NCBI GenBank assembly: GCA_964596525.1 | Contig: CAZQUL010000001.1 | Location: 1,079,723-1,143,722 of the forward strand | Reading direction: 5' to 3' | Length of the DNA: 64,000 nt | Origin: an uncultured Gammaproteobacteria bacterium | GTDB lineage: Bacteria > Patescibacteriota > Patescibacteriia > Magasanikbacterales > GWA2-37-8 | Shown here: one piece after another, positions 1 through 64,000 of the stretch | Position numbering within the stretch: position 1 is the stretch's first letter | How the letters are laid out: every line of letters begins with the position of its first letter | Position numbers and translations under genes: made by a program | The notes under the pieces: model-generated | The model's input: the letters and a program-made list of their open reading frames with translations, nothing else | Told to the model about the DNA's origin: nothing | Databases searched by the model: none

Positions 1-1
1 G

Positions 2-1084
2 GTTGACGAGCGTGACCGTCTCTACGGTCGCGGCACGGCCGACGACGGCTACGCGCTGTTTGCGGCGATGGGCGCATTAACCATCCTCAATACGCAGTAC
101 TGGAGCCTGCCGCGCTGCATTATCCTCATCGAAATGAGCGAAGAGTCCGGCAGCCCGCATCTCACGGCCCACCTTGAAGCGCTCAAGGAGCGTATCGGAA
201 AACCTGATATGGTGGCGTGCCTAGACGCCGGCTGCGGCGATTACAAGCGAGCCTGGGTCGCCACATCGCTGCGCGGGACGATTTCGTTCAAGCTGGGCGT
301 ACGGGTACTGGCGCAGGGCGTTCACTCCGGTGAAGCTGGCGGCATTGTACCAGATAGCATGCGCATCATGCGCGCACTCCTCAACCGTCTCGAAGATGCA
401 GAGACGGGCAGGATTCACCTGTCGTCGGCCAACGTCGTCATTCCGTCCGATCGGTTGCGCGAGTCGTACGCGGCTGGCAACCTGCTCGGTGCCGAGGCAC
501 TGCATAAGCTCTTTCCGCTCGCGGGCGCAACACGGCTCATGAAGGACGAGCCCGATTTGCTTCTCGTGAGCAATGCCTGGGAACCCTCGCTCACCGTGAT
601 CGGCATCGAAGACGGCGTGCCCGAAAAGGACCGCCAAAGTCCCGGTAATACACTGCGCTCCGAAACGATTTTCCATTGCTCGCTCCGGATTCCCCCGACT
701 GCCGATCCTGAAGCCGTAATCCGCGAGCTCAGGGCGCTTCTCACTGCGCCCGGGCAGATTCCATATAACGCGGACGTCACGCTCACGATCAACGGCGGCT
801 ATGCCGGCTGGAATTCCAAGCCGCATGCCAGCTGGCTCGAGCAGGCCATCCACCACGGCTCACAAGCGTTCTTCGGCAATCCGCCGGGACTCATGGGCGT
901 GGGTGGTTCCATTCCGTTCGTGGAGATCTTCCGCCGCATGTTTCCCGACGCCGAGTCGATCATCACCGGCATCCTGGGACCAGAATCAAATGCGCATGGA
1001 CCTAACGAGTTCGCGCACAAACCGATGCTCAAGATGCTCACGGCATGGCTCGCGGAAATCCTCGCAGCGTTCGTAGCGCGGTGA
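2..1084 (+). CDS. M20/M25/M40 family metallopeptidase, 5'-truncated at window edge
   Basis: Reading from nt 2 gives VDERDRLYGRGTADDGYA (M20 GRGxADDKG-like motif), so the gene starts upstream of the window. Remainder is the M20 dimerisation/catalytic C-terminal region. The listed 68..1084 ORF is the in-window part. Confidence 0.65.
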   Translation, partial: VDERDRLYGRGTADDGYALFAAMGALTILNTQYWSLPRCIILIEMSEESGSPHLTAHLEALKERIGKPDMVACLDAGCGDYKRAWVATSLRGTISFKLGVRVLAQGVHSGEAGGIVPDSMRIMRALLNRLEDAETGRIHLSSANVVIPSDRLRESYAAGNLLGAEALHKLFPLAGATRLMKDEPDLLLVSNAWEPSLTVIGIEDGVPEKDRQSPGNTLRSETIFHCSLRIPPTADPEAVIRELRALLTAPGQIPYNADVTLTINGGYAGWNSKPHASWLEQAIHHGSQAFFGNPPGLMGVGGSIPFVEIFRRMFPDAESIITGILGPESNAHGPNEFAHKPMLKMLTAWLAEILAAFVAR

Positions 1085-1090
1085 GGTACC

Positions 1091-1135
1091 AAAAAACCAG
1101 CAGACTGTCTGCTGGTTTTCTTATTTTCTTTTTTA
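1091..1135. terminator. Bidirectional Rho-independent terminator between convergent genes
   Basis: Hairpin aaaaaaccagcagactgtctgctggtttt followed by a T-rich tract, with A-run upstream. Lies between the + strand peptidase stop and the - strand 118-aa gene stop. Confidence 0.6.
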
Positions 1136-1489
1136 ATTGCGGGCCTTCTTGAACTTGACGGTAAAGACCGGGTCGTAGACATTATTAAATTCATCTTGCA
1201 CTTCTACCCGCTCCCCTTTCATCATCTTGGTAAGTGCGGCATCAGAGAGGAGAAGAATATCGGCCGCGGCATCGGCCGCCAAGCGGTCGAGCTCGGCAAA
1301 CTCGCTCGCCATACCGCTTTGTATAGCACCTTCGATCTGTTTTTTCTTTTCACGGAGCGCCTTGAGGCTCGTCAGCGTATTCTGATATTCCAGACTATTT
1401 TTGAGGGCGTCTTTGTAGATTTCTTTAAGCTCTTTTTGTTTGCGTTTGTTGTCGCGTAAGCGGTTGAAGACTTCTTGGATGTCCTGCAT
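1133..1489 (-). CDS. Hypothetical coiled-coil protein (118 aa)
   Basis: Clean ORF, charged/heptad-rich sequence, no recognisable domain. Confidence 0.45.
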   Translation of the reverse strand: MQDIQEVFNRLRDNKRKQKELKEIYKDALKNSLEYQNTLTSLKALREKKKQIEGAIQSGMASEFAELDRLAADAAADILLLSDAALTKMMKGERVEVQDEFNNVYDPVFTVKFKKARN

Positions 1490-1577
1490 AGAAAAAAGCT
1501 ACATTAAAGTGGGTATATAATAGCACGCTGCAACGTAGTTGTCAGCATCAAAAAACCCTTTCGGTTTTACGAAAGGA

Positions 1578-2780
1578 TTAGGGGAAAAGACAACGACGAT
1601 GGAGAGCGCGATGGAACCGCCACTCGTTGAGTCGATCGGCGAGGAATACCGTAAGACCGGCGACGATCGACTCGGTGGAACCGATGGCAGCCAGCACCCA
1701 ACCATTACTCATGAGTCCGGTAGCAGCGCCGATGATGCCCATGAAGGGAGCCATAGCCGCACCGAGCATGAGCCCCAGCCGGGCCGGGTTGGTAAAATCC
1801 TGGCGAAACGCGAGCCGGTTAAGTTCCTTAGTCGACAGCGGTTCTACTTTGTTTTCAAAAACGAGCTGCCGCAGGTTTTTCCGGTACATGAAAATCGACT
1901 GGATGGCTGTCGTGAGGGAAAGCGCCACTGCGGACAGCCCGAAGACCACGCCGGCGAGAATGAGGTGCCCGCCTTTGAGGAGCGTATTCACTGACAGAGC
2001 GCCGCATGTCGCAAGAGCAAAAACAGGAATAAGGACATACGAGCGTTTAACGAGTTCTTTCCACGAAAATCCCGAACCGCGCAACGCCATGACCTCGGCC
2101 GCTTCACCGATGACATCGTCGGCCGAGGCGGCAAAGAGCTTGCCGATACCCGAGACGTAGTGCTCGAGCGCGTGCGCGATGGGACCGACGAAGAGCAAAG
2201 CTTTCACGATGGTCGAAGCGATCTCGGTACGCTCACGGGCATTGTCGGCGATGACGCGGTAAATCGAGTAGTCTACGGCGAGCGGGTAGATGAGCTCCGA
2301 GAGCTCGGTCATAAGCTGCTGCTCAGCTTTGCTGATGCGGACGTTATCTTCGTCGATAAGGACAAGACGCTTGAATCTGAGCCGGTCGGTGAGGATGAGG
2401 CGCACCGCCTCGTCAAGATCGCATCCTTCGGCCCGAGCCCGCTCATGATCCGCTGGTGTTAAATACGGCACTTTCTGGTGGCGCAACAGATCGGGCAACC
2501 AGCTGAGCACGAAGTTCCCTTGGCTCAAAGTACTAATCGCGTGCACGGCCTTCAAGATATTATCCGGCGTTTTGAGCACGGTTCTCACCCCGATGGCCTT
2601 GCCCTGCGAAAGAATCGCGCGGATTTTTTCTTTATACTCCGGACGGTGGGCAAAAATGTACCGGATCTCGACCGGCAGATACTCCGGATGATCTATTTCT
2701 TCGGGGAGCGAAAGCACCTTCACTTCGTACGAACCGACCGGCGAAGGTTTGGGTCGTATCATCCATTGCAGAAAGTCCAT
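1578..2780 (-). CDS. Hypothetical protein with C-terminal transmembrane helices (400 aa)
   Basis: Long ORF with plausible codon usage. C-terminal hydrophobic segments. No motif recognised. Confidence 0.5.
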   Translation of the reverse strand: MDFLQWMIRPKPSPVGSYEVKVLSLPEEIDHPEYLPVEIRYIFAHRPEYKEKIRAILSQGKAIGVRTVLKTPDNILKAVHAISTLSQGNFVLSWLPDLLRHQKVPYLTPADHERARAEGCDLDEAVRLILTDRLRFKRLVLIDEDNVRISKAEQQLMTELSELIYPLAVDYSIYRVIADNARERTEIASTIVKALLFVGPIAHALEHYVSGIGKLFAASADDVIGEAAEVMALRGSGFSWKELVKRSYVLIPVFALATCGALSVNTLLKGGHLILAGVVFGLSAVALSLTTAIQSIFMYRKNLRQLVFENKVEPLSTKELNRLAFRQDFTNPARLGLMLGAAMAPFMGIIGAATGLMSNGWVLAAIGSTESIVAGLTVFLADRLNEWRFHRALHRRCLFP

Positions 2781-2893
2781 TTCCAGCCTCCTTGGGGGTA
2801 CGGGGGTACAGGGCCCACCTTAGCAGAAGAGGTTAGATAAGGCAAATCAAAGCCCGCCTACATTAAAGCTTTACGCCTATGCCTCAAGTAGAT

Positions 2894-2922
2894 TGACAGA
2901 TCAGACGATCCGTGATAGTGTA
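2894..2922 (+). promoter_or_regulatory. Putative sigma70-type promoter (TTGACA, ~16-17 nt spacer, TAGTGT)
   Basis: ttgaca at 2894-2899 and a -10-like tagtgt around 2916-2921, upstream of the secreted-protein ORF. Confidence 0.35.
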
Positions 2923-2955
2923 TCTCGTCCAAACACGGACAGAAAGGATACTGTG

Positions 2956-3351
2956 ATGCGTAAAAAGAATCAGTATGCACTGGTCAGCATCGTGTATGCA
3001 GCAGCGCTCCTCGGATCGAACGCTCGCGCGGAGGACGAGCCGGTGCCGTCAGGCAACACGACCATCGCAACATACAAGATGGACCTGAGCTGTGGGGAGT
3101 CCCGGCGGATCTGGATCTCCCGGCATCTCTGCGCGTCATCCACAACCTCGATCGCTGACATCGATGCGCGACTGCGGCAGCTTCTGACCGGCCACCTTAT
3201 CACCCGCTCGCCGATCGACGGCGATAGCGAGAGAGACTTCGCCTACCACAATCACGTAGTCCAAGGAAGCACTCCGAACACCTGCCAGAACAAGGATCCG
3301 GTGGACATCCTGAAGACCATCACGCCCTACCTGTGCTCAACCCAACGCTGA
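2956..3351 (+). CDS. Small secreted hypothetical protein; likely true start MRKKNQY with signal peptide
   Basis: Internal ATG at 2956 is preceded by aaagga. Its N-terminus MRKKNQYALVSIVYAAALLGSNARA is signal-peptide-like. The listed ORF 2893..3351 extends upstream. Confidence 0.45.
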   Translation: MRKKNQYALVSIVYAAALLGSNARAEDEPVPSGNTTIATYKMDLSCGESRRIWISRHLCASSTTSIADIDARLRQLLTGHLITRSPIDGDSERDFAYHNHVVQGSTPNTCQNKDPVDILKTITPYLCSTQR

Positions 3352-3374
3352 ACGCAACGATGATGGATGTAATA

Positions 3375-3413
3375 CACCCGTGCAGAGATCTAGGTCTGCA
3401 CGGGTGATTTTTA
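3375..3413. terminator. Bidirectional Rho-independent terminator
   Basis: Hairpin cacccgtgcagagatctaggtctgcacgggtg followed by atttttat. Lies between convergent gene ends. Confidence 0.6.
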
Positions 3414-3426
3414 TATGTCTAAACTA

Positions 3427-4506
3427 CTAAAGTTCTATAGTGGAAAAATCGCCAACGATAAGTCGTTGTTCATTTTTTTCAGACGGTGCGATGAGCCGGG
3501 CTTTTTCGCCAATGATACTGCTGGTAAGTTTAAGGGGCGCACTAATCTCTACTCCGCCAAAAATTATTGAGCGAGCTATCGTAGAATTTTTAATCGTTAC
3601 TCCGTCGCCAATCGATACATAGGGGCCAATGTGAGACGCTTCCACCGTAACATTATCACCAATAATAACAGGGCCCCAAATAGTAACGTCTGGACTCAGC
3701 CGAACATGCTTGCCCAATTTCACAGCACCCTCAATACCTTCTAGAGAAGCGTTAAACTCTTGAGAGTGGGAAGCAATCCGCTCATCGAGCAGTAATTGAT
3801 TGGCATGCAGAAGGTCATCCGGTTTACCCGTATCTTTCCACCATCCAGTAATTTCTTCGGTTGCCACGTTAAAATCATTCTTCAAGAAATACGAATGGAT
3901 GCTGGAAATCTCGTACTCGCCGCGCGGCGACTTCTCGATATGATCGAACGCTTTGTAAAAATGGTGGTTGTAGAGATAAATCCCCGTTACCGCAAAATCG
4001 CTTGGCGGATTGGCCGGTTTTTCAAAAACGTCGACCAACTTCCCTTGGGTATCAAACGCCGGCACGCCGAAACGCTCTGGGTCCGGAACTTTCGCCAACG
4101 TAAGCAGGCAGTCCAGATTTCCGGCCGCGAATTTATCAACGAGGGGTCTGAGGCTTCCGAGAATGATGTTATCGGAAAGATAGAACATGAACGGATCCGA
4201 ACCGATGAACGGTTCCGCACATTTGACGACATGGGCGATTCCCTGCGGCCCGCCGGTCTGTTCAAAATACGTAACTGTTATCCCCCAGCGGCTGCCATCG
4301 CCCACGACGGATTGGATCTGCGTGTCACCCGGGTTGGTGTTGATGAAAATCTCGGTAATGCCGGCTTCAATGACTTTTTCGATAGCATGAAAAATCATCG
4401 GCTTGCCGGCGAGCGGAATGAGATGCTTGTTGATGGTCGAAGTAATGGGGCGCAGGCGCGTGGCGCGACCGCCGCCCGTGAGAATGGCTTTGGTAATGCG
4501 AGACAT
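3427..4506 (-). CDS. Sugar-phosphate nucleotidyltransferase with C-terminal left-handed beta-helix (glucose-1-phosphate thymidylyl/uridylyltransferase-like)
   Basis: N-terminus KAILTGGGRATRLRPITSTINKHLIPLAGKPMI is the NTP_transferase G-rich loop. The C-terminal part has hexapeptide-repeat character (IGDNVTV, IGDGVTI). Confidence 0.7.
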   Translation of the reverse strand: MSRITKAILTGGGRATRLRPITSTINKHLIPLAGKPMIFHAIEKVIEAGITEIFINTNPGDTQIQSVVGDGSRWGITVTYFEQTGGPQGIAHVVKCAEPFIGSDPFMFYLSDNIILGSLRPLVDKFAAGNLDCLLTLAKVPDPERFGVPAFDTQGKLVDVFEKPANPPSDFAVTGIYLYNHHFYKAFDHIEKSPRGEYEISSIHSYFLKNDFNVATEEITGWWKDTGKPDDLLHANQLLLDERIASHSQEFNASLEGIEGAVKLGKHVRLSPDVTIWGPVIIGDNVTVEASHIGPYVSIGDGVTIKNSTIARSIIFGGVEISAPLKLTSSIIGEKARLIAPSEKNEQRLIVGDFSTIEL

Positions 4507-4523
4507 ATATGAATCTATAGCAC

Positions 4524-4636
4524 GTCATTGCGAGGAGCGAGGTACGAGTGATGAAGCAATCCCCTTGATAACAGAGCGGGCTCTGAAGTACGGAGGGACT
4601 GCTTCGTCCTTCGCTACGCTTCGTCCTCGCAATGAC
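4524..4636. repeat. Copy 1 of nested-palindrome MITE-like repeat (GTCATTGCGAGGA...GACGAAGCAATCCCCTTGAT...TCCTCGCAATGAC)
   Basis: Outer inverted termini gtcattgcgagga / tcctcgcaatgac, inner inverted pair gacgaagcaatcccc / gggactgcttcgtc. Same architecture at 37814, 52695 and 54507. Confidence 0.7.
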
Positions 4637-4675
4637 AGATGTTTCTCAGCTTAACATGGGAAATATCGATTGAAA

Positions 4676-4706
4676 AGAAAAACCCCGGTTAAGGGGTCTT
4701 TTTTGG
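4676..4706 (-). terminator. Rho-independent terminator downstream of the 488-aa gene
   Basis: On the minus strand: accccttaaccggggt hairpin followed by a T-tract. Confidence 0.5.
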
Positions 4707-4711
4707 CTTTT

Positions 4712-6178
4712 CTACTGGGTTTTATCGAAATCAGCGGCAGCGAGCTCCAGGGCTTTATGCTTATCCTGGCACTTCTTGGCCTGCTCAATGAGGCGATAAG
4801 ACTCCCGCCGAAGCACACCCGCGCAATCGCGCAGAAGACCGGGCAAGAGCGGGGCAAAGACCGGCAGAGGGTTCATAATCCTGCCCATCGCAACACCCTG
4901 CTTACCGTCGATGTCAGCGACGACAAAGGCTTCGAGCGCCTCGTCGGTCTTTTTATTGCACCGCCAGTACAGGGTGAGACGGACCTTCGTGGCGTCGGGA
5001 TGCCACCACCGGTTTAGGCTGCGCAAGCTATCGCGCGGAAACGCGTCATCTCCGTTGTAGCCGAACGGATATGCGACCAGGAACTCGGCGCCCTCCAGAT
5101 GAGGCTGTTCATCCGGGTCGACAGCACCGACGCGGATGGAATCCATCTTCAGGTTCTTAAACGGTGCCTGCGCCATGCCAAAGCGACGCTTACGCAGGAG
5201 CTTGCGGATCGCCGGGTGCGTATCGGGGTTATCGATGGTCTGATCCAGGCTTTCGACCGATATACGGCTCGCGAAGCGGTCGTAGTCGTCGTAATGGATG
5301 TTGCGTGCAGTGCACAGCCAGGGAAAGAGATAGCGCTGATTATTTGCCCGCGCCAAGAGTGCTTTTTCCTCTAGCCGACGGACGATTTCAAAGGAAACAT
5401 CGGGGTTACGGATAATGTCTCCCACTGCCACCGCCTCGTGCGCTCCTGCGCTCGAAAAATAGTCAATCAAGGCTTCAATCTGCTGCGGATCGAACTTGGA
5501 CTCAGCCAGATCAATGCACCAGATATTTTCCAGCAGAGACCGAAAAGGTCCGGCTCCGGAAAAATCCCCTTGTATCCTATGCTGGCGTGAAGGACGGCCG
5601 TGTTCCATGGAAAGATTGAGGGTCGAAAGCTTGGCATTGACGAAGTTGAGTCCGCGCAATAACTTATGCCGCGGCGTTTCGTCGAGCACGACTCTCTCAC
5701 CGGAAAGGAGGATCTGACAGACCAGATCAGCCGACGTACAATTTACCGTGCTGTTGAAAGAAGGCGGACCATTATCTTGGAAATCCACTGGCGCAATAAG
5801 AATCGGCTGGTGGAAACCGAGCTTAAGCATGATGCTTTGGGCAAAGCGTTCCTTTTCCGGATGGCGAACGTTACGGGACGTAAAAACGCTCAACTCCGCG
5901 ACACCATGATCGAGGTCCTCAATCTGGGAACGGCCCTTGGACCAGGTTGCGGGGAAGAACCGCGGCAGTAAACGAACGAGCGAGTGAAGAGCTTGGTATG
6001 CATCCATAACCACACCTTCCTTCTGGTTGGCAACGAACGAACTGAACCTTTTGAGTATTCCTTGCGTGTAGTGCAAGGAATAGGATGTTATAAACAAAGA
6101 CGCATCAAAAGTCAAGAATGTGTTCATGAGAATGATAAAACCCCTTGGCAGGGGTTGGGTTGTTGGCGTGACTAGCAC
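4712..6178 (-). CDS. Hypothetical protein with central pentapeptide-repeat-like region (488 aa), paralog of upstream gene
   Basis: Segment GLNFVNAKLSTLNLSMEHGRPSRQHRIQGDFSGAGPF has A(D/N)LxxxL periodicity. Clear paralogy to 6172..7575 (e.g. LNRWWHPDATKVRLTLYW vs AERWWNYDLNNARLELYW). Confidence 0.5.
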   Translation of the reverse strand: MLVTPTTQPLPRGFIILMNTFLTFDASLFITSYSLHYTQGILKRFSSFVANQKEGVVMDAYQALHSLVRLLPRFFPATWSKGRSQIEDLDHGVAELSVFTSRNVRHPEKERFAQSIMLKLGFHQPILIAPVDFQDNGPPSFNSTVNCTSADLVCQILLSGERVVLDETPRHKLLRGLNFVNAKLSTLNLSMEHGRPSRQHRIQGDFSGAGPFRSLLENIWCIDLAESKFDPQQIEALIDYFSSAGAHEAVAVGDIIRNPDVSFEIVRRLEEKALLARANNQRYLFPWLCTARNIHYDDYDRFASRISVESLDQTIDNPDTHPAIRKLLRKRRFGMAQAPFKNLKMDSIRVGAVDPDEQPHLEGAEFLVAYPFGYNGDDAFPRDSLRSLNRWWHPDATKVRLTLYWRCNKKTDEALEAFVVADIDGKQGVAMGRIMNPLPVFAPLLPGLLRDCAGVLRRESYRLIEQAKKCQDKHKALELAAADFDKTQ

Positions 6179-7575
6179 ACGTTCATGCGGTTCGCGATTT
6201 CGAGCTCAACGGCCTTGAGACGGCTTTCAACAGTTCGGATTTCCATCTCGAGCTGATTACGCTCGCTCCGTAGCCGGGCCGCGACGGCGCCGAAAATCTC
6301 AGGCAAGAACCGGGAAAATACCCGCTCCGGCCGTTCAAGCGAACCCATCACGATCGTTTGGTCGCGGTGGTCGGCATGCTTCATGCCGACGATCCACGCT
6401 TCGAAACGGCGGCCTGTGGAGCCGGGTTTGGTCCACCAGTACAACTCGAGACGCGCGTTATTCAGATCGTAATTCCACCACCGTTCGGCGTGGCGCAATG
6501 CGTCGCGGGGAAACTCGTCGTTTCCAAAGCCATGAAATACGAATGTCGCGATGCACTCCCCGCTTTTTGCCATAAGGTTGTAGTCCGCTCCGATATGGCG
6601 GCGCACGACAACCGAATCAACGGGAAGCGAACGGAACCGTTCCGGCGCAAGGGCATGACGGCGCATGCGCAGGTTCTTGCGAACGAGGGCGTTGGTAAGC
6701 GAATCTTCGATCGCATCATCGAGATGCTTGTCATCGATCCGACCAGCGAACCGTTCGACGGCTGCCTCCGGGATTGCCCGCGCACGGCATAGCCAGATAA
6801 AACTATGCTGCCGTGTCCCAACATGGCTCGACTGACCTACAGCAGCAAGAGTCTTGGCCTCCAATCTCTCGACCTGCTCCCAGGTAACAAGAGCGTTGCA
6901 GAAAATGTCTCGCGCAGCGTTTCCGTAACGCCCATCAAGACTCTGGACGAACGCTGCGATCTGCTCACCATCGAACGTCGAGGTGGTCAGATCGATCTTG
7001 TCGGCATGTTCGACGAGCTTCTCAAGCGGCCTCGCACCGGTAAAATCCCCTTGGATCTTGTTCGTGTACGAGAGAGGACCGTTCTCCAAAAAAATCTTTA
7101 TCCGATCGAGCGCGGCATTCTTGAGGTTGAGACCCCGAAAAAGCTTGGCGACCGGATCATTTTTTAGGATGAACGTCACCCCGGAAAGCAGGAGGCAGCG
7201 GGCAATATCGCCGCGGGTAAACTCGGCCGTACCCGTGAAACGAAGCGGCGCAGGCACAACCTGGGCTCCCGGATTAAGAGCGTGCGGTCGCGGAGAATTA
7301 TCTAGCGGCTCGGCAGTAAAACCGAGCCCGAGCATGATCTTATGGAAGAGTTCTTCTCGCGCCGGATCGCGATGATTCCCGACAGAGAATATCTTAACCT
7401 CCATTCCATCTTTTATTTTCTTCATGCTCACTCGCGCACTCATCAAGCGCAAATTGAAAGGAGCGCGGCGCAAGAAATCGGCTACCGAACGTACAGCGGT
7501 TTGCGCATTCATACTTTCCTCCTTCAGGCATACCAGACGGACAAGAACGAGTACTTCTCGTTCTTTAAGGATCAT
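6172..7575 (-). CDS. Hypothetical protein with pentapeptide-repeat-like region (467 aa), tandem paralog
   Basis: Paralog of 4712..6178. The stop overlaps the downstream start by 7 nt, which suggests translational coupling. C-terminal coiled coil. Confidence 0.5.
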   Translation of the reverse strand: MILKEREVLVLVRLVCLKEESMNAQTAVRSVADFLRRAPFNLRLMSARVSMKKIKDGMEVKIFSVGNHRDPAREELFHKIMLGLGFTAEPLDNSPRPHALNPGAQVVPAPLRFTGTAEFTRGDIARCLLLSGVTFILKNDPVAKLFRGLNLKNAALDRIKIFLENGPLSYTNKIQGDFTGARPLEKLVEHADKIDLTTSTFDGEQIAAFVQSLDGRYGNAARDIFCNALVTWEQVERLEAKTLAAVGQSSHVGTRQHSFIWLCRARAIPEAAVERFAGRIDDKHLDDAIEDSLTNALVRKNLRMRRHALAPERFRSLPVDSVVVRRHIGADYNLMAKSGECIATFVFHGFGNDEFPRDALRHAERWWNYDLNNARLELYWWTKPGSTGRRFEAWIVGMKHADHRDQTIVMGSLERPERVFSRFLPEIFGAVAARLRSERNQLEMEIRTVESRLKAVELEIANRMNVC

Positions 7576-7651
7576 CGCTTTATACCCAGAATAACCAAAA
7601 AAGTCAAGCTCAACGAGCCGACAAGACAGGTTAGGTAGGCGACATGGTCTT

Positions 7652-8725
7652 TTAATCCACTACCTGATGGATGATGTCGAGCACGACATGCTCTTCAATC
7701 TTCGGCAACATGCCGTGGAATTTTTCTCCCATCTGGCGTCGGCGCTCAGGATTATTCATGAGCTCCCGGACTTCACGGGAAAGACGCGGGCCGCCATCAA
7801 GTCCTTCGTGGAGCTCTAATAGCGCCCCGGATACGGAGAAAAAGCGTACGTTAGCTTCTTGGTGTGTCCCGGGCATAGGTATGATGACAGCAGCTTTTCT
7901 GAGGCTTGCCAGCTCACCGAGCGTACCAAAACCAGCGCGAGCGACCACCACATCGGCCAGGCTATACGCTAAAGCCATTTCATCGGTGAAAAATTTGTAC
8001 ACGTGATAATTGGGGAATGCTTTAGCGGCACGCTCTTCCAAATCGCCTGGGCGTTCTTTGCCGGTGAGGTGGATGATGTGCCAGTCGCGCGGCCAACTCG
8101 CGATAGCTTCGAGAATCATGCGGTTAACCGTTATGGAACCGGTACCACCACCGAGCGCAAAGACAACCGGTGCATCCGGCGGAATACCAAAAAACGCGGC
8201 TGCCTTGGTACGATCAGCAGCTTCAAGCACGCGGACTGGATTGCCGGTCCACACAGTCTTCTTACGCGGAAAATGATGCGCTGTGGCTTCGAGCGCTGTA
8301 GTAACTTTTCGGGCTACGGGCACCATGAGTTTGACGGCGAAACCCGGAATAACGTCTTGCTGGTGGATCCACGAGGGAATACCCAGAAGCGCTCCGGCCC
8401 AATGCAAAGGTACGCTTACGTACCCGCCGGCCGAAATGAGAAGATCCGGCCGCTCGTGGAGTAAAAACAGAATGGACTGGAAAAACGCCACGATGATACG
8501 GAAGATATCGAGAAAATTAGTCCACGAAAAATACCGGCGCCACTTCCCTGCCCCGATGGCAAAGAAGGGAACGCCGGCTTTTTCGACGATTTCGCGCTCT
8601 GGTCCCTGTTTCGTTCCTACCCAAGCAAAGGTGGTGTCGGGCAGATGTTTAACTATGACACGGCGCAGCTCGAGAAGCGGGGTTACTGGGCCGAGCGTAC
8701 CACCACCGGAGAAAACGATTTTCAT
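7652..8725 (-). CDS. murG: MurG-like GT28 glycosyltransferase (UDP-GlcNAc:undecaprenyl-PP-MurNAc-pentapeptide GlcNAc transferase)
   Basis: N-terminus MKIVFSGGGTLGPVTPLL (glycine-rich G-loop) and a GT-B fold C-terminal half (GGGTGS...) at MurG-typical length. Confidence 0.7.
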   Translation of the reverse strand: MKIVFSGGGTLGPVTPLLELRRVIVKHLPDTTFAWVGTKQGPEREIVEKAGVPFFAIGAGKWRRYFSWTNFLDIFRIIVAFFQSILFLLHERPDLLISAGGYVSVPLHWAGALLGIPSWIHQQDVIPGFAVKLMVPVARKVTTALEATAHHFPRKKTVWTGNPVRVLEAADRTKAAAFFGIPPDAPVVFALGGGTGSITVNRMILEAIASWPRDWHIIHLTGKERPGDLEERAAKAFPNYHVYKFFTDEMALAYSLADVVVARAGFGTLGELASLRKAAVIIPMPGTHQEANVRFFSVSGALLELHEGLDGGPRLSREVRELMNNPERRRQMGEKFHGMLPKIEEHVVLDIIHQVVD

Positions 8726-8750
8726 AGGAGGAAGAAACCAGGACTAGACA

Positions 8751-10067
8751 TCAATAGTAATCTTTGAGTTTTTTGACGAGGTCGGATTGTTGGATGCGCT
8801 CGAGCGCTTTGGCTTCGATCTGGCGGATACGTTCGCGGGTGACACCAAACTCCTGACCGACTTCTTCGAGGGTGTGGGTTACACCATCAAGAAGGCCGAA
8901 ACGCATTTCGAGGATTTTCTGTTCACGCGGGGCAAGGTCTTGGATGGCTTTGGTGACGTAGTCGCGCAAAAGCTGGAGCGCAGCCGAGCGGTCGGGCGAG
9001 ACGTTTTTTACATCCTGGATGAAATCACCAAGCTGCGTGTCTTCGTCATCGTCACCAACTGGTACCTCGAGCGAGACCATGTCTTGCGAAATCTTCATGA
9101 TGTGGTTGATTTTTTCTACTGGCTCACCCATTTCGGCAGCCAGTTCTTCGGGGGTCGGGTCGCGACCCAAATCTTGGAGCAAGCGGCGGCGGATCTGCTG
9201 GAAGCGGTTAATGGTTTCTACCATGTGCACGGGGATACGGATGGTACGTGACTGGTCGGCCAAGGCACGGGTAATAGCCTGGCGGATCCACCACGTGGCG
9301 TAGGTAGAAAACTTGTAGCCTTTGCGGTAGTCGAATTTTTTGACCGCGCGGAAAAGGCCGATGTTACCTTCTTGGATAAGGTCGAGAAGCGACAAGCTCT
9401 TGCCCACGAATTTCTTGGCGATCGAGACGACAAGGCGCAGGTTGGCTTCGATAAGTTTGCGCTCAGCAGCCTTGTCATTGCGTTCTTTGCGTTTGGCGAG
9501 CGCCACTTCTTCTTCGGTTGTAAGAAGCGGAATCTTGCCGATTTCGCGCAAGTACATCTGGATGGAATCGGAAGAAATCTGGCTCAAATCGAACGGCACG
9601 TCCATGTCCGGCTGTTCGCCTTGGAACTGTTTGAGGACGCTGCGCTCGTCTTCTTTTTTAATACCAAGAAGCTGATTGGCACTCTCGACGAGCGAGACGC
9701 CCTGTTTGTCGAGAACGTCCAAAAAGCCTTCGTATAGATCGAGGTATTGCTCAGGATTGGTCATTACCTGAAAAAGTTCGATGTCGGTAATGAAGCCGCG
9801 GTGGCGACCTTTACGCACCAGTTCCCAGAGTGCTTCGAGTGTTGGCTCGGGAGCTGGTTCAAAGACAACCGGTACAACGGGTTTCTGCGGCTTAGCGGCT
9901 TTGTTGTTTTTGGCGGACGGTGCTGGAGTCTTGCTTTTTTTAGCGTCCGAAGAAGGTTTCTTGGCAACGGGTTTTTTGGGCTCAGAACGTTTTACGGGTT
10001 TAGCGGCTTTCGCCGGCTTGGCCGCACGTGACGCCGTAGCGCCGCGCGCAGGAGTCTTCTTAGGCAT
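8751..10067 (-). CDS. rpoD: RNA polymerase sigma factor RpoD (sigma-70) with lysine/alanine/proline-rich N-terminal tail
   Basis: Regions 2-4 are unmistakable: [37 protein letters not shown] and [25 protein letters not shown] place the start at MPKKTP (10067). The listed ORF start at 10115 would overlap the dnaG stop by 37 nt. Confidence 0.9.
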
Positions 10068-10078
10068 GGGACGATGTT

Positions 10079-11920
10079 TTAAGATCGAGAAGAAAGGGTG
10101 GCAAATTCTTGCCACAAACGTTCACAGGTCTCACGATCACCCGCGAGTTCGGCCTGCTTCATGGCAATGACCACCTCGCGGTGGCGGCGTTTGAGGGCAA
10201 GGGCGAGAAGTTCCTCGGTGAGTTTACCGAGTTCGCGTTCAGCCTCGGGCGCCGACAAGCCGTCGGGGTAAAGGTGAGCGTACATGAGCGGTAAGGCATG
10301 AAGAAGTTCGAGAGGAGCAAGCTGCGCCTCTTCGATATCCGCCAAAAAAACCGCTGTATCAAGTGGAATGCCGGTAGTATAGCGCGCCCTCCCCTGTTCG
10401 TAAAGGCCGTGGAAATCGGTTCCTTCGAACAGCTTAGGCGGAATCTTGCTGATAAACTCGACCGTGGCCTTGGGAAAAGCAATCGCAATCCCCCACCAGG
10501 CTTTAGCCAAACGCAGGAGTCGTTTTTCGTCCGGCGTTTGCTCCAAAGATGCGGAAGAAGCCGACACAGCCACCGGAAGGGGCGCAGATCGCGGGGCGGA
10601 AGATACTGAACGAGACAGCTCCAATCGACGGAGTTCTTGACGCAAAATACTGGCATCCACAGTGAGCAATGTCGCGGTGCGCGTCAGCCAGGCATCGCGC
10701 TCTACCGCAAACGGAATGCGGGCGATTTTGCCAAGCACGAACATGGCCGCCTCGTGACGCTCTCGCGGATTACTTAGTGCGTACCGCTTAGCTGCAAGTG
10801 ACAAATACCACTCCATGACGGGGAGCGCGTTAGCAACAGCGCCTTCCCACACGTCGGGCGCTTTTTTGATACACTCATCCGCATCTTTAGCCACGTCGCG
10901 GGGAATGCGGATGACACGCACGTTCATCCCCTCTTCGAGCGCCGCATCCACGCCGCGCTCACCGGCTTTTTCTCCCGCATTGTCAGCATCGAAAGCCATA
11001 GCCAGGTTCGTCGTGTAGCGCTTGATGAGCTTGAGCTGATCTTTGGTGAGCGCCGTACCGGACGCGGCGATAACACCCCGCATGCCATACTGGTGGCAGG
11101 CCAACACGTCCATTTGGCCTTCCACAAGAATCGCGCGATCATCGGTTTTAATGGTGGTTTTGGCTTTGGAGAGTCCGTAGAGGAGACGGGATTTGTCGAA
11201 CAGCAGGGTCTGCGGCGTGTTAACGTATTTACCACCAGACTCGGGAGTTTCTTTCAAAATACGCCCGGTAAAACCAACCACAGCACCATGCGGATCGCAA
11301 ATCGGAAACATAATACGGCCGCGGAACCGATCGTAGTGACCGCGCAGCGACCGCGGATCAGCCCCTTCACGCGCTACCGCCAAACCAGCTTTCACAATAT
11401 CGTCGAGCGCACACCCTTCTTTGAGCAGGTACCGCACCAAAAGATCCCACTGATCGGGGCTATACCCGATCTGCCATTCAGTAACGGTTTCGGGCTTGAG
11501 ACCGCGGGTGGTGAAAACGTAGGCTCGCGCTTCTTCGGCTGCCGGAACTTCTAGTAAGTACCGATGATAAAAATACGCGGCCTTGCTAAGAATTGTGCGC
11601 AGGCGCTCTTTTTCATCATTACTGGTTTTGCTCACCGTGCGCTGCTCAAGCGTTACACCAGCACGATCAGCGAGCATTTTGAGCGCCTCGCCAAAGCTTA
11701 TACCCTCCATGTCCATTACAAACGAAAACGCGTCTCCGCCTTTGTTGCAGCCAAAACAATGCCACCGCTGGCGCTCGGGGCTGACGATAAAGGAAGGGGT
11801 TTTTTCTTGGTGGAACGGGCAGCAGGCTTTCCAGCTCACTCCGGCTTTTTTGAGCGGCAGATATTCTTGGATAAGGGCCAAGATATCGATCCGGTCTTTG
11901 ATGGTCGTGAGGTCGTTCAT
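10079..11920 (-). CDS. dnaG: DNA primase DnaG
   Basis: CHC2 zinc finger [12 protein letters not shown]...CFGC, TOPRIM EGQMDVL...DAD, classical dnaG-rpoD synteny. Confidence 0.9.
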
Positions 11921-12011
11921 AGTACGGGTACTCTAGCTGGTTTGGGTAAAAAAGCAATGGGTGTAAAATGTATGTTTGAAGGTATCGAAACCAAATTAAG
12001 AAACAAAACAC

Positions 12012-12062
12012 CCGTACCAGATGCTTTGCCGGACAGGTCCGGAGAGGCATTGATACGGGTTG
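12012..12062 (-). terminator. Imperfect long hairpin plus U-tract terminator between 217-aa gene and dnaG
   Basis: On the minus strand: cccgtatcaatgcctctccggacctgtccggcaaagcatctggtacggg followed by tgttttgtttctt. Confidence 0.4.
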
Positions 12063-12094
12063 AAAGTGGGTAGTCCGCGATGCGAGTCAGGAAC

Positions 12095-12748
12095 TCACGA
12101 GTTCGGGGCCGGCTTGCGGACAGCAGCGAAGCGGAAGGTTGTTCCCCAGGGGGCGATCCCTCGCTCGTGGAGCTGCATCAGGTTGATGTGACGCTTCTTG
12201 GCAGTGCAGCCTTCGATGTAGGGAACGGCGTTGTACACCGAGTAACCGAGGGCGACCACCATACAGACGAGCTGCTTATCGGGGTTGGCAAGCCACCAGT
12301 ACAGAAGCTCGACAAAGGTGGCTGCGCGATAGCCTTGTTCATCCAGGAAGGCTAATACCTCTTTGGTCGTCATACTCCTCGGGATGGCGATGTCGAAGAC
12401 CTCTTTGACCATAAGGTCATCTTTCTGCAGCGGGAAGTTCTCAGCCGTGATGTTGTGATTCACGAACGTGAAGCGGCACAGCGCCAGTATCCAGCTGAAC
12501 ACCGTCGTCCAGACCAGGTAGTTGAAGGGCCATACGATAAGGTCAGCCATCCGCTCGATGAGCGGTTTTCCTTCGGGCGTGTTAAGTCGGTAGATAGCTT
12601 CATCCGAACCACCTTTGGCGCGGACCGCCGTCAGCAGATCAAACCAGATTCCCGCCATCATGCCAGACGCGCTTACTACTGCCGAACGCTCAGCCGGAGT
12701 CTTACTCTTGGACATTGACTTTCTCCCGTGATTTGGCTTACCCCTCAT
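12095..12748 (-). CDS. Hypothetical protein (217 aa)
   Basis: ORF with ordinary codon usage and a hydrophobic segment; no recognisable domain. Confidence 0.45.
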   Translation of the reverse strand: MRGKPNHGRKSMSKSKTPAERSAVVSASGMMAGIWFDLLTAVRAKGGSDEAIYRLNTPEGKPLIERMADLIVWPFNYLVWTTVFSWILALCRFTFVNHNITAENFPLQKDDLMVKEVFDIAIPRSMTTKEVLAFLDEQGYRAATFVELLYWWLANPDKQLVCMVVALGYSVYNAVPYIEGCTAKKRHINLMQLHERGIAPWGTTFRFAAVRKPAPNS

Positions 12749-12934
12749 CCCGATACATTCGGGACCCCAGGCTTACCACACAAGCTGTTTTTCCCAGCTT
12801 TTTTCCACGTACTTTATCTAAAAATAAGCTAAAAAAGACTGGGAAAGATGCAAAGATCTAACGATAACGAAATATAATATCAAAAAAATGAGCTAGCGTC
12901 AATAATCCAGTGATTATAAACCGCTCATCATTTT

Positions 12935-12962
12935 AAAAAACCGCTGAAAACAGCGATTCTTA
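12935..12962 (-). terminator. Rho-independent terminator downstream of gpsA
   Basis: On the minus strand: cgctgttttcagcg hairpin followed by tttttt. Confidence 0.4.
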
Positions 12963-12985
12963 TAGGGTTCTACGATGCGGTCAAT

Positions 12986-13984
12986 CTACGTCTTCAATCC
13001 GCGCAAAAAACGCTCCCATAAAACTTTGGCATCCGTTGGTTTTTTGAGAATCTTTTGAGCCAGCGCAAGAAGCGGGACAGTAAGTTTATGTTTTCGAGCG
13101 AAAGTCAGAGCGTGCGGAACGGTGCGGACACCTTCCACCACTTGGCCGATACTATGGATCGCCTGTTCGACATCACCACTCGCGGCGATGATTTCTCCGG
13201 CACGGCGGTTGCGACTGTGCGGACTGAGTCCTGTGCCGAGCAAATCGCCGAGTCCGGCAGCTTGCTCAACTGTCGTTTCCTTTCCACCCGCAGCTACAAC
13301 GAATTTTTTCATTTCGGTCATGATAAGTGTCACGATGAACGCTTTGGTGTTGAGCGGGAGATGAGCGCCATCCATGGTTCCCAAGAGAAAGGCGTAGCAA
13401 TTTTTAAGCACGCCGCAAAGTTTAACACCTATCACATCCACACTCGGAACCAATTTGAGGAATGGCGTGGTAAAGGCTTTATACACAAGATCACGGTGCG
13501 CGCGCGAGCGGCTTACGATATTCATGACGGTAAAATGACCTTCAGCCACTTCTTTAGCTACCGCCGGACCAGAAATAATGACGCGCTGTTTCCATAATTT
13601 TTCTAAGCGCTGATTGGCTCCCGGGAGAGCGCCATCAATTTCAAAACGGTCGGATGTAACGCCTTTGGACACATCGACAAGAATAACATCGGGGTCAAAA
13701 AAGGGTGCGAGGCGGACAAGCGTCTCGGCAATGACTGCGCTCGGCAACGCCACGACGACCACTCGGCGACCAGAAAGGGCGCGCGCAGCATCGGGTTCAG
13801 CCACTACGTTGTCCGTAAGCTTGATTCCGGGGAGATATTTGGAATTTTCGTGATGAGCTTGAATGGTGGTAAGTGGCTCAGGATCGCCTTCATAATTCCA
13901 GAGCGTAATGCGGTGCCCGCGCTGCGCGAGCACGTGAGCCATAGCAGTTCCCATGTTTCCGGCACCAAGAATCGTTATCATCAT
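12986..13984 (-). CDS. gpsA: NAD(P)H-dependent glycerol-3-phosphate dehydrogenase
   Basis: N-terminal Rossmann ILGAGNMGTAMAHVLAQRGH, GpsA length and C-terminal architecture. Confidence 0.85.
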   Translation of the reverse strand: MMITILGAGNMGTAMAHVLAQRGHRITLWNYEGDPEPLTTIQAHHENSKYLPGIKLTDNVVAEPDAARALSGRRVVVVALPSAVIAETLVRLAPFFDPDVILVDVSKGVTSDRFEIDGALPGANQRLEKLWKQRVIISGPAVAKEVAEGHFTVMNIVSRSRAHRDLVYKAFTTPFLKLVPSVDVIGVKLCGVLKNCYAFLLGTMDGAHLPLNTKAFIVTLIMTEMKKFVVAAGGKETTVEQAAGLGDLLGTGLSPHSRNRRAGEIIAASGDVEQAIHSIGQVVEGVRTVPHALTFARKHKLTVPLLALAQKILKKPTDAKVLWERFLRGLKT

Positions 13985-13986
13985 AA

Positions 13987-15669
13987 TTAGGTGAGAGAAT
14001 ACAAACCGAGTTTAATATCTTCGTCCTGCTCGCGGCGCAGATCAGTGAACACTTTTTTACTCAGATTTTTCTTGCGAATGAGGTCTGCAATAAGGCCGCC
14101 GCCAAGTACGTGGGGCATCATAACGTAATCCGCGCCGTTAGCATAGAGCAATTCGCGGTATTTGGTATGAGCGAGATTTGCGACCAAGAAGGCTTTCTTG
14201 CTACGGCTCCTAATGTGCTTAATAAACGTCACCTGGTCGTGCGCGTCCGGGATGGTGGAAATGACAAGCTTTGCCGATTCGAGGGGTAATTCGCTCAAAA
14301 ATTCCACATCGGCTGCATCACCAAAGTAAGCGGGAATACCCTGTTTTTTAAGATCAGCAACAATTTCGGGATTGAAATCTACAACCGCAAAAGTGACCCC
14401 TTTGTCTTTGAGTGCCTGCGCGATACGCCAGCCAATGCGATGCGCTCCGATAAGCCAGACGTCGTAGCGTTTTGGTTCATCTTCAGCCTGCGCATGACGC
14501 TCAGGCGACCACCGTTTAAACCACGGCTCAAAGGCATTGAACAGCTGTTCGCTGTAGGTGATGAGGTACGACGAAGCGCAAATCGTCACCAGTGCGACGC
14601 CCGTAAAAAGCGCCACATCCTGTTCGGCCACGAGCCCGAGTTTTGCACCCGTAAAGAGGAGCACGAAACCGAATTCGCTTACTTGGGCAGCTGTTAAACC
14701 GATAAAGAAACTGTTGCGGCGGGTAAATTTAACCGCACGAAAAATGAGGTACAAAATGAGCGGGTTGCCGATAAGCACGAATACAGAGAAAATGATGATG
14801 GGAACGATGATATCATCAAGAGCCGACAGGTGAAGCTGCGAACCCAAGAGGATGAAAAACAGGATAAGGAAAAAGTCGCGCAACGGTTTGATGCGACTGG
14901 CGATTTCGGCCTGAAAAGGCGACGAACCGAGCGCGAGACCAGCCATAAGCGCGCCCGTTTCTACGGAAAACCCAAGCAGATGTAGAACTGCCGTACACCC
15001 AAAACACCATGCCACGGTAAATAAGAACAGGAATTCTGCCGAATGGGCAATGCGGTTGAGAACAAAAGGCAAAAGTACACGTGACGTAAACGCGACGATC
15101 GCTATCATGGCGACGATCTTGAGGGCAAAGAGGCCGAGCGTAGAACCAAGCGATCCGCCCATTTCCTTCACCGAGAAAAGGATCATTATGATGATGGCAA
15201 TGAGATCTTGCACCAGCATGAGACCGATCGTATAGCGGCCATAGACGGAGTCGTTATGCTTTTTGTCGGAGAGCAATTTAGTGACGATGATGGTACTCGA
15301 AAAGGTGGCTGCAAGCGCGATATAAAAAGCCGAAGATAAGGTAAGCCCGAGAAGTTTAAGCACGATCCAGCCGAAAAAAACCGTAAAAACCGCTTGCCCA
15401 AAACCGGCGATAAGAGCAATTTTACCGATGCGCTTGATGTAGGAAAAATTAAGGCTCAAACCCACGACGAACAGCAAAAAAACAACGCCGAATTCAGCGA
15501 ATGTTTCATATAATTCATGGCCGTCCCGCACCAGGTTAAACACTATCGGCCCTACCACGATCCCAGCAATGAGGTATGCCACAATGAGCGGCTGACGAAG
15601 GAGTTTCGCCACCCACGCCAGCATAGTTGTGACGGCAAAAACGATGCTTAATTGTGAAAATACGGACAT
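13987..15669 (-). CDS. CPA2 (Kef-type) monovalent cation:proton antiporter with C-terminal RCK/TrkA-N domain
   Basis: Multiple TM helices, then VWLIGAHRIGWRIAQALKDKGVTFAVVDFNPE (Rossmann RCK). Confidence 0.8.
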   Translation of the reverse strand: MSVFSQLSIVFAVTTMLAWVAKLLRQPLIVAYLIAGIVVGPIVFNLVRDGHELYETFAEFGVVFLLFVVGLSLNFSYIKRIGKIALIAGFGQAVFTVFFGWIVLKLLGLTLSSAFYIALAATFSSTIIVTKLLSDKKHNDSVYGRYTIGLMLVQDLIAIIIMILFSVKEMGGSLGSTLGLFALKIVAMIAIVAFTSRVLLPFVLNRIAHSAEFLFLFTVAWCFGCTAVLHLLGFSVETGALMAGLALGSSPFQAEIASRIKPLRDFFLILFFILLGSQLHLSALDDIIVPIIIFSVFVLIGNPLILYLIFRAVKFTRRNSFFIGLTAAQVSEFGFVLLFTGAKLGLVAEQDVALFTGVALVTICASSYLITYSEQLFNAFEPWFKRWSPERHAQAEDEPKRYDVWLIGAHRIGWRIAQALKDKGVTFAVVDFNPEIVADLKKQGIPAYFGDAADVEFLSELPLESAKLVISTIPDAHDQVTFIKHIRSRSKKAFLVANLAHTKYRELLYANGADYVMMPHVLGGGLIADLIRKKNLSKKVFTDLRREQDEDIKLGLYSLT

Positions 15670-15786
15670 ACAGAACTAAATGAAAAAGATGCTTATAGCA
15701 TACCAAAAATAGTGCTTCTTGTCGCTCCTTAAAATAAAAAGGCGGCGAAGCTCAAACTTCACCGCCGACGAAACCACGCAGTCCGG

Positions 15787-16227
15787 TTATACGGTCGCTT
15801 CTTGCCGCGGCACCACTTCTTTGATCTGCCACCACTGGCGATACCTTACTGTGACGAAGGCAAACGAAGCTATCCCGAGAGCTCCGTTGATGGCATGGGA
15901 AAGTTTTGGCAGGGATGCAATATGCGCCCCACACGATACTCCGACGAGAAAGGTCGCAATGCCAAGGGCCACGCACGTGTGCGGGTCGGAAACAAACTCG
16001 CGGATGTGCGTCCAGGCCGCAACGATAAAAATAACCCAAAACGCAGCCGTACCGTAGCGAATAGCAGGAAACACCATCGCCTCTTGTCGCTCGCGTAGAA
16101 ACAGGGCGCATTCCACGATAGCCAGGGCAAGAAAGGAGAAAGCTGTAAGAATCATGATCAGGCGCTGGAAAAAAGCCTGATTGGGGGTAAGACGCAGTTC
16201 TTCTTCCATCACACACCTCACCTTCAC
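15787..16227 (-). CDS. Hypothetical integral membrane protein (146 aa)
   Basis: Four hydrophobic segments. Preferred over the overlapping Cys/Arg-rich frame 15752..16216. Confidence 0.35.
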   Translation of the reverse strand: MKVRCVMEEELRLTPNQAFFQRLIMILTAFSFLALAIVECALFLRERQEAMVFPAIRYGTAAFWVIFIVAAWTHIREFVSDPHTCVALGIATFLVGVSCGAHIASLPKLSHAINGALGIASFAFVTVRYRQWWQIKEVVPRQEATV

Positions 16228-16253
16228 AACGGGTAAAGGTACCCTATACGGGG

Positions 16254-16673
16254 CTATGGATTCTTGTCAATTTTTTTGAGGAGATCGCGGATCTCGGTAA
16301 GCAGCACTATATCCGCCGGCGGGGGCGGTGGAACGGCGGTCGCAGCATGATGTTCACGTCGCTTCAAGGCATTGATGCTTTTGACGAGGATAAAGACCGC
16401 GAAGGTAATAATGATAAATTCCACCGTTACTTGAATGAAATTGCCGTAATTCCACGTTGCGGTTGGTGCGCCTTCCGCCGAACGGACCAAGACGATCTTG
16501 AGATCTTTAAAGTTGAAACCGCCAATGATGAGGCCGATAGGCGGCATGACGATATCGTTGACGAGCGACGTGGTGATTTTCCCGAATGACGCACCCACGA
16601 TAACGCCGACTGCGAGATCGATAACATTGCCACGCACTGCGAACTCCTTAAATTCTTTAATCATGCCGCGCAT
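16254..16673 (-). CDS. mscL: Large-conductance mechanosensitive channel MscL
   Basis: MIKEFKEFAVRGNVIDLAVGVIVGASFGKI..., an MscL hallmark N-terminus and size. Confidence 0.9.
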   Translation of the reverse strand: MRGMIKEFKEFAVRGNVIDLAVGVIVGASFGKITTSLVNDIVMPPIGLIIGGFNFKDLKIVLVRSAEGAPTATWNYGNFIQVTVEFIIITFAVFILVKSINALKRREHHAATAVPPPPPADIVLLTEIRDLLKKIDKNP

Positions 16674-16688
16674 AGGTAGTTTAGTTTT

Positions 16689-17444
16689 TTATTGCTTTTT
16701 GAAGGAATCGGTAATCGAAAAAATGCCTTTGATGGGATAAGCGCGCCAGTGATCGCTGCTGAGCATTTCAACCGGCGTGAAGAGGCCAGATGCAGAAAAA
16801 CGCATGCCAGGAACAAGCTCTGGCACGAGCTGAGACGAAAGAGAAGCATCAACCGCATAGTAGGAACCATCATCAGTTTTCATACCAATCGCGCATTCCA
16901 TAGTCTGCGGGCCAACCTGATTGACATGCGGCAAACACACCGCCGTGCCAGTCAAATTCGTGCGTGTACGCGTGGAACCAATGGCCGGAGGTATCGCTAC
17001 CGGAGTTTCTGGCTCAGTTTCTAGAATAGACACGATACGGTCAACATCATATTCCGATCGAATAGGCATTCCTACGCGGCGGGCAATGTTTTCGAGGAGC
17101 GTGCCCATGCCATAGGCGGTAATGGCATTATCAGCAGAGGTCACAACGGGCGACGGTCCGCGGGCACTCCCCACAGTCTCAACCCACGCGAAATCGGTCG
17201 GCATAAGACCGGGGTATACTTGCATAAACATACCCTGTTCAAACCCTTCGATAGGCCGACCAAGTTCTTGCACCACCTTAGATTGCAGGGCGTGGGTAAA
17301 ATAGGCTGCCGGACGGGTGAGAGAAACGGCGTTTCGGCGGTGGCGCGGATACATGCGATCATTCCTCATAAAACAGAGACCGGCAATAACCGCAACAATG
17401 GTAATAAAGGTAAAAAACAGGGCGTTTTTTATACGGAGCGACAT
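16689..17444 (-). CDS. Membrane-anchored hypothetical protein, tandem paralog A
   Basis: Starts MSLRIKNALFF + TM. Shares GxPIExFEQxxFMxVYPxLMxxDF...VETxGS...LLENxARRxxMPI with 17471..17959. Confidence 0.5.
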   Translation of the reverse strand: MSLRIKNALFFTFITIVAVIAGLCFMRNDRMYPRHRRNAVSLTRPAAYFTHALQSKVVQELGRPIEGFEQGMFMQVYPGLMPTDFAWVETVGSARGPSPVVTSADNAITAYGMGTLLENIARRVGMPIRSEYDVDRIVSILETEPETPVAIPPAIGSTRTRTNLTGTAVCLPHVNQVGPQTMECAIGMKTDDGSYYAVDASLSSQLVPELVPGMRFSASGLFTPVEMLSSDHWRAYPIKGIFSITDSFKKQ

Positions 17445-17470
17445 ATAGCACATTAAAATAATACTCATGA

Positions 17471-17959
17471 CTAATCGTATTCCCTTAAAGGGTAAGCACC
17501 ATATTCTAGGAAGGCTGACCGCAGCTTCAACACCGACAAAATAGCATCAATATCGCGATAGGAGGTGATTGGCATATCTAAGCGACGAGCAACATTTTCG
17601 AGCAAAGTAACCATGCCCCGCCCCGTAATGGCTCTATCGGGAATACCTCCAACACGTGACGAGGATTGACGTAGACTTCCTGCTGTCTCAACCCCGTCAA
17701 AATCGCTCCTCATAAGACTGGGATATACCATCATAAAGAACTCCTGTTCAAACGTTTCAATGGGCTGACCAATCTCACGTACTACCTGCGCCTGCATGGT
17801 TGCTGCAAAATACATCGCCGACGACGTAACCGAAAGAGCCGCTCGTTCTAAGCCATGCTCGCGGTACAAGTGGTTATCTTTCATAACAAATACTCCTATA
17901 CCGACCGCGCAAATCGTTATCCCCACAAAGAAAAGGGTATTTTTAACACGCAACGACAT
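17471..17959 (-). CDS. Membrane-anchored hypothetical protein, tandem paralog B
   Basis: Likely start MSLRVKNTLFF (internal to listed ORF 17471..18094). Same conserved core as paralog A. Confidence 0.5.
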   Translation of the reverse strand: MSLRVKNTLFFVGITICAVGIGVFVMKDNHLYREHGLERAALSVTSSAMYFAATMQAQVVREIGQPIETFEQEFFMMVYPSLMRSDFDGVETAGSLRQSSSRVGGIPDRAITGRGMVTLLENVARRLDMPITSYRDIDAILSVLKLRSAFLEYGAYPLREYD

Positions 17960-18147
17960 ACATCGGGACGCCTTAAAAGATAAAAAGTGCATTTTAAGTA
18001 TACCTAATAACGCTTCTCTCGGGTAGATAGTATGTACATAGTACAGAGAAATAATTACTTTTTCTCCACACCACCCCCTTGTTCGAAGACGCATAAACCG
18101 TTTACGATGAATATAAGGAGGAATTTGGTTATTGATGTACAGATTTT

Positions 18148-18381
18148 ATGAGAAAGACATCTCTTTTCTCCTTGCTACTTTTAATTTTCGTCGTAGCGCT
18201 TATCGCAAGCTTTGTTTTCTTGGTACTTTTTAAGCAAACCAGTTGGTGGATGCTCATTGGCGGATTACTCATCGTAATCACGGTACTTGTTATTGGTCTG
18301 CTTCTCGGAATGTTCCGGCTTACCCCCTTGCCGTCTACCCCAGAAACTAAATCAACGATCCACCACCGTTTCAGATCCTAA
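18148..18381 (+). CDS. Small membrane protein (77 aa)
   Basis: Two hydrophobic helices. Followed by a terminator. Confidence 0.35.
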   Translation: MRKTSLFSLLLLIFVVALIASFVFLVLFKQTSWWMLIGGLLIVITVLVIGLLLGMFRLTPLPSTPETKSTIHHRFRS

Positions 18382-18408
18382 CCTCACCTCACAAACACTT
18401 GCGTAACG

Positions 18409-18437
18409 CTAAAAGTCCTCTTGCCGAGGACTTTTAG
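18409..18437. terminator. Bidirectional Rho-independent terminator
   Basis: aaaagtcctcttgccgaggactttt. Confidence 0.55.
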
Positions 18438-18461
18438 GTATATTACTACCTAAACAGCGTA

Positions 18462-18974
18462 TCATGAACGGTATTCACGGATCTCTTTGGCACCAGCACG
18501 CTCCAAGATAGCCTTGGCTCCTTCGGTGTTGGAGCGAACCACCAAGAGCGCATCGCCACCACGGACCAAATCTTCGTAGAGACGGGCGTCTTCTTTATCA
18601 ACGCCAAGGCTGGCGAGCGCGCCAATGAGACCGCCGGCCGCCGCACCGGTGGCAGCTCCGGCAACGGTGGTAGCCGCCGCACCGCTCAAACCAAGCGCGG
18701 CCGCGAGTGGCCCGGCAACGAACAGCGACCCTAAACCTGGAAGTACACCGTTAGCTACTACCAAACCAGCAATAGCGCCGATGACCGCACCGGCTCCAGC
18801 GCCAACGGCCGCGCCAGCGCCGATTTTGGTACCGGCTTGCTCGTCTTTAATTTCACCTTTTTGATCGACGTAGAGATACGAAATATCATCTCCCGAAATA
18901 CCGAAATCCTTAAGCTCTTTGATAGTCGCGTCCGCCACCCCATGCGTCGCGTACACTCCGATAGTGGTAATCAT
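18462..18974 (-). CDS. General-stress-type protein with glycine-zipper membrane segment (DUF1269-like)
   Basis: N-terminal soluble domain, then GAGAAVGAGAGAVIGAIAGL glycine zipper, then a C-terminal soluble domain. Confidence 0.45.
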   Translation of the reverse strand: MITTIGVYATHGVADATIKELKDFGISGDDISYLYVDQKGEIKDEQAGTKIGAGAAVGAGAGAVIGAIAGLVVANGVLPGLGSLFVAGPLAAALGLSGAAATTVAGAATGAAAGGLIGALASLGVDKEDARLYEDLVRGGDALLVVRSNTEGAKAILERAGAKEIREYRS

Positions 18975-19176
18975 ATGGATTACTTAGGTGAATAAAATTC
19001 ATCTGCAGGTGAATATAGGTAGCGTAGTCCTATAGCAAAACTACCAGCAACACAGACTGTGGAAAAATAATCCAAAGCGAGATACCAATTCTCTTTCATC
19101 CGCAATAAAAAACTGCATAACTTTTAATAGACAAGAAGCGTATCCTGTCTGTATACTCACCCTGTAAGGAGGCGAC

Positions 19177-19332
19177 ATGTCACTCTACCCGTTTAACCCG
19201 CGTCAGCTGCCCCGCGAGCCGCACCCTGCCTGGCGTTTTGCAGAGCGCCATCACCCCTGGCCCCTAGCCATTTTTTTCCTCTCGGCGGTTATCACGATGG
19301 GTTGGCTTCTTAATTCGCTCACGGTGCAGTAA
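19177..19332 (+). CDS. Unlisted small ORF (51 aa) with strong SD (AAGGAGG) and a C-terminal TM helix
   Basis: ctgtaaggaggcgacATG; MSLYPFNPRQLPREPHPAWRFAERHHPWPLAIFFLSAVITMGWLLNSLTVQ; followed by tandem hairpin terminators. Confidence 0.35.
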   Translation: MSLYPFNPRQLPREPHPAWRFAERHHPWPLAIFFLSAVITMGWLLNSLTVQ

Positions 19333-19345
19333 ACACAAGCAATAA

Positions 19346-19410
19346 TCCCCAGGAGGTTTCGGCCTCCTTTTTAAAAAACAAAACCACTGGAGTCCATCCA
19401 GTAGTTTTGC
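19346..19410. terminator. Pair of hairpin terminators between convergent genes
   Basis: aggaggtttcggcctcctttttaaaaaa and aaaaccactggagtccatccagtagtttt. Confidence 0.45.
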
Positions 19411-19423
19411 AAAAAATCAGTAA

Positions 19424-19810
19424 CTAGACTTTATTTTCCACTGTGGCAGTCTGTTGTTTTTTCTTGAAGAGCGCGTAAGAAGCGCTGCAAAGAAGTAGCC
19501 CGACGAGCGCTGGCATGAATCCTTGCGGACCGTCGCCAACCGCGAGGTGTGAAATGAGCGCGCCAACAAGGTCGAATGTGAGACCGGCATACGCCCATTC
19601 GCGGAGCGTCGCTGATTTGTTCTGCCAGATGCCGATGATACCGAGAATTTTTGCCCAACCGACGATGTACATGACATAGACGGGGTAACCGAGGTGCATC
19701 ATCATTTCTTTGGCACCGGGATTACCCGTAACATCCACAATAGCACCAGCCAGAATACCGAGCGAAAAAATAACGGTGACGATGTAGTATGCGACACGTA
19801 CCTTCTTCAT
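19424..19810 (-). CDS. DoxX-family membrane protein
   Basis: Four-helix small membrane protein, DoxX-like topology. Confidence 0.5.
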   Translation of the reverse strand: MKKVRVAYYIVTVIFSLGILAGAIVDVTGNPGAKEMMMHLGYPVYVMYIVGWAKILGIIGIWQNKSATLREWAYAGLTFDLVGALISHLAVGDGPQGFMPALVGLLLCSASYALFKKKQQTATVENKV

Positions 19811-19848
19811 ACGAATGTAAACATTAAATTAAAATGGATAATCAAAAT

Positions 19849-20235
19849 TTATTTCTTTCCCGGCTGTAAAACACCGAAAATATTTCCCTCCGGATCTTTG
19901 CGATAGGCCAGAATTCCTACGCCGCCCGGAATTTCCATCTTGTCGGTCGCGACCGTGCCGCCGGCGTGTTCGATCTTGGCAAGTGTTTCGTCGATATTTT
20001 CGACTTCGATGGTGCAAATGAAAGCGTTAACCGGAGCTCCTTCAACCGGCAAACCACTGCGGCGCTCATTCATGCCGCCGTCGATGCCAGGGCTTTCCGT
20101 ACCAGTCGTGACGACGCGGTAATTGGCCATAGCCGGACCCATATCCTTGATATCCCAACCGAAGACTTCTTGATAGAATTTTTGGAGTTTATCGAGATCT
20201 TTACCATGGATCTCGAAATGGATGACGCGGTTCAT
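19849..20235 (-). CDS. VOC/glyoxalase-family protein
   Basis: MNRVIHFEIHGKDLDKLQKFYQEVFGW, a glyoxalase/bleomycin-resistance fold signature. Confidence 0.6.
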   Translation of the reverse strand: MNRVIHFEIHGKDLDKLQKFYQEVFGWDIKDMGPAMANYRVVTTGTESPGIDGGMNERRSGLPVEGAPVNAFICTIEVENIDETLAKIEHAGGTVATDKMEIPGGVGILAYRKDPEGNIFGVLQPGKK

Positions 20236-20258
20236 ACAATAGTTTAAAAAATAGTAAT

Positions 20259-20600
20259 TTATTCTACCTCAAAACCTAGCAAGCCGTACGTGCGGATTTT
20301 TTCTTCGTAACCAGGAAATGAAGCGTACATTTTTTTAAGATTGTCGACGGAAACCGCATCTGGGGCGATGTCCTTGAACGACACTTCTTGTACCATAGTA
20401 TCGACATCAGGCCAATGCCAGCGGCGGACAATTTTTTTGACGAAACGTTCAACTCCGCAGACAAAAGTGAGGGTATCCCCCACTGCAATTGACTGGTATT
20501 TAACGGTCGCGGCACGGGTTTCGATGGTTTTTAGCCCGCTTCTGACATGTTCGAAGTTGCTACGATCGACCTGGCGGAAACGCAACACCCAATTTTTCAT
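20259..20600 (-). CDS. ASCH (PUA-like) domain protein
   Basis: LKTIETRAATVKYQSIAVGDTLTF is ASCH-like. Size ~110 aa. Confidence 0.5.
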   Translation of the reverse strand: MKNWVLRFRQVDRSNFEHVRSGLKTIETRAATVKYQSIAVGDTLTFVCGVERFVKKIVRRWHWPDVDTMVQEVSFKDIAPDAVSVDNLKKMYASFPGYEEKIRTYGLLGFEVE

Positions 20601-20723
20601 AGTGAGGACAATTAAAACGTCCTACTTAGTATATCAAAAGAGAACGTAGTACATATTTCCAACTATCTTAACAACTGTGGTGCACAGTACTATCAGATGC
20701 TCTGCCTGCGAATTTAGGCCATG

Positions 20724-20752
20724 ATTGACAAACCTAAATCCCTTTAGTATAG
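20724..20752 (+). promoter_or_regulatory. Canonical sigma70 promoter (TTGACA-17-TATAGT) embedded in an inverted repeat (atttagg...cctaaat)
   Basis: tgaTTGACAaacctaaatccctttagTATAGTaat. Flanking 7-bp inverted arms suggest an operator. Confidence 0.45.
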
Positions 20753-20840
20753 TAATGCGTTCGAATGAAAGAACCTCACGTTGAGCGTTCTAATCGCGAA
20801 CTGCCTTGAGAATTCAGAGGGGAAAAAGGAGGATTTCGTC

Positions 20841-21365
20841 ATGAAGAGCACTCGTCGCATTGCAAGCCTTCTCGTGGGCATCGCCCTGCTTCTGCCGCTT
20901 CTCGGCCTGGCCGCTTTCCTGGTGCAGCAGTACGTGAGCTTCGACATCTACTGCACCGGTCGCCTCAAGCGCGCCGCCGACGCCAACACCGTCGAGCTCG
21001 CCAAAGAGGAGCTCACGGCGGCAACCAGCTACCTCGAGAGCCGCAAGATGACCACGGGCTACACCTCGGTCATCTACCAGACGCCGGACGAGGATGTCGG
21101 GTTCTGGTACAAGAACCTCAAGGCGTCGCTCGAGGAGCTCCAGAAGGTGGCGCCGAATGCCACGCCGCTCGAGAAGAGCAACCTGCTCATCAAGCTCCGG
21201 GAGACGATCCTGGACCACCACGGCAGCGAGAGCGTGACCGAACCCGAAGGGATCAGCCGCTTCCCCTTCAACAGCGTGATCATCGGTCTCCTGATCAGCT
21301 TCTTCGCCCTCTTCGCGATCGGCATCGTGATGATCTGCAGCTGGTGGGAGAACAGCAACGACTGA
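20841..21365 (+). CDS. Hypothetical bitopic membrane protein with high-GC codon usage (175 aa)
   Basis: Strong SD aaaaaggagga 7 nt before ATG 20841. N- and C-terminal TM helices. GC3 visibly higher than neighbours. Confidence 0.5.
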   Translation: MKSTRRIASLLVGIALLLPLLGLAAFLVQQYVSFDIYCTGRLKRAADANTVELAKEELTAATSYLESRKMTTGYTSVIYQTPDEDVGFWYKNLKASLEELQKVAPNATPLEKSNLLIKLRETILDHHGSESVTEPEGISRFPFNSVIIGLLISFFALFAIGIVMICSWWENSND

Positions 21366-21539
21366 CAACGCATTGATCCGCGGAACACTCCGCCCGTAAC
21401 CCGCTATGAGTACGCCTCGGCGGGTTTTATAATTCTTGCTTTAGAGAGTACTCGATCCGAACATCTTAAAGACCAACATATTTTTTGCACTTCACAAAAG
21501 AGATTGTTACTATTTTAGTAAGATCATCAACTGAATTAT

Positions 21540-22670
21540 ATGATCGAGCTCATCACCATTTACCCAGTACGCACCTTCGTGGCGTATAAACAAAATCCGG
21601 ATTTTCTGCGCTACTTGGCACGCCGCGACGGGTTTATTTCCACTGAAAGCGAAGCGCATTATTATATTGTTCATACCGATAAAAACCTCCGCCATAAACC
21701 GCCCGAGACAATTGATTTTGGCTTGGTACGGCACTTTATTTATGTACCACGTTTATTATTCGCATGCGCTTCTTTTGCGGGCTGGCTTTCTGCTTTCAAA
21801 AAAAGCCGCACCAACAGAACGCGCGAACGCATTCTTGTTATCAATAACACGTTCCATCAGATCATCATTCATCTTCTAGCACGCCTATCCGGCTGGCGGT
21901 CGCTTAAAATCATGGGAACGTTTTTCTATCATGCGCGCAGGGGCTGGAAAAAACACATTGTTGACGCGCTCGAATGGATGCACTGCTTTTTTGCCTCGCG
22001 CATCATCGTGCTTAGCCCAAGCGGCTGGGAATTTGTACCCAAACGATTCCACGTTAAAACGATCTATACAATCCCTAACTTTTTATACGATGCACCGCCA
22101 CGCACAGGCGAAAGCGCTAAAGCCCCCATCCCCTTTTCGGCCGTTTGTCTTAGCCGCTTGGAACCGGAAAAAGGCTTAAAAGGCCTTATAGAGGCTTGGC
22201 AACAGACCGACCCTTCGTGGTATCTCACGATATATGGTGATGGTAGTCAAAAAAATGAACTCGAAGAGCGCATCCGCGCGCTCGGTTTGTCCGGGCGGGT
22301 TGCGATTGGCGAACCCCTTTCTCACGCGCATGTCTTTGGAACGTTAGTTCGTTACAGCGTTTTCATTCTTACATCGCCCTGTGAAGGGCTTGGCATTGCG
22401 TATCTGGAAGCTTTATACATGAACGTACCGTGCATCGGGTTGCGCGTGCCGGGCGTCAAAGATACGCTCGGTGATGGGCGCGGCATACTGCTTGAACCAA
22501 CGGACTGGCGGCGCGATCTGAATAAAAATCTTGGCGATGCAGCCATGCTGAGAACGAATCCTGAATGGCAAAAAGCTGTCGACATGTACTTCACCAACGC
22601 AGTTATTCCGCACATCACTACTGACGCGGCACGCTGGTTTGATGCTCAAAACAAAACACCGCAAGCATAA
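21540..22670 (+). CDS. GT4-family glycosyltransferase (start uncertain)
   Basis: C-terminal half has GT-B/GT4 features (EPEKGLK..., EGLGIAYLEALYMNVPCIGLRVPG). Confidence 0.6.
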   Translation: MIELITIYPVRTFVAYKQNPDFLRYLARRDGFISTESEAHYYIVHTDKNLRHKPPETIDFGLVRHFIYVPRLLFACASFAGWLSAFKKSRTNRTRERILVINNTFHQIIIHLLARLSGWRSLKIMGTFFYHARRGWKKHIVDALEWMHCFFASRIIVLSPSGWEFVPKRFHVKTIYTIPNFLYDAPPRTGESAKAPIPFSAVCLSRLEPEKGLKGLIEAWQQTDPSWYLTIYGDGSQKNELEERIRALGLSGRVAIGEPLSHAHVFGTLVRYSVFILTSPCEGLGIAYLEALYMNVPCIGLRVPGVKDTLGDGRGILLEPTDWRRDLNKNLGDAAMLRTNPEWQKAVDMYFTNAVIPHITTDAARWFDAQNKTPQA

Positions 22671-22683
22671 GACTTGAGGTGCA

Positions 22684-23502
22684 TCAACGATACGTACTGG
22701 CCGCACGAACGTCGTTGCGGCAATTTTCATCAAAAGCAACATCGGCCGCCTCACCGTTTTTCAGGCGATCTGTTATCCACTTCAGATACGAGCTGTTCCA
22801 GGTGCTGGCTGCGGAATTACCATTAATTCCGTAGAGGATGCAGTTCGGATTATTACAATGCCGATCCGGACCCGTTTCGGTGAGGTGCGGCGTGACCATA
22901 GGAACCGAGATGTTCACTAATCCGGCATAATGACCGAATTCATGGACCATGGTAACGGCTAACGTTTGAGCGATAAAACCACTAGACGGCGAATTACGGA
23001 TAATCGCCGGCATGAAGATAGCCACCACTGTCCCACGCGCGCGAGTAGGCGTGGAGCCGAGCGAACAGGTTTTCTCGTGGGTACAGCGCGCTTCCGCTTC
23101 ATCGCCGTCCACGATAACGAAACGGGCGTCGTCTTCCTCACCCGGCAACCACTCGGCTAGATCAAAAATCTGATCGACCGTGTAGTGTTTGTGGCCTGCA
23201 AGAAATGTTGACAGCTGAGTCATCTCCGGTAGCGAATGCGGCGCCTGGCATTCTTTTTCCGGAAAAAGCGCCCTCACGCTATTGCACACGAAATCCAGCA
23301 CATTGACCCTAAGCTGCTCGGGCGATCCTTTTCCCCATTCAATCTGGAGCGGCGGTTCGGCTCCCGGAACATAACCTATGCGCAGGGTGATCGGCTTTTT
23401 GGCATGCAGAGCCTGCTGAAGAAAGGGGTTGCGCGCCTCGGACTGACAGCCTGAAACCGCGATAAGGGAGGTAAAAAAGAAACGGCAAAGGGTGGTTTTC
23501 AT
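22684..23502 (-). CDS. Lipoprotein zinc metalloprotease (HExxH)
   Basis: Lipobox LIAVSGC and VTMVHEFGHYAGL (HEFGH zincin motif). Confidence 0.55.
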   Translation of the reverse strand: MKTTLCRFFFTSLIAVSGCQSEARNPFLQQALHAKKPITLRIGYVPGAEPPLQIEWGKGSPEQLRVNVLDFVCNSVRALFPEKECQAPHSLPEMTQLSTFLAGHKHYTVDQIFDLAEWLPGEEDDARFVIVDGDEAEARCTHEKTCSLGSTPTRARGTVVAIFMPAIIRNSPSSGFIAQTLAVTMVHEFGHYAGLVNISVPMVTPHLTETGPDRHCNNPNCILYGINGNSAASTWNSSYLKWITDRLKNGEAADVAFDENCRNDVRAASTYR

Positions 23503-23616
23503 GCAGACCTCCTGGTGCGAAGATTATGTGGTATGCCGAAAAAATTGTCAAAACAACAGCAAAGGTGAGAGGACGATTTTTTCTAATCTTACATGAAGCA
23601 AGCAAGAAGTAGCGCG

Positions 23617-24747
23617 CTATCTAATCGCTTTCGCCACCGCCGCTGCTATCCCCTTTTCAAACGCCCCTGGAACAATCTTGTTCGCCATCGGACGCTTCAC
23701 GAGCGCAGCGAGATTCTTGGCCGCCTTGAGCTTCATTTCGTCGGTGATGCGTGTCACGCAATGATCAAGCGCGCCGCGGAAAACGCCCGGGAACACAAGC
23801 GAATTGTTGATTTGGTTAGGGTAGTCGCTCCGCCCCGTGCCCACCACTTTCGCACCGCCTTTGAGCGCTTCTTCGGGGAAAATTTCGGGGATAGGATTGG
23901 CCATCGCGAAGACGATCGCGTCGCTAGCCATGAGCGCCACATCTTTGGCAGTCATGAGGCCAGGCCCCGAGACGCCAACGAAGACGTCGGCGCCGCTGAG
24001 CGCTTCGGCAAGACCGCCGGTGACAGAGCGCGGATTGGTGAGGCGGGCAAGCTCCTGCTTGTGCGGCTCGGTACGCGTGTGGTCGATAATGCCTTTGCTA
24101 TCGAGCACGATGATATCCCCTGCCCCGGCTTTGACGATGAGCTTGGCAATCGCAGTACCGGCCGCACCAGCGCCCGAGATGACGATTTTGAGACTCGCGA
24201 ATTTTTTCTTGACCACTTTGGCCGCGTTCATGAGCGCAGCCAAAACCGCGATCGCCGTGCCGTGCTGATCGTCGTGCATAACCGGGATATCGAGCAGTTC
24301 CTTGAGCCGTTCTTCGATCGCGAAACATTCCGGGGCTTTGAAATCTTCCAGATTGATGCCGCCGAAGGCCGGGGCGATGCGCACGATGGTTTCCACTACT
24401 TCATCGACGCTTTTGGTATTCAGGACGAGCGGCACAGCATCCACATCGGCGAAGGTTTTGAAGAGCACGGCTTTGCCCTCCATCACCGGCAGCGCGCCGT
24501 AGGGCCCGATGTTGCCGAGCCCGAGCACGGCGGTACCGTCCGAAATGACCGCGACGGTGCGGCCTTTCATGGTGTAACTGCGGGCGAGCTCCGGCTTGTT
24601 CGCGAGCAGGGTCGAAACCGCAGCGACGCCGGGCGTATAGATAAGCGAAAGCGCTGCCCGGTCTTTCACGGGCATGGCGGGCGTTATGCGGATCTTGCCG
24701 CCGAGTTTTTTGTGGAGGGCAAGGGATTTTTGGGAGGGGGTTTTCAT
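23617..24747 (-). CDS. NAD(P)-dependent malic enzyme (short form)
   Basis: PVMEGKAVLFK, VISGAGAAGTAIAKL Rossmann, YTPGVA. Confidence 0.85.
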   Translation of the reverse strand: MKTPSQKSLALHKKLGGKIRITPAMPVKDRAALSLIYTPGVAAVSTLLANKPELARSYTMKGRTVAVISDGTAVLGLGNIGPYGALPVMEGKAVLFKTFADVDAVPLVLNTKSVDEVVETIVRIAPAFGGINLEDFKAPECFAIEERLKELLDIPVMHDDQHGTAIAVLAALMNAAKVVKKKFASLKIVISGAGAAGTAIAKLIVKAGAGDIIVLDSKGIIDHTRTEPHKQELARLTNPRSVTGGLAEALSGADVFVGVSGPGLMTAKDVALMASDAIVFAMANPIPEIFPEEALKGGAKVVGTGRSDYPNQINNSLVFPGVFRGALDHCVTRITDEMKLKAAKNLAALVKRPMANKIVPGAFEKGIAAAVAKAIR

Positions 24748-24771
24748 AGCAAAGTTCCGTTATTAAACGGT

Positions 24772-25554
24772 TTAAATTTCCAACTCAAACGAAATATTTT
24801 TTTCAACCCATAAGAGCCCCTTCTTCGTAAGACGCGCAACATCATTTCGGAAATCAAGCCGCCCATCTTTATTTACTCCTTGCAACTGTTTGCGCAGAAC
24901 GCCTTTATTTGGGTATTCCATCCAATCAGTGAGGTCTCTTAAAGAAACCTCATTTGGAAATTTCTGATAACAAAAAACCATTGCTTTTTCTTTGGAGCCG
25001 AGTCGTGTATCAAGACACTTGAGACGACCCCCAATCTCTTCAATAATCGGAACCTTACGTTCAATTATTTTTTTGATCTCGGCCTGGGCAGCTGCTGGGC
25101 TCATTTTTGTTTCAAGTCGAATCAATTCTGCGACTATCCAATTTGCGGTATTCAGGACGAATGTCGAATCCATTTCATTTACATCGACAATACCCGGGTG
25201 AGCGACATTCCGTTTATTACGGAAATCAAGTATGAAGCCCGCAAGCGGTAGAATTTGAAGACGTAGGGCGTCCGGTAAGGTCGTATTTTTCTCAGCTGAT
25301 CGCGCTATGGTTAAGCGATCAATTTGTTTGTTTAGTGGTGTCGAGGAACCAGTATCCTTTAATTCAATAATACGCAACACAATTTCAGCGAAGCGACCAC
25401 CATCGAGTTGACTCGGCTCCCAACAACCCAAAAAATACTGCCTGTGTATTTTTTGGAATTCATTTAGGAGAAAATTTACGAGATCATTCGGCAAGCTACT
25501 TAGATGCTGGGCTAGCGGATTCATAGTTGAGGAGTTTTTCAAAAAATGCTTCAC
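24772..25554 (-). CDS. Low-GC hypothetical protein (260 aa) with possible HEPN-like Rx4-6H motif (FRNKRNVAHPG) and C-terminal wHTH-like tail
   Basis: Composition is clearly AT-richer than the flanks. Motif match is weak. Confidence 0.4.
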   Translation of the reverse strand: MKHFLKNSSTMNPLAQHLSSLPNDLVNFLLNEFQKIHRQYFLGCWEPSQLDGGRFAEIVLRIIELKDTGSSTPLNKQIDRLTIARSAEKNTTLPDALRLQILPLAGFILDFRNKRNVAHPGIVDVNEMDSTFVLNTANWIVAELIRLETKMSPAAAQAEIKKIIERKVPIIEEIGGRLKCLDTRLGSKEKAMVFCYQKFPNEVSLRDLTDWMEYPNKGVLRKQLQGVNKDGRLDFRNDVARLTKKGLLWVEKNISFELEI

Positions 25555-25903
25555 CCGTTTGGGTCAAATCACATTCCCCGTTTGATTGAACGCGGACGTA
25601 CATACCCGACGCATTGTCGAGGAGATTGGTTTTGTAGGCGCCATCAAACTTAGCATTCATCCAGGCTTTTGCTAAATCTTTCTTATTGATAAGAGATCCC
25701 AGCATTTTTTCGTGGTAACCAACAATAGCCGCAATCTTCTCAGGACCATTAGAAAATTCCCTGCCTTTTATAACCTCTCTCAGCGTTTTTGGCTTATCGC
25801 TTGCTGGCACAGCAGCACCTTGCTTGATACTTTCCAAGCGCAACAATCGACTTTCGTGATCTTTTAACTGATCGATAATTTTTTTGATCTCATCTTCAGA
25901 CAT
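25496..25903 (-). CDS. Small low-GC protein (135 aa), paralog of 25912..26325
   Basis: N-terminal coiled coil plus conserved C-terminal core (REF...K..AL.YY.E...AK...N...KAW.LT.TGE). Confidence 0.4.
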   Translation of the reverse strand: MSEDEIKKIIDQLKDHESRLLRLESIKQGAAVPASDKPKTLREVIKGREFSNGPEKIAAIVGYHEKMLGSLINKKDLAKAWMNAKFDGAYKTNLLDNASGMYVRVQSNGECDLTQTGEAFFEKLLNYESASPASK

Positions 25904-25911
25904 AGAAAAAA

Positions 25912-26325
25912 TTATTTAGTAAGGTCTTCTTCAACATACTTCTCACCAGTTGAAGTCAACACCCAGGCCTTTTTAGTATCTTTTTTCTCAGGCGCCTCCA
26001 TTATTAGACCTCGTGCGATGTTTTTGTTAACAGCATCGTTCACATTCTTAGGGCGCGGCTCTTTCGCCGCCTGGAATACAGCCACTAAATCATCAACGTT
26101 AAACGATGTCATCCCCCCTACTCGCTCGAGGTAGTAGCAAAGCGCAAGAGTTTTTTGCGTCTCGGAATTAAGTTTTTTGGTCAAGAGAAACTCCCGGGCG
26201 GAAAATTTTTTTTGAACCATTGAGCTAACAGCCGGACTACTTGATGGATTTTGCAAAAAAACCACTCCTTCAAGTTTTGCAACGCGATTCTCTAATTCAG
26301 CAAAACGTTCTTCAGAGATAGTCAT
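25912..26325 (-). CDS. Small low-GC protein (137 aa), paralog of 25496..25903
   Basis: Same architecture as the neighbouring gene. Confidence 0.4.
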   Translation of the reverse strand: MTISEERFAELENRVAKLEGVVFLQNPSSSPAVSSMVQKKFSAREFLLTKKLNSETQKTLALCYYLERVGGMTSFNVDDLVAVFQAAKEPRPKNVNDAVNKNIARGLIMEAPEKKDTKKAWVLTSTGEKYVEEDLTK

Positions 26326-26330
26326 AAAAA

Positions 26331-26735
26331 TTATTTTAGGTTAATTTTAAACTGCGAAATCAGCTCCGGAATCCGATAGGGAGGGACAAGGTACCGACCA
26401 TCTTTGTCCTGGTTAATTTTATGTTGGCTCCCCAGTATTCTAAGGCTTGATTTCACTGAACCTGCGGCCATTACTCCCATAGCGATGAGCTCGCTCGGTA
26501 GGAGACCATCTGGTTTATTAAGGTAGAGGGCGCGCGCTTTTGCAGCACACAAAATAATCTCAATTTTTTGATTATTGCCATCAATACTTGCAAACGACGA
26601 CAGAAAACCAAACTCCCCAGAAGACTCGTCAATAGAGATGAACGGCCTGACAAGATCAGCGAGTTGCTGACGATCTACAGCCCTTGCATCCTTCACAAAC
26701 AGTGAAGATAATGGATCTTTTTGGATATCTTGCAT
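26331..26735 (-). CDS. Low-GC hypothetical protein (134 aa), first gene of islet
   Basis: No recognisable motif. Tightly packed with the following genes (5-9 nt gaps). Confidence 0.4.
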   Translation of the reverse strand: MQDIQKDPLSSLFVKDARAVDRQQLADLVRPFISIDESSGEFGFLSSFASIDGNNQKIEIILCAAKARALYLNKPDGLLPSELIAMGVMAAGSVKSSLRILGSQHKINQDKDGRYLVPPYRIPELISQFKINLK

Positions 26736-26761
26736 ATTTTGCTAATTTAATATTAAACTGA

Positions 26762-26778
26762 CTATCTCTAGAGGATAG
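26762..26778. promoter_or_regulatory. Composite palindrome ctatc-tctagag-gatag upstream of the islet's first gene (operator candidate)
   Basis: Seen directly. Sits ~30 nt upstream of start codon 26735 on the minus strand. Confidence 0.25.
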
Positions 26779-26788
26779 CATATAGATT

Positions 26789-26883
26789 TTTTCTGTCAAC
26801 ACCAATTTGTGCGCATGGCAGTTGTTGCACGGAAGCCATCTTACTGCTCTCGAACGAACTGAAAATGAGCGTCGGACTCATAG
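26789..26883. repeat. Copy A of a ~93-bp perfect direct repeat
   Basis: tctgtcaacaccaatttgtgcgcatggcagttgttgcacggaagccatcttactgctctcgaacgaactgaaaatgagcgtcggactcatag repeated identically at 27208-27302. Confidence 0.8.
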
Positions 26884-27207
26884 AAGGGACGAAAATCCCT
26901 ATTTTCACTTATATTTTAGCCAAATAATACTAGTAATTTATATTTAAATAAGATTCTAAGATACATCTATCCCTATTTAATAGCTTAAAATATCTTAATT
27001 TAAAATTGATTTATTAGTGGAAAATAATAAAAATTACTTAAATTAAGATTAATAATAAGTAATATTTTCTTATATTAAAAAGGTTTATATGACTAATTAT
27101 CATTTTATATTTATATTATTTAGCTAATTTATAGATATATAATGTTATTTAATATATAATTGATAATATTATTATGAACCATAAATAGATAAAAATGAAT
27201 ATTATTC

Positions 27208-27302
27208 TTTTCTGTCAACACCAATTTGTGCGCATGGCAGTTGTTGCACGGAAGCCATCTTACTGCTCTCGAACGAACTGAAAATGAGCGTCGGACTCAT
27301 AG
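27208..27302. repeat. Copy B of the ~93-bp direct repeat
   Basis: Identical to copy A. The two copies bracket a ~325 bp spacer of >80 % A+T (26884-27207). Confidence 0.8.
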
Positions 27303-27310
27303 TCTAAATT

Positions 27311-27340
27311 AAAAACCTAGATAAAAATCTAGGTTTTAAT
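27311..27340. terminator. Perfect hairpin terminator
   Basis: aaaacctagataaaaatctaggtttt, followed by gcccctttttt at 27345-27360. Confidence 0.45.
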
Positions 27341-27417
27341 AAGTATTACGCCCCTTTTTTCTTTGACGATCAATTTTACCTCCTACCCCCACCACCCGGT
27401 AAATGAAACCTCACCCT

Positions 27418-27831
27418 TTACTTCCCCACCGGCGGCTCCCACAACTCCACTTTATTCCCCTCCGGATCCATCACCCACCCAAACTTCCCGTATTCCGACT
27501 CATCGACCTTGTCGAGCACATTGCACCCCTCAGCCCGGAGTGCAGCAAGCAGAGCGTGCAAATCCGCGACGCGGTAATTCACCATGAACGGCGCCGTGCT
27601 TGGCTCAAAATAGTTCGTGTCGGCGTCGTTGATATTCCAGGCCGTCGTGCCCGCCGTCGGCTTGCCCTCGGCATCGACCCAATCAAACGCCGCGCCGCCC
27701 CAGCTCTGCACGTCGATACCGAGATGCTCTTTGTACCAGGCGCGGAGCTTTGCCGGGTCTTTGGCTTTAAAAAAGATGCCGCCGATGCCGGTGACACGTT
27801 TTAAAGGGGCTTTTTCGGATGAGGAATCCAT
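27418..27831 (-). CDS. VOC/glyoxalase-family protein
   Basis: VTGIGGIFFKAKDPAKLRAWYKEHLG...VELWEP. Confidence 0.55.
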   Translation of the reverse strand: MDSSSEKAPLKRVTGIGGIFFKAKDPAKLRAWYKEHLGIDVQSWGGAAFDWVDAEGKPTAGTTAWNINDADTNYFEPSTAPFMVNYRVADLHALLAALRAEGCNVLDKVDESEYGKFGWVMDPEGNKVELWEPPVGK

Positions 27832-27950
27832 AGAATCTTGAACACAGTAATTAAAATCTCCGTAAACACTGCCACGAGCATACGATAATTACCACTTGAT
27901 TTCAAGAAAAATCAAGCTTTGCCTCGTATAAATATTATTGATAAGCAATA

Positions 27951-29123
27951 TTACTTAAAATCCGCCGTAACGGCAATACCAAAAAGATCATGAAGTTTTT
28001 TCGGATTATGCGTCAATCGATACCCATCTATATTGGCGCGATTCATGACGAGATGGTTACCAAAAAACTTCATATACCCATCCATGCCGACGCCGTAGAG
28101 TACGCTGAACCCAGCGTCAAGAAGCAGCTTTCGGCGCGGATCATCCTCGGAGAAAACTTGCCCGAACGGACCGATGAAAATATTCGTGCGACCTACGAGA
28201 GGCTCAACCTCTTTGGCCCAGCGATCAATATCATTCGCCAAAAAATCGGCAGTGATTGTTCCCCGTAAAAATACTTGGTTGTGACTGTAGCTATGACTGG
28301 CAAACGTCCACCCGGATTTTTCGAGTGCTGCCACGACCGGCGCGACGTCTTTCCGTTCGCTGTCTCCTCGCTCCCCTTTTAGGTTGGTGCGATATCCCAA
28401 GATGCCTTCAAACCCCGTAAGGGCGATGATGCCCTTGGCGCCGTTGAACGAAAAATCCGGATGGTCTTTCACGAACGAATCCACGATCGGCATGACGTCG
28501 CCATCGTCCGTAACCACGGTTTTTCCTTCGGGCGTGATTACTTCGGTTTTTACTATATCGTCTTCTACGACTAATCTACGGGCAAAACCGCCGTTTTTCA
28601 TGTACGAATAATAGCTCACGTCGTCAATCGACAGGATGAGCGGCCGCTTGCCTTTGGGCAGGCGTAAAACATTCCGCTGCATCTTCCCTTTTTCATCGAA
28701 CGAAAACAGAAGGTTCGTATCGATAAGAACAAACCCATGCGCATAAAGCTGCTCGAGTATCTGCTTAAATTGCAGAACCGTCACCATGTTATCTTTATAA
28801 CCCGCAATGTTTTTCGCGTCCGCTAATGCTTTTTCAGGGTAGATGATCAGGCTATGAAAGAAAATATGGCGGACGGGGCCGGTGTAGTCTTCTAGATCCT
28901 CGACATGCACATCGGGTGCAGAGGTAGGCGTTGTTGTGGCAACAACTTCTTTCGGCGGATCTGCCACAACTGGATGTTCAACCGCTATTGTGGTGTCGGT
29001 TTTCTCGTACACGATACTCGATGGTCGATTGTTAACTGAAGAAAAATAGCCCAAAGCAATCAGCACGGCAGCACCCGACATGACAAACGCAAAGGCAGGT
29101 ACAGCTATGCGTTGAATGTTCAT
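27951..29123 (-). CDS. Membrane-anchored polysaccharide deacetylase (NodB homology domain)
   Basis: N-terminal TM, LILSIDDV...HSYSHNQ motifs. Confidence 0.55.
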   Translation of the reverse strand: MNIQRIAVPAFAFVMSGAAVLIALGYFSSVNNRPSSIVYEKTDTTIAVEHPVVADPPKEVVATTTPTSAPDVHVEDLEDYTGPVRHIFFHSLIIYPEKALADAKNIAGYKDNMVTVLQFKQILEQLYAHGFVLIDTNLLFSFDEKGKMQRNVLRLPKGKRPLILSIDDVSYYSYMKNGGFARRLVVEDDIVKTEVITPEGKTVVTDDGDVMPIVDSFVKDHPDFSFNGAKGIIALTGFEGILGYRTNLKGERGDSERKDVAPVVAALEKSGWTFASHSYSHNQVFLRGTITADFLANDIDRWAKEVEPLVGRTNIFIGPFGQVFSEDDPRRKLLLDAGFSVLYGVGMDGYMKFFGNHLVMNRANIDGYRLTHNPKKLHDLFGIAVTADFK

Positions 29124-29125
29124 AC

Positions 29126-29515
29126 TTATTTCAATCTTTCTAATACGCCTTTTCGCTTGACGATATTTTTATAATCCCACTGAATCTTCTCTGCCTTTCT
29201 AAGCCAGCGTTTCAGATCTGGCACATTGATATCGTGTACATCGTTATAAAATACCGAAGCATCCATGAATTTTTCTCCTCGCACATCTAATTTTTCTTCA
29301 TCAAAACCCTTCCCACTCCAAAACATCAACCGAATGCCGCGCTTCTCTTTGCTGTAGCCGACGATGGGGTTGCCGTCCAAAAACCACACCGGATGCTTGT
29401 GCCACACCTTACTCTCCGCGCCTTTCAGGCTCTCATTGATAAGTTCCATCAGCTGCTCGCAGATAGCGCGCTCCGATTTGGTTAACGAAGCATTATAAGC
29501 CTGTAATTCTTTCAT
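29126..29515 (-). CDS. DUF1801/YdeI-like domain protein
   Basis: WHKHPVWFLDGNPIVGYSKEKRGIRLMFWSGKGF pattern. Confidence 0.45.
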   Translation of the reverse strand: MKELQAYNASLTKSERAICEQLMELINESLKGAESKVWHKHPVWFLDGNPIVGYSKEKRGIRLMFWSGKGFDEEKLDVRGEKFMDASVFYNDVHDINVPDLKRWLRKAEKIQWDYKNIVKRKGVLERLK

Positions 29516-29523
29516 AAAAAAAC

Positions 29524-30090
29524 TTATTTTGAGACCGGAGCGTAACGGAGCATCACGCCGCCCGTCGCGAGCGGACGCGCTTCAAGCAACGTGAGCTTCT
29601 GGTAATTCAATCCCTCATTGAAAAGCCGCCTCCCTTTGCCCAGCACGACTGGCGCCACGACGAGCCTATACTCATCAAACAGATTGGCATTCATGAGCGA
29701 CTCCGAGAGCATGCCGCTTCCGAATACGAACATGTTTCCACCACCCTCCTGTTTCAATTTCCGAATTTCGGCAAGTGCATCGCGTACGATCGTCGTATTG
29801 TTCCAGTCGGCACGCTCCAAGCTCGCCGAACACACGATCTTTTTTATCGCGTTCATGCTTTTGGCGGTTGTGCCTTCCGCGGCATCACCTTCGGCTTTGG
29901 ACCAATAGTCGGCCATGCCAGTGTAGGTATTCTTGCCAAAGACCAGCATGTCCGCCGAAGCGAGCTGCTCGTGGCTAAAATCTTCCAGTTCTTTGCCCCA
30001 CACGAGCTCGTGGAAGGAAAGATCCCAGGGTTTTTCTCCCTCGAAGCATCCGTCGAGAGTAATAACGTTCCACATGATGAGGTTTCGCAT
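29524..30090 (-). CDS. Dihydrofolate reductase-family protein (RibD C-terminal domain type)
   Basis: MWNVITLDGCFEG...MFVFGSG...LVVAPVVLGKGRRLF. Start taken at MRNLIMW. Confidence 0.6.
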   Translation of the reverse strand: MRNLIMWNVITLDGCFEGEKPWDLSFHELVWGKELEDFSHEQLASADMLVFGKNTYTGMADYWSKAEGDAAEGTTAKSMNAIKKIVCSASLERADWNNTTIVRDALAEIRKLKQEGGGNMFVFGSGMLSESLMNANLFDEYRLVVAPVVLGKGRRLFNEGLNYQKLTLLEARPLATGGVMLRYAPVSK

Positions 30091-30142
30091 AGGGTTTATC
30101 TGCAAATATAGTAATTCACCAACCAGAGAAACGGTATATGCC

Positions 30143-30613
30143 TTAAAGGCGCGCAGCCTGAACAAGTGCTGCCTCGAGCTTATCCGGTTCATCGGTACCG
30201 ATGCGATAGATCTTACCGTTTTTCATGGTAAGCTCAAGCGCATCCAGGCCAGACACGCTGAAAATCCGCATTTTCTTGGGCCAGAACCACAGCTTTATGC
30301 CCCAGCCGTAGTACCATTTATTTCGTACTTTTTTAACGGTCGCTATGTCGCTGAGGGGAAATGTTGTGCGATAGATCCCCCAGCCAAAACGGATCTTCAA
30401 AACCTGCTCATCGACAGCTACGGTGAGCGTCGAAAAAGACGCAAGGACAATGAGAATGAATGTCATGAGGGCGGAGACGGCGAAGTTGACGCCGGAATCG
30501 TACGAAACCGGCTCGGTTCGGGCGGTGATTTGGAGCCAAGCGAAGAGTGCCAGAACGAGGAAGGTTATGAAGATGAGGAGGTAGCCGATTTGGGTGTGTT
30601 TGTAGGAGGGCAT
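30143..30613 (-). CDS. Membrane protein with bacterial PH-like (bPH_2/YdbS-type) domain
   Basis: Two TM helices then a beta-rich ~80-aa domain. Start taken at MPSYKHTQIGYLL to avoid overlap. Confidence 0.4.
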   Translation of the reverse strand: MPSYKHTQIGYLLIFITFLVLALFAWLQITARTEPVSYDSGVNFAVSALMTFILIVLASFSTLTVAVDEQVLKIRFGWGIYRTTFPLSDIATVKKVRNKWYYGWGIKLWFWPKKMRIFSVSGLDALELTMKNGKIYRIGTDEPDKLEAALVQAARL

Positions 30614-30620
30614 ATAGTAG

Positions 30621-31676
30621 TTATCTTTTTTCAAGAATAGCGGCAATTTCATTTAGAAGTGTGTCTAAATTCGCTTGAAAGCTTATTTGTGTTTTTGTTA
30701 CTGCTAAAACTTTTTTACTTATTTGCGTATGGAGATAATCATCGCCTATTTTTTTTGCAGTTTCATTTAAGGGTCGCGCTATATCTTTGAAACTTTTAGT
30801 ACCATACTGAGCACAGACTTCCGCAAAACTTGTCTTTTGAAAAACTGGTGGTATATGATCAAGAATCGCGCGTTGCAACATCGCACAAGAATGATAGTTT
30901 TCCAAACTATAATTGTCATCCAGTTCATTGCAGAGAGCGATCAATCTGGTCAAGTCAAATTCCTTACTATCTATTCTACTGAGACGTAAAAGTGTGTACT
31001 TATCAATATAAGCAACTCTACCATCAGGTTGGCCTTTGAATTCCTGTTCTGCGCTTTTACTTTGAGCAAATATCTTATCAATGAGAAACAAAAAATCGTT
31101 CAACTGCTCTGTAGCACCTGCCATGAATAAGGCTGTGGCATCATAATATTTATGGGTAGGAATTATTATTCCAGCACTCATTGCATCACTATCCCTTGTC
31201 ATTATTTGCCTCTTCCAATACTGATTAAAAATATCAAGTTTTGTTTGTAGATTGAATTTTTCTATCTCCACCGCTGCATCTTTCGAAATGCTTGAAAATA
31301 AAATTATTGTCTGTTTTCTTAATTTCTCGAAGTGATCTACGATTAAATCAGCCTCTTTGTCTAAGTCTTCCGGTAAGATGCCGGAATCATTTTTAATTTT
31401 TTGTAGAACTTCTTCATCACTTTTTTCATACCATCCTTCTGGAATCCCGTGGATAAGCCCCCACTCAATACTGAATCGTTTGTTATACGGTGGTGTGTCA
31501 AAGTTTCCATAAAAGAAATGACAATGTCCAGCCAAATCCGATCCGCTCCATGAGTTATTGATCAAATTACATACTGCGGCGATCTTTTTTGCTGACTCTG
31601 CGGATCTAATAAGTCGATCTAGAAGATCCTTAACTCCGTTCTTAATTTTTTCAATTTCTTCTCCCATGCTATTCAT
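30621..31676 (-). CDS. Low-GC hypothetical protein (351 aa) with C-terminal HEPN-like Rx4H motif (LQRAILDHIP); Abi-like candidate
   Basis: AT-rich codon usage unlike the flanks. Rx4-6H motif seen directly; family assignment is inference. Confidence 0.4.
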   Translation of the reverse strand: MNSMGEEIEKIKNGVKDLLDRLIRSAESAKKIAAVCNLINNSWSGSDLAGHCHFFYGNFDTPPYNKRFSIEWGLIHGIPEGWYEKSDEEVLQKIKNDSGILPEDLDKEADLIVDHFEKLRKQTIILFSSISKDAAVEIEKFNLQTKLDIFNQYWKRQIMTRDSDAMSAGIIIPTHKYYDATALFMAGATEQLNDFLFLIDKIFAQSKSAEQEFKGQPDGRVAYIDKYTLLRLSRIDSKEFDLTRLIALCNELDDNYSLENYHSCAMLQRAILDHIPPVFQKTSFAEVCAQYGTKSFKDIARPLNETAKKIGDDYLHTQISKKVLAVTKTQISFQANLDTLLNEIAAILEKR

Positions 31677-31783
31677 ATTATTTCCAAAATCTTATTTTTT
31701 TCGATTCCACCCATTCAATAAATTTCAATCGTATCGGGCAATTATTCATTGTAATTGTGTAAATCGCAATTTCTTGTATAAAT

Positions 31784-32221
31784 CTACCTCCAATTCAACC
31801 CTGTTATCACCACCTGCAACACCGTCGCAAACGCCACCCACAGCAGATACGGAATATTAGCGTAAACAATCCACGCATAGGTCGGTGCGCCGGTTTCAAT
31901 ATGGAGCTTGAGACCAAACGAATACAAACCAACGAGCGCCCACACGAGCGTCGCAAGAACCAGCACGATATCTACCGAAGCGAGCAGGTTATTCTTGAGC
32001 CCAAACTGGAGCGGCGTAAAAGCGGCATTAAACACCAGATTGAGCGCAAACGGCAGCACCACTACCCACGGAATACGCCGGGTGAACGCGTGATAAAAGA
32101 CCATCCCAAACGTTACGGCGATAATCGCGTAGAGCACCGTCCACACCGGCCCAAACAGCCAACTCGGCGGCGCCCAGCTTGGTTTGATAAGCGTTTGATA
32201 CCAGGCGTAGGTTTCGTTCAT
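31784..32221 (-). CDS. tspO: TspO/MBR-family tryptophan-rich sensory protein
   Basis: WYQTLIKPSWAPPSWLFGPVWTVLYAIIAV, classical TspO N-terminus. Five TM helices. Confidence 0.7.
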   Translation of the reverse strand: MNETYAWYQTLIKPSWAPPSWLFGPVWTVLYAIIAVTFGMVFYHAFTRRIPWVVVLPFALNLVFNAAFTPLQFGLKNNLLASVDIVLVLATLVWALVGLYSFGLKLHIETGAPTYAWIVYANIPYLLWVAFATVLQVVITGLNWR

Positions 32222-32335
32222 AGAACATTTTTTTGCTTTTATATCTGTAAGGTATCAAAAAAAGAGGCTGCAAACAACCTCTTTTTTTGCAAGAATGCAG
32301 TGCATGCGGCAGAAGCACTCAAGACGTGGTACTGC

Positions 32336-32761
32336 TTATTTTTTAGGATCAAACTCCACGGTCCACTCAATACCGTATTTGTCCCGAAACATTGCAAAGA
32401 AGGTACCCCACGGGCTTTCTCCCATCGGCATTTCTACTGTTCCGCCCGCGGAAAGTCCATTGAAAATCCGTTCTGCTTCTTCTTTGCTGTCTGCGGTAAC
32501 GGCGATCTTGGATCTATTTTCGTTCTCGCTCACACGGCCCATCGCTTCGGGCACATCATTGGCGATCAAGACATTGTTACCGATCGGTAGAACGATGCGC
32601 ATTATTTTATTCGCCTCTTTTTCGGGCACCGGAAATTCGGCGCTGGCGATGTCTTTGAAACGAGTGATGCCAGCGAATTCCCCGCCGAAAACGGATTTGT
32701 AGAAGGTAAACGCTTCTTCGGCGTTGCCATTGAAGTTGATGTAGGGGTTGATCGTTGGCAT
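32336..32761 (-). CDS. VOC-family protein (PhnB-like)
   Basis: MPTINPYINFNGNAEEAFTFYKSVFGGEF. Confidence 0.6.
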   Translation of the reverse strand: MPTINPYINFNGNAEEAFTFYKSVFGGEFAGITRFKDIASAEFPVPEKEANKIMRIVLPIGNNVLIANDVPEAMGRVSENENRSKIAVTADSKEEAERIFNGLSAGGTVEMPMGESPWGTFFAMFRDKYGIEWTVEFDPKK

Positions 32762-32802
32762 AGTGATCTAGGGTTAAATGATTTCCTAAGTTCTTCAATC
32801 TT

Positions 32803-33048
32803 TCAGAGAGGTGCTAAACGAATATGTTTTTTTACAAACGCTCGACCAGAGCCAGACTTAAGATATTTCTCAAAATTGAATGCGGTAATTTTATCTTGAA
32901 AAGCGAAGTAGGCAGCAAGCTTTACTGGCAGGCGTTTTACCGTAGCAGGCACGTTTCCTTGTTGATGACGGGCGAAGCGTTCGCGGAGATTAGATGTGCA
33001 GCCAACGTAGAAACCGTCTTTGCACTGAAGGAAATAGACGTAGTACAT
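32803..33048 (-). CDS. GIY-YIG nuclease-family protein (UPF0213-like, 81 aa)
   Basis: MYYVYFLQCKDGFYVGCTSNLRERFARHQQG. Confidence 0.7.
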   Translation of the reverse strand: MYYVYFLQCKDGFYVGCTSNLRERFARHQQGNVPATVKRLPVKLAAYFAFQDKITAFNFEKYLKSGSGRAFVKKHIRLAPL

Positions 33049-33227
33049 ACGGTTCGCTGCCCTACGAGCTTCGGTCTGGCGCCATCAAAGCCAGTCTAAC
33101 GAGCACGAAACAATAGCGGATTTATCTCGCTGTAACCTCGCCTTTGATTCTAAAAAGCAAAGAAAATCGAAGGCATTATATTAGGATTGCCCGCCTTCGC
33201 TCCTACGGAGCTACGGCGAGGTGAAAG

Positions 33228-33314
33228 CGGAGAGTGCGAGATTCGAACTCGCGAGGGCTTTTGGCCCTACACGCTTTCCAAGCGTGCGCACTAGACCAAC
33301 TATGCGAACTCTCC
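33228..33314 (-). tRNA. tRNA-Ser (anticodon GGA), no encoded CCA
   Basis: Minus-strand fold: acceptor GGAGAGT/ACTCTCC, D-arm GCAT-AGTTGGTCTA-GTGC, anticodon stem CACGC/GCGTG with loop TTGGAAA, long variable arm GGGC-CAAAA-GCCC, T-arm GCGAG-TTCGAAT-CTCGC. Confidence 0.8.
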
Positions 33315-33323
33315 AAGGTGTGC

Positions 33324-34112
33324 TTATTCCGGCTTTTGCGGCATGGCAGCCGAATGCAGCCCCTGTTTTTTACCAAAGATTAGAGAGCCTGTCAACGCGA
33401 CGATTACCGCCGCCATACCCCACTGGGCCGGAGTTAGCGACGCATACCGAGCGTCAACGACACGCAAGAAATCCAGACCAAAACGGAGGGTAGCGTAGGT
33501 CAGAATGGAAGCAGCAGCCACTAACCCCGCACGTTTGGCAGCGAACCGTGGAAACAAAGCCCAAAAAACTGCGAACAAAGCGAAGCCGAGCAATGATTCA
33601 TACAAACCAAGATCGTGGCGCGGACCGTCGGGAAAGCGCACCGCGAGCACGAAGTGGGAGAGTGTACCGGGATGGTCGTGGATAAGAAAACACCCGATAC
33701 GACCAATCCCCCACCCGAGCCACAGGCTCACAAGACCAACATCTAAGTACGGCAAGAAGGCATTGAAGGACATTTTTCGTCGCTTAAGCGCCAAAGCAGC
33801 CCCACACGCCGCACCAATAAAACCCCCGAGCGACGAAAACCCACCATGCCAAATAGCAATGATTTCGCGGGGATGCTCCAGGTAAAAGCCGAGGTCGTAG
33901 AAGACGATATGCCCAAGTCGGGCGCCCACAAACGCCCCAATGAGAACCGGAAGCGAGATGTCCAGGACAAGCTCTGGCTGAAGATTACGCCGCGCGCTTG
34001 CATATTTGGAAAACCAAAGCGCGAGAGCAATGCCAAGCGCAACGCACAGACCCCACACCTGGATTGTGAGCGGACCAAGACTGATCGTGGTGAAGGAAAA
34101 AAACGGGATCAT
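33324..34112 (-). CDS. lgt: Prolipoprotein diacylglyceryl transferase
   Basis: Lgt signature region HGGFSSLGGFIGAA, multiple TM helices, Lgt-typical length. Confidence 0.8.
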   Translation of the reverse strand: MIPFFSFTTISLGPLTIQVWGLCVALGIALALWFSKYASARRNLQPELVLDISLPVLIGAFVGARLGHIVFYDLGFYLEHPREIIAIWHGGFSSLGGFIGAACGAALALKRRKMSFNAFLPYLDVGLVSLWLGWGIGRIGCFLIHDHPGTLSHFVLAVRFPDGPRHDLGLYESLLGFALFAVFWALFPRFAAKRAGLVAAASILTYATLRFGLDFLRVVDARYASLTPAQWGMAAVIVALTGSLIFGKKQGLHSAAMPQKPE

Positions 34113-34135
34113 ATGGGTGCACTGGCACTATGCGC

Positions 34136-35518
34136 TTAGTGGTTGTGATTATCGGCCACGCCATTCTTAAAACCTTTTTCGACCTCAACCATTATATCAA
34201 GCGGCGAATCGACCAGTTTGAAAAGCTCGATGTCTTCGGGAGCGATGGTTTTGAACTGATTGGCCATGTCTTCGATAAGATCGATAAGCGGCTTCCAAAA
34301 ATCGGTACCGTAAAGAATCACCGGCGTGCGCGGCATCTTGTGCGTCTGCTGCAGGGTAAGTACTTCAAACAAATGATGGAGCGTGCCGAAACCGCCAGGC
34401 AGACACACAAAGCCATGGGCCGGAGCAGTAAGGATGAGTTTGCGGATAAAAGGGAAGAAAAATGGCAGGTTCTTGGTGAGATGCGGAAATGTCTGGTTGT
34501 CGTTGCGGAAAAGAAGCGGAAAACCGACGGTCTCACCCCCGTGTTCGTGGGCACCCTTGGAAACAACCTCTTGCAGACCCGGGCCGCCACCCGTGATAGT
34601 CGTAATTTTGCGCTGGGCAAGAAGGGTGCCAATCTCATAGGCTGCGCTGTCATAGGACAGTTCGCCGGCTTTGGAGCTCGATGTGGCAAAAACCGTCACC
34701 TCGCGCGTGAGTTTGGTAAGGAACTCAAAGCCGTTAACAAGTTCGGCCATGATGCGGAAGATATTCCATTCGGTACCGATCTGACAGAAGGGACTGGCCG
34801 AGTCAATCGTACAGGCATTTTTTCGTTCCTCCAGATTTTTGACAAGCTCAAAAGCATCCTCGGCCGTTTCAACAATATGCCAACGGTCGATTTCTTCTTG
34901 GCTCACGGCACCAAGATTGGCCACCACTTCCTGACGAAGGAATTTTACGAGCGGTCCCCAGAAATCTCGGCCGATAAGGATTATCGGTGCGCGGTCCATC
35001 AGGCCGAGTTCCATGTAATCCACGACTTCAAAAAATTCATCAAAGGTGCCGAACCCACCCGGAAAGAAAAAGAAGGCATTAGCCGGGGCGGTGAGCATCA
35101 CTTTGCGGGTAAAAAAGTAGTAGAAACCGATAGAATCTACGACGTAGGGATTGACGCGCTGCTCAAAAGGTAACTGAATGTTAAGACCAAGTGATCGGCC
35201 ATGACCCTCGAAGGCACCGCGGTTGCCGGCTTCCATAATGCCCGGACCGCCACCGGTAATAACACTAAAACCCGCTTTGGCGAGCATCTTACCGAGCTTG
35301 CGGGCGGTGCGGTAGTACTTATTGTTCGAGGGCAGGCGCGCCGAACCCATGATGGTCACTTCTTTCTTGAGACCTTGCAAAAACTGATACCCTTCGACGA
35401 TTTCGGAGACAACGCGGAAAATGCGCCAACTGTCGCGGTAATTGACGAGCTCACCAGCGGCGTGCTCGAGCGAAAATTGTAACTCATCATCGACGATAAC
35501 GGTTTTTGACTCAGGCAT
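34136..35518 (-). CDS. Tandem LOG-LOG fusion (two TIGR00730-type cytokinin-riboside-5'-monophosphate phosphoribohydrolase-like domains)
   Basis: Each half has GGGxGxME ... PGGFGTxxE(L/F) blocks. The first domain reads PGGFGTFDEFFEV. The second reads PGGFGTLHHLFEV, with the conserved Glu replaced. Confidence 0.7.
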   Translation of the reverse strand: MPESKTVIVDDELQFSLEHAAGELVNYRDSWRIFRVVSEIVEGYQFLQGLKKEVTIMGSARLPSNNKYYRTARKLGKMLAKAGFSVITGGGPGIMEAGNRGAFEGHGRSLGLNIQLPFEQRVNPYVVDSIGFYYFFTRKVMLTAPANAFFFFPGGFGTFDEFFEVVDYMELGLMDRAPIILIGRDFWGPLVKFLRQEVVANLGAVSQEEIDRWHIVETAEDAFELVKNLEERKNACTIDSASPFCQIGTEWNIFRIMAELVNGFEFLTKLTREVTVFATSSSKAGELSYDSAAYEIGTLLAQRKITTITGGGPGLQEVVSKGAHEHGGETVGFPLLFRNDNQTFPHLTKNLPFFFPFIRKLILTAPAHGFVCLPGGFGTLHHLFEVLTLQQTHKMPRTPVILYGTDFWKPLIDLIEDMANQFKTIAPEDIELFKLVDSPLDIMVEVEKGFKNGVADNHNH

Positions 35519-35535
35519 AGAAAGATAAAAGAAAA

Positions 35536-36957
35536 TTATTCAAGAGCACGTGCGACGCGGAGCATGAGGTCTTCGCGCAGTCGCGGACCCATGACCTGCA
35601 TACCGATCGGGAGACCGGTTGAACTCATGCCCGCTGGCACAGACATGGCCGGCACACCAGCAAGGGCCGCCGGGCTCACCATGACATCGGCAACGTAGAG
35701 GTCGAGTGGGTTGGCCGATTTCTCCCCCACCCCGAAAGCCGGAAAAGGTGAAGTGGGGGTGAGGAGCGCATCGACGCGCGTGAACGCTTCGTCGAAATCG
35801 CGCTTGATGAGCGTACGCACGGCTTGGGCTTTTTTGTAGTACGCGTCATAGTAACCGGCCGAGAGCGCGTAGGTGCCAATGAGAATGCGGCGTTTTACTT
35901 CTTCGGGGAAGCCCTGGGCCCGAGAAAAAGCGTAGGTATCGTAGAGCGTGCGGGCTTCGCGGCGCGAACCGTAGCGGATACCGTCGAGCCGGGCCAAGTT
36001 GGAGCTGTCTTCGCTTGGTACCACGATGTAGTAGACGGCGACCGCATACTTGGTGTGTGGCATAGCCACTTCTTCGAGCGTGCAGCCGGCAGCGCGGAGT
36101 TTTTCTTGTGCGGCTTCGAAGGATTTTTTCACCTCTGGATGGAGTTCGGCGATGGTAAGATACTCGCGCGGTATGCCGACCTTGAGGCCCTGAGTGCCTT
36201 TTTTGAGCTCTTCGGTATATCGGGGTACGGCATCGGCAACAGTCGTGGCATCGCGCTCGTCGCGCCCGGCCATTACTTCAAGAAGGAGCGCAGCGTCTTC
36301 TACGGTGCGCGCAAGCGGACCGACCGTGTCGAGCGACGAAGCCATCGGCATGATGCCATAACGAGAGTTGCGGCCATAGCTTGGGCGCACACCCACGACG
36401 CCGCAAAAACTCGCTGGTTGGCGGATGGAACCGCCCGTGTCTTCCGCAATGGCAAAAAGACCCATACCGCTTGCCAAAGCAGCACCAGCACCACCAGATG
36501 AACCGCCGGCAACTTTTGTAACATCAAACGGGTTACGGACCGGACCGTACATGCTGTTTTCATTACTCGCACCATGGCCGAACGCGTCGCAGTTGCTTTT
36601 ACCCAAGAGTACAGCACCTTGAGCGCGGATTTTACCGATAACCGTAGCGTCGAACGGCGGGGTGTAGTCATCAAGGATGGTAGCAGCGCCGGTTGAGCGC
36701 ACATCAATCGTACAGATAGCGTCTTTGACGGTGTAAGGAATACCCAGCAGCGGATCGTTTGAACCTTCGGCCAAGCGTTTGTCGGCCTCTCGGGCAGCCG
36801 TACGAGCACCTTCTTCATCAATCGTGATGAGGGCGTTGAGTTCTGGATTGCGGGTTTTGGCAGCAGTTAAGCAGGCTTCAGCGAGTTCGACTGCGCTGAA
36901 TTCTTTGGCACGCAAACCGCGGGCCGCCTGCGCGCAAGAAAGAGTAGTAAGAGACAT
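35536..36957 (-). CDS. gatA: Glutamyl-tRNA(Gln) amidotransferase subunit A
   Basis: Amidase signature GGSSGGAGAALASG...DTGGSIRQPASFCGVVG. Confidence 0.9.
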   Translation of the reverse strand: MSLTTLSCAQAARGLRAKEFSAVELAEACLTAAKTRNPELNALITIDEEGARTAAREADKRLAEGSNDPLLGIPYTVKDAICTIDVRSTGAATILDDYTPPFDATVIGKIRAQGAVLLGKSNCDAFGHGASNENSMYGPVRNPFDVTKVAGGSSGGAGAALASGMGLFAIAEDTGGSIRQPASFCGVVGVRPSYGRNSRYGIMPMASSLDTVGPLARTVEDAALLLEVMAGRDERDATTVADAVPRYTEELKKGTQGLKVGIPREYLTIAELHPEVKKSFEAAQEKLRAAGCTLEEVAMPHTKYAVAVYYIVVPSEDSSNLARLDGIRYGSRREARTLYDTYAFSRAQGFPEEVKRRILIGTYALSAGYYDAYYKKAQAVRTLIKRDFDEAFTRVDALLTPTSPFPAFGVGEKSANPLDLYVADVMVSPAALAGVPAMSVPAGMSSTGLPIGMQVMGPRLREDLMLRVARALE

Positions 36958-36965
36958 ACAGAAAA

Positions 36966-37268
36966 CTAAGTTTCGGAAGATTGCTCGAAAACGCCGGGAA
37001 CGACGAGTTCATTGCCATTGGTGAGAGGCATTTCTGCAATGAGTTTGGGAGCCGGAGCGCCAGAGCGGAGTTCATCGGGACGCGCAACGTTGATAAGACC
37101 GGTTACTTGGGCGGTCGGAGCAACGTTCGAGGTGTCCACTTCGTTCAGGATCGTCATATAATCGAGCACACTCGAGATAGTTTCGGCAAAGCGGACCTCT
37201 TCTTCGGGCGTAAGGTTGAGGCGTGACAACTGGGCGATTTTTTTGATTTCAGGCAAGGTAATTGGCAT
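36966..37268 (-). CDS. gatC: Glutamyl-tRNA(Gln) amidotransferase subunit C
   Basis: ~100 aa, IKKIAQLSRLNLTPEEE, immediately upstream of gatA. Confidence 0.8.
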   Translation of the reverse strand: MPITLPEIKKIAQLSRLNLTPEEEVRFAETISSVLDYMTILNEVDTSNVAPTAQVTGLINVARPDELRSGAPAPKLIAEMPLTNGNELVVPGVFEQSSET

Positions 37269-37319
37269 ACTATAGGCTATAGTATACGGTAAAGGGATTT
37301 AAACTAGCAATATTCTCGT

Positions 37320-37766
37320 ATGCATACTACCATATCCACTTCACACCACAAAACCGATACCGAGACGATCGGCGCACAGCTTGCTACTGAACTAGCTGAA
37401 GGTAGTATTCTAGCGCTGGAAGGCGACCTGGGGGCCGGAAAAACTACGCTAGTGCAGGGTTTGGCCAAAGGGCTCGGTATTGCAGGTGATATACCCAGCC
37501 CCACCTTTACACTCATGAACGTGCATACGTTACCCACACCCAAAAATGGCATCCGACAACTTGTACATATCGATGCTTACCGATTGGAGCGCGAAGAAGA
37601 GCTTGTGGCGATCGGCGTATACGACTATCTAGGGCAAGAAGGAACACTTACCGTTGTTGAATGGCCGGAAAAAGTGCCCGGTGTTCTGAAGGAATTTTCT
37701 GTCATCCGCGCACACATCACGGCACCCACGCCGACGGAACGGACGATTACCATCATGCATCCGTAA
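37320..37766 (+). CDS. tsaE: tRNA threonylcarbamoyladenosine biosynthesis ATPase TsaE (YjeE)
   Basis: LEGDLGAGKTTLVQGLAKGLG...VHIDAYRL. Confidence 0.75.
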   Translation: MHTTISTSHHKTDTETIGAQLATELAEGSILALEGDLGAGKTTLVQGLAKGLGIAGDIPSPTFTLMNVHTLPTPKNGIRQLVHIDAYRLEREEELVAIGVYDYLGQEGTLTVVEWPEKVPGVLKEFSVIRAHITAPTPTERTITIMHP

Positions 37767-37813
37767 TTGCATCGAAACGACAACAGATTTATTTAGGAGC
37801 TTGTGAAAAACAG

Positions 37814-37919
37814 TGTCATTGCGAGAAGTGAGGAACGAACGACGAAGCAATCCCCTTGATTACACTGTGAACTCTGAATTATGAAGGGATTACTTCGTCG
37901 ACTTCCTCCTCGCAATGAC
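37814..37919. repeat. Copy 2 of nested-palindrome MITE-like repeat
   Basis: gtcattgcgagaagtgagg...gacgaagcaatccccttgattacactg...gggattacttcgtcg...cctcctcgcaatgac. Confidence 0.7.
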
Positions 37920-37932
37920 TTTTAAGCAGGCT

Positions 37933-39156
37933 TTACTTACCCAGATAATTAACCGAACCGAGCTCGGGCGGCACATAATCCTGATCGACCGGTTCATCAT
38001 AGTCGGGGTTGTATTTATAATCTTTGCCATAACCAATTTCTTTCATCAGCTTGGTGGGGGCATTGCGCAAGTGGAGCGGCACACCGAGATGCGAGGTACG
38101 GCGGGCATCGGCAGCCGCACGGCCGTAGGCGCGATAGAGAAGATTGGATTTGGCGGATTTGGCGCAGTACACCACGGCTTGGGCAAGATGCACCGAACAT
38201 TCCGGATAGCCGATTTTATGACACGCGTCGTAGGCGGCATTGGCTTGAACGAGCGCTTCGCTGTTGGCCATACCAATGTCTTCGGACGCGAAGCGGAGTA
38301 CGCGCCGGGCGATGTAGAGCGGATCAGCACCGCCTTCGAGCATGCGAGCGAGCCAATAGAGCGCAGCGCTCGGGTCGGAGCCGCGCATGCTTTTGTGGAG
38401 AGCGGAGATGAGATTATAAAATTCTTCGCCGCGCTTATCAAAGATGAGCGTGCTTTTCTGCAAGGCCTCTTTGGCAATGTCGGGCGTAATGATAACTTTT
38501 GCGCCTTTTTTAAAACTTTTGATGGCAATCTCGAGCGCGTTGAGAGCAGCGCGGGCATCGCCGCCGGATAATTCAGCGAGAAGCGCAAGAGGTTCGTCAT
38601 CGGCCGCAGGGGCAAGTTTACCAAAACCAGCAGCTTCGTCGGTGAGAGCGCGTTTGAGGATGGTAATAATATTATCGGTCGTGAGCGGTTTGAGCACCAC
38701 GACGCGCGAACGCGAAAGCAGAGCGCCAATGATTTCGAATGATGGGTTTTCCGTGGTGGCGCCAATAAGCGTGATTATCCCCTTCTCCACGTACGGCAAG
38801 AGCGCATCCTGCTGAGCCTTGCTCCAGCGGTGGATTTCGTCCACGAAGAGAATGGTTTTTTCTTTGTTTTTAAGCCGCTCTTCGGCCAGAGCGACAACCG
38901 TGCGCACTTCATCTTTGCCGCTCATGACAGCCGAGAGTTTTTCAAAATGAGCGCCCGAGGCCGTAGCGATGATTTCGGCAAGGGTGGTTTTGCCAACGCC
39001 CGGCGGACCCCAAAATATAAGCGAGGTAAGTTCGTTTTTATCGATAAGGCGGCGCAAAATAGTGCCTGGACCGATGATATCGGCATGACCGACCAGATCG
39101 GCAAGCGTGCGCGGGCGCAGACGGTCTGCAAGCGGTTGAGAAGATGAAGTAGACAT
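37933..39156 (-). CDS. rarA: Replication-associated recombination protein A (RarA/MgsA)
   Basis: LADRLRPRTLADLVGH...GPPGVGKTTLA...ILFVDEIHR. Start taken at MSTSSSQPLADRL; the listed ORF extends a further 54 aa upstream. Confidence 0.85.
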   Translation of the reverse strand: MSTSSSQPLADRLRPRTLADLVGHADIIGPGTILRRLIDKNELTSLIFWGPPGVGKTTLAEIIATASGAHFEKLSAVMSGKDEVRTVVALAEERLKNKEKTILFVDEIHRWSKAQQDALLPYVEKGIITLIGATTENPSFEIIGALLSRSRVVVLKPLTTDNIITILKRALTDEAAGFGKLAPAADDEPLALLAELSGGDARAALNALEIAIKSFKKGAKVIITPDIAKEALQKSTLIFDKRGEEFYNLISALHKSMRGSDPSAALYWLARMLEGGADPLYIARRVLRFASEDIGMANSEALVQANAAYDACHKIGYPECSVHLAQAVVYCAKSAKSNLLYRAYGRAAADARRTSHLGVPLHLRNAPTKLMKEIGYGKDYKYNPDYDEPVDQDYVPPELGSVNYLGK

Positions 39157-39193
39157 ACGAAGAGTTGACAACGTTTGAAGGGGGTGTTTAGGT

Positions 39194-39550
39194 GTGCCGG
39201 GAGGTACCAACCACATGTCCACGGGATACATCATCCAGAACGCTACAATGTTGACGCTCGGTGATGACATCACCGGCCTTATCGGCACAATTGACAATGT
39301 CGTATTTACCTTCGACATCCGTTATTCAGCTGGGAGCCGGGAAATAACCTGGAACATCTTCCGCGGCACCGCTATTTTCCAAACTGCGGCCGTCAAAGCA
39401 AAGCATCTGTTCGTCCATCATAACGTGCAGGTACACATTCCGAGGTGCGTTTATACGCGTCTCGGCACGTACCGCGGAGCCGTTGACCGTATTGATTTGT
39501 CACGCCGGGAGTACCCGGGCATCTCGGGCCTACCGCGTATCATGCCCTAA
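39194..39550 (+). CDS. Possible small hypothetical protein (118 aa) in rarA-cls intergenic region
   Basis: Only ORF in a ~420 bp gap. No motif. Confidence 0.25.
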   Translation: MPGGTNHMSTGYIIQNATMLTLGDDITGLIGTIDNVVFTFDIRYSAGSREITWNIFRGTAIFQTAAVKAKHLFVHHNVQVHIPRCVYTRLGTYRGAVDRIDLSRREYPGISGLPRIMP

Positions 39551-39580
39551 AAAACCAACCCCGCCACGAGCGGGGTTTAT
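39547..39580 (-). terminator. Rho-independent terminator overlapping the cls stop
   Basis: On the minus strand: aaccccgctcgtggcggggtt followed by ggtttttt. Confidence 0.5.
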
Positions 39581-40755
39581 ACATAGTCCTGAAAGTAGCG
39601 AACGAGCCAGTTGACGATGCCGGTGCGTATACGCCGCTTTTTTTGGCCACTTTCGGCCACGTGCGCCGAGCGCGATTTCCATTCTTCGATCACCTGACGC
39701 AATGGCTCGACCAAACCCGGTTCCGTGAAGTACACGTCGGATTCGGCATTGGCGAAAAAACTGCGCTTCGTGAAATTGGAACTGCCGACAAGACCGGCTT
39801 CTCCATCAACCAAGAATCCCTTGGCATGGTTCATCTTAGGCAAGAGATAGATGGTTGCCCCGAGGCGCTCGGAGACTTCGAGGAAGTAGTACGCCATGTA
39901 GTCGAGGAAGCGGTGGTCAGAACGCAGCGGTGTGATGATTTCCACTTCCACACCCCGACGGCGCGCTTCCACGAGGGCGTTGAGGAATTTCTTGTACGGG
40001 ATGTAGTAGGGCGTGATGAGGGTGAATTTCTTTTGGGCGCGAGCAACGGCTTTAAGGTAAAACGAACGTACAAAGCGACGGTCTGACCCGCGGTGCGGTG
40101 CCATAGCGAGAAACATAAACCTCTCCCACCCCACCGGACGTTCGGACTTGGCACCGTCCGCCGAAAGGTACCGGCTAACTGCTGCCCGCTCACCACCCGA
40201 AGCTACGAATGTTTCGGCGAAGTCGCGGATAAGCGGCGCCACCACCGGACCATCGAGTCGTACATGCAGATCATTCCACTCGGTGGCAGTAAACGTAATA
40301 TTCACCCCACCCATGAAAGCCGTGATTTCATCGATGATGAGCACTTTGCGATGATTGCGATACCACAACCGAGCGACCCAGCGCATGAGGCGCCACTCGA
40401 AATGCACCGGATTGTAGAATAGCACCATCACCCCGGCAGCGCGCAGACGATCAATGGCGGTTTTGCTCAAAAATCGACCGCCGATGGTATCGACGATAAG
40501 TTTCACTTCCACGTTAGCCTGCGCTTTTTCCACCAAGAGATCGACAAACCGCTGACCGGCGCGATCGTCAGCAAAAATATACACCTCCCACAAGATGGAG
40601 CGAGTGGCGCCTTTGAGCGCTTCGTACATGGCGTTCCAGGCCGTTTGAGTTGTGCTGTAGAGTTCAAACACAGTAGGACTCCTAACCAAAAGGATTTTAT
40701 TGATGTTCAACGCGATAGATTGCACCCGCTTTATCATCAGAGATGTAGAGCGCAC
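39577..40755 (-). CDS. Phospholipase D-family cardiolipin synthase (two HKD motifs)
   Basis: HRKVLIIDE... and HAKGFLVDGEAGLVGSSNF. Confidence 0.75.
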   Translation of the reverse strand: MRSTSLMIKRVQSIALNINKILLVRSPTVFELYSTTQTAWNAMYEALKGATRSILWEVYIFADDRAGQRFVDLLVEKAQANVEVKLIVDTIGGRFLSKTAIDRLRAAGVMVLFYNPVHFEWRLMRWVARLWYRNHRKVLIIDEITAFMGGVNITFTATEWNDLHVRLDGPVVAPLIRDFAETFVASGGERAAVSRYLSADGAKSERPVGWERFMFLAMAPHRGSDRRFVRSFYLKAVARAQKKFTLITPYYIPYKKFLNALVEARRRGVEVEIITPLRSDHRFLDYMAYYFLEVSERLGATIYLLPKMNHAKGFLVDGEAGLVGSSNFTKRSFFANAESDVYFTEPGLVEPLRQVIEEWKSRSAHVAESGQKKRRIRTGIVNWLVRYFQDYV

Positions 40756-41938
40756 TATCCGATCCCCACACTAAATCAACAGGGCGGCCGAAGGTTTCGT
40801 TTGGTTTAAGCCAACCGCTTATAAACGGTTCGGAGGAATAATACCGCCCGTTGGCATCTAATTTCAAGCGTACCACCTCATAACCTACCGGTTTAGTGCT
40901 ATTCCACGAGCCATGGAAAGCTACGAGGGCGTGGTAACGGTAACTTTCGGGCCAGGAACTATCCGGCGAAACGAATGTAATGCCAAGTGGGGCCACATGA
41001 GCCGGAAGGTTAACATGCGCCGGTGTAAAACGTGAACTAGCGCACGGATTGTTGACAGTATCGCGGTTGAACGCGGCGTCGCGCACATTGTTGCCATAAC
41101 ACCACGGCCAGCCGTAGTGCGCTCCCTCGGTAACAATGTTCACTTCGTCGGGCGGGGTGGTATTACCCAAAAAATCCCGGCCCATTTCGGTAACCCACAA
41201 GTTTTTGAGCGTCGGATGCCAGGCCATGAATACGGCATTGCGCAACCCTTCGGCAATGGTGCGGCGATCCGTACCATCAGGTTTGACAGACTCGATAGTT
41301 GCGAGGCGAGGTTCTTTTTCTACGCAGACATCACAGCTCGAACCAAGTGAAATATACAAACGCCCATCCGGACCGAAACTGAGCGTGCGCGTGGTGTGGC
41401 GGCCACCAGCGGGAAAATCGAGAATTTTTACCGGCGAACTAGAGGTGTACACTTCGAGCCGGTAGAGCGCGGTTTCGGTGGCGATATAGAGATTTGAAGG
41501 GTGTGACGGGTCAAACGCGAGACCGTGCGGTTTGCGGAGGTTTTTGAGCACCACTTCCCTGTCCACCACACGACCACGCGAGATATCGAGACGGACAAGC
41601 GTTCCCTGGTTGAGGAGCGTTACCCAAAGATTGCCAAGTTCGTCGAACGCTATAACGCGCGCACCCGGAAGATCGGCAGCGAATGCCTGGATAGTGAATC
41701 CGGCAGGAACGGTGAGTGGTACCGCGGGCAGGGGTTCGCGCATGGTAGTCGAAGCGTTCGGAGCAGAACTCGTGGCGACCGTCGTGGTAGACGGAACATA
41801 TTTCCAGATTGGCGTACGGGGTGACCGCCAGGCTACGTAGGCTCCGTAGAGCGCCGGATACGCATACCACAACGCCATACCGATGGCTACAATCAGAACA
41901 AATCCCAAAATAGCAACAAAACGTTTGTTCATACGCAT
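40697..41938 (-). CDS. PQQ-dependent soluble sugar (glucose/sorbosone) dehydrogenase-family beta-propeller
   Basis: N-terminal TM anchor, LRKPHGLAFDP, GPDGRLYIS, HYGWPWCYG motifs. Confidence 0.6.
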   Translation of the reverse strand: MRMNKRFVAILGFVLIVAIGMALWYAYPALYGAYVAWRSPRTPIWKYVPSTTTVATSSAPNASTTMREPLPAVPLTVPAGFTIQAFAADLPGARVIAFDELGNLWVTLLNQGTLVRLDISRGRVVDREVVLKNLRKPHGLAFDPSHPSNLYIATETALYRLEVYTSSSPVKILDFPAGGRHTTRTLSFGPDGRLYISLGSSCDVCVEKEPRLATIESVKPDGTDRRTIAEGLRNAVFMAWHPTLKNLWVTEMGRDFLGNTTPPDEVNIVTEGAHYGWPWCYGNNVRDAAFNRDTVNNPCASSRFTPAHVNLPAHVAPLGITFVSPDSSWPESYRYHALVAFHGSWNSTKPVGYEVVRLKLDANGRYYSSEPFISGWLKPNETFGRPVDLVWGSDSALYISDDKAGAIYRVEHQ

Positions 41939-41956
41939 ATAGGTAGTGACGAAGGA

Positions 41957-44900
41957 TTAGCTGACGAATTGATTCGCCTCTTCTTCGATAATTTGAGCGA
42001 TATTAAGCGGCGTGCCACGAGCGAGATCGGGTAATAAGCGGCGCATGCGTTCGCGGATATTTTTTTCCAAGTCCGGCCGGCGATACTCAGGAACGAAGGC
42101 TTTTACCGCTTCATCCTGGGCAATCATCTCTGGCAATTCGTTCCAAGCTTTAACCGCGGTATCGACCCAGGTATCGGTGGCTGCGAGCCCAAGCTCACCT
42201 ACTTCGCGAGAGCGGGCCAAATTTTTTACACGTGAAAGCAGATCAACGAGTTGTTTCTCGTACGCCGGGCGCTGCCAACCCATCTGAATATCTGCCTGCT
42301 GTATTTTAGTACCCGCTTCGACGAATATTCTCTTGGTCTCAGCTTTCTTTGTGGACAGACGGGCGCTGCGTTCCGCTTTACTTTTTTCTGTCTCAGCTTT
42401 ACCAGCTACTGCGGTTTCGGGAATGGCATTGATGATATTGATCATGAAGTCAATCTGTTCACGAAGCGCTTTCTTGAAACCTTTGATATCGGCAACCATT
42501 GCTTCTCTGGTTTCAAAGGATTCTTCGTATTTACGCTGCTCTCGGTCGCGCGTCATAAACTCCTCGCTACGCGGACGAAGATCGGCTTTACTTATTGCTT
42601 GAGCCCCACGCTCTGGAACCCCTTCCTTTTTCTGGCCGAACGACAAACCAGACGTAAGACGTTTATGCGCCACGCGCACCTCGGTTTCCAAGCGGGAAAC
42701 ATCGTCTTTAAATAAAGCTGGTTCAACTATCGAACCGTGCGTTCGTCCGGTTTCTATCGTATCTCTAAGCGCCTTTAAACGGTCGTAGAAATCAGCGCGT
42801 TCATACACCGCCTTTCCAAAAGCCGAGGACTCGAGCATACGTTCGATATCAACGCAACGCACTTTAAACGGCTCTATTTCCTGGTACACTTCGGCCATTT
42901 TTTTCTTACGGTATTCAAGGGCATCTTCGATTCGTTCCAGTATTGCCAATGCGGATTGAGGGTTGGGAGCAGTAGCTAGCTGCTCGGAATTAAAATCATA
43001 GAGCAGTGTGCTGTTTTTGAACACGTAATCTTTAGCAAGACGAAAATCCCGAATCAACGTATTGCTAGGATCACCCAAAAATCCGTACTCACGCCGCAGC
43101 TTGTAATTTTTCTCGTCGCTTAGACGCTCGAGCATTGTGCCCACCCGGCGCATGGCGGCAACCGCTTCGGCAGAGCGTTCCTCCGCTTCTTTACGCTGCT
43201 TCTCTTGGCGCGCCAGGTCCTCCTGGCGCTGATGCATGTCGGCCAAGGATCTTTCTGCCTGCTCACGCGTGCTGTAATATGCGCTAACGACTTTGGTTGT
43301 ACCCTCAAGGTATATCATATTGACGCCCGGGTACGCGAGAAGCGGGCGATCTTTAAAATCAATACCGAATTCCTGCGCTCGATGTGGCAACTTATCGATA
43401 GAATCCGGGGCAACAAAATCACGTAGGTTACCGAGCATTTCTGGGGCCGGTTTAGTCCAAGTCAGCCACATCTGTTCGCGCTCCGAGGCAAATAAGCGCT
43501 CCTGCATTTTTTCGAGTTCACCAGCTTCCCTAGTCAGGCTCGACTCATAATAACTACGGAAAGGACTTCTCTTCTGGTACACGTCGCATGATACCTGAAC
43601 GGTTGCCTGCTTTTCTGGCAATCCCAATTTCGGCAAATCCGCTTTTCTAAGTTTAAATAGGAATTCTTGGGACGGCAGGTTAATAACGGCCCGGTAGCCC
43701 CCCTGTGCGTCAAGGTAATAGTCTACACGGCACACTTCTCCCTTAAGAGGCACTTCGGTCGGGCAGTACTCACGAACCATGTCGAGCTGCTCTTCGGAAC
43801 AAATTTCATCCTTTGGCACAACAAGATCACGGCTATGCTTTTCAACTCCAGCAAGATCTTCAATGCCAAGCTCAGCCAATTTTTTACGATACCATTCCTC
43901 TAAATCGGGAACTTCTACAACTCCCCCGCTCAATTCTACAAACGGCTGCACTTCTTTGATAGCCTGATAGTTGTCGCGAATGAATCGCAGTGCTGGTTTT
44001 TTGTCCGCAATAAATGCACCTTCCCCGGCAGCAAACGTGCGAGCGAGCACTTCTCGCGCTTTTTCCTGCGGAAGTTCGCGCTTACGCTCGCCAACACGAA
44101 TGGCGGAGCGCTTAAGGAAGACCGGTACTTCTTCGACGACCGTGCCGGTTTCCCACGACAGATGCGGTTCGGTATTCCCACCATGAGCCCCCTGCCGCTC
44201 TTCGGTAAGATGCGGCACCATTTCGGCAATTAGTTCGCGGGGAACAGGATGAATCATACGGACATAAGCACGCGGCGCTTCACGGTCGTCTTCACGCCCT
44301 TGAGCGTCTTCTGGCGTATCGCTTATAAACAACTCGGGAGGAGAACCCGCACCTTCTGACGACGAGGAAATCAAAATGGACTTATGTTCAGCACCACCAA
44401 CACGAACATACCGGGCCACACGACCACGTCCATAGCTATCCGCCCCCCGATACGCCAAACGATCGGCATGGCTCGCGAGAAGTGCTCGTGTAAGATTTTC
44501 GAGTTTTTCTTCGCCCGGAGTTTTGGGTTTTTTATTTTCAAAACGAGTTATGCCCCCTACATCACGCGGTTCTTCTTCGTCCTCATCGTTATACCCTGCC
44601 TTATCGTCTGGGAATACATCATCAAGGCGCTTTCTCATCGCTTCCCAATCGAAATCAAGCTTTTCACGCTCCCCGGCAGCAATTTTTGTTTCTGCGGCTT
44701 TAAGGGCATCCGGCGCGTATTTCATGAAGTCTTGCAGACGCGCCGCGGCATGCAGCATGGCTTCGCATTTTACGTAGCGCTGGCGGCACCAGTTTTCAAA
44801 CGACCGTCGAGCGTACATACCCGAGGGCGAGCGGTCGGTCCGCAGCGCTTCCGCCAAACCGTTTTCAAGCGCGACTTTAAACAGTTTGAGGAGTTTGAAG

Positions 44901-46600
44901 TAATCGGAATTGCCGACTTTAAAGCATTCTTGCGCTTTGGCTACCTGTTTACGCGCTGCTTCGATTTTTTCTTTTTTATCCCGCCCGGGCGCTACCGCGA
45001 TATCCGCATCGCTTGGCCCGACAAAAAGACGGTCTTCGCGCATAAAAGCCGCCAAGGCTAAGGCTTCTTCCAAACACTTATGCCGTTCTCCTTCCAAAAC
45101 CAAAAGGGCGGTATGAGGTTCAAAATGATCGAGCTTCATCATTTCTACGCCGCGAGCGGTAGTACGATCGGCTTCGTCAATTGCCCCCAGCAGACGGAGT
45201 TCCTGTTCGCCACGCGCAATACTGCCTTGTTCTGGCGGATGACGGAAATAAAAACTCTTCGGATCGCGGCCCATGGCCCTAATCTTTAAAATAGGATGCG
45301 CAAGATTGGCATGAAGTATTTCCGGTTCAGGAAATTCCGGCAAACGATCGTACACCTCTTTGGGTTCGATACAATAGTAAGCGCCCTCTGCCGTGCGACC
45401 GCTCCGACCTGCGCGCTGTTTGGCCTGCATGCGGGAAATAAAGGTAGTGCCTTTGTGCACCATCCCGTCATGCGAATCAAAGCGCGCCGAGCGTTCACGG
45501 AGCGTATCGACCACATGACGAATACCTGGGCGTGTAATGGATGTTTCCGCGACGTTCGTAGCCACGACGATGCTGCGCCGATCATGCCGGGTACTGCTTA
45601 AACCCAAAGCATATGCGCGTTCGGCCGGACTCATTTGGCCATGCAGGCCGAGGATTTCAAAATCGGACACGTGCTTAAGGCGGTTCGTGACATAGCGAAT
45701 TTCGGATGGACCGGGAACAAAGACTAACGTATCGCCTTCTTTAGTATCGTGCACCACCTGGCTCACAAGATTAACCGTGCGGTCGAGGTAATTGCGTCCG
45801 TATTCGGGTCGGGCAGGGTCGAATTCGGCCTGCGCTTCGGGATCGGCGAAATGTTCGGTAATACGATGCTTACGTCCCTCGATGGAGAAAAAGCGTTCCT
45901 TTCCTACACCGAAAAACTGTCCGGTCTGCTCTTTATCCATAGTCGCGCTCATCATAAGTGCCAGAGGCAGCTCATTCTTTGCGCGCAGTTCTTTGGCAAT
46001 GCCGAGCACAAGGTCATAATCGAGGCTCGCTTGATGCACTTCGTCGATGATAATGCCGCCGATTTCACGGGGATTGATGTACCCGCTTTTCAGGTAGCGC
46101 AAAAAAATGCCCGGCGTTACGACGCTGATTTTACTGAAAGGCTTTACCATGTTCGCCTCTGCCGTGGAATACCCCACATCTTTGCCAAACGGTACGCCCA
46201 TCACGGCTGCCACGTTTTCGCTCGACTGGCGCGCGGCATCTTTGCGCGGCTGCATGACGATGATTTTCTCCGGTCGTTTCAAATCACGCAAGGCGTTCAT
46301 CATGGCCACCGGACCATAAATTGATTTACCCACACCCGTTTCACCTTCCAAAAGAAGCACACCATCGGTCTCAGCCGCAGCGGTAAGGGCACGGGCTACG
46401 TCGGGCATTTTTTCGGCCATCGGCAGGCGCTGCTCTTCGATGCGCGCTTTGAGCGCTCGCTGGCGTTCGGGCACGGAGAAATACTCGTACTCCCGCCGTT
46501 CTTCGCCAGGCTCAACATTTTCGTCAGAATTTTCACCACCGTAGTCCTGTCCTTCGGCGCGGGTAGCCGGACGACGATGAGTAAAAAAAGATTCAGCCAT
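41957..46600 (-). CDS. Giant DEAH-box (HrpA-like) ATP-dependent helicase with ~900-aa C-terminal extension (1547 aa)
   Basis: EGETGVGKS (Walker A), IIDEVHQAS (DEVH box), and helicase-C motifs TNVAETSIT, QRAGRSGR. C-terminal two-thirds is coiled-coil-rich with no recognisable domain. Confidence 0.7.
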   Translation of the reverse strand: MAESFFTHRRPATRAEGQDYGGENSDENVEPGEERREYEYFSVPERQRALKARIEEQRLPMAEKMPDVARALTAAAETDGVLLLEGETGVGKSIYGPVAMMNALRDLKRPEKIIVMQPRKDAARQSSENVAAVMGVPFGKDVGYSTAEANMVKPFSKISVVTPGIFLRYLKSGYINPREIGGIIIDEVHQASLDYDLVLGIAKELRAKNELPLALMMSATMDKEQTGQFFGVGKERFFSIEGRKHRITEHFADPEAQAEFDPARPEYGRNYLDRTVNLVSQVVHDTKEGDTLVFVPGPSEIRYVTNRLKHVSDFEILGLHGQMSPAERAYALGLSSTRHDRRSIVVATNVAETSITRPGIRHVVDTLRERSARFDSHDGMVHKGTTFISRMQAKQRAGRSGRTAEGAYYCIEPKEVYDRLPEFPEPEILHANLAHPILKIRAMGRDPKSFYFRHPPEQGSIARGEQELRLLGAIDEADRTTARGVEMMKLDHFEPHTALLVLEGERHKCLEEALALAAFMREDRLFVGPSDADIAVAPGRDKKEKIEAARKQVAKAQECFKVGNSDYFKLLKLFKVALENGLAEALRTDRSPSGMYARRSFENWCRQRYVKCEAMLHAAARLQDFMKYAPDALKAAETKIAAGEREKLDFDWEAMRKRLDDVFPDDKAGYNDEDEEEPRDVGGITRFENKKPKTPGEEKLENLTRALLASHADRLAYRGADSYGRGRVARYVRVGGAEHKSILISSSSEGAGSPPELFISDTPEDAQGREDDREAPRAYVRMIHPVPRELIAEMVPHLTEERQGAHGGNTEPHLSWETGTVVEEVPVFLKRSAIRVGERKRELPQEKAREVLARTFAAGEGAFIADKKPALRFIRDNYQAIKEVQPFVELSGGVVEVPDLEEWYRKKLAELGIEDLAGVEKHSRDLVVPKDEICSEEQLDMVREYCPTEVPLKGEVCRVDYYLDAQGGYRAVINLPSQEFLFKLRKADLPKLGLPEKQATVQVSCDVYQKRSPFRSYYESSLTREAGELEKMQERLFASEREQMWLTWTKPAPEMLGNLRDFVAPDSIDKLPHRAQEFGIDFKDRPLLAYPGVNMIYLEGTTKVVSAYYSTREQAERSLADMHQRQEDLARQEKQRKEAEERSAEAVAAMRRVGTMLERLSDEKNYKLRREYGFLGDPSNTLIRDFRLAKDYVFKNSTLLYDFNSEQLATAPNPQSALAILERIEDALEYRKKKMAEVYQEIEPFKVRCVDIERMLESSAFGKAVYERADFYDRLKALRDTIETGRTHGSIVEPALFKDDVSRLETEVRVAHKRLTSGLSFGQKKEGVPERGAQAISKADLRPRSEEFMTRDREQRKYEESFETREAMVADIKGFKKALREQIDFMINIINAIPETAVAGKAETEKSKAERSARLSTKKAETKRIFVEAGTKIQQADIQMGWQRPAYEKQLVDLLSRVKNLARSREVGELGLAATDTWVDTAVKAWNELPEMIAQDEAVKAFVPEYRRPDLEKNIRERMRRLLPDLARGTPLNIAQIIEEEANQFVS

Positions 46601-46609
46601 AAAGAAAAC

Positions 46610-47239
46610 TTAGGAATGACGATAGATAAGAGGGAGCCCTGCCGCAAGAACCGCATCGGCCGCAAGCATGACCGGAAGCACCGGCGCTTCACCTTGCATA
46701 AACACTTCATCAACATCGCGCATCCGCTCGCGGATACGTTTCATGAATTCTTTCAACCGATCCTCCCGGCGAGCAGCTTGCACACCCGACCATACTATAG
46801 CGAGATCAATACTGGCTTCGCTGCCCTGTTCAACGGGCGGCATCTTTTCGTACTCGTGTAGATCCCGCTCTGTAACCACGAAGGGGAGTTCTACCGTCGG
46901 CGGGTGGATGAAATACCGAGGATCAAGCCGCGAAAAAATCAGATATGAGCGGGGTGCATCGGTCCGTTCGCGCCAGGTTAAATCTGTTACGCGGTTGCGC
47001 AGTACTTTAAAAAGTGGAATGGATAGCGCAGACGAAACTTCACCAACAAGCTCGAGCGGCCCACTACCCACTTCGTCGCCAATTTTTTTGACAATTTGAT
47101 CGATGCGTTCGGGTGTAAGTACGGCACGCGACAAAGCCGGCGCAGACAACGACAGAGTCCGATAGACAATCAATTCTTCGCCACGAAGCAAGGCGGTCGA
47201 CATACGTAAAAAATTAGACGAATAGTTTTTTGAACGCAT
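46610..47239 (-). CDS. Hypothetical protein (209 aa)
   Basis: ORF between the helicase and the transporter; no motif. Confidence 0.35.
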   Translation of the reverse strand: MRSKNYSSNFLRMSTALLRGEELIVYRTLSLSAPALSRAVLTPERIDQIVKKIGDEVGSGPLELVGEVSSALSIPLFKVLRNRVTDLTWRERTDAPRSYLIFSRLDPRYFIHPPTVELPFVVTERDLHEYEKMPPVEQGSEASIDLAIVWSGVQAARREDRLKEFMKRIRERMRDVDEVFMQGEAPVLPVMLAADAVLAAGLPLIYRHS

Positions 47240-48635
47240 CCACGAGCGTTACTGCGCTGAACACCCCAAAAATAAGAAATGCGAGCCCAAGGCCAACACG
47301 ACGCCACAACGCCGGCTGGACGCTCGCAGGCAAAGTACGGTAATTGAGCACACTCACCAACGCGATATGGACAAACATGGCAAACGCGTTCGCCACCGCT
47401 CCTAGCACGATAAGTGATTTAGGATCAGCGGTGGTAAACAAGAGAAGCGCACTACCGACCGCGATCTGCAACCAGACGACGATGGCGTACCAGCGCGACA
47501 GATTGAAATACCCCTGCTCCTTGCGCTTAAGATGCTGCAATGCAATATTTTCGGCAATGATGCGTGACGTGGAATCGAGCACGCCGAGCTGGGTTTGAAA
47601 AAGCATTACACCGACCACTGCCAAGAAACTCACACCCACCCACGGACCAATTCGCTCGGCAAGAGTAGCACCTTCGGTGATGACAAAGTGGATCCCTTCA
47701 CGGTTGGAAGGTGCGCCGTACGCTGTCGCATATGCCAGGAGCATAAGCAGCGCCATGGCCCACGCGCCCAAAAAGAAAAACACGAAGCCATGTTCAGTGT
47801 TTATTTTCCGCCACCATTGTTTGAACATGTTTACTTCGGAGGGCGTGTCGGCCATCGTTTCTCCGGCCAGACGAATAAACTGCGGCTTCTTAAGGCCAGA
47901 AAAAAGCCCGGCGATTTTCTCCGCATAACGACCCATGCCGTATCCCTTTTCTTTCACATAAACTGACTGCGCTAAGTTTAAATTGCCGGCCGCGCCCGAA
48001 TACGCAAAAGCGCCAAAAAACGTCGCGATACTCATGCCGGACGGAAAAAACCAGTACCCTTCTCCCCTACCAGCGAGACCCCAAGCGAGCGCTGCCCAGT
48101 CCGTGTGGCGGGCCACCACAAAAGTGAGCACAATCAAAAACGGCAAACCGCAAAAAATGATTATCCGTGTCAGACCTTCTACAAGCGTATACACATGCCG
48201 CCCGACACTAAGGATGAGACCGATAACAACCAGGAGTACGGCCGCAAGCGGTCGATACTGTGTAATGCCGATAAGCGATGCAAAAACTTGGGCCGATGCG
48301 CCAATGATACCTGGCAGCGCAAAACCCAGAAACGTTGAACCCATAAACCACCACGTCGTCCACGGGTACCGTGCCGAGAGCCCCACGAATACGCTCTCGC
48401 CTTTTACCAGCGCATAGCGCTCGATTTCCATGTTAATGAGAAACTGCAAGCCAATACCCAACACCGCCCCCCAAGCGATTCCCAACCCATAATTTGCCGC
48501 AAGATACGGCCACAAAATAACCTCACCCGACCCCAGACCAAGCGCTAGCATGATAAAACTTGGGCCAAGCAGTTTTGTAAGTGACGGCGCGGGCGGCATG
48601 GGCTTAACGAGCTGTACGGACATACAAACAAACAC
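47214..48635 (-). CDS. Nramp-family-like polytopic transporter with non-canonical metal-site motifs
   Basis: LGPSFIMLALGLGSGEVILWPY aligns with Nramp GPGFLMSIAYIDPGN but lacks DPGN. ~11 TM helices. Confidence 0.45.
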   Translation of the reverse strand: MFVCMSVQLVKPMPPAPSLTKLLGPSFIMLALGLGSGEVILWPYLAANYGLGIAWGAVLGIGLQFLINMEIERYALVKGESVFVGLSARYPWTTWWFMGSTFLGFALPGIIGASAQVFASLIGITQYRPLAAVLLVVIGLILSVGRHVYTLVEGLTRIIIFCGLPFLIVLTFVVARHTDWAALAWGLAGRGEGYWFFPSGMSIATFFGAFAYSGAAGNLNLAQSVYVKEKGYGMGRYAEKIAGLFSGLKKPQFIRLAGETMADTPSEVNMFKQWWRKINTEHGFVFFFLGAWAMALLMLLAYATAYGAPSNREGIHFVITEGATLAERIGPWVGVSFLAVVGVMLFQTQLGVLDSTSRIIAENIALQHLKRKEQGYFNLSRWYAIVVWLQIAVGSALLLFTTADPKSLIVLGAVANAFAMFVHIALVSVLNYRTLPASVQPALWRRVGLGLAFLIFGVFSAVTLVDAFKKLFV

Positions 48636-48784
48636 GAGAAATAGTTATCTTAGAATACCACAAAAAATCAGTAGTGTCAGGCAGATTTTTACTATCAAAA
48701 ACCTTCGCATTAGACTTGAAAAAACGTGTTTTAATCCTAAAAAGCCACCCACCTACAAGCTGCCAGCTTATCCTCGCCAACTAT

Positions 48785-48812
48785 TGACACAAGGCACGAA
48801 TTATGATATAGT
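48785..48812 (+). promoter_or_regulatory. Sigma70-type promoter (TTGACA-16-TATAGT)
   Basis: ctaTTGACAcaaggcacgaattatgaTATAGTtg, upstream of the lytic transglycosylase gene. Confidence 0.4.
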
Positions 48813-48928
48813 TGCTTATTAAAAATAAGCCATTTGTGGCTTAAAATCATGGTTTATCGATGCAGAAGCACCCTTCTTCATCGGCCAATCATGGCCTGTG
48901 TTCATTCACATCATCTGGGAGATACCCG

Positions 48929-49909
48929 ATGCCGAAGTACTTGACGAACCTACTCCTTCTGGGAGTGATCATCGTCATCATGGCTACGAACACCGCGGCA
49001 GCGCAAAAAATCTGCCACGTGGAAAGGAACAAGCAAGGAAAAGTAACCATGAGCATGGTAGTGGTGTCGGAAAGCTCGCCGTGCCCTGACCACATGGTCG
49101 AGTATCGACGCGTCGAGGACCCGCACTACACCACCAACAAAACCGATCGAAATCTGGCCAAAGGACTCACCTCCGCATTGGCCTGGAAGGATGGCAAAAA
49201 CATCGGACAGCTCCACACCGAGTGCGTGGCCCGCTGGGGAGATAAGAGAACGTTCTTCAAGAATCACTACCAGCACGGTATGTTCGACAAAGAGTACATC
49301 GAAGCGGTTTGGATCGCTAACCAGGACCTGATCATGTCCTTGCAAAGCTTCCATGCCCGGCGTAACAAGCTCTTCGAACTTGCAGCTGCCCAAAAAGGCT
49401 TCGCGGATCGTGAATCCAGCAACTACCCGTGCTCCACGTCGAGCGCGGGTGCGTGGGGACTTATGCAAGTCGTCGAAAGCTCGTACAAGAGCGAGTGTCG
49501 AACACTCGGCATCCTGGGAACGACCGACAAACGCAACCTGCCGAACCCCTACGGCACCACTGCCAAAGATATCGCCTGCGGCGCGTTTGAACTCCGCTTC
49601 AAGCTCGAGTACGTAGCGGGCAAGGTGCGCCAAGGGCACGCCGGTGGCGTTCGCCTCGATCCTTCGCGGATCGTGGAGTACTGGGCGGCAGCGTACAACG
49701 CCGGTACAGCCGAATTCCACAGCCGAAACCTTGGCTGGGGCGGCTGGCTCCGCAACCCTACAGGAAGGAGTGACATCGGCGACTACGCACGAAAAGTCGC
49801 CCAAAGCAGACAGCACCACCTCTCAGACTCCCGCTGGTTCGACACCCACGTGTCGCCCTCGGGAGACCTCAACCAAATCTACTTCGCGCTCAAAGCAGGC
49901 GTGCGGTAG
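48929..49909 (+). CDS. Secreted lytic transglycosylase (SLT domain)
   Basis: Signal/TM MPKYLTNLLLLGVIIVIMATNTAAAQ, GAWGLMQVVESSYKSE and AAAYNAGTAEF SLT motifs. Confidence 0.65.
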   Translation: MPKYLTNLLLLGVIIVIMATNTAAAQKICHVERNKQGKVTMSMVVVSESSPCPDHMVEYRRVEDPHYTTNKTDRNLAKGLTSALAWKDGKNIGQLHTECVARWGDKRTFFKNHYQHGMFDKEYIEAVWIANQDLIMSLQSFHARRNKLFELAAAQKGFADRESSNYPCSTSSAGAWGLMQVVESSYKSECRTLGILGTTDKRNLPNPYGTTAKDIACGAFELRFKLEYVAGKVRQGHAGGVRLDPSRIVEYWAAAYNAGTAEFHSRNLGWGGWLRNPTGRSDIGDYARKVAQSRQHHLSDSRWFDTHVSPSGDLNQIYFALKAGVR

Positions 49910-49914
49910 TGGCG

Positions 49915-49947
49915 AGCGGCCTTGCCTTAAGGGCCGCTTTGTTTTTT
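49915..49947. terminator. Rho-independent terminator after the transglycosylase gene
   Basis: agcggccttgccttaagggccgct + ttgtttttt. Confidence 0.55.
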
Positions 49948-51354
49948 ATGCTCACGCTGGTCGATGGGATCAAAAATAGATCGATCCAAAACCCCATGGA
50001 CCATAAAATCGGCTATGCGTTTGCCGCCGTAGATGGACGAAAGAATACCCACGCCATTGCAGCCCAGGTTATAAAGTAACACTGGGTTACATGGCTCCGG
50101 ACCAATAACACGCAGACCATGCGGCGTATATCCCATAAGCCCATGCCAGGTGAAGAGATAATCGAGTTTCTCGGGCGACGGTGCAAAGGCCGTCTTGAGG
50201 AACGCGGATATTTCTTCGCTCGCTCGCTCCGGAAAGTTAACGTCCGCGGTGAGATAGTCTTGTTTGCGATCTACATTATCTTCGGGCCCGCCGATGCACA
50301 CCAGGTTGCCATCGCCCAAGGTATTATGGTGGAAGCGGCGACGCGTGAGGTAAAAATAGGGATCTTCTTCATCCACCCGGCGCTGCGCACGACTCGTCTC
50401 ACGCCCGGCTGTCTCTCCGGATGGGAAGTAGCTAATAGCCTTAGGTTTACGTTGGTCATCTTCAAAATACGCGGCCATGTAACCAATTTTTCCAATAACC
50501 AGCTGGTGGAACGCCGGATCAATATCCTCACCCACCGTGTTGGTGAGCTTAAAATGTTCAAAACCGTTAGTGCAGAGCACGACCCGTTGAGCCGTAATCG
50601 CGTGGTTATTCACGCTCAACTGGGCTATGCCGTCTTTAAGCACCACTTCTTTAACCGGACTATGCTCAAACAGCCGGAAACGATCCGGGTACTGCTCAAG
50701 AAGCGACTCAACCATTTCTTCGCATAAAAGGGCGCTGTTCACGCACCCTTTCCGGGAAGCGAGCGCGGCGATGTAGCGCTCATCCTTGGTTTCGAGCAAA
50801 GTAAGAATATAATCATGATCAACCCGGGCGTAGAGCTCGCTATATTCGGACGGAATAGCAGCAATAATGTCCGGCCGGTTCACCACAAGCATACCTTCAA
50901 TATCAAGCCCGGCCTCACGCTGATACTTGATGTTGCGCAGATGGTCGATAATTTGCGTTATGGTAGAGCAGCCGGCGTATCCCGTAAATTTAGCCAGAGG
51001 TGCAGTAAGGCGCCCTTCCCAATACATCTCGTCAATCAGATCCCAGGCGTAAAAAATGGCTTCTTGCGCTTTAGCAGCAAGGGTCAATCCATACTGCTCG
51101 ACAAGGTGCGAAAACGGATGTTCAAAATAGCTGACGATCTGCCCAGCGTTGTGGCCGGTCGCACCGTGCGCCACCCGGCTTGCCTCAATAATCGTCACCG
51201 GACGATTGGTGTATTTGAGACAAAAAAAGGCAGTGGAAATCCCCGCGATGCCTGCCCCCACGATAACAATGTCGCCATCGAAGTCCTTATCGAGAATCTG
51301 GGGCGGGCGCTTTAACGACAACTGATGCAGCCAAGGGGATGAATTGCTTGCCAT
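49927..51354 (-). CDS. FAD-dependent oxidoreductase (DAO/glycine-oxidase-like)
   Basis: IVIVGAGIAGISTAFFC dinucleotide-binding motif. Confidence 0.65.
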   Translation of the reverse strand: MASNSSPWLHQLSLKRPPQILDKDFDGDIVIVGAGIAGISTAFFCLKYTNRPVTIIEASRVAHGATGHNAGQIVSYFEHPFSHLVEQYGLTLAAKAQEAIFYAWDLIDEMYWEGRLTAPLAKFTGYAGCSTITQIIDHLRNIKYQREAGLDIEGMLVVNRPDIIAAIPSEYSELYARVDHDYILTLLETKDERYIAALASRKGCVNSALLCEEMVESLLEQYPDRFRLFEHSPVKEVVLKDGIAQLSVNNHAITAQRVVLCTNGFEHFKLTNTVGEDIDPAFHQLVIGKIGYMAAYFEDDQRKPKAISYFPSGETAGRETSRAQRRVDEEDPYFYLTRRRFHHNTLGDGNLVCIGGPEDNVDRKQDYLTADVNFPERASEEISAFLKTAFAPSPEKLDYLFTWHGLMGYTPHGLRVIGPEPCNPVLLYNLGCNGVGILSSIYGGKRIADFMVHGVLDRSIFDPIDQREHKKQSGP

Positions 51355-51389
51355 ACGAGAACGAAAAGATCTAAGAATGAAAAGCCCTC

Positions 51390-52619
51390 CTATTCGGCCA
51401 AATAACCGAGCGGGTCAACCGGGATACCGTTCAAGCGCACCTCAAAGTGCAAGTGCGCACCAGTAACGAACGGGCCAGCACCCACGGTTCCGGGCGTACC
51501 CCCAGAATAGCCGATAATATCGCCTTTATTGACGTATTGCTCATTGCTCACCAAAATCGAACTCAAATGGCCATACACGGTCGATAAGTTGCTGGTGTGG
51601 ATAAGAAGTACATAGGCATAGCAGGTCGAACTGGTGCAGCGCCGTGCTTGGCCAACATAGCCCGAAGAAGCCGCTTTGACCGGCGTACCCTGCGCCGCAC
51701 GAATATCAATGGCATTATGCTCAAAGACCCGGCGATACGGATAGCTCGGATCGCGGAAACGGGCCGTGATGTAGCGGCTCGGTACCGGCCATACAAAATC
51801 CACATCCCCGACCGGCACGGTTTTGATTTTTTCCTGTTCGGCAAGTTTTTTCCGCACCTGTTCTTCGTAACTTCTCACTTCGTTTTCCACACTCTGGTAT
51901 TCGCGCTTCAAACCGTCGAGTAACGTCTGGTATTTCTTTTCCGAAGAGCGGGTGTCAGCCAAGAGCCCTTTGCGGGCATTCATCTGCTCGTTTAAATCCT
52001 GTCTTTTTTCGTTAAGTTCGGCCGTATAATCTTCCAAATTCTTCTTACGTTTGCTTACCTCCACCTGTTTTTCCATCAGTTGACCACGGCTCGTACGCAA
52101 AGCGGCCGTGGCGCGTCCTACATCACTATACACATCTTCCAGATTCTTCAGCTGCGAAAAAAATATGGCTAAATTTTCTTCCGTCAAAAGGATTTCGAGA
52201 GTATTTTTTTGGTCATCGGAATGAATGTTTTTGATGAGCGATTGCAGCATGGCTTTGTGCCGTTCCAATTCCTTAGTCTTGTCCGCAATGCCAAAATTTA
52301 GCAAATCAAGCTCGAGCCGCGTGGTTTCGAGCTTATCTTTCGCTACTTGAATTTCCACCCCCACCTGGTCGATGCGCGTATCGATGATCGAGAGCTGGTT
52401 TTGGAGCGATACGGCTTCGAGCTGCTTGGCTTCGATGGTTTTCTTGTAACTACCAATGGTGTCTTCGAGCTGTTTAATTTTGTCTTTATTCTGCTGAATT
52501 TTTTTGTTCAACTCATCGATTTCCTTCGTAGATTGCACGGTTTGCGAAAAGGTCGGCACTCCTCCGGTACCGAAAAAGATAAACAACGCACACAGGGCGG
52601 CGAGAAGTATTTTTTTCAT
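51390..52619 (-). CDS. Coiled-coil M23 metallopeptidase (EnvC-like murein hydrolase/activator)
   Basis: Signal MKKILLAALCALFIFF, long coiled coil, C-terminal GAHLHFEVRLNGIPVDP (M23 HxH). Confidence 0.7.
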   Translation of the reverse strand: MKKILLAALCALFIFFGTGGVPTFSQTVQSTKEIDELNKKIQQNKDKIKQLEDTIGSYKKTIEAKQLEAVSLQNQLSIIDTRIDQVGVEIQVAKDKLETTRLELDLLNFGIADKTKELERHKAMLQSLIKNIHSDDQKNTLEILLTEENLAIFFSQLKNLEDVYSDVGRATAALRTSRGQLMEKQVEVSKRKKNLEDYTAELNEKRQDLNEQMNARKGLLADTRSSEKKYQTLLDGLKREYQSVENEVRSYEEQVRKKLAEQEKIKTVPVGDVDFVWPVPSRYITARFRDPSYPYRRVFEHNAIDIRAAQGTPVKAASSGYVGQARRCTSSTCYAYVLLIHTSNLSTVYGHLSSILVSNEQYVNKGDIIGYSGGTPGTVGAGPFVTGAHLHFEVRLNGIPVDPLGYLAE

Positions 52620-52694
52620 ATGGAGGTAGTATGCCACAGAGAACGAAGAAGAGGTAGTAGAGAAGGTAGCGCCCAACGCTACTTCCCGAATAAC

Positions 52695-52831
52695 GTCATT
52701 GCGAGTTGCGAGTTAGACGAGCGACGAAGCAATCCCTTCGTAATTCAGCGCTCACTCTGGTATCAGGGGGATTGCCCGCCCGGCACGCCTTTGCTGCCAT
52801 GGCGGACAGGCTTCGCTACGCTCGCAATGAC
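52695..52831. repeat. Copy 3 of nested-palindrome repeat (long variant with internal GC-rich hairpin insert)
   Basis: gtcattgcgagttgcgag...gacgaagcaatccc...gggggattgcccgcccggcacgcctttgctgccatggcggacaggcttcg...ctcgcaatgac. Confidence 0.7.
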
Positions 52832-52841
52832 AGGAAGTTCT

Positions 52842-54320
52842 TTAGAGTAATTTTTCCAAAGCAAGCCTTAGGCGACGTACGCTTTCCTCTTTTCCAAGCG
52901 CCAACGCGATTTCGAATGGTCCCGGCGAATTCTGTTGACCCGAAAGCGCGATGCGCAACGGGGAGAGCACAGCGCCGTTACTAAGCGCCTTTTCCTGGAC
53001 GAAAGCTGCGATGATTTTTTCGAGTTCCGGCTTAGACCACTCACTCTCCCCTACCGACCCGAGCTTATCGACAAGGTTTTCGAGCACCATGCGCGCCTCT
53101 TCGGGAGTTCCTTTGCGCCATACCAGCAGCTCTTTCTCGTACGCCGGCAATTCAAAACAAAACGCGATCGCCCCCGGCAACTCACCAAGCGTCGTAATAC
53201 GGTCTTTTTCAAGAGCCACACAAGCCACGGTTTTCTCCCACGAAGCCGTCGTCGGCAAACCATAATCCACCGCTCGGCGCGCCACTTCTTCGGCACTCAT
53301 TTTTTTAAGGTATTCCTTGTTAAACCAGTTGAGTTTTTCGATATTAAACACCGAACCAGCTTTACTCACCTTTTCCAAACTGAATTCTTTGATGAGCTCG
53401 TCGAGCGAAAAAATCTCACGGTCGTCACCGGGATTCCAGCCAAGAAACGCAACAAAGTTAAGAAGCGCTTCGGGCAAGTAGCCTTTTTTGCGGTAATCTT
53501 CTACCGCCACATCGCCCTGGCGTTTGCTGAGTTTGGATTTATCAGGGTTGAGAATGAGGCCGAGATGCCCAAACTCAGGCGCCTGCCAGCCAAAGTATTC
53601 GTAGAGCTTGAGGTGTTTGGGAGTGCTCGAAATCCACTCTTCACCGCGGACAACATGAGTGATGTGCATGAGATGGTCGTCTACCACAACCGCAAAATGA
53701 TACGTCGGAAAACCGTCGGATTTGATGAGCACTTGGTCATCGATGAGGCGGTTATTAAACCGGATTTCTCCGCGGATAAGATCGTTAAACACTGTTTCAC
53801 CGGTCTGATCCATCTTCATGCGGATGACATACGGTGTTTGTTCTTTGAGCTTCGCTTCCACGTCGGCAGGCACAAGGCTCAAACATAAGCGGTCATAACT
53901 CGTTGCTTGCTTATTGGCTTCTTGACGCTTGCGGAGTTCTTCGAGGCGCTCGGACGTGCAGAAACAATAATAAGCCGTGCCGTTAGCGAGCAAGGTTTTG
54001 ATATGTTCATGGTAAATCGGCAAGCGCTCGGATTGAATGTATGAATCCGGTCCGCCTTTTTGACTTACTTTATATTCGCCGCGGGCCAACGCCTCTTCGT
54101 CAAGACACACGCCTTCATCGGGACGGATACCGGCCCAGTACATGGCTTTGAGCAAATTAAGCGTCGCATCGGCCACAAAGCGCTCGCGGTCAGTGTCTTC
54201 GATACGGAGTAAAAATTGGCCATTATTCTGTTTGGCCAAGATGTACGAATAGAGCGCCATCTTAAGAGTGCCGATGTGCATGTAACCAGTGGGGCTCGGG
54301 GCGATGCGGGTGCGGAACAT
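52842..54320 (-). CDS. gltX: Glutamyl-tRNA synthetase
   Basis: RIAPSPTGYMHIGTLKMALYSY...LRIEDTD (HIGH) and KLSKRQG (KMSKS). Confidence 0.9.
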   Translation of the reverse strand: MFRTRIAPSPTGYMHIGTLKMALYSYILAKQNNGQFLLRIEDTDRERFVADATLNLLKAMYWAGIRPDEGVCLDEEALARGEYKVSQKGGPDSYIQSERLPIYHEHIKTLLANGTAYYCFCTSERLEELRKRQEANKQATSYDRLCLSLVPADVEAKLKEQTPYVIRMKMDQTGETVFNDLIRGEIRFNNRLIDDQVLIKSDGFPTYHFAVVVDDHLMHITHVVRGEEWISSTPKHLKLYEYFGWQAPEFGHLGLILNPDKSKLSKRQGDVAVEDYRKKGYLPEALLNFVAFLGWNPGDDREIFSLDELIKEFSLEKVSKAGSVFNIEKLNWFNKEYLKKMSAEEVARRAVDYGLPTTASWEKTVACVALEKDRITTLGELPGAIAFCFELPAYEKELLVWRKGTPEEARMVLENLVDKLGSVGESEWSKPELEKIIAAFVQEKALSNGAVLSPLRIALSGQQNSPGPFEIALALGKEESVRRLRLALEKLL

Positions 54321-54506
54321 ACGAGGAGCTTGTAGCTAGTTAGTTGGTAGCTTGCTAGGAGCAAGGTACCTAAAAGGTATGGTGATACTAGCAAATTAGC
54401 CGGTTTTTTCAAAGGTTAGGTTTGGATGGAGAGAAGTGAAGTGGCTTTTTAGCCCGTTAGCCGGTTAGGAACGTAGCTCGTTAGAAAGAAGACCCTCTTA
54501 AGCACT

Positions 54507-54644
54507 GTCATTGCGAGGAAGGAGTTAGATGACTGACGAAGCAATCCCCTTGATATCAAAGCGGGCTCTGAATTACGCAGGGATTGCCCGCCCGGCACGC
54601 CGTGCTGCCATGGCGGACGGGCTTCGTCGTGCCTCCTCGCAATA
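54507..54644. repeat. Copy 4 of nested-palindrome repeat (long variant)
   Basis: gtcattgcgaggaagg...gacgaagcaatccccttgatatcaaagcgggctctgaattacgcagggattgcccgcccggcacgccgtgctgccatggcggacgggcttcgtcgtgcctcctcgcaatag. Confidence 0.7.
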
Positions 54645-54695
54645 GCACTATCTTCCAGGCATTTTACCATACCGTATAAAGATACTTTTACCTCA

Positions 54696-54735
54696 ATAAA
54701 AAAGCCCCCGCATCTTGCGATTTGGGGGCTGAAGG
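54696..54735 (-). terminator. Rho-independent terminator downstream of the Cys-rich gene
   Basis: On the minus strand: cagcccccaaatcgcaagatgcgggggc + ttttttatt. Confidence 0.5.
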
Positions 54736-54816
54736 GTTAGGCCGTGGGCAGCGCATGCGCTTTCCACGAACCGTACCCTAACGACGAAGGCGGTAGCGAG
54801 AGGCGGCGGCCCTCGA

Positions 54817-55875
54817 CTACTTCAGGAGGACCGAGATGTTGCAGCCGTTCATGGCGCTGCAGCTCGCGTAGAGCTCGACGTTGCTGTCCGTCGTCCCGTC
54901 CTTCTTCTTGATCGCGCCCAGGAGCAGGGTCCGGAGCGCCGCGTCCATGTTGGACTGCGTGGCGTCGGGGTCGAGCTCGACCGTGCCGGTCTTGTAGACG
55001 CCCTCCACCAGCCAGCGGCGGCTGTCCTGGATGTTGGCCAGGATGGAGAAGCCGCTCTGGGTGGCGGTCGTCTTCTTGGGCGGGCAGAACTTGATGACGG
55101 TGCCCGCCGCGAGCATCTTGGCCCAGACGCCCGAGGGCGCCTTGACGGTCGTGTTGCCCGGCGTGGAGAGCGTCTCGCCCGAGAGCGGGCCGACGCTGCC
55201 GTCGTAGCGGATGCCGGACGGGACGGTCAGGACGTGCGACTCACAGTTGCTGAAGCTCACCTGCTCGCACATGCCGTTCGTGCTGTTGCAGAACTGCCCG
55301 GCCTGGCACGTCACGCCCTGGCACTTGTCGGTGGGCTGGGTCGTGGTCTCGCTGCACACGCTGTCCTTGCAGGTCAGGCCGACGGCGCACGCGCGGTCGC
55401 GGGTGCAGGCCGTGCCCTTGGGCAGCCGGGTGGCGCAGACCGAGCTCTGGGTGCAGAAGCCGGTCATGGTGCACGTCTGATCCTCGTTGGCGATCGTGCA
55501 GCTCGGGGCGGTGACGCAGACGGCCGGGTCACCCACGCCACCCTTCCAGGTGCAGAGCTGACCCTCGGTGCAGCCACCGTTGTTGGCGGAGCAGGGGTTC
55601 TGCACAGCGGAGGCGGGCAGGCAGGTCGGGACATCAGCGCCGACATCCAGGCAGGTGGTTCCGTTGGTGCACTTGGCGGCGAAGGCAGGATCCGAGGCGC
55701 AGCGGTTGGGGCCACAGAAGCCCTTCTGACCCGCGACGACGTTGGCGCCGATGCAGGTGTCGCCGGTGTTGCACTCGGCGGTCGAGGCGCAGCGCGGGGC
55801 ATCGCAACCCGCCATCTCCTGGGTGAGCAGGGCGAGGGCGGCGGCGGCGATCGAGTTGGCGAAGGTCTTCTTCAT
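54817..55875 (-). CDS. Secreted cysteine-rich repeat protein (Myxococcota-type Cys-rich repeats) in ~70 % GC island
   Basis: Signal peptide, then ~15 CxxxxC-spaced modules (CASTAECNTGDTC, CTNGTTC, CTEGQLC, ...). GC3 near saturation. Confidence 0.55.
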   Translation of the reverse strand: MKKTFANSIAAAALALLTQEMAGCDAPRCASTAECNTGDTCIGANVVAGQKGFCGPNRCASDPAFAAKCTNGTTCLDVGADVPTCLPASAVQNPCSANNGGCTEGQLCTWKGGVGDPAVCVTAPSCTIANEDQTCTMTGFCTQSSVCATRLPKGTACTRDRACAVGLTCKDSVCSETTTQPTDKCQGVTCQAGQFCNSTNGMCEQVSFSNCESHVLTVPSGIRYDGSVGPLSGETLSTPGNTTVKAPSGVWAKMLAAGTVIKFCPPKKTTATQSGFSILANIQDSRRWLVEGVYKTGTVELDPDATQSNMDAALRTLLLGAIKKKDGTTDSNVELYASCSAMNGCNISVLLK

Positions 55876-56244
55876 GGGTCTTCTCCTTGTGGTCTACCTT
55901 CCCATCTTGTGGGAGGTTTCATGGTTCGGTTTCAGGATTCGCTACTTACCAAGCGCACGTACCTTATGTCGTTAGGGTAGTGTACTCGGCAAGGCCAGCA
56001 AATGACGATGGTTCATCAGTCACTGGCCTTGCGAGTACGTTGTAATGAACAACAGTATAGTATAACACAAATGGTGCCATTTGTCAAGCTTTTTTTGCTC
56101 TTATTTTAGCACCATTTCTCTTGCCGCAAGCGACTTGCGAAGAGAGAAATGGCGGGCGGAGAGTGAGAACTCACATCTCCGCCCTGAAGGCGACAGAAAC
56201 AAGGCGGTGGGTAGGGGTTCGTTCGGCGCTGAACCCCTGGACGA

Positions 56245-57297
56245 CTACTTGCGGATGCTCTTCTTGCCGATCGCGCCGATCCGCAGGTGGCTCATGAAGG
56301 CGAAGCGTCGCGTCGGCTCGTAGCCCTGGAAGGCAGCGTCACCGCCGCCGATGCCCGCATCGAGCTCGACGTAGGCGCCGCCGTTGTGCGGCACGTAGGC
56401 GAAGCCGAGCTTGGCGATGCCGACCCGCTCGCGATAGGTGCCCTCACCCACGATGGCGGTGTAGAGCAGATCGACGCCGGCCTTGAGCACCACGTTGCGA
56501 CCGACGTTGAAGAGGTAGGAGGGGCCGAACGTGAAGGTCAGGTTCTTGAGCGACCACACGTTGCCCTGGCCGATCACCTCCGGGTGCCAGTGCAGGCTCA
56601 GGTCGACCGCAGCGCCGTGCCGGCTGGCGTTGATGCGGTTGAAGGCGACGCCACCGAAGGCTCCGATCGCTCCGCCGCGGGGCAGCAGGCTCGAGTAGAG
56701 CAGGCTCGCACCGCCGTAGGGGCGCAGGATGCCGAAGATCGGGCCGCTCTCACCCTCCACCAGCTTCTGAGTCGAAGCGGGCGGAGCGGTCGTCGCGAGC
56801 GCCGGCTTGATGTCGGCGACGGGCGGCTTGGCAGAGGCGGGGCAGCCGTCGTTGACGGGCAGACCGGGCTCGTCCGGGCACTTGTCGATCCCGTTGGCGA
56901 GGCCATCGTGATCGCGATCCGGATCGGGCTGGGTGGGCTGCTCGTAGACCACGACGGGCTGCGGGGCGGGGGCGGGCTGCACGACGACCGGGGGCGCCGC
57001 AGGCGCGGGGTTGACCACGACCGGCGGACCGCCGGTGCGGCCGTCCTTGAGCTCCACCACCACTTTGACCTCCTGCGGCTTGGAAGGCTCGACGGCCTTC
57101 GCGGCGGGCGGGGGCGGCGGGAGCCGCTTGGGGGCGGCGCGGCGCACGGGGCGGGGTCGGGGGGGCTTCGGTGCCGGGTTGCAGCGCGGATCATCGGCCG
57201 CCGGGGGCGGGGCCGTCTCGGCCAGCACCACAGTGGCGCCGGTCAGGACGATGCCGAGCACGAGGCAGGAGGCAACAAGGCGGGTGGACTTCATCAT
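56245..57297 (-). CDS. Secreted proline-rich protein with thrombospondin type-3-like Ca-binding repeat and C-terminal beta-barrel-like domain
   Basis: Signal peptide, PPPPAAKA/PAPAAPPVVV low complexity, DPDRDHDGLANGIDKCPDEPGLPVNDGCP (TSP3-like), aromatic-rich C-terminal half ending in F. Confidence 0.5.
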   Translation of the reverse strand: MMKSTRLVASCLVLGIVLTGATVVLAETAPPPAADDPRCNPAPKPPRPRPVRRAAPKRLPPPPPAAKAVEPSKPQEVKVVVELKDGRTGGPPVVVNPAPAAPPVVVQPAPAPQPVVVYEQPTQPDPDRDHDGLANGIDKCPDEPGLPVNDGCPASAKPPVADIKPALATTAPPASTQKLVEGESGPIFGILRPYGGASLLYSSLLPRGGAIGAFGGVAFNRINASRHGAAVDLSLHWHPEVIGQGNVWSLKNLTFTFGPSYLFNVGRNVVLKAGVDLLYTAIVGEGTYRERVGIAKLGFAYVPHNGGAYVELDAGIGGGDAAFQGYEPTRRFAFMSHLRIGAIGKKSIRK

Positions 57298-57761
57298 GGC
57301 GAACTCCTTTTTTCTGTGTCAGCAAGCAGTCGGTTGGTAGTCGCCCCAGAGGGGTTGGCTCTGGGCAGTCCTTCTCTGGGACGTACTCAAAAGAGATTGC
57401 TCTTCTCAGTACGTCCCAGAGTTATTTGTTTCTGTCATTTGTAATGAACATTCATCCGTTACGGTCTTAAAAAGCTATGCATCTCGTAAAAGGTACGTAC
57501 TGAAGGGTACAATCGGTCAAGGAGATCTATAGCTTTTCAAGTGCGTAACGACATACTATATCACACTTTTAGCTTTTCGTCAAGTCCGGCTTAACGCACT
57601 GTTTGCGTGGATCTTAGCGAAGAATCAATTAACAACTAACTATACCACATTTTTACCTACGTGTCAAGATTGTGGAAAAGGAGTAAACGGGGCAGAGGTT
57701 GGCCAAAAGAACCCTAAAATAGCCACTTCCCCACCCTATCACAAAGGCTTTTTTGCTGTCA

Positions 57762-57795
57762 AAATACAACAACGTCCCTAGGGACGTTGTTGATA
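57762..57795 (-). terminator. Perfect-palindrome terminator downstream of the giant gene
   Basis: caacaacgtccctagggacgttgttg followed by tatttt on the minus strand. Confidence 0.45.
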
Positions 57796-57816
57796 GTAAG
57801 GCCAGATTTGCTGAAA

Positions 57817-60800
57817 CTAGGGTGTCGACGGCAGGGTTTTAAGATAGTCATGCATTGCATCGAGTTTGGCCTGGGGTGGATTTTCCATTTCCGCAGTCGA
57901 AAGCGGATCTCTCTGAGCATACGATTCCCCCAGACCGCGTTTGATGAGCTCAGCCAACGCGGCGGTACGCTTAGTCTGTTCAGCCCGATCAGCAGTGGGA
58001 GTGAGAAGGCGTATCAAGGCGCGTTTTTCGCTTTCCGAGGCACCGCCCATGACGCTTTCGAATGCTTGGCGGATTACGGATTCTTTAAACAGCTGGCCCG
58101 AACCATGGATCGTTTCCAGAGATTTTTTAAGTCCGGTAGCGAGCGCAAAGCCGAGATTCTTGGTTTCAAACGGACTTTTCCCCCGCTCCACTCTTTGCGC
58201 ATCGGTCGTGGCCGCTTCGGTTGGGGTGGCCGGTCTTTCAGATGAAGGCTGGCGTTCAGATTCAGGCCGTGGTGCAGGAGGAGGCGTGGTTTCACGAGAA
58301 CTAGAGACGGCCGAGGCCGGCAGGTCTTTTACAGACATGCCGATTTCTTCTGGATGGGACTGCGGACCGGTTCCAAAAGTTTTGGTCACGTCGAGCGCTG
58401 TAGCAGCAGCCCGTGGGCGGCCAGGGGCACGTTTTTTAACAAAACCATCGCTTGCTACACCAACACCCATGCCCAAAAGCAAACCAGCCAAACTGTATCT
58501 GAGCATTGCATTTTTGAGGAATCCTTGGGCAACCCGTTTCTGTTCTGGCGGCAATTTAGCAACAGCTTCATCACTGGCATGCTCGGCACGCACCAGGGCT
58601 TTTTCAAACAGGCCGACACCCCGAGCTTGCTCACGATTTTGCTTAATGTAGGCAGCCTCAATTTGCACCTTTTGCGCGCCTGTTACCAAATCTTCAAGCA
58701 TTTTTCTCACAACTGGATTCTTTACGTACTCACCACCGTCACCAGCGAGGAGAGTTTTTGTTTTCTTGATAATCTCTTGGGTAGCACTGACACGCTCCGC
58801 CTCAGCACCCGACTTAAACCACTCCGCAGGGCGATTCTGGCGAGTATCCACGAGTTTAGCCAAATAACCTTGAGATGCGGCAATGAAATCTTTAACTTCT
58901 TGCTCTTTAACCTCCTTCGCTTCGTCATCTGTCCAGTGCTCTAGGGTGCGGTGCAGATCTTTGACAGCCACCTCATCGTGTTCCTTAAGCTTTTTGAACC
59001 CTTCACGCTTTAGGAATACGTGGCCATCATGATGGATAACATCGTCTTCCGTGAAGCCAGCCTTTTTAAGGAAGCGGTCCTGCTCCTCTTCAGAACCAAG
59101 AGTATCCATGACGCGTTCAAAATTTATCTGCCGGAGAACCATGGCAAACTCGCTGCTGAAACGATCGAAGGCATCACTTGAAAGGCCGCTGGGATTGCCA
59201 TCGTCATCATACGCCAAATTACGCTTCATCATGAGATCAGAGATGCGGCGCATTTTTTCTTGTGATGATTCATAGGTTACAATGGCCGCAGTTGGCTTCA
59301 TAACCTCTTTCATGGACTCGATTGGTTTCCACGGTTTAAATGTACCATTGAATTTTTCAACGCTTTTAGCCTGAGGCAGCTCTTCACGACTGGCTCGGAT
59401 AATATCGGAGCGCACCATGTCGTAGAGCGACATGCCGACTTGTTTGGCATAGGTAGTATCCCAGACTTTCTTGAAAGCCGCCCAGTCGCGGATACCGTAA
59501 CCGCGCAAGATCTTGGCCATAGCTGGACTTGGCGGCACATCAGCCTTAAATAAATCGCGGACTTTCTGCGTCACTTCAAGGTTTTCTTGGATAACGGATG
59601 AACCGTCGACTTCGCTTACCGCTGAATGCGGCTGGTTGTATAACGCTTCAAGAAGAGCAAGGAATTCCTGGGGGCGAGATCTAAGCAGCTCTTGTATGAC
59701 GACGGAGGGAAGTTCCACAACAACGTTAGCATCACGGTCTTCGCGGCGGCGGGCCAAATCAACTTTGCTAATTTCGATGCGCAAATTTCCAAGCGCGCGG
59801 CCAGCCTTAAGAAGTTTGAGAGCAACGCGTTTATTGTTCGCGTCTTTAGCCGGATCGATCGTGCCGAGCTCTTTCTCTGCCTCTTCTAAAGCCCGCTGCA
59901 CATGTGAGCGCTCCTCGGGCGAAAAATCATCCATCGCGGTGCGCAACTCATTGTACTGGGCTACCAATTGATCATATTCACCGTCATTTTCGGGTGTGGT
60001 GAGCTTAATTTCGGGATTAGGAGAAAGCTTGCTCCATTCTTGCATTACCGTACGGGCGATATTGGCATACTCATCTTCAGCCAGCGGCACATCCGAACTT
60101 TCTTGGGCGCGCGCGAAACGCGTTTCAACCTCCAAAACAAACGGATCAAGAGGATTGTTGGCACGCACTGCTGTAAATAATTCACGAAAAACCGGTACGT
60201 ACTGACTAGGCGAGGCGGCGGGTCCCAGAAGAGCGTTTAGCGCCGAACGGTTAATACCGGCTTCACCAAGCTTTTTAGTCAGGTCGTCAACTAAATGTCG
60301 ACGGGTATAATTCTCGAATTCGCGATGATGCTCGTTAACCGCTTGCTCCAACTCCGTGAGAGCGGCGGAAAGTTCGGTGCGCAAACGTGCGACATCCTGT
60401 TTCATTTTGCCGATCGCGCCGGTTTCAAGAACACCCAGCAGGCCTTCTCCACCACTCATTACCTCGGCGACGTCGAGAATTTTCTGCTGGAAATCCGTAA
60501 AGGTAATGGTAAGTTCGCGTACTTTTTTAGTACCAAGACTCGAGATGCGACGCTCGATGGCTTTAATCTTGCTTTCCATTTCAGTGCGGAGTTTTTCAGC
60601 CTCCTGGAGTGAACGAACCATGTCGATGTCGACATCCGGAATTTCGCGCCTCGTTTTACGATCAAGAAGATGGTACATCACTTTACCATCCGGACCCACT
60701 TTAATCTGCGTAGCCAAAAATTCTGCCCCAGCAATATGGACGGTTTTCTCTTTGAGCGGCTCGAACGTAGCAAGCGGTTCAGGCGAAACGATGCGTTTAA

Positions 60801-62802
60801 CAGCACCAGTACGCATGTCCTTGACTGTAAAGACGAACTGCTTGAGCGCACTGTCGAACTTAGGTTGAGCCTGAATAACACCCATATTCCAGCGACCGTC
60901 AGATTCATAGACGACATGCTGGCCAAAGGTGTAGGAAAATTCTTCTGACTTGTGCTCGATGGCCGGATAGGGTTCGAGCGCCGCTTCATGGGTAACAACC
61001 GGCAGACGATCAGGCGCATCAACAGACACCTCAAGCGGCTGGCGCTCGCCAGCGATAACAAAAACCAATTTTTTAACACCGCCTTTAACAAAAATACGCG
61101 GCTCTTCTTGAAGCAAACCTTCAACTTCGGCATCCTCGCCCGGCCGTTTGTAGCGCACTGTGTCGCCGGCATGATACGAATGGTTGCGCGGGTCGAAGGT
61201 AAGCTCCAGGAATTGCATGTCAAACTCGGGCATGGTTTCGGTGAAAATCGTTTCTTTCTGACCAACAAGATTGACAGCCAAAATTTCTTTGCCGTCCCTA
61301 ACAACCGACCGTATATCTTTGAGCTCACCTGCTATCCTATCCTTGCCGACCGTGAGAACTACGGTATCGCCGCGGTTTACTTTTATCCGTTCTCCTTTAA
61401 AAAGAGTGGGGTTGGCTGGTGGTTTTTCTGGTGCTGGGCGCTCAACGGAAATATCATCGACTTCGTAGCCTTGGTCGTACTGATTACGATCGGGGTCATT
61501 TGCTTCGTAAGTGCTGTAGGGCTCATCACGAAGTGTTGGAGGTTCGTTTTCGTTTCCTTTGGATTTTTCTTCTAGAAGTGCATTCAATTTATCCCCATCA
61601 ATGAGTGGAGTACGCTCTGAGGGCGACTCAGTGGAAGGCGATGCTGGTACGTTTTCGGAGGCAACCGGCAAGGACCAGTCATCTTCTTTAACCTGAGTTG
61701 ATTGGACAGCCATCTCCGCAACCTCTTCGGGACTCAGGCGCGCTGTGCGGCTGGAGGGAGATTCAGCAGAGGGAGCGGGCTTGACTTCAGTCTCGGCAGA
61801 GGATGGATCGACAGCATTTTCGGAAAAACGTTTTTTCATTACGAAACGCAACGGCTCGAGTCCTTCAAGCCTGGATTTCATTTGTTTAACTTTGGCACCC
61901 AAAACATAGAGGGCGTCTTCGTCATCTTGCGGGTCTTTGTCACGGACACGCTCTGAGCCAGACGCCAAAAGAGTATGGACCCGATCAAACAACGGATCAG
62001 TTCGCTCAATAAAAGCTTGCACTTCTTGCGCGTGACGGGCATACGCTGTACGTGCTGACGAATCCGAATCTTTTTTGAGTCGATCGATCAATTGCCGATA
62101 TTCAGCTTCAAAAGCACCCAAAGATCCGGTGACGCGTTTCAATTCTTGGTCAGCAGCGTCCAAATCAGCTGTTATTTTTTCGGGGGATTCGGTTTTTTCT
62201 TGCCGCGGAGAAGAACTTTCGGGAGCACGTTCGACAGGTTGATCGTCTACAAATACTTCGCTATCAGCACCGGATGAAGCAATTTCCGATACAGCTTCCT
62301 GAGCAACGGTTTTAAGGTCTTCAACGCGAGCGTTCTGCTCGTCTAAAGCTTTTTCGATCGTTGCGAGACGTTCTTTCCACTGTTTAATTTTATCCTTATT
62401 TGAATCAAGAGCAATCACCGCCGGATTCTTTTCCGCTTGGGCAATACGATTTTGAATTTCATTTTTGAGCCGTGAAATGGTTTGCACGAGATTTTCCGCC
62501 AGGTTCATTGCACCCCCACCTTCTTGGCTTAATACATACTTCTTACGTTCTTCTGAAGAGCCCGCAAGTTCACCGGCAAGCACTCCTTTTAGTGCATCCA
62601 AATTTTGCTCTGCCTGCAGCAGAACCCCAACTTTTTTTCCTTCGGCGCTCACAAGCTCTTTTTCAATTTTAGCCATCTCCTGATCATGCTGCGGATTCAC
62701 ATCCATCCGTGCCAGGGCCTCTTTCCAATTTAATCTCTCTTTTCCTTGTTTTTTAGCCATAAACCCGGTGAGTATTAGACAAAAGCTATTCGAGCGTTTC
62801 AA
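57817..62802 (-). CDS. Giant coiled-coil protein (1661 aa) with one predicted TM helix near the C-terminal quarter
   Basis: Uninterrupted 5 kb ORF. Highly charged, heptad-rich. Hydrophobic stretch YSLAGLLLGMGVGVASDGFV. No catalytic motif seen. Confidence 0.55.
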   Translation of the reverse strand: MKRSNSFCLILTGFMAKKQGKERLNWKEALARMDVNPQHDQEMAKIEKELVSAEGKKVGVLLQAEQNLDALKGVLAGELAGSSEERKKYVLSQEGGGAMNLAENLVQTISRLKNEIQNRIAQAEKNPAVIALDSNKDKIKQWKERLATIEKALDEQNARVEDLKTVAQEAVSEIASSGADSEVFVDDQPVERAPESSSPRQEKTESPEKITADLDAADQELKRVTGSLGAFEAEYRQLIDRLKKDSDSSARTAYARHAQEVQAFIERTDPLFDRVHTLLASGSERVRDKDPQDDEDALYVLGAKVKQMKSRLEGLEPLRFVMKKRFSENAVDPSSAETEVKPAPSAESPSSRTARLSPEEVAEMAVQSTQVKEDDWSLPVASENVPASPSTESPSERTPLIDGDKLNALLEEKSKGNENEPPTLRDEPYSTYEANDPDRNQYDQGYEVDDISVERPAPEKPPANPTLFKGERIKVNRGDTVVLTVGKDRIAGELKDIRSVVRDGKEILAVNLVGQKETIFTETMPEFDMQFLELTFDPRNHSYHAGDTVRYKRPGEDAEVEGLLQEEPRIFVKGGVKKLVFVIAGERQPLEVSVDAPDRLPVVTHEAALEPYPAIEHKSEEFSYTFGQHVVYESDGRWNMGVIQAQPKFDSALKQFVFTVKDMRTGAVKRIVSPEPLATFEPLKEKTVHIAGAEFLATQIKVGPDGKVMYHLLDRKTRREIPDVDIDMVRSLQEAEKLRTEMESKIKAIERRISSLGTKKVRELTITFTDFQQKILDVAEVMSGGEGLLGVLETGAIGKMKQDVARLRTELSAALTELEQAVNEHHREFENYTRRHLVDDLTKKLGEAGINRSALNALLGPAASPSQYVPVFRELFTAVRANNPLDPFVLEVETRFARAQESSDVPLAEDEYANIARTVMQEWSKLSPNPEIKLTTPENDGEYDQLVAQYNELRTAMDDFSPEERSHVQRALEEAEKELGTIDPAKDANNKRVALKLLKAGRALGNLRIEISKVDLARRREDRDANVVVELPSVVIQELLRSRPQEFLALLEALYNQPHSAVSEVDGSSVIQENLEVTQKVRDLFKADVPPSPAMAKILRGYGIRDWAAFKKVWDTTYAKQVGMSLYDMVRSDIIRASREELPQAKSVEKFNGTFKPWKPIESMKEVMKPTAAIVTYESSQEKMRRISDLMMKRNLAYDDDGNPSGLSSDAFDRFSSEFAMVLRQINFERVMDTLGSEEEQDRFLKKAGFTEDDVIHHDGHVFLKREGFKKLKEHDEVAVKDLHRTLEHWTDDEAKEVKEQEVKDFIAASQGYLAKLVDTRQNRPAEWFKSGAEAERVSATQEIIKKTKTLLAGDGGEYVKNPVVRKMLEDLVTGAQKVQIEAAYIKQNREQARGVGLFEKALVRAEHASDEAVAKLPPEQKRVAQGFLKNAMLRYSLAGLLLGMGVGVASDGFVKKRAPGRPRAAATALDVTKTFGTGPQSHPEEIGMSVKDLPASAVSSSRETTPPPAPRPESERQPSSERPATPTEAATTDAQRVERGKSPFETKNLGFALATGLKKSLETIHGSGQLFKESVIRQAFESVMGGASESEKRALIRLLTPTADRAEQTKRTAALAELIKRGLGESYAQRDPLSTAEMENPPQAKLDAMHDYLKTLPSTP

Positions 62803-63010
62803 TAAGACCCTTCATCTTATCAATTTTGTGGGAATTTTCAAGGGTCCGGAGTTCGTCTTCGCGGAGTTTGCGCTCCTGCTCGATAAGGCGTTTTTTAGTC
62901 AAAAATTTAAGCCACTGATAATTGAACAACGTCAATAGATGCGAGGAAGCCTCTTCTATGCCACCCGCCGAACCATTGGTATCGGATTTTTCGAGTTCTT
63001 GGTCGGGCAT
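62786..63010 (-). CDS. Small coiled-coil protein (74 aa)
   Basis: Overlaps giant gene start by 17 nt. Confidence 0.3.
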   Translation of the reverse strand: MPDQELEKSDTNGSAGGIEEASSHLLTLFNYQWLKFLTKKRLIEQERKLREDELRTLENSHKIDKMKGLIETLE

Positions 63011-63019
63011 AGTAAGAGA

Positions 63020-63373
63020 TTATGAACCAACCAGGACTCCCACTTCGACGGCGTATTGTTCGAGTGCGGTTTTAAAAATAACCTGAAAATTCGGAACGTG
63101 TGAATGCCAGAAATCCGTCCATTCGTTGGCACCCGCCTCATCCTCGCTCGTAAGGATCATAAAACGTTCCAAACCTTCGGGCGAAAGATGCGGTGCGATA
63201 GCCGAACCCAAACGGATAAGGGCCTGCTCCGTAAAATGCGGCAAAAGACGCTGCTGCTCGTCGGGCGGAAGCGAGGAGAAACCATGCGCAGACAAAATAG
63301 ACTTCACCACCTCTTCAAGTGAAGAGGAGGAAGGCGTTTCCTGTTCAGCGGACGCGAGTAATTGATCGGACAT
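63020..63373 (-). CDS. Hypothetical protein (~117 aa from MSDQLL)
   Basis: ORF 63020..63409; internal start preferred. Confidence 0.35.
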   Translation of the reverse strand: MSDQLLASAEQETPSSSSLEEVVKSILSAHGFSSLPPDEQQRLLPHFTEQALIRLGSAIAPHLSPEGLERFMILTSEDEAGANEWTDFWHSHVPNFQVIFKTALEQYAVEVGVLVGS

Positions 63374-63392
63374 ACGTAAAAAAACCACCGCC

Positions 63393-63974
63393 CTACCCGT
63401 GATGGGCACCGTGGCGGCGGTAACTTAAAAACCACAAACTGGACAGAATAATGCCTACCCAGAAACCGACCAGGCCGTTGAGGACATAATTGGGCCGAGC
63501 GGGAAACGGTGAAGAAAGCGGTGCATCAACCTGTTTAAAGATGACATCACCACCAACGTATTCCCACCCGCGCTCAACAATGGTTTTAGTAACCGCATCA
63601 GCCAAAGCCACGGCTTTTTCTTCGGTCTCTGCATACACTTTTACCGAGAGGATACTGGCACCGATACGAACGCTGCCCACCACATCACGCGCCCATTCTT
63701 TGCGCCGCTCGCGTTCTTTAAGAGTGCGCCAGTGCGTAACATCGAGCCCCCCTGGATTATTCTCTAAGACTTTTTCGTAAAAATCCGATGTGCCCATGAG
63801 TTGCGCCATGCTCTCCCCGATGCGCTCAGCGGATTTAGCCTGGGTGTAAGGGTCAACGCCGGCCTGCGAGCGCGCAACAAGGAGAATGCTCGTCTCAGCA
63901 CTATATTTTCGTTCCATGAGAAGGCTTATGCCCAAAAACAATGCCAAACCCAAAAGCCCCCAAATGACTATCAA
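63393..63974 (-). CDS. Wzz/YveK-like polysaccharide chain-length-determinant-family membrane protein
   Basis: N-terminal TM, soluble region, C-terminal TM ...GLVGFWVGIILSSLWFLSY. Confidence 0.45.
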   Translation of the reverse strand: MIVIWGLLGLALFLGISLLMERKYSAETSILLVARSQAGVDPYTQAKSAERIGESMAQLMGTSDFYEKVLENNPGGLDVTHWRTLKERERRKEWARDVVGSVRIGASILSVKVYAETEEKAVALADAVTKTIVERGWEYVGGDVIFKQVDAPLSSPFPARPNYVLNGLVGFWVGIILSSLWFLSYRRHGAHHG

Positions 63975-64000
63975 ACGTAGCCGATAACTGAGGGTGTGCA

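Follow-up and report, generated by a model that had tools for sequence, protein, structure and literature searches.

What kind of element are the four nested palindromes that lie between genes of a 64 kb stretch of DNA (the window, meaning the whole stretch analyzed)? A preliminary description had considered both a REP-like mobile miniature element and a structured small RNA family. The sequence confirms the four palindromes where they had been placed, and their units are recovered by a covariance model built from other genomes (R1, below). Nearly all of the original coordinates hold; the exceptions are that copy 2 begins at 37815 and not 37814 and that copy 4 ends at about 54645. The features are as follows.

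4524-4636: copy 1, inverted dimer; left unit 4523-4563 (+ strand), spacer/core 4564-4594, right unit 4595-4637 (- strand)
33184-33222: GC-rich hairpin just 3' of tRNA-Ser(GGA) (33227-33314, - strand), not a supported family member
37815-37919: copy 2, inverted dimer; left unit 37814-37854 (+ strand), core 37855-37885, right unit 37886-37920 (- strand)
52695-52831: copy 3, inverted dimer; left unit 52694-52736 (+ strand), core 52737-52767, right unit interrupted by a GC hairpin
52776-52811: GC-rich hairpin, 36 nt, inside the right unit of copy 3, between GATTGC and TTCG
52842-54320, - strand: gltX, glutamyl-tRNA synthetase (Pfam tRNA-synt_1c and Anticodon_2)
54507-54645: copy 4, inverted dimer; left unit 54506-54548 (+ strand), core 54549-54579, right unit with a GC hairpin
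54588-54622: GC-rich hairpin, 35 nt, inside the right unit of copy 4

Anatomy of the copies and of their repeat unit

The copies measure 105-139 bp and, as first described, all four are intergenic. Copy 1 leaves 17 nt to the start of an NTP-transferase gene on one side and 75 nt to the stop codon of the upstream gene on the other, and copy 2 is surrounded by the convergent genes tsaE and rarA/mgsA. Copies 3 and 4 do flank gltX, with copy 3 ending 10 nt downstream of its stop and copy 4 starting 186 nt upstream of its start, yet the gene lies outside the element itself. The extra GC-rich hairpin attributed to the two long copies is likewise real; the two inserts are 94% identical over 48 nt, and no match to them is found among about 240 other loci. 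The central core of copy 3 is reversed relative to copies 1, 2 and 4 (minus-strand match to copy 1, 53 nt at 85%), and the right terminus of copy 4 is degenerate (CTCGCAATAGC). The left-unit tag is CGTC in copies 1 and 3 and TGTC in copies 2 and 4, and the tail of the window units is CCC, the variant that accompanies TGTC. A fifth copy occurs in the same organism 5 kb beyond the window, the source genome having been covered over the 64 kb and about 10 kb more.

Two further proposals fared less well. The hairpin at the 3' end of tRNA-Ser, taken for a fragment of the repeat, has only a 12-mer in common with it (BLAST E 0.4) and reaches E 4.7 with R1; its gapped alignment to copy 3 gives z 3.8, a score that 26 of 1693 other 72-nt windows also reach. 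The ~70% GC island that copy 4 was thought to border resolves into a pair of GC-rich genes, 54817-55875 and 56245-57297, kept apart by a spacer of normal GC. They begin about 170 nt from copy 4, past a terminator-like hairpin. A role of copy 4 as an island junction is unsupported.

In every copy the same ~35-45 nt unit occurs twice, inverted and with the tags outward. A comparison of 210 distinct middle segments gave the architecture of this unit. It opens with an unpaired (C/T)GTC tag at the 5' end, followed by a 5-bp stem (ATTGC/GCAAT) and a conserved internal loop of purines in which GA faces GAA. Beyond the loop comes a second stem-loop that is free in sequence and length (middle 4-50 nt), and an unpaired CC(A/C) tail closes the unit. 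The stem reads ATTGC...GCAAT in 418 of 443 fully paired matches. Of 406 units, 282 have C before GTC and 112 have T. A CCA tail ends 290 units, a CCC tail 95. The first stem has few compensatory variants: ATCGC/GCGAT occurs in four units of the loci set and in the left unit of L122, and ATGGC/GCCAT and ACTGC/GCAGT occur once each. The second stem covaries, with four of its five pairs changing on both sides (35 cells), a pattern matched by none of 500 shuffles. Most units belong to tags-outward dimers, 79% in genomes and 67% in viruses. In one dimer (L082) the two middle hairpins are unrelated, and the unit is therefore a building block rather than a terminal repeat.

As long hairpins the copies fold strongly, with z values of -7.9 as RNA and -5.7 as DNA for copy 1 and of -8.5 and -8.6, respectively, for copy 2, and both strands fold equally well. 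By standard nearest-neighbor energies a single unit yields -1.6 to -2.7 kcal/mol, with z about 0 and thus no unusual stability. The loops are mostly GNA triloops (3 nt), and the RNA fold energy is 0.0 for GCGAAGC. Since single units show no unusual computed stability, folding at the level of the unit rests on the covariation together with the known stability of G.A mismatches and GNA loops. Two known structures were considered and rejected by eye: the purine loops misfit the bulge-plus-tandem-GA geometry of a kink-turn, and an integron attC site would carry R''/R' GTTRRRY cores, which are absent here, where the neighboring gltX is a housekeeping gene.

Distribution and kinship of the unit

With just four copies in 64 kb, all intergenic, the palindromes could in principle be ordinary terminator-like structures or chance similarities with no family beyond the window. 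The motif counts are far above those of shuffled sequence: GTCATTGCGAG occurs 7 times in the window versus 1.3 expected, a count reached in 0 of 100 shuffles, and CGAAGCAATCC, at one mismatch or fewer, occurs 8 times versus 1.9 expected, 6 of the 8 inside the copies. R1, a covariance model of 35 positions built solely from units of other genomes, detects the interrupted-stem type at E 1e-7 to 1e-14. On the window it picks out six of the units in the four copies, with E between 9e-7 and 7e-10 (7e-10 and 9e-7 for copy 1, 1.5e-9 and 2.7e-7 for copy 2, 2.3e-8 for the left unit of copy 3 and 1.1e-9 for that of copy 4), matches the right unit of copy 4 in part (E 0.17), and finds nothing else in the 64 kb. 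The unit is present in at least 120 bacterial genome stretches from about 16 phylum-level groups and in at least 120 viral contigs, and also on megaplasmids. These stretches carry an exact 21-base pattern for which roughly 6 occurrences would be expected by chance in 596 Gb. The copies also fail as intrinsic terminators: none is called as one, a T-tract is absent from all of them, and terminator-like sites stand apart at 4678-4701 and 54708-54720. We therefore regard a purely local or fortuitous origin as scarcely credible.

The spacer is conserved among copies 1, 2 and 4 and, in inverted form, in copy 3, and is absent from all other loci searched (about 240) apart from one partial match; a metagenome scan with it gave a single match, in another organism, and no sister genomes. 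Their common possession of this lineage-specific spacer shows that dimers have multiplied as wholes inside this genome, which is probably one of Patescibacteria. The Bradyrhizobium copies likewise have a spacer of their own in common.

In Logan assemblies, contigs from two samples stop within the GC hairpin of copy 4, and breaks fall in the GC hairpins of copies 4 and 3 and in the fifth copy. As a sign of high copy number these breaks are ambiguous, since copy 1 is spanned intact.

The closest described relatives are the CGTC-tagged REPs of Di Nocera, De Gregorio and Rocco (2013, BMC Genomics 14:522; PMC3733652), a superfamily that takes in Neisseria dRS3 and Rickettsia RPE-4 and RPE-6 and is characterized by a CGTC tag (variants TGTC and CCTC), a stem whose first two pairs are both A-T, a CCA tail and no associated transposase. 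Its families CGTC-1 to CGTC-4 have an uninterrupted, GC-rich stem of 8-9 bp and a loop of 4-5 nt, and its authors allow that bulged REP classes may have been missed (PMC3733652). The units studied here agree with these REPs in the unpaired CGTC/TGTC tag, a stem opening A-T, T-A, and the 3-nt CCA/CCC tail. They agree as well in their arrangement, mostly as tags-outward inverted dimers around a 20-100 nt spacer that is sometimes conserved within a lineage, and in being extragenic with occasional in-frame intragenic copies, in lacking an associated transposase, and in occurring in several phyla. They differ from the four families in the 5-bp stem, the GA/GAA loop and the free second stem, and their range is wider, with about 16 phylum-level groups, Patescibacteria among them, plus phages. 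Their peptide signatures (..ARND.., ..TKQS.., ..LAMT..) are missing from the list of intragenic REPs in the available portion of PMC3733652. Like RPEs, these palindromic repeats are able to sit in frame in genes, here a phage portal gene; RPEs were, however, defined in Rickettsia and have another unit sequence, and the window copies are all intergenic. The units represent a type of CGTC-tagged REP that has not been described before, one with an interrupted stem.

GTAG-tagged REPs and REPINs with RAYT transposases were reportedly described by Bertels and Rainey in 2011 and by Nunvar in 2010. The resemblance to our elements lies in two inverted REP hairpins that replicate with their spacer as one unit, in single units that look like decay products, in the lack of target duplication, and in the single-stranded DNA hairpin mechanism proposed for them. 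The tag, however, is CGTC or TGTC here and GTAG there. Vertical inheritance within lineages is the rule described for REPIN-RAYT systems; the type in the window, by contrast, sits on phages, plasmids and in many phyla. We know of no RAYT gene flanked by CGTC-type repeats, and none flanked by these repeats was found among the window ORFs or in the loci near elements.

Occupied and empty sites

A comparison of orthologous sites, suggested in the preliminary description, reveals that related genomes differ. Presence and absence vary in related phages, in Bradyrhizobium and at the gltX locus of distant relatives. Those distant relatives, with gltX-M23-DAO synteny, have spacers of 37-56 nt and no elements. 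Related phages and Bradyrhizobium offer both filled and empty sites, with one collapsed remnant, and in Bradyrhizobium different REP types occupy one and the same intergenic site. An element lies in frame within the portal gene of three phages and is absent from two orthologues. Elements of this type are thus gained and lost at orthologous sites, without target-site duplication. They also get into phage genomes, and even into coding sequence, where they keep the reading frame. Dense phage loci carry a unit at nearly every gene junction. Within a given phage the single units point one way (11 of 11 in L154, 7 of 7 in L127), which is the sense direction in some phages and antisense in others. 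The genomes compared are fairly diverged, with loss not always separable from gain, and neither a transposition event nor an excision product is seen among them.

Classical MITEs, that is, deletion derivatives of an insertion sequence, would here be moved by a DDE transposase acting on GTCATTGCGAG...CTCGCAATGAC. Such elements (Neisseria Correia elements, for example) share with our copies a small size, terminal inverted repeats, intergenic dispersal and folding into a long hairpin. MITEs duplicate their target site and descend from an insertion sequence that has identical ends; for the window type neither is found. Direct repeats of 2-5 nt flank 158 distinct dimers at the control rate, and about 2 Mb of loci contain neither a parent insertion sequence nor any transposase gene between these termini. 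Single units with one "terminus" are common, and the unrelated middle hairpins of L082 also speak for assembly from hairpin units, as opposed to simple terminal inverted repeats. The earlier label of MITE is thus unsupported in its classical sense, and we hold such a derivation to be highly improbable.

The same sites might instead be targets or recombination sites, the copies being attachment sites for integrating elements or gene-boundary sequences that promote mosaic exchange among phages rather than mobile units. There are precedents: Nf prophages use Neisseria dRS3, and IS110-family elements use REPs. In PMC3733652 dRS3 is equated with a CGTC-1 REP. The units at almost every gene junction of dense phage loci, the Bradyrhizobium site occupied by different REP types, and the two atypically GC-rich genes near copy 4 would all fit. 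A role as targets leaves unexplained the multiplication of sites with a lineage-specific spacer, and an integrase or IS110-type gene is neither in the window nor recurrent beside elements. The GC-rich genes, moreover, are separated from copy 4 by the hairpin and distance noted above. We judge this account improbable.

A role as functional RNA, in which the copies are primarily mRNA 3'-end stabilizers, attenuators or a small-RNA family under selection and not spread by mobility, draws on the strong hairpins, on the placement of copy 3 just past the gltX stop and of copy 2 between convergent genes, and on the second-stem covariation, which fits RNA as well as DNA. Many REPs are transcribed, as argued in PMC3733652. 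Against this stand several observations. The two strands fold equally, and the mostly GNA triloops are not stabilized by nearest-neighbor RNA energies. A search of Rfam at gathering score returned only the tRNA and no known family for the repeat; at E up to 10 it gave sub-threshold generic hairpins, mostly microRNA-precursor models, far below gathering scores. No promoter or T-tract is called in any copy, and canonical terminators stand separately beside copies 1 and 4. Position and orientation relative to genes vary: copy 4 is upstream of a gltX promoter-like site, single units are sense or antisense depending on the phage, and one element is in frame inside the portal gene. A primarily RNA-level function is therefore unlikely, and the small RNA half of the preliminary description is not supported. 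The element is best read as neither a small RNA nor a terminator nor a classical MITE.

Probable mobilization through single-stranded DNA

The other half, a REP-like mobile miniature element, stands: inverted dimers of a REP-type unit are dispersed over genomes, phages and plasmids. We consider it probable that the copies are non-autonomous REP/REPIN-like dimers of CGTC-type units that act through single-stranded DNA. The tagged hairpin would form on single-stranded DNA, and an enzyme encoded at another place, most likely an HUH/Y1-like or another single-strand-specific nuclease, would act on it in trans by cutting and pasting or by copying. Effects on neighboring genes, such as protection of the mRNA 3' end at copy 3, would be secondary.

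The surroundings of the elements were searched for such an enzyme. None of about 60 window ORFs has a transposase or integrase domain (Y1_Tnp included), and across about 240 loci no protein family turns up repeatedly next to the elements. Clustering of the ORFs within 1-1.5 kb gave only spurious repeat ORFs, phage structural genes and local synteny, and ORFs lying between two elements recur only as orthologous phage genes. Literature on dRS3, RAYT/REPIN or REPs in Patescibacteria yielded no newer work on a CGTC mobilizer, and full-text searches with the repeat DNA strings and translated peptides returned only primers and noise. A more ambitious and quite tentative proposal is that the unit may be the recognition module of a yet-unfound enzyme, single-strand-DNA-acting or very widely conserved, which spread this repeat type through at least 16 phylum-level groups, the streamlined genomes of Patescibacteria, megaplasmids and phages, the last as likely carriers. 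If so, phylogenetic profiling with this abundant and readily modeled type could find the missing mobilizer of CGTC REPs.

REP elements are among the commonest non-coding repeats of bacteria, and the copying enzyme for their CGTC half has been an open question since 2013. The interrupted-stem type is sharply defined and abundant across phyla, on phages and on plasmids, and it occurs even in a candidate-phyla-radiation genome of ~1.3 Mb with few genes, a small gene set that leaves fewer host or mobile enzymes to consider as candidates. The in-frame portal insertion and the strand-consistent orientation in phages are testable clues to a single-strand mechanism. Recognizing the family also helps to account for contig breaks, and it avoids the annotation of spurious small ORFs, as ..HCEERSDEAI.., ..LAMT and ..ARND.. 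are translations of the repeat.

Four repeat copies and their nested hairpin

The preliminary description placed four copies (c1–c4) of a nested-palindrome repeat in the window, all of them intergenic, and both the sequence and the gene positions bear this out. The overall placement of the boundaries holds as well; the start of c2 moves to 37815, and the right end of c4 is degenerate (CTCGCAATAGC, about 54645). In every copy, two ~35–45 nt hairpin units form an inverted dimer, with the tags facing outward, around a spacer or core.

Repeat copies and nested hairpins (window coordinates)
4524–4636, c1: a gene of unknown function on one side, an NTP-transferase gene on the other
37815–37919, c2: between convergent tsaE and rarA/mgsA
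52695–52831, c3: ends 10 nt past the gltX stop
54507–54645, c4: begins 186 nt upstream of the gltX start
52776–52811, GC-rich hairpin in c3
54588–54622, GC-rich hairpin in c4 (the two inserts are 94% identical over 48 nt)

In the window, the terminal 11-mer GTCATTGCGAG is present seven times where 1.3 occurrences are expected, a count that none of the shuffles gave, and the inner 11-mer occurs eight times where 1.9 are expected. An nhmmer profile built from c1–c4 recovers those four copies and nothing more. R1, a covariance model built on 30 units that all come from genomes other than the source, matches the plus strand at 4523–4563, 54506–54548, 37814–37854, and 52694–52736 and the minus strand at 37886–37920 and 4595–4637, with E values within 7e-10 to 9e-7. 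The right arm of c4 gives a partial match (E 0.17), and with filters off there are no further R1 matches in the 64 kb. The independence of R1 from the window sequence is the strongest check on the reality of the copies, and the repeat family is real. Two further proposals lacked support: the supposed fragment at tRNA-Ser has a 12-mer in common with the repeat at a BLAST E of 0.4, scores E 4.7 with R1, and has a gapped alignment equaled by 26 of 1693 control windows, while a role for c4 as an island junction is not supported.

The extra GC-rich hairpin that had been described as nested in the two long copies is indeed present in c3 and c4 (35–36 nt), where it interrupts one unit at an identical point, GATTGC^TTCG. 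It was not found in about 2 Mb of other loci. Logan contigs from two samples stop within the c4 hairpin, and one stops at the edge of the c3 hairpin. Two features had gone unremarked: the asymmetric core of c3 (spacer 52737–52767) is the reverse complement of the c1, c2, and c4 spacer, and c3 and c4 are mutual closest relatives in both arms. The insert lies on the same side in both, although the c3 core is inverted. Such an orientation points to inversion of the core between those inner inverted repeats. Since c3 and c4 are closest in both arms and the core is inverted, a common ancestor bearing the insert, followed by a core flip, would be a more economical history than two independent insertions.

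Unit anatomy and relation to known repeats

The unit consensus, drawn from other genomes (about 400 units, 210 distinct middle segments), reads (C/T)GTC / ATTGC / GA / variable middle / GAA / GCAAT / CC(A/C). The middle takes three forms, namely a 7-mer GC-NNN-GC (GCGAAGC, GCGCAGC, GCGTAGC, and similar), a G-GA-[hairpin]-GA-C arrangement, or a plain hairpin no longer than about 10 bp, and its hairpin stems comprise at least 79 different sequences. In the model alignment of this second helix, both sides change in four of five pairs (35 cells), a level that none of 500 shuffles attained. The first stem hardly varies, in part because the search pattern demanded its sequence. Compensatory variants are seen nonetheless, ATCGC/GCGAT in four units of the loci set and in the left unit of L122, plus one instance apiece of ATGGC/GCCAT and ACTGC/GCAGT; single changes that leave a position unpaired are present as well. 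Tag and tail go together, CGTC with CCA in 255 units and TGTC with CCC in 74, and the window units fall in the CCC-tail subgroup.

Whole dimers form a long hairpin on either strand (z −4 to −9). The predicted folding of the single unit rests on covariation rather than on energy, since standard nearest-neighbor energies give it no special stability. Mini-hairpins of the d(GCGAAGC) type and tandem sheared G·A pairs are unusually stable in DNA, and nearest-neighbor energies miss this extra stability. G-N-A loops make up 58 of the 123 three-base loops.

The text of Di Nocera et al. 2013 (PMC3733652) defines a superfamily of CGTC-tagged REPs with an unpaired tag (CGTC, TGTC, or CCTC), a stem that begins AT, and a CCA tail, occurring mostly as inverted dimers with occasional intragenic copies, in five phyla but mainly in Alphaproteobacteria, and with no dedicated transposase; Neisseria dRS3 and Rickettsia RPE-4 and RPE-6 are members. 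The window-type unit shares the tag, the AT start, the tail, the dimeric arrangement, and the lack of a transposase. Unlike the four described families, it has neither an uninterrupted 8–9 bp stem nor a 4–5 nt loop, and the authors of that survey state that classes with bulges may have escaped it (PMC3733652). The repeat belongs to the CGTC superfamily as a REP/REPIN-like element with an interrupted stem, a probably undescribed variant of which we found no description, the text and the intragenic-REP table of that paper included. It works as a REPIN does, yet stands outside the GTAG/RAYT system. An Rfam family and a terminator were rejected as identities for the repeat, as was a classical MITE: no target-site duplication is found around 158 distinct dimers, whose flanks read YC|GTC...GAC|GR. 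The kind of element is already known, and the value of the variant comes from its breadth, its presence on phages and in a minimal genome, and its still-missing enzyme.

Distribution, site occupancy, and proposed propagation

Across a species-representative genome collection, at least 120 stretches match GTCATTGCGAG-N10-30-GAAGCAATCC exactly; by our own arithmetic, chance alone would yield about 6 in 596 Gb. By record title, the matches listed come from Alpha-, Beta-, Gamma-, and "Delta"-proteobacteria, Chloroflexota, Cyanobacteria (Nostoc, Gastranaerophilales), Bacteroidota, Ignavibacteria, Zixibacteria, Patescibacteria, Spirochaetes, Bacillota, Armatimonadetes, Gemmatimonadetes, Verrucomicrobia, Planctomycetes (Brocadiaceae), Moduliflexus, and Electryonea. 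Metagenome bins are common among them, so some mis-binning is possible. Megaplasmids of Novosphingobium, Methylosinus, Methylocystis, Halomonas, and Legionella carry the pattern too, without annotation. In viral sequence it appears on at least 120 contigs, alongside genes for the portal, large terminase, major head, tape-measure, and adaptor proteins; in the phage GenBank collection it is found in only three records. In a Chloroflexus MAG (L082:1530–2294), a tandem array with periods of roughly 90–150 nt reaches the contig end, with one unit per period, all in the same orientation, clustered like a BIME array. Spurious long ORFs run through the repeat in many loci (e.g., L163:5232–5690 and L028:3928–4176), and their recurring peptides (..RHCEERSDEAIQ.. 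and ..DCFASLAMT..) cluster as if they were a protein family; the intragenic-REP table of PMC3733652 holds no peptide signatures of the interrupted-stem type.

The spacer is common to c1–c4 and essentially absent from the other loci searched, which indicates that this lineage has amplified complete dimers. A Logan contig from this organism ends at a fifth copy, 5 kb past the left end of the window. A dimer in a tuf-rpsJ spacer of a metagenome contig (L122:385–510) shares the start of the window family's spacer (CCCCTTGAT) in inverted orientation; its left unit, with the ATCGC/GCGAT stem, keeps the unit hairpin and is mismatched with its partner. The window probably derives from a Patescibacteria genome; named GltX relatives at 58–63% identity are Magasanikbacteria or Patescibacteria. 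Relatives with GltX at 68–73% identity retain the order gltX-M23 peptidase-DAO with gltX-M23 spacers of 37–56 nt, and R1 has no match in the 8–21 kb of them searched.

Filled and empty sites are also seen between related phages at 75–99% identity. At two gene junctions that are occupied by dimers in L143, the counterparts in L163 and L186 show ~10 nt or an overlap of stop and start codons. L138 and L184 are distinguished by a 97-nt block that holds two units, and a collapsed remnant of the L151 dimer is kept in L163. The Bradyrhizobium pairs L044/L071 and L005/L055 likewise show filled versus empty intergenic sites. The preliminary reading of a REP-like mobile element was right, as evidenced by multiplication in the lineage and by the filled and empty sites in relatives. 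At one Bradyrhizobium site (L071:7540–7700 versus L044:7590–7690), one species has the element and the other an unrelated GC-rich palindromic sequence, by eye a different repeat type; on this basis, repeats of this sort may favor particular spacers as hot spots.

In the phage portal gene (phrog_64), the element is inserted in frame at one site in different arrangements (L241:645–2105, L203:330–1817, and L210:8167–9660), adding 24–35 residues, e.g., VIASEAKQSQ...APRND; the orthologues in L138:489–1877 and L184:6721–8109, at 76–83% protein identity, are without it. The viral contigs L154, L127, L172, L165, and L210 have a unit at nearly every gene junction and some within genes. Within phages rich in single units these are co-oriented (11 of 11 in L154, 7 of 7 in L127); whether they run sense or antisense to the genes differs between phages. 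This pattern would speak against action at the transcript level and would be in line with strand-specific insertion. The alternative of a structured small RNA is not supported, given this phage-dependent orientation and the lack of an Rfam family. About 60 ORFs in the window contain no transposase, integrase, or nuclease domain, and no protein family was found to recur beside the elements. We infer propagation via a tagged hairpin that would form on single-stranded DNA and be processed in trans by an enzyme encoded elsewhere.

Other features of the window

Two genes of 68–79% GC (54817–55875 and 56245–57297), in a genome of 52% GC and with a normal-GC spacer between them, look foreign or compositionally odd. 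Both products have signal-peptide-like N-termini; one is Cys-rich with a weak Dickkopf_N match, and the other is Pro/Ala-rich without a Pfam match. The stretch 26000–32000, at about 40–41% GC (26–28 kb, 30–32 kb) and with many small ORFs without Pfam matches, may be an island; tRNA-Ser (33227–33314) lies ~1 kb past its right end. Finally, two ORFs are very large: 57817–62802 (1661 aa) has no Pfam match, and 41957–46600 (1547 aa) has DEAD, Helicase_C, and HA2 domains confined to the N-terminus.

Follow-up and report, generated by a model that had tools for sequence, protein, structure and literature searches.

The locus described here is a cassette of four tightly packed genes on the minus strand, lying in a 64,000-nt stretch of DNA (the window). 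Its genes, in order of transcription, are as follows.

26331-26735, minus strand: g1, a winged-helix protein of 134 aa that carries a helix/hairpin extension at its N-terminus, heading the cassette
25912-26325, minus strand: g2, a 137-aa protein of what we term the S family
25496-25903, minus strand: g3, a 135-aa S-family paralog of g2
24772-25524, minus strand: g4, a 250-aa predicted effector combining an N-terminal HEPN-like domain with a C-terminal winged helix

All four open reading frames of the initial annotation were recovered at their given positions, while the 260 aa that it assigned to the largest protein required correction. As an open reading frame g4 does reach upstream to a GTG at 25554 (24772-25554, 260 aa), but an internal ATG at 25524 (MNPLAQ...) is the start in every g4 homolog, and the protein is therefore 250 aa long. 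With this start, the last 29 nt of g3 overlap the beginning of g4, an arrangement that is conserved in other loci and that suggests probable translational coupling of the two genes.

The cassette stands apart from its surroundings in base composition. GC content is 42.3% in the islet (26735-24772) compared to 51.7% in the window, and GC3 is 0.39-0.42, where values elsewhere are mostly 0.5-0.7; the malic enzyme gene has a GC content of 0.57-0.61. Only 4.4% of stretches of the same length are equally low in GC, and these represent the islet itself and one other region. Measurement thus bears out the AT-richness first estimated by eye, composition being not uniform but measurably lower in GC across the islet, while the backbone value of approximately 55% is revised to about 52%. 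Two further features define the setting of the cassette.

26789-26883 and 27208-27302: two copies of a perfect 95-nt direct repeat, on either side of a 324-nt stretch with a GC content of about 23%
24750-27947: a variable segment of 3.2 kb, holding the cassette, the repeat/AT-rich spacer and a glyoxalase-family gene (27418-27831)

The direct-repeat/AT-rich junction proposed upstream of the islet is therefore real, and two short-read contigs (L001 and L060) both terminate within the 95-nt repeat. As candidates for its nature, a structured RNA (z-scores of +0.9 and +0.75) and a coding sequence (no convincing open reading frame) were both rejected; Rfam gave no match in the repeat region and, over the whole window, only a tRNA-Ser at 33227-33314. 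Related contigs with approximately 86% nucleotide identity (L057-L059) align to the window only up to 24749, and L057 resumes at 27948, with three unrelated genes filling the slot in place of the cassette segment. Given its foreign composition and its location in a variable slot, the four-gene operon is probably horizontally acquired, in agreement with the initial view of a foreign-looking islet.

Upstream of g1, two elements suggest how the cassette may be expressed.

26772-26799, minus strand: promoter-like site of the cassette, with a -35 TTGACA (26799-26794), a 16-nt spacer and a TG-extended -10 TATCCT (26777-26772)
26756-26778, minus strand: operator-like leader element, in which a palindrome (26762-26778) overlaps the recurring motif TAGTCAGTT (26764-26756)

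The promoter-like site, the -35 of which is provided by the cassette-proximal copy of the repeat, is the best match on the minus strand (10/12). An equivalent of the form TTGACA-N17-TGnTAtAcT precedes the leading cassette gene in most loci; of 31 upstream regions, 19 contain TTGACA, where shuffling gave at most 13. The composite palindrome noticed earlier just upstream of the first gene (CTATC-TCTAGAG-GATAG) lies at 26762-26778, where it overlaps both the -10 of the best promoter-like match and the recurring leader motif; its five-base arms alone are not significant. A strictly conserved palindromic operator was rejected, as other loci lack a palindrome with arms of at least 6 nt at the same place. 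The recurring feature of the leader is a TATC-N-RGTT box, which precedes the start codon by 24-55 nt and is often followed, approximately 25 nt further downstream, by a second TTATC. Its consensus TA[TG][CT]N?[AG]GT[TC], which was defined post hoc, occurs in 21 of 31 loci with 2.9 expected; as exact 8-mers, the motif merely equals the shuffled maximum. Judged from its sequence, the cassette appears to be autonomous, possessing a strong predicted sigma-70-type promoter of its own and, in most loci, a recurring leader motif.

The terminal protein, g4, was resolved into two domains and a predicted active site.

25060-25524, minus strand: helical, HEPN-like N-terminal domain, covering g4 residues 1 to about 155
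25198-25221, minus strand: predicted catalytic motif R102-N-K-R-N-V-A-H109, an R-x6-H motif with N after the R
24775-25053, minus strand: winged-helix domain at the C-terminus, covering g4 residues about 158-250

Both the Rx6H motif and the winged helix-turn-helix (wHTH)-like tail first noticed in the largest protein were recovered. In the structure model, the N-terminal domain is an all-alpha, up-down helical bundle of HEPN type, and the C-terminal domain has a wHTH fold, with a three-helix bundle and a beta-hairpin wing that can be superposed on known wHTH domains. RNKRNVAH is located in the loop preceding helix 115-139, and g4 thus displays the HEPN signature, an R-x4-6-H that precedes the final core helix and in which a polar residue (N, D or H) follows the R. 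R102, N103, R105 and H109 do not vary among 32 close homologs, and over 59 members of the g4 family, down to 24% identity, their conservation is 90% or higher. This near-invariance of R, N and H argues for a catalytic role of the motif, and g4 is predicted to be an RNase acting through R102/N103/H109.

Statistical support for the HEPN fold of the N-terminal domain is modest. For g4 there is no Pfam or NCBIfam match, and no curated HEPN-clan family matched significantly, Abi_C occurring sub-threshold in 4 of the 59 family members (best E=0.02) and AbiJ_NTD4 once (E=0.039). Alignment of the N-terminal domain with single sister-effector sequences and with an Abi_C protein by hhalign was not significant (probability <1%). 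A PDB sequence search with profiles A1 and A2 returned nothing for this domain and only a TubR/wHTH hint, while PADLOC models yielded only scattered matches among the 59 members, at E 0.0015 or weaker. RNKRNVAH does line up, residue for residue, with the RNNQSLAH motif of an authentic Abi_C protein (from locus L008), in an alignment that is not statistically significant. The family itself is large, with approximately 1000 representatives at the 50%-identity level. The HEPN-like effector envisaged in the initial annotation is consistent with the structure model, and g4 has no confident match to a metabolic or regulatory family that would speak against it.

In general, wHTH-type domains appear to pervade the cassette: all four proteins carry or probably carry one, extending a feature initially ascribed only to the ends of the two middle proteins and to the g4 tail. 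The g1 domain adopts a wHTH fold superposable on known wHTH domains, and the best structural matches among the wHTH domains of the cassette are to MarR/ArsR/PadR regulators and TubR. In g2, an N-terminal amphipathic (coiled-coil-like) helix and a linker precede a C-terminal wHTH-like domain (NDAVNKNIARG...KKAWxLTSTGE); for g3 the assignment follows from membership of the S family, the other three proteins having wHTH matches. The S family, first delineated as a cluster of 23 members and later extended to 60, has a C-terminal domain that hhalign matches to the g4 wHTH with a probability of 70% (E=4e-5); a relationship of g1 to the S family or to g4 was sought by hhalign and none was found. Describing g2 and g3 as clear paralogs proved to be an overstatement for the two sequences compared directly (BLASTP, 23% identity, E=0.008), whereas the g2-like and g3-like subfamilies align with a probability of 97.2% (hhalign, E=3e-11, 123 columns), a family-level result indicating that they are true paralogs. 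g3 has 19 homologs at 44-62% identity, compared to 58-75% for g4; its gene overlaps the g4 start, and it is a candidate direct partner or neutraliser of the effector. Scans of the four proteins against Pfam, NCBIfam, PHROGs and PADLOC gave no usable match, PHROG 'transcriptional regulator' matches to g2 and the S family being weak. As first surmised, then, none of the four shows a confident match to metabolic or ordinary regulatory families, nor does any of them match a PADLOC-DB v2.0.0 model, whether for known or candidate defence proteins.

The order of the cassette genes is found again in about 55 further loci, whose flanks are unrelated; these include 16 genome loci and 32 metagenome loci, the latter collected with g1 as anchor. 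This answers the call of the initial annotation for a survey of co-occurrence. These loci derive mostly from uncultivated ultra-small bacteria, and for the window the relatives point to Patescibacteria. Across them the g1 + g2 pair forms a conserved core, while the terminal gene differs, with five types of protein found behind g1 + g2, in each of which a wHTH-like segment is fused to a different domain.

g4-type HEPN
'RNSAGH' HEPN, by a precomputed match to PF27235
'GDASAH' DUF4145-like, grouped with the HEPN-like types, an assignment below threshold
PLD-like (FHDRFIIVDG), an assignment below threshold
one of unknown domain

The PF27235 ('AF_1680') match concerns the terminal 250-aa protein of sister cassette L021, which occupies the g4 position behind g1 + g2, begins with a wHTH-like part, carries its RNSAGH motif towards the C-terminus and shows no detectable sequence relationship to g4. 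For the PLD-like type, PLDc_2 matches one of four members at E=1.8e-4 and 21.8 bits (cut-off 27 bits) and another at E=0.096, and the motif FHDRFIIVDG has R where HxK(x)4D has K. At the other extreme, a minimal g3-like + g4 pair stands alone in five loci (L005, L006, L009, L011 and L016), and even a distant member (L062) keeps an overlapping S-like partner (E=2.7e-9). Viral contigs, annotated phages and plasmids contained no relatives of g4 or g2 and thus gave no evidence for a phage- or plasmid-borne cassette; that the cassette is mobile is inferred only from its variable context.

Within the window the neighbours of the cassette are ordinary genes and no recognisable defence island surrounds it. 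Elsewhere, L007 and L012 have the cassette placed between hsdM and hsdS, the latter with the order HsdR-HsdM-cassette-HsdS, and hsdS directly follows it in these two and in L044 and L047. It is adjoined by a C5 methylase in L011, by a D12 methylase, a serine recombinase and an Abi_C gene in L008, by EcoRV and a D12 methylase in L061, and by an AAA_15/21 ATPase in L062. Restriction-modification (R-M) and recombinase families are the commonest among 144 flanking proteins, in a survey that had no matched background control.

On balance, we regard the islet as probably a candidate new modular system of the Abi/toxin-antitoxin-like kind with a predicted role in defence. The exchange of effectors and the association with R-M, methylase and recombinase genes fit this reading, and the defence/Abi-type proposal of the initial annotation has withstood measurement of GC content, the search for family matches and the survey of co-occurrence. 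Counting against it, none of the proteins is significant against any curated HEPN, Abi, toxin-antitoxin (TA) or defence model, the PLD and DUF4145 assignments of sister effectors fall below threshold, the cassette is surrounded by ordinary genes in the window, and annotated phages and plasmids yielded no relatives. Under the proposed mechanism, the HEPN domain of g4 would dimerise and cleave RNA through R102/N103/H109, while its winged helix would bind nucleic acid or partner proteins. The gene of g3 runs into the start of g4, and its product, which has a wHTH-like domain akin to the g4 tail, would bind g4 and hold it in an inactive state. The g1 and g2 proteins may constitute a regulatory or sensing module that accompanies several nuclease effectors and could repress the operon at the TATC-N-RGTT boxes of the leader. 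A cue derived from a phage or plasmid, or the loss of neighbouring R-M activity, would then free the RNase and lead to cell arrest; these partners and this trigger are put forward as predictions. More broadly, and with confidence a little short of even, we propose that the cassette belongs to an undescribed, widespread modular immune family, in which a g1 + g2-type wHTH pair and an adaptor paralog control interchangeable wHTH-fused nucleases (three of HEPN-like type, one PLD-like and one or more unknown). In CPR/Patescibacteria, for which few defence systems are known, cassettes of the g4 type may be a common Abi-like module.

Among the closest known systems is AbiJ/Abi_C (PF14355), which shares a HEPN-type domain and an R-N-x5-H motif of equal spacing, likewise joins HEPN to a helix-turn-helix-type module, and is also found near defence and R-M genes; of the curated families, Abi_C alone matched g4 members recurrently, though below threshold. 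However, no g4 member reaches the gathering score, the domain order of g4 is reversed (HEPN N-terminal, wHTH C-terminal), and where AbiJ is a single-gene system with AbiJ-NTD domains (PMC3710099), the cassette has one to three additional wHTH genes. A plausible model for how g4 might work, by analogy, is DARNA (PD-T7-3), in which a validated N-terminal HEPN domain is activated for tRNA cleavage by a nucleic-acid-sensing C-terminal domain, ssDNA serving as activator in abortive infection (bioRxiv 10.64898/2026.02.22.705581). Both proteins place an N-terminal HEPN domain of approximately 155-160 residues before a non-catalytic C-terminal domain, although DARNA consists of one protein of 456 aa, has a C-terminal domain of Pds5-like helical type and forms dodecamers, in contrast to the 250 aa, wHTH and partner genes of g4. 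None of the papers retrieved in a literature search describes a g1/S/HEPN-wHTH system, nor is any relevant to 'AF_1680'.

HEPN RNases encoded in R-M operons or with small partners act as Abi or TA effectors (PMC3710099), in keeping with the main reading. Alternatively, the cassette could be a plain type II TA (addiction) module that stabilises mobile islands, with g4 as toxin, g3 as antitoxin and autorepressor, g1 and g2 as extra regulators, and no dedicated anti-phage role. The small partner overlapping the effector start under a single promoter for the cassette is a generic trait of type II TA systems, and the minimal g3-like + g4 pairs resemble bicistronic TA loci; the faster evolution of the partner, the operator-like element overlapping the promoter, the serine recombinases and the variable insertion sites point the same way. 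HepT-MntA and RnlA-RnlB are similar in having a HEPN effector behind a small, overlapping, faster-evolving partner and a probable autoregulatory operator. In HepT-MntA, however, this partner is a minimal nucleotidyltransferase, a domain for which neither the four window proteins nor the scanned proteins of sister cassettes gave a match, whereas here it is a coiled-coil + wHTH protein accompanied by the g1 + g2 pair and by interchangeable effectors. This conserved pair and the exchange of effectors exceed a two-gene TA locus, repeated association with type I R-M systems is typical of Abi-type back-up nucleases, and the cassette was not found on plasmids or phages, where addiction modules are common, so that we judge a purely addictive role unlikely. 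TA and defence roles are compatible with each other.

The placements within hsd operons and beside other R-M genes raise a second alternative, namely that g4 is an R-M accessory comparable to the anticodon nuclease PrrC, a latent RNase held by the type I R-M complex and freed when a phage inhibits R-M. Such PrrC-type logic has been described for R-M-embedded HEPN proteins (PMC3710099), and PrrC and RloC share with the cassette a position inside hsd operons and a predicted latent RNase that would form a second line behind restriction (PMC3710099). R-M genes are nevertheless not adjacent in most loci, that of the window among them; the cassette comes with a promoter and candidate regulators of its own and lacks an ABC-ATPase domain of the kind present in PrrC and RloC. 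Together these points render dependence on R-M quite improbable. Finally, we find it very hard to credit a cluster of winged-helix transcription factors or nucleic-acid binders with a non-catalytic helical domain, serving as a regulatory or partition-type module of an element or controlling neighbouring genes, since the wHTH matches in three of the four proteins (and g3 by family) to MarR/ArsR/PadR and TubR, the modest support for the HEPN fold and the existence of non-catalytic HEPN folds (as in the nucleotidyltransferase substrate-binding domain 3jyy) are countered by the near-invariant R, N and H in g4, by other nuclease-type domains at the equivalent position in sister cassettes, by the want of a linked partition ATPase/GTPase or replication gene, and by flanks that differ everywhere and so leave no conserved neighbouring target gene.

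The reading of the cassette as a modular Abi/TA-like defence system leads to a concrete prediction: g4 would be an R102/H109-dependent RNase, with g3 as its neutraliser and the TATC-N-RGTT boxes as the sites of repression. The three protein families of the cassette all go unrecognised by Pfam, NCBIfam, PHROGs and PADLOC, and if they do form an immune or addiction system, they would represent a new multi-component HEPN/Abi architecture in which several winged-helix partners control swappable nucleases. Such a system would provide a handle on conflict with phages and plasmids in ultra-small uncultivated bacteria, and would allow a sizeable block of 'hypothetical' genes to be annotated.

The islet picked out in the initial annotation is real, consisting of four open reading frames of low GC whose order is conserved elsewhere:

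26331-26735, minus strand: g1, 134-aa ORF
25912-26325, minus strand: g2, 137-aa ORF
25496-25903, minus strand: g3, 135-aa ORF
24772-25554, minus strand: g4 ORF, translated in every homolog from the internal ATG 25524 (MNPLAQ...)

Gaps of 5 and 8 nt separate g1, g2 and g3. Comparison of homolog starts reduces the g4 product from the 260 aa first assigned to 250 aa and leaves an overlap of 29 nt with g3. The GC content of 42.3% agrees with the low-40s % estimated by eye, but the window lies at 51.7%, below the ~55 % taken for the backbone. Islet GC3 is 0.39-0.42, compared with mostly 0.5-0.7 in the rest of the window, and the 4.4% of same-length windows that are as AT-rich comprise the islet itself and one region near 30-32 kb. 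A second outlier, a 351-aa ORF (30621-31676, minus strand; 36% GC, GC3 0.30) accompanied by 30143-30652 (minus strand), has no Pfam match and is probably another foreign gene. A 352-aa ORF (54817-55875, minus strand; GC 0.68, GC3 0.95) is also foreign in composition, towards high GC, its one match being a weak one to a cysteine-rich Dickkopf_N-type region.

In three related contigs (L057-L059; ~86% nucleotide identity in the malic enzyme gene) homology stops at 24749, 2 bases before the malic enzyme ATG, and in L057 it resumes at 27948. The intervening 3.2 kb holds the cassette, the repeat and AT-rich spacer, and a glyoxalase-family gene, and three unrelated genes fill the same slot in L057. 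Given this replacement and the offset in GC and GC3, the cassette occupies a variable slot and has a foreign base composition. The L057 genes (L057:1076-3456) encode a protein of 315 aa, a GNAT acetyltransferase and a third product of Lactamase_B fold that weakly matches the anti-Pycsar Apyc1, a content that marks the slot as a gene-replacement hotspot. Because of the position of the homology break, the acquired segment abuts the malic enzyme gene and may stand in place of its original promoter and 5' end; the gene may now rely on read-through from the cassette. No intrinsic terminator was found between g4 and the malic enzyme gene, and a short hairpin there has no T run. The enzyme measures 376 aa in the window and 419 aa in the related contigs (24747-24750; L057:3601-3728). 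On the strand opposite its gene (23617-24747, minus strand), a 406-aa ORF (23593-24813, plus strand) nominally runs into the end of g4; rather than a genuine gene, it is most probably a shadow ORF arising from a GC-rich one.

Several cis elements lie upstream of g1:

26789-26883 and 27208-27302: perfect 95-nt direct repeat, immediately upstream of the cassette
26799-26794 (-35, TTGACA) and 26777-26772 (TG-extended -10, TATCCT), minus strand: best promoter-like site, 16-nt spacer
26764-26756, minus strand: leader box, TAGTCAGTT

The direct-repeat/AT-rich junction reported beside the cassette corresponds to the 95-nt repeat, whose copies enclose 324 nt (26884-27207) at ~23% GC; the repeat region yielded no Rfam match, RNA-structure signal or convincing ORF. 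The repeat may have arisen by insertion or duplication, or may be a recombination scar. Contigs L001 and L060, assembled from short reads of a single SRA run, each end within a repeat copy, so one-copy and two-copy forms might coexist. The cassette -35 lies within the proximal copy. An equivalent TTGACA-N17-TGnTAtAcT precedes the first cassette gene in most other loci, with TTGACA present in 19/31 upstream regions, where shuffled sequences reached 13 at most. The composite palindrome described earlier is present (26762-26778) and overlaps the -10, but palindromes are not conserved in the other loci. The box TA[TG][CT]N?[AG]GT[TC] occurs in 21/31 loci (2.9 expected, for a motif defined post hoc), 24-55 nt before the start codon and often with a second TTATC ~25 nt downstream, and provides a lead as a candidate operator. 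A second leader motif, 'AAGATGTAA...TAAC', follows the -10 upstream of the first cassette gene in three loci (L009, L010 and L013), and the two motifs suggest at least two putative operator classes within the cassette family.

Searches of Pfam, NCBIfam, PHROGs and PADLOC returned no match for g1-g4, be it to ordinary families, a kind of match that by the initial annotation would argue against a defence role, or to a known defence model (PADLOC-DB v2). Homologs of g1 (n=40) include some from MAGs labelled Alpha- or Gammaproteobacteria, and its predicted structure is a winged helix-turn-helix (wHTH) with an N-terminal helix/hairpin (pLDDT 84). The description of g2 and g3 as clear paralogs holds for their subfamilies (hhalign probability 97.2%, E=3e-11, 123 columns) but overstates the pairwise comparison, in which the two are barely similar (E=0.008). 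Together these subfamilies form the S family, in which a linker joins an amphipathic helix at the N terminus (consensus ie.rl.dLE.Ri.kLE) to a C-terminal domain; this domain aligns with the g4 wHTH (probability 70%, E=4e-5). Homologs of g4 number >145 at 58-75% identity, nearly all of ~250 aa, and the few with a source name are Patescibacteria/CPR MAGs; an exhaustive profile search gave 1015 representatives at the 50%-identity level, mostly full-length at ~250-260 aa among the 150 matches listed. The Rx6H motif RNKRNVAH noticed at the outset is present in g4:

25198-25221, minus strand: motif R102-N-K-R-N-V-A-H109

Close homologs carry this motif without variation, and across 59 members with identities as low as 24% its conservation is at least 90%; E47, D119, W129, E133 and R136 are conserved alongside it. 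Abi_C is the sole recurrent curated match (sub-threshold, 4/59 members); alignment with a genuine Abi_C protein is non-significant and places RNKRNVAH opposite RNNQSLAH. In our reading, g4 joins a HEPN-like domain to a wHTH; support for HEPN is good but not conclusive, and statistically moderate.

Across 16 genome loci, 32 metagenome loci anchored on g1 and several look-ups, the gene order is kept with entirely different flanks, establishing the co-occurrence expected of a cassette. A g2-like S gene comes after g1, and the terminal gene is directly preceded by a g3-like S gene or a ~190-aa S-like adaptor. The g3-like and g4 pair stands alone in some loci, and a distant g4 member (L062) retains an overlapping S-like partner (E=2.7e-9). 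There are at least five types of terminal gene, in each of which a wHTH-like segment and a differing domain were recognised by sequence inspection (in type C also by an S-profile match):

Type A, 19/29 loci: N-terminal g4-type HEPN; support as for g4
Type B, 4 loci: 'FLGDASAHNP', DUF4145-like; weak, E=0.14
Type C, 4 loci: 'FHDRFIIVDG', PLD-like; PLDc_2 E=1.8e-4, below cut-off
Type D, 1 locus: 'RNSAGH'; precomputed PF27235 AF_1680
Type E, 1 locus: effector domain without recognised family; no support

Family assignments of these sister effectors are sub-threshold and remain putative. Conflict systems characteristically keep a core constant and swap the nuclease-type effectors behind it. The fifth type (L052:7293-8012; 239 aa, after g1, g2 and an S-like gene) has neither a HEPN nor a PLD motif and no domain that could be recognised, and may be a further effector class. 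Two loci with g4 67-73% identical to that of the window (L006 and L015) come from MAGs labelled 'uncultured Gammaproteobacteria', the remaining close relatives all being labelled CPR lineages; these labels reflect either mis-binning or recent transfer between epibiont and host lineages.

Restriction-modification genes recur beside the cassette, which lies between hsdM and hsdS in L007 and L012 (HsdR-HsdM-cassette-HsdS in the latter) and is directly followed by hsdS in L044 and L047. Other loci have further neighbours:

L011: C5 methylase
L008: D12 methylase, serine recombinase and Abi_C gene
L061: EcoRV and D12 methylase
L062: AAA_15/21 ATPase

Among 144 flanking proteins, HsdM, HsdS, HsdR and N4/N6 methylases lead with 4 each, followed by serine recombinases and S24 peptidases with 3 each, as raw counts uncorrected for background. 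In the source genome, no defence genes were seen beside the cassette within the window.

The closest named relatives are the AbiJ/Abi_C HEPN proteins, which share the motif spacing. However, the domain order is reversed, the matches to Abi_C stay below threshold, and AbiJ is a system of one gene. DARNA, PrrC-type nucleases embedded in restriction-modification loci and HEPN toxin-antitoxin pairs resemble the cassette in predicted function, but it departs from each in a defining feature (domain content, ATPase or nucleotidyltransferase partner). A pure addiction toxin-antitoxin module is the strongest competing reading, though an unlikely one; a PrrC-like accessory to restriction-modification is improbable, and a non-catalytic cluster of wHTH regulators more improbable still.

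DARNA, a validated system, pairs a HEPN domain at its N terminus with a C-domain that senses nucleic acid and acts through tRNA cleavage and abortive infection (bioRxiv 10.64898/2026.02.22.705581). Beyond the observed folds, motif, gene order, effector swapping, restriction-modification association, own promoter and foreign origin, the mechanism that we propose is modelled on this analogue and on known HEPN systems (PMC3710099). The g4 product would be a latent RNase, dimeric through its HEPN domain and kept inactive by g3, which is probably translationally coupled and has a related wHTH-like domain. The g1 and g2 products would be a regulatory or sensing pair repressing the operon at the leader boxes, and an invader-derived cue would free the RNase. 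No published description of such a cassette was found among the literature retrieved. The defence/Abi-type reading is supported as a candidate: a HEPN-based Abi/TA-like module whose multi-wHTH architecture would be new to the literature.

Follow-up and report, generated by a model that had tools for sequence, protein, structure and literature searches.

Promoter-distal auxiliary operators, such as lac O1/O3, gal OE/OI, deoO1/O2, and lambda OL/OR, provide a second copy of regulator-binding DNA at a distance of tens to hundreds of base pairs and act by DNA looping. Herein, the intervening sequence is unimportant, but the distance matters. The module described in this article, a direct repeat (copies R1 and R2) around an AT-rich spacer (S), is located upstream of a four-gene cassette in the window, that is, the whole 64,000-nt stretch of DNA that was analyzed. 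By analogy, its layout appears to work most like these auxiliary operators. However, known auxiliary operators are about 20 bp long and merely similar to each other, whereas the tracts found here are 48 to 109 nt long and are kept identical by conversion. In addition, the duplicated piece includes the −35 box of a promoter, some of the periods are out of helical phase with others, and the binder is putative.

Tandem or duplicated promoters, as in rrn P1/P2 and in the promoter duplications of experimental evolution, are likewise direct promoter repeats upstream of one operon. In three related loci (L045, L047, and L048), it is indeed the whole promoter that is doubled. In contrast, the distal copy in the clade of the window is not scored as a promoter, and the copies described here lie 220 to 420 bp apart, are separated by AT-rich filler, and show concerted evolution. 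The attL/attR sites of integrated elements resemble the module in that two identical direct repeats at the margin of an island enclose DNA of foreign composition. Here, however, there is neither a recombinase nor a tRNA or gene-end target, the repeat is itself island-borne, and the bracketed DNA is a noncoding spacer of 324 bp. Invertons, such as fimS and those of Bacteroides, are resembled by relatives of the cassette that carry inverted repeats of 13 to 26 nt around an AT-rich block of 120 to 160 bp upstream of the operon. Unlike in invertons, the repeats of the window are direct, the promoter found by scanning is not part of the bracketed block, linked invertase genes are absent, and no flipped alleles are seen between independent assemblies.

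Two further types of system come into consideration. Type III toxin–antitoxin systems (ToxIN) and the msr–msd of retrons have in common with the module a repeat-bearing noncoding region directly upstream of a putative RNase-type effector operon in defense islands. Compared with them, the module lacks a short tandem RNA repeat array, a terminator between repeat and genes, a reverse transcriptase, a conserved RNA sequence or fold, and a PADLOC hit. Terminal direct repeats of the LTR type are promoter-bearing and identical, and their identity is kept over time; the repeats described here, however, bracket a short noncoding spacer instead of a coding body, and neither a reverse transcriptase nor an integrase is present. 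Duplication of cis-regulatory DNA is of a known kind, and it is attached here to an uncharacterized cassette.

Repeat, spacer, and cassette promoter

All genes around the repeat are encoded on the minus strand. Read in this direction, a gene of the glyoxalase/VOC family is followed by a hairpin terminator and, after 8 nt, by the module itself (R1 as the distal copy, then S, then R2 as the proximal copy); a leader of 53 to 54 nt and four tightly packed genes come next (Table 1). The cassette genes end 25 bp before a gene that we take, from reading its sequence, to be malic-enzyme-like.

Table 1. Features of the cassette, its promoter, and the repeat module, in positions of the window
Feature	Position	Strand	Description
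Gene 4	24772..25524	−	250 aa from the ATG at 25524; invariant D-F-R-N-x-R-x3-H; HEPN-like N-terminal helical bundle and C-terminal winged helix (model)
Gene 3	25496..25903	−	135 aa, orphan; with gene 4 the conserved core pair of the cassette family
Gene 2	25912..26325	−	137 aa, orphan; weak paralogue of gene 3
Gene 1	26331..26735	−	134 aa, orphan family; AlphaFold pLDDT 84, weak winged-helix-type matches
Near-palindrome CTATC(C)TCTAGAGATAG	26762..26778		Overlaps the −10 box; candidate operator, proposed from the sequence
Best σ70-like promoter of the region (predicted)	26772..26799	−	TTGACA (26799–26794) in R2, 16-nt spacer, TGcTATCCT; −10 box (26777–26772) outside R2; 10/12, extended −10 TG
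Proximal copy R2 (copy A)	26789..26883	−	95-nt exact direct repeat; supplies the −35 box of the cassette promoter and ~85 nt of upstream DNA
Spacer S	26884..27207	−	324 bp, 15% G+C, no conserved ORF; nothing similar elsewhere in the window, phages, or plasmids
Small hairpin AGGGACGAAAATCCCT with T-run	26885..26900	+	Directly beside R2; no counterpart conserved at other loci
Distal copy R1 (copy B)	27208..27302	−	100% identical to R2; same TTGACA; AT-rich spacer follows; no −10 box in the scan
Terminator hairpin	27311..27338		Perfect 11-bp stem, AAAACCTAGAT aaaa ATCTAGGTTTT, A/T runs on both sides; ends the VOC/glyoxalase gene; left limit of the module
Glyoxalase/VOC-family gene	27418..27831	−	Host-side neighbor, own terminator precedes R1; outside the module

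R1 and R2 form an exact direct repeat of 95 nt with a start-to-start distance of 419 bp, as determined by pairwise alignment and by script. Their identity falls off sharply at both edges, with only 7 of 15 positions matching per flank. The pair is the only long exact repeat within the 64 kb. A 30-mer of the repeat, searched with up to three mismatches, occurs in the window only at the two known places (0 occurrences expected from shuffles), and the window holds no tandem array. The G+C content amounts to 15.4% in the spacer and 47% in the repeat, as opposed to 51.7% in the whole window. These results bear out the earlier note on this DNA, which had described two perfect direct copies around an A/T-dominated spacer at the edge of a low-GC islet, with a hairpin terminator beside R1; the 93-mer quoted there is the inner part of the 95-nt repeat. 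The note was also right in holding the repeat to be too long for a target-site duplication and not CRISPR-like. A CRISPR array needs at least three repeats of about 24 to 50 nt with spacers of about 26 to 72 nt, whereas the window contains only two copies of 95 nt and a spacer of 324 nt.

The junctions are also visible in an independent k-mer assembly. In the Logan contigs of run SRR11567520, contig L001, coming from the VOC side, reaches exactly 30 nt into the repeat and stops there, and contig L002 begins exactly 30 nt before the end of the repeat on the cassette side; the two contigs bear the genes that flank the repeat. Contigs that stop 30 nt inside a repeat are what a de Bruijn graph with k = 31, as used by Logan, gives at a true branching repeat. 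Hence, both repeat/spacer junctions exist in the reads, although the number of repeat units is not readable from such a graph. An assembly artefact, against which the earlier note had advised a check of read support, would draw on this unreadable copy number of the loop and on the fact that metagenome-derived genomes can be misjoined at repeats. Since the independent assembly branches exactly at both repeat edges and the architecture recurs in many unrelated assemblies from different assemblers, this explanation can practically be dismissed.

ARAGORN and Rfam, the latter at gathering and at permissive thresholds (up to E ≤ 10), report no tRNA, tmRNA, or known RNA at the repeat, and on neither strand is the fold of the repeat more stable than those of shuffles (z = +1.15 and +0.77). 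The earlier option of a small RNA, hence, receives little support. Exact scans of viral, genome, and metagenome collections gave no further copy of the 95-mer. Phages and plasmids yield 0 BLAST hits to the whole module. The spacer contains no ORF of at least 30 aa that lies wholly inside it or is common to other loci, and no conserved coding potential is seen on either strand.

Several candidate assignments were rejected. A small minus-strand ORF across the repeat, with its start precisely at the repeat edge, is without homologues in a search of 5.8 billion proteins and has no counterpart in the repeats of the other loci. According to a tandem-duplication model, the spacer would be a decayed 5'UTR together with the start of gene 1; its local alignments to the DNA downstream of R2 do not exceed those of shuffles at nine loci. 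Homology of the spacer to a conserved AT-rich block of loci without the repeat was likewise discarded, with an nhmmer profile giving only E ≥ 0.14. Inverted repeats of 5 bp within each repeat, considered as operators, occur at about the frequency of chance by our own estimate.

The best predicted promoter of the region reads toward the cassette, and its two boxes lie on either side of the edge of R2. The minus-strand end of R2 reads ...GGTGTTGACAGAAAA, and 53 to 54 nt further on the first cassette gene begins. All promoter scores given in this article are matches to the consensus of the σ70-like hexamers and denote predicted sites. In the same scan, the TTGACA of R1 has no −10 box, the AT-rich spacer coming next, and no terminator was found between R2 and gene 1. 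The acquired cassette, then, has the −35 side of its predicted promoter in two copies, each of them a 95-mer. A duplicated promoter module had been the second option of the earlier note and proves essentially right, as both the −35 box of the cassette promoter and the DNA upstream of this box lie in the repeat.

A four-gene cassette of uncultured bacteria

The cassette spans positions 24,772 to 26,735 and has a G+C content of 40 to 45%; its genes, in order of transcription, encode proteins of 134, 137, 135, and 250 aa. It was acquired horizontally, and the repeat probably acts as cis-regulatory DNA that belongs to the cassette instead of the host genome. None of the cassette proteins shows a significant match in Pfam, PHROGs, PADLOC, or NCBIfam or to a PDB sequence, and no description of the cassette or of its architecture was found in the literature searched. 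The fold matches are weak (Foldseek E = 0.09–1). The AlphaFold model of the gene 4 protein has a pLDDT of 84, and its residues 1 to 155 match the HEPN structures 1wol, 2hsb, and 1ufb with a probability of 0.89 to 0.98, but with E = 0.4–1 and TM = 0.3–0.6. Within its D-F-R-N-x-R-x3-H stretch, R102-x6-H109 is invariant and fits the Rx4–6H motif.

More than 145 homologues of gene 4 (58–75% identity) and about 40 of gene 1 (49–66% identity) were found. They belong mostly to Patescibacteria, and some of the gene 1 homologues stem from MAGs of Alpha- and Gammaproteobacteria. Gene 4 has 0 tblastn hits in phages and plasmids, and no relatives of the cassette were found in viral contigs. The exact gene 1 protein is present on a 1.34-Mb NCBI contig. 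The organism itself is placed near Candidatus Magasanikiibacteriota (Patescibacteria) by means of a neighboring gene of 390 aa. The nearest genome found with this gene is a Magasanikiibacteriota MAG (68% amino acid identity), whose contig differs downstream of it and ends there after 558 bp.

In its various contexts, the cassette consists of one or two small genes that vary, followed by the conserved core pair of about 138 aa and 250 aa. Frequent neighbors are TIR, NERD, MazG, and Abi_C genes as well as restriction–modification genes of the MwoI type and others. A helicase resembling SLFN and fused to an S24 peptidase domain represents another neighbor, and one cassette resides inside a type I restriction–modification operon, between hsdM and hsdS. 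The cassette may be a defense- or toxin–antitoxin-like module. What appeared to be an insertion scar is probably a regulatory feature of a widespread and entirely unannotated cassette of uncultured bacteria, occurring mostly in Patescibacteria and often in neighborhoods of defense genes.

Layout and evolution of the repeats at other cassette loci

The DNA upstream of gene 1 was compared with itself in all fetched loci, approximately 32 of which are distinct. In 10 of these, namely the window and nine loci of other uncultured bacteria, the cassette is directly preceded by two direct-repeat copies with an AT-rich spacer between them (Table 2). The repeat module, thus, travels with the cassette across genomes. 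Over the 10 loci, the repeats measure 48 to 109 nt, and the two copies are 76 to 100% identical. As a control, all fetched DNA (522 kb) was scanned for nonoverlapping direct repeats of at least 40 nt within 700 nt of each other; it holds 13 such pairs, nine of which are the cassette repeats. About two-thirds of the cassette loci have no direct repeat, and some of these repeat-less clades exhibit, at the same place, near-perfect inverted repeats (13–26 nt) around an AT-rich block (120–160 bp). Hence, the element is not obligatory.

Table 2. Direct repeats upstream of the cassette at 10 loci
Locus	Repeat length (nt)	Identity between copies (%)	Period (bp)
Window	95	100	419
L014	48	96	320
L030	72	100	321
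L052	63	90	319
L057	62–70	97–100	319
L070	50	76	296
L045	72	100	286
L047	56	98	242
L048	68	100	233
L049	109	100	222

The repeat sequences differ by locus and are unalignable between most loci, yet each of them includes the −35 box. In the clade of the window, the repeat ends between the −35 and the −10 box. For L014, L030, L052, and L057, the proximal copy ends 8 to 16 nt past TTGAC[AG], and the −10 box (TATAAT, TATACT, TATCAT, and TAGACT, respectively) is located just outside the repeat. The top-scoring promoter-like sites of these four loci reach 12/12, 11/12, 10/12, and 10/12, respectively, and the scans never scored the distal copy as a promoter. L057 shows the same architecture with an unrelated gene 1 (~23% identity). 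A second clade, represented by L045, L047, and L048, is built differently: its repeat takes in the entire promoter together with some 20 nt of transcript, reaching to 19 nt before the ATG.

The start-to-start distances of L014, L030, L052, and L057 are 320, 321, 319, and 319 bp, despite repeats of 48 to 72 nt, spacers of 249 to 272 nt, and unalignable sequence. This period of 319 to 321 bp points to a constraint on distance but is only suggestive, because the window (419 bp) and L070 (296 bp) deviate. The periods of the window and L070 are not in helical phase with approximately 320 bp, and the second clade ranges from 222 to 286 bp.

How the repeats evolve can be appreciated from the sister loci L047 and L048, whose gene 1 DNA is 85% identical. 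Their orthologous repeats are 86 to 88% identical, and their spacers are 73% identical, compared with 72% at four-fold degenerate sites. Within each locus, however, the copies match at 55 of 56 positions (L047) and 68 of 68 positions (L048). Beyond the distal copy, on its upstream side, the two loci are unrelated in sequence, and the repeat edge is shifted by 12 nt. It follows that the duplication predates the split and that the spacer sequence drifts freely. Since the repeats are homologous and their upstream flanks are unrelated, the repeat belongs to the cassette and is not a host target. In this sister pair, the copies have been homogenized, meaning concerted evolution by gene conversion or template switching. 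At L052 (90%) and L070 (76%), the copies diverge, so homogenization is not absolute. Overall, the arrangement is old and has been maintained in many lineages with locus-specific sequence. Repeats that are specific to the locus, homogenized within it, separated by a spacing that recurs, and always linked to the promoter on its −35 side represent an unusually clean case of bacterial concerted evolution in noncoding DNA.

Possible roles of the distal copy

The module is probably best explained as a cis-regulatory package, in which a duplicated promoter half is maintained and the distal copy serves as an auxiliary site at a set distance. Herein, the description stands on much firmer ground than the mechanism. 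Direct repeats of 50 to 100 bp at a distance of 250 to 320 bp are prone to slipped-strand and RecA-dependent deletion. Because such a deletion would leave an intact promoter, the retention of the repeats in divergent lineages argues for selection on the distal copy or on the spacing. According to this reasoning, selection would keep both the distal copy and its set distance. The distal copy would most likely be a putative auxiliary binding site for a factor that also binds the promoter-upstream region. Candidate binders are the small putative winged-helix proteins of the cassette, whose folds are weakly supported by the models. Two identical sites, bridged over the flexible AT-rich spacer, could then provide tight and cooperative control of a potentially toxic HEPN-type effector.

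Several observations sit uneasily with an auxiliary site. Besides the deviating periods, the absence of the direct repeat from about two-thirds of the cassette loci, and the weak fold matches, an identical tract of 95 nt far exceeds the need of any operator. In addition, the repeat of L045, L047, and L048 contains the whole promoter, and its distal copy should, thus, transcribe the spacer; for these loci, a second-promoter model fits better than a decoy.

The distal copy might, alternatively, be part of a transcribed element. It would then act as a second promoter, and the spacer would be made either as a noncoding RNA or as a long alternative leader, such as an antitoxin RNA or an RNA that regulates the HEPN-type effector; alternatively, the repeat would be a plus-strand small RNA, each copy of which is hairpin-ended. 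This reading is at its best in the clade of L045, L047, and L048, where the distal copy is a complete predicted promoter (−35, −10, and about 20 nt of transcript) facing the spacer, and L014 carries a distal TTGACA that is followed after 17 nt by TATAAA. In the window, a plus-strand hairpin with a T-run comes after each copy (26,885–26,900 and ~27,311–27,338), and a plus-strand promoter-like site at 27,132 to 27,160 (10/12) faces copy B. However, promoter scans leave the distal copy unscored in the window, L014, L030, L052, and L057. The spacer evolves at a neutral rate in L047/L048, is unalignable over the clade, and has no Rfam match; the repeat folds like shuffles, and the flanking hairpins are not conserved elsewhere. 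A transcribed element is, hence, rather unlikely. Unlikely as well is a role that lies in sequence identity itself. Direct repeats with their spacer, and the inverted repeats of the sister clades, would then be an essential cis part of a HEPN/winged-helix defense or toxin–antitoxin cassette, with two copies of arbitrary sequence at a set distance, easily melted AT-rich DNA between them, and no conserved motif. Such an element could pop out or invert by recombination, could sense supercoiling or DNA damage during infection by slipped-strand or cruciform structures, or could be regenerated by templated copying of the repeats. The recombinational variant has been considered separately: the 419-bp unit would circle out, be lost, or multiply, thereby serving as a switch that is inherited or as a means of setting copy number, and the AT-rich block would invert in the relatives with inverted repeats. 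Identical copies of arbitrary sequence are what homology-dependent recombination needs, the near-perfect inverted repeats of 13 to 26 nt around the AT-rich block in other clades would suit it, serine or tyrosine recombinase genes lie near L014, L057, and L060, and the read graph is compatible with a loop. Loss of the spacer and one copy, however, restores the same proximal promoter, with no obvious on/off change. No recombinase is found in or beside the cassette of the window, and independent assemblies of the same loci (L018 versus L019; L015, L016, L017, and L022) contain no deleted or inverted allele, which makes such a switch quite improbable.

To a similarly small degree, the module could be a functionless leftover, in which part of the promoter region was duplicated in tandem long ago, the copies persist by chance and are homogenized by gene conversion, and the spacer is decayed junk. 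The unconstrained spacer sequence, the copies drifting apart in L052 and L070, and the fact that most cassette loci manage without the repeat would all agree with this. On the other hand, the deletion-prone layout persists in small streamlined genomes over lineages whose gene 1 proteins are 62 to 77% identical, the period of 319 to 321 bp is held at four loci despite unalignable sequence, and a tandem duplication would be expected to leave some resemblance between the spacer and the DNA downstream of R2, whereas the spacer shows none. Far less probable still is the main reading of the earlier note, an attL/attR-type scar around a decayed or excised insertion, in which the 95-mer would be a host target duplicated by integration and the AT-rich 324 bp the remnant of the element. 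The direct-repeat geometry, the extreme composition of the interior, and the position at the edge of a low-GC islet speak in its favor. The interior, however, contains neither an integrase or other recombinase nor an ORF, no tRNA, tmRNA, known RNA, or gene end coincides with the repeat, and the spacer is unmatched in phage, plasmid, and viral collections. Moreover, L047/L048 show that the repeat comes with the cassette and is no host sequence, and the layout recurs at 10 loci in a conserved position tied to the promoter. The case may serve as a caution for genome scans, since long perfect direct repeats at the edges of islands need not be att sites.

For the cis-regulatory package, the module offers a handle for experiments on how such cassettes stay silent or switch on. 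The near-palindrome over the −10 box (Table 1), also written CTATCCTCTAGAGATAG, is a candidate operator. Its part CCTCTAGAG is also found in the repeat of L014, the closest homologous locus.

Inverted repeats and a conserved motif in front of the cassette

In other clades of the cassette family, the place equivalent to the window's direct-repeat module (roughly -376 to -167, counted from gene 1) is occupied by an AT-rich block with inverted repeats on its two sides, each 13-26 nt long and near-perfect. The block comprises 120-160 bp in loci L033, L037, L044, L018/L019, and L015/L022, and ~300 bp in L035. The geometry of these repeats is kept between loci, with an outer span of ~192-202 bp in four of them, and their sequence is different in each locus. 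They resemble an inverted version of the direct repeat in the window.

A conserved motif, TTATCTAGTTC, lies upstream of the cassette loci L015, L021/L023, L024-L028, L034, L036-L040, and L043, arranged forward at ~-325, reversed at ~-225, and forward again at ~-50; the background rate is 0.39 matches per shuffled region. It is a candidate operator for the small proteins of the cassette. The motif is adjoined by a promoter whose TATAAT is positioned only ~7 nt upstream of the ATG, which suggests that the mRNA is leaderless. The spacer of the window contains only a weak variant of the motif, TTATCTAtttatgGTTCA, near 27170-27192.

Gene 4 start and genomic settings of the cassette

The mechanically called reading frame of gene 4 begins with GTG; the true product probably consists of 250 aa starting at the ATG at 25524, the form seen in more than 100 homologues. 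Read from this ATG, gene 4 shares its first 29 nt with the 3' end of gene 3, an overlap that is also present in L014 and other loci.

In L055 and L056, the cassette occurs in a three-gene version (186, 138, and 250 aa) inside a type I restriction-modification operon, with hsdM on one side, hsdS on the other, and a Fic gene upstream. Herein, the front of the cassette is without a repeat module, the gap being just 66 bp. Recombinase or integrase genes lie within a few kilobases of some cassette loci, which suggests that cassettes are carried on larger mobile islands; no such gene lies near the window's cassette.

Coordinates of features in the window and in cassette loci
Feature	Locus	Position	Strand	Remark
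Gene 4, mechanical ORF	window	24772-25554	minus	260 aa, GTG start
Orphan gene	window	30621-31676	minus	351 aa
Dispersed repeat copies	window	4524-4608, 37815-37899, 52695-52736, 54509-54593		~85-nt family
Dispersed repeat, partial copy	window	4595-4638		inverted
Three-gene cassette	L055	3047-4753
Three-gene cassette	L056	1140-2846
Serine recombinase gene	L057	1070-2298
Serine recombinase gene	L060	4277-5557
Tyrosine integrase gene	L014	12940-13908
Second direct repeat	L047	1952-2005, 2368-2420		54 nt, 93%, period 416

Second low-GC patch and other repeats

The window contains a second low-GC patch (39-44% G+C) at 30-32 kb. Its 351-aa orphan is without a match in Pfam, PHROG, or PADLOC. The adjoining orphan is membrane-like, encodes 169 aa, and has a homologue on the Magasanikiibacteriota contig L003. 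A dispersed intergenic repeat family of ~85 nt (GTCATTGCGAGGAGCGAGG...GAAGCAATCCCCTTGAT..., copies 66-83% identical) looks REP- or MITE-like. The second direct repeat of L047, which lies upstream of the cassette module, holds the tRNA-like sequence GGATCGTCTAATGGTAG and may therefore represent a small array of tRNA genes.
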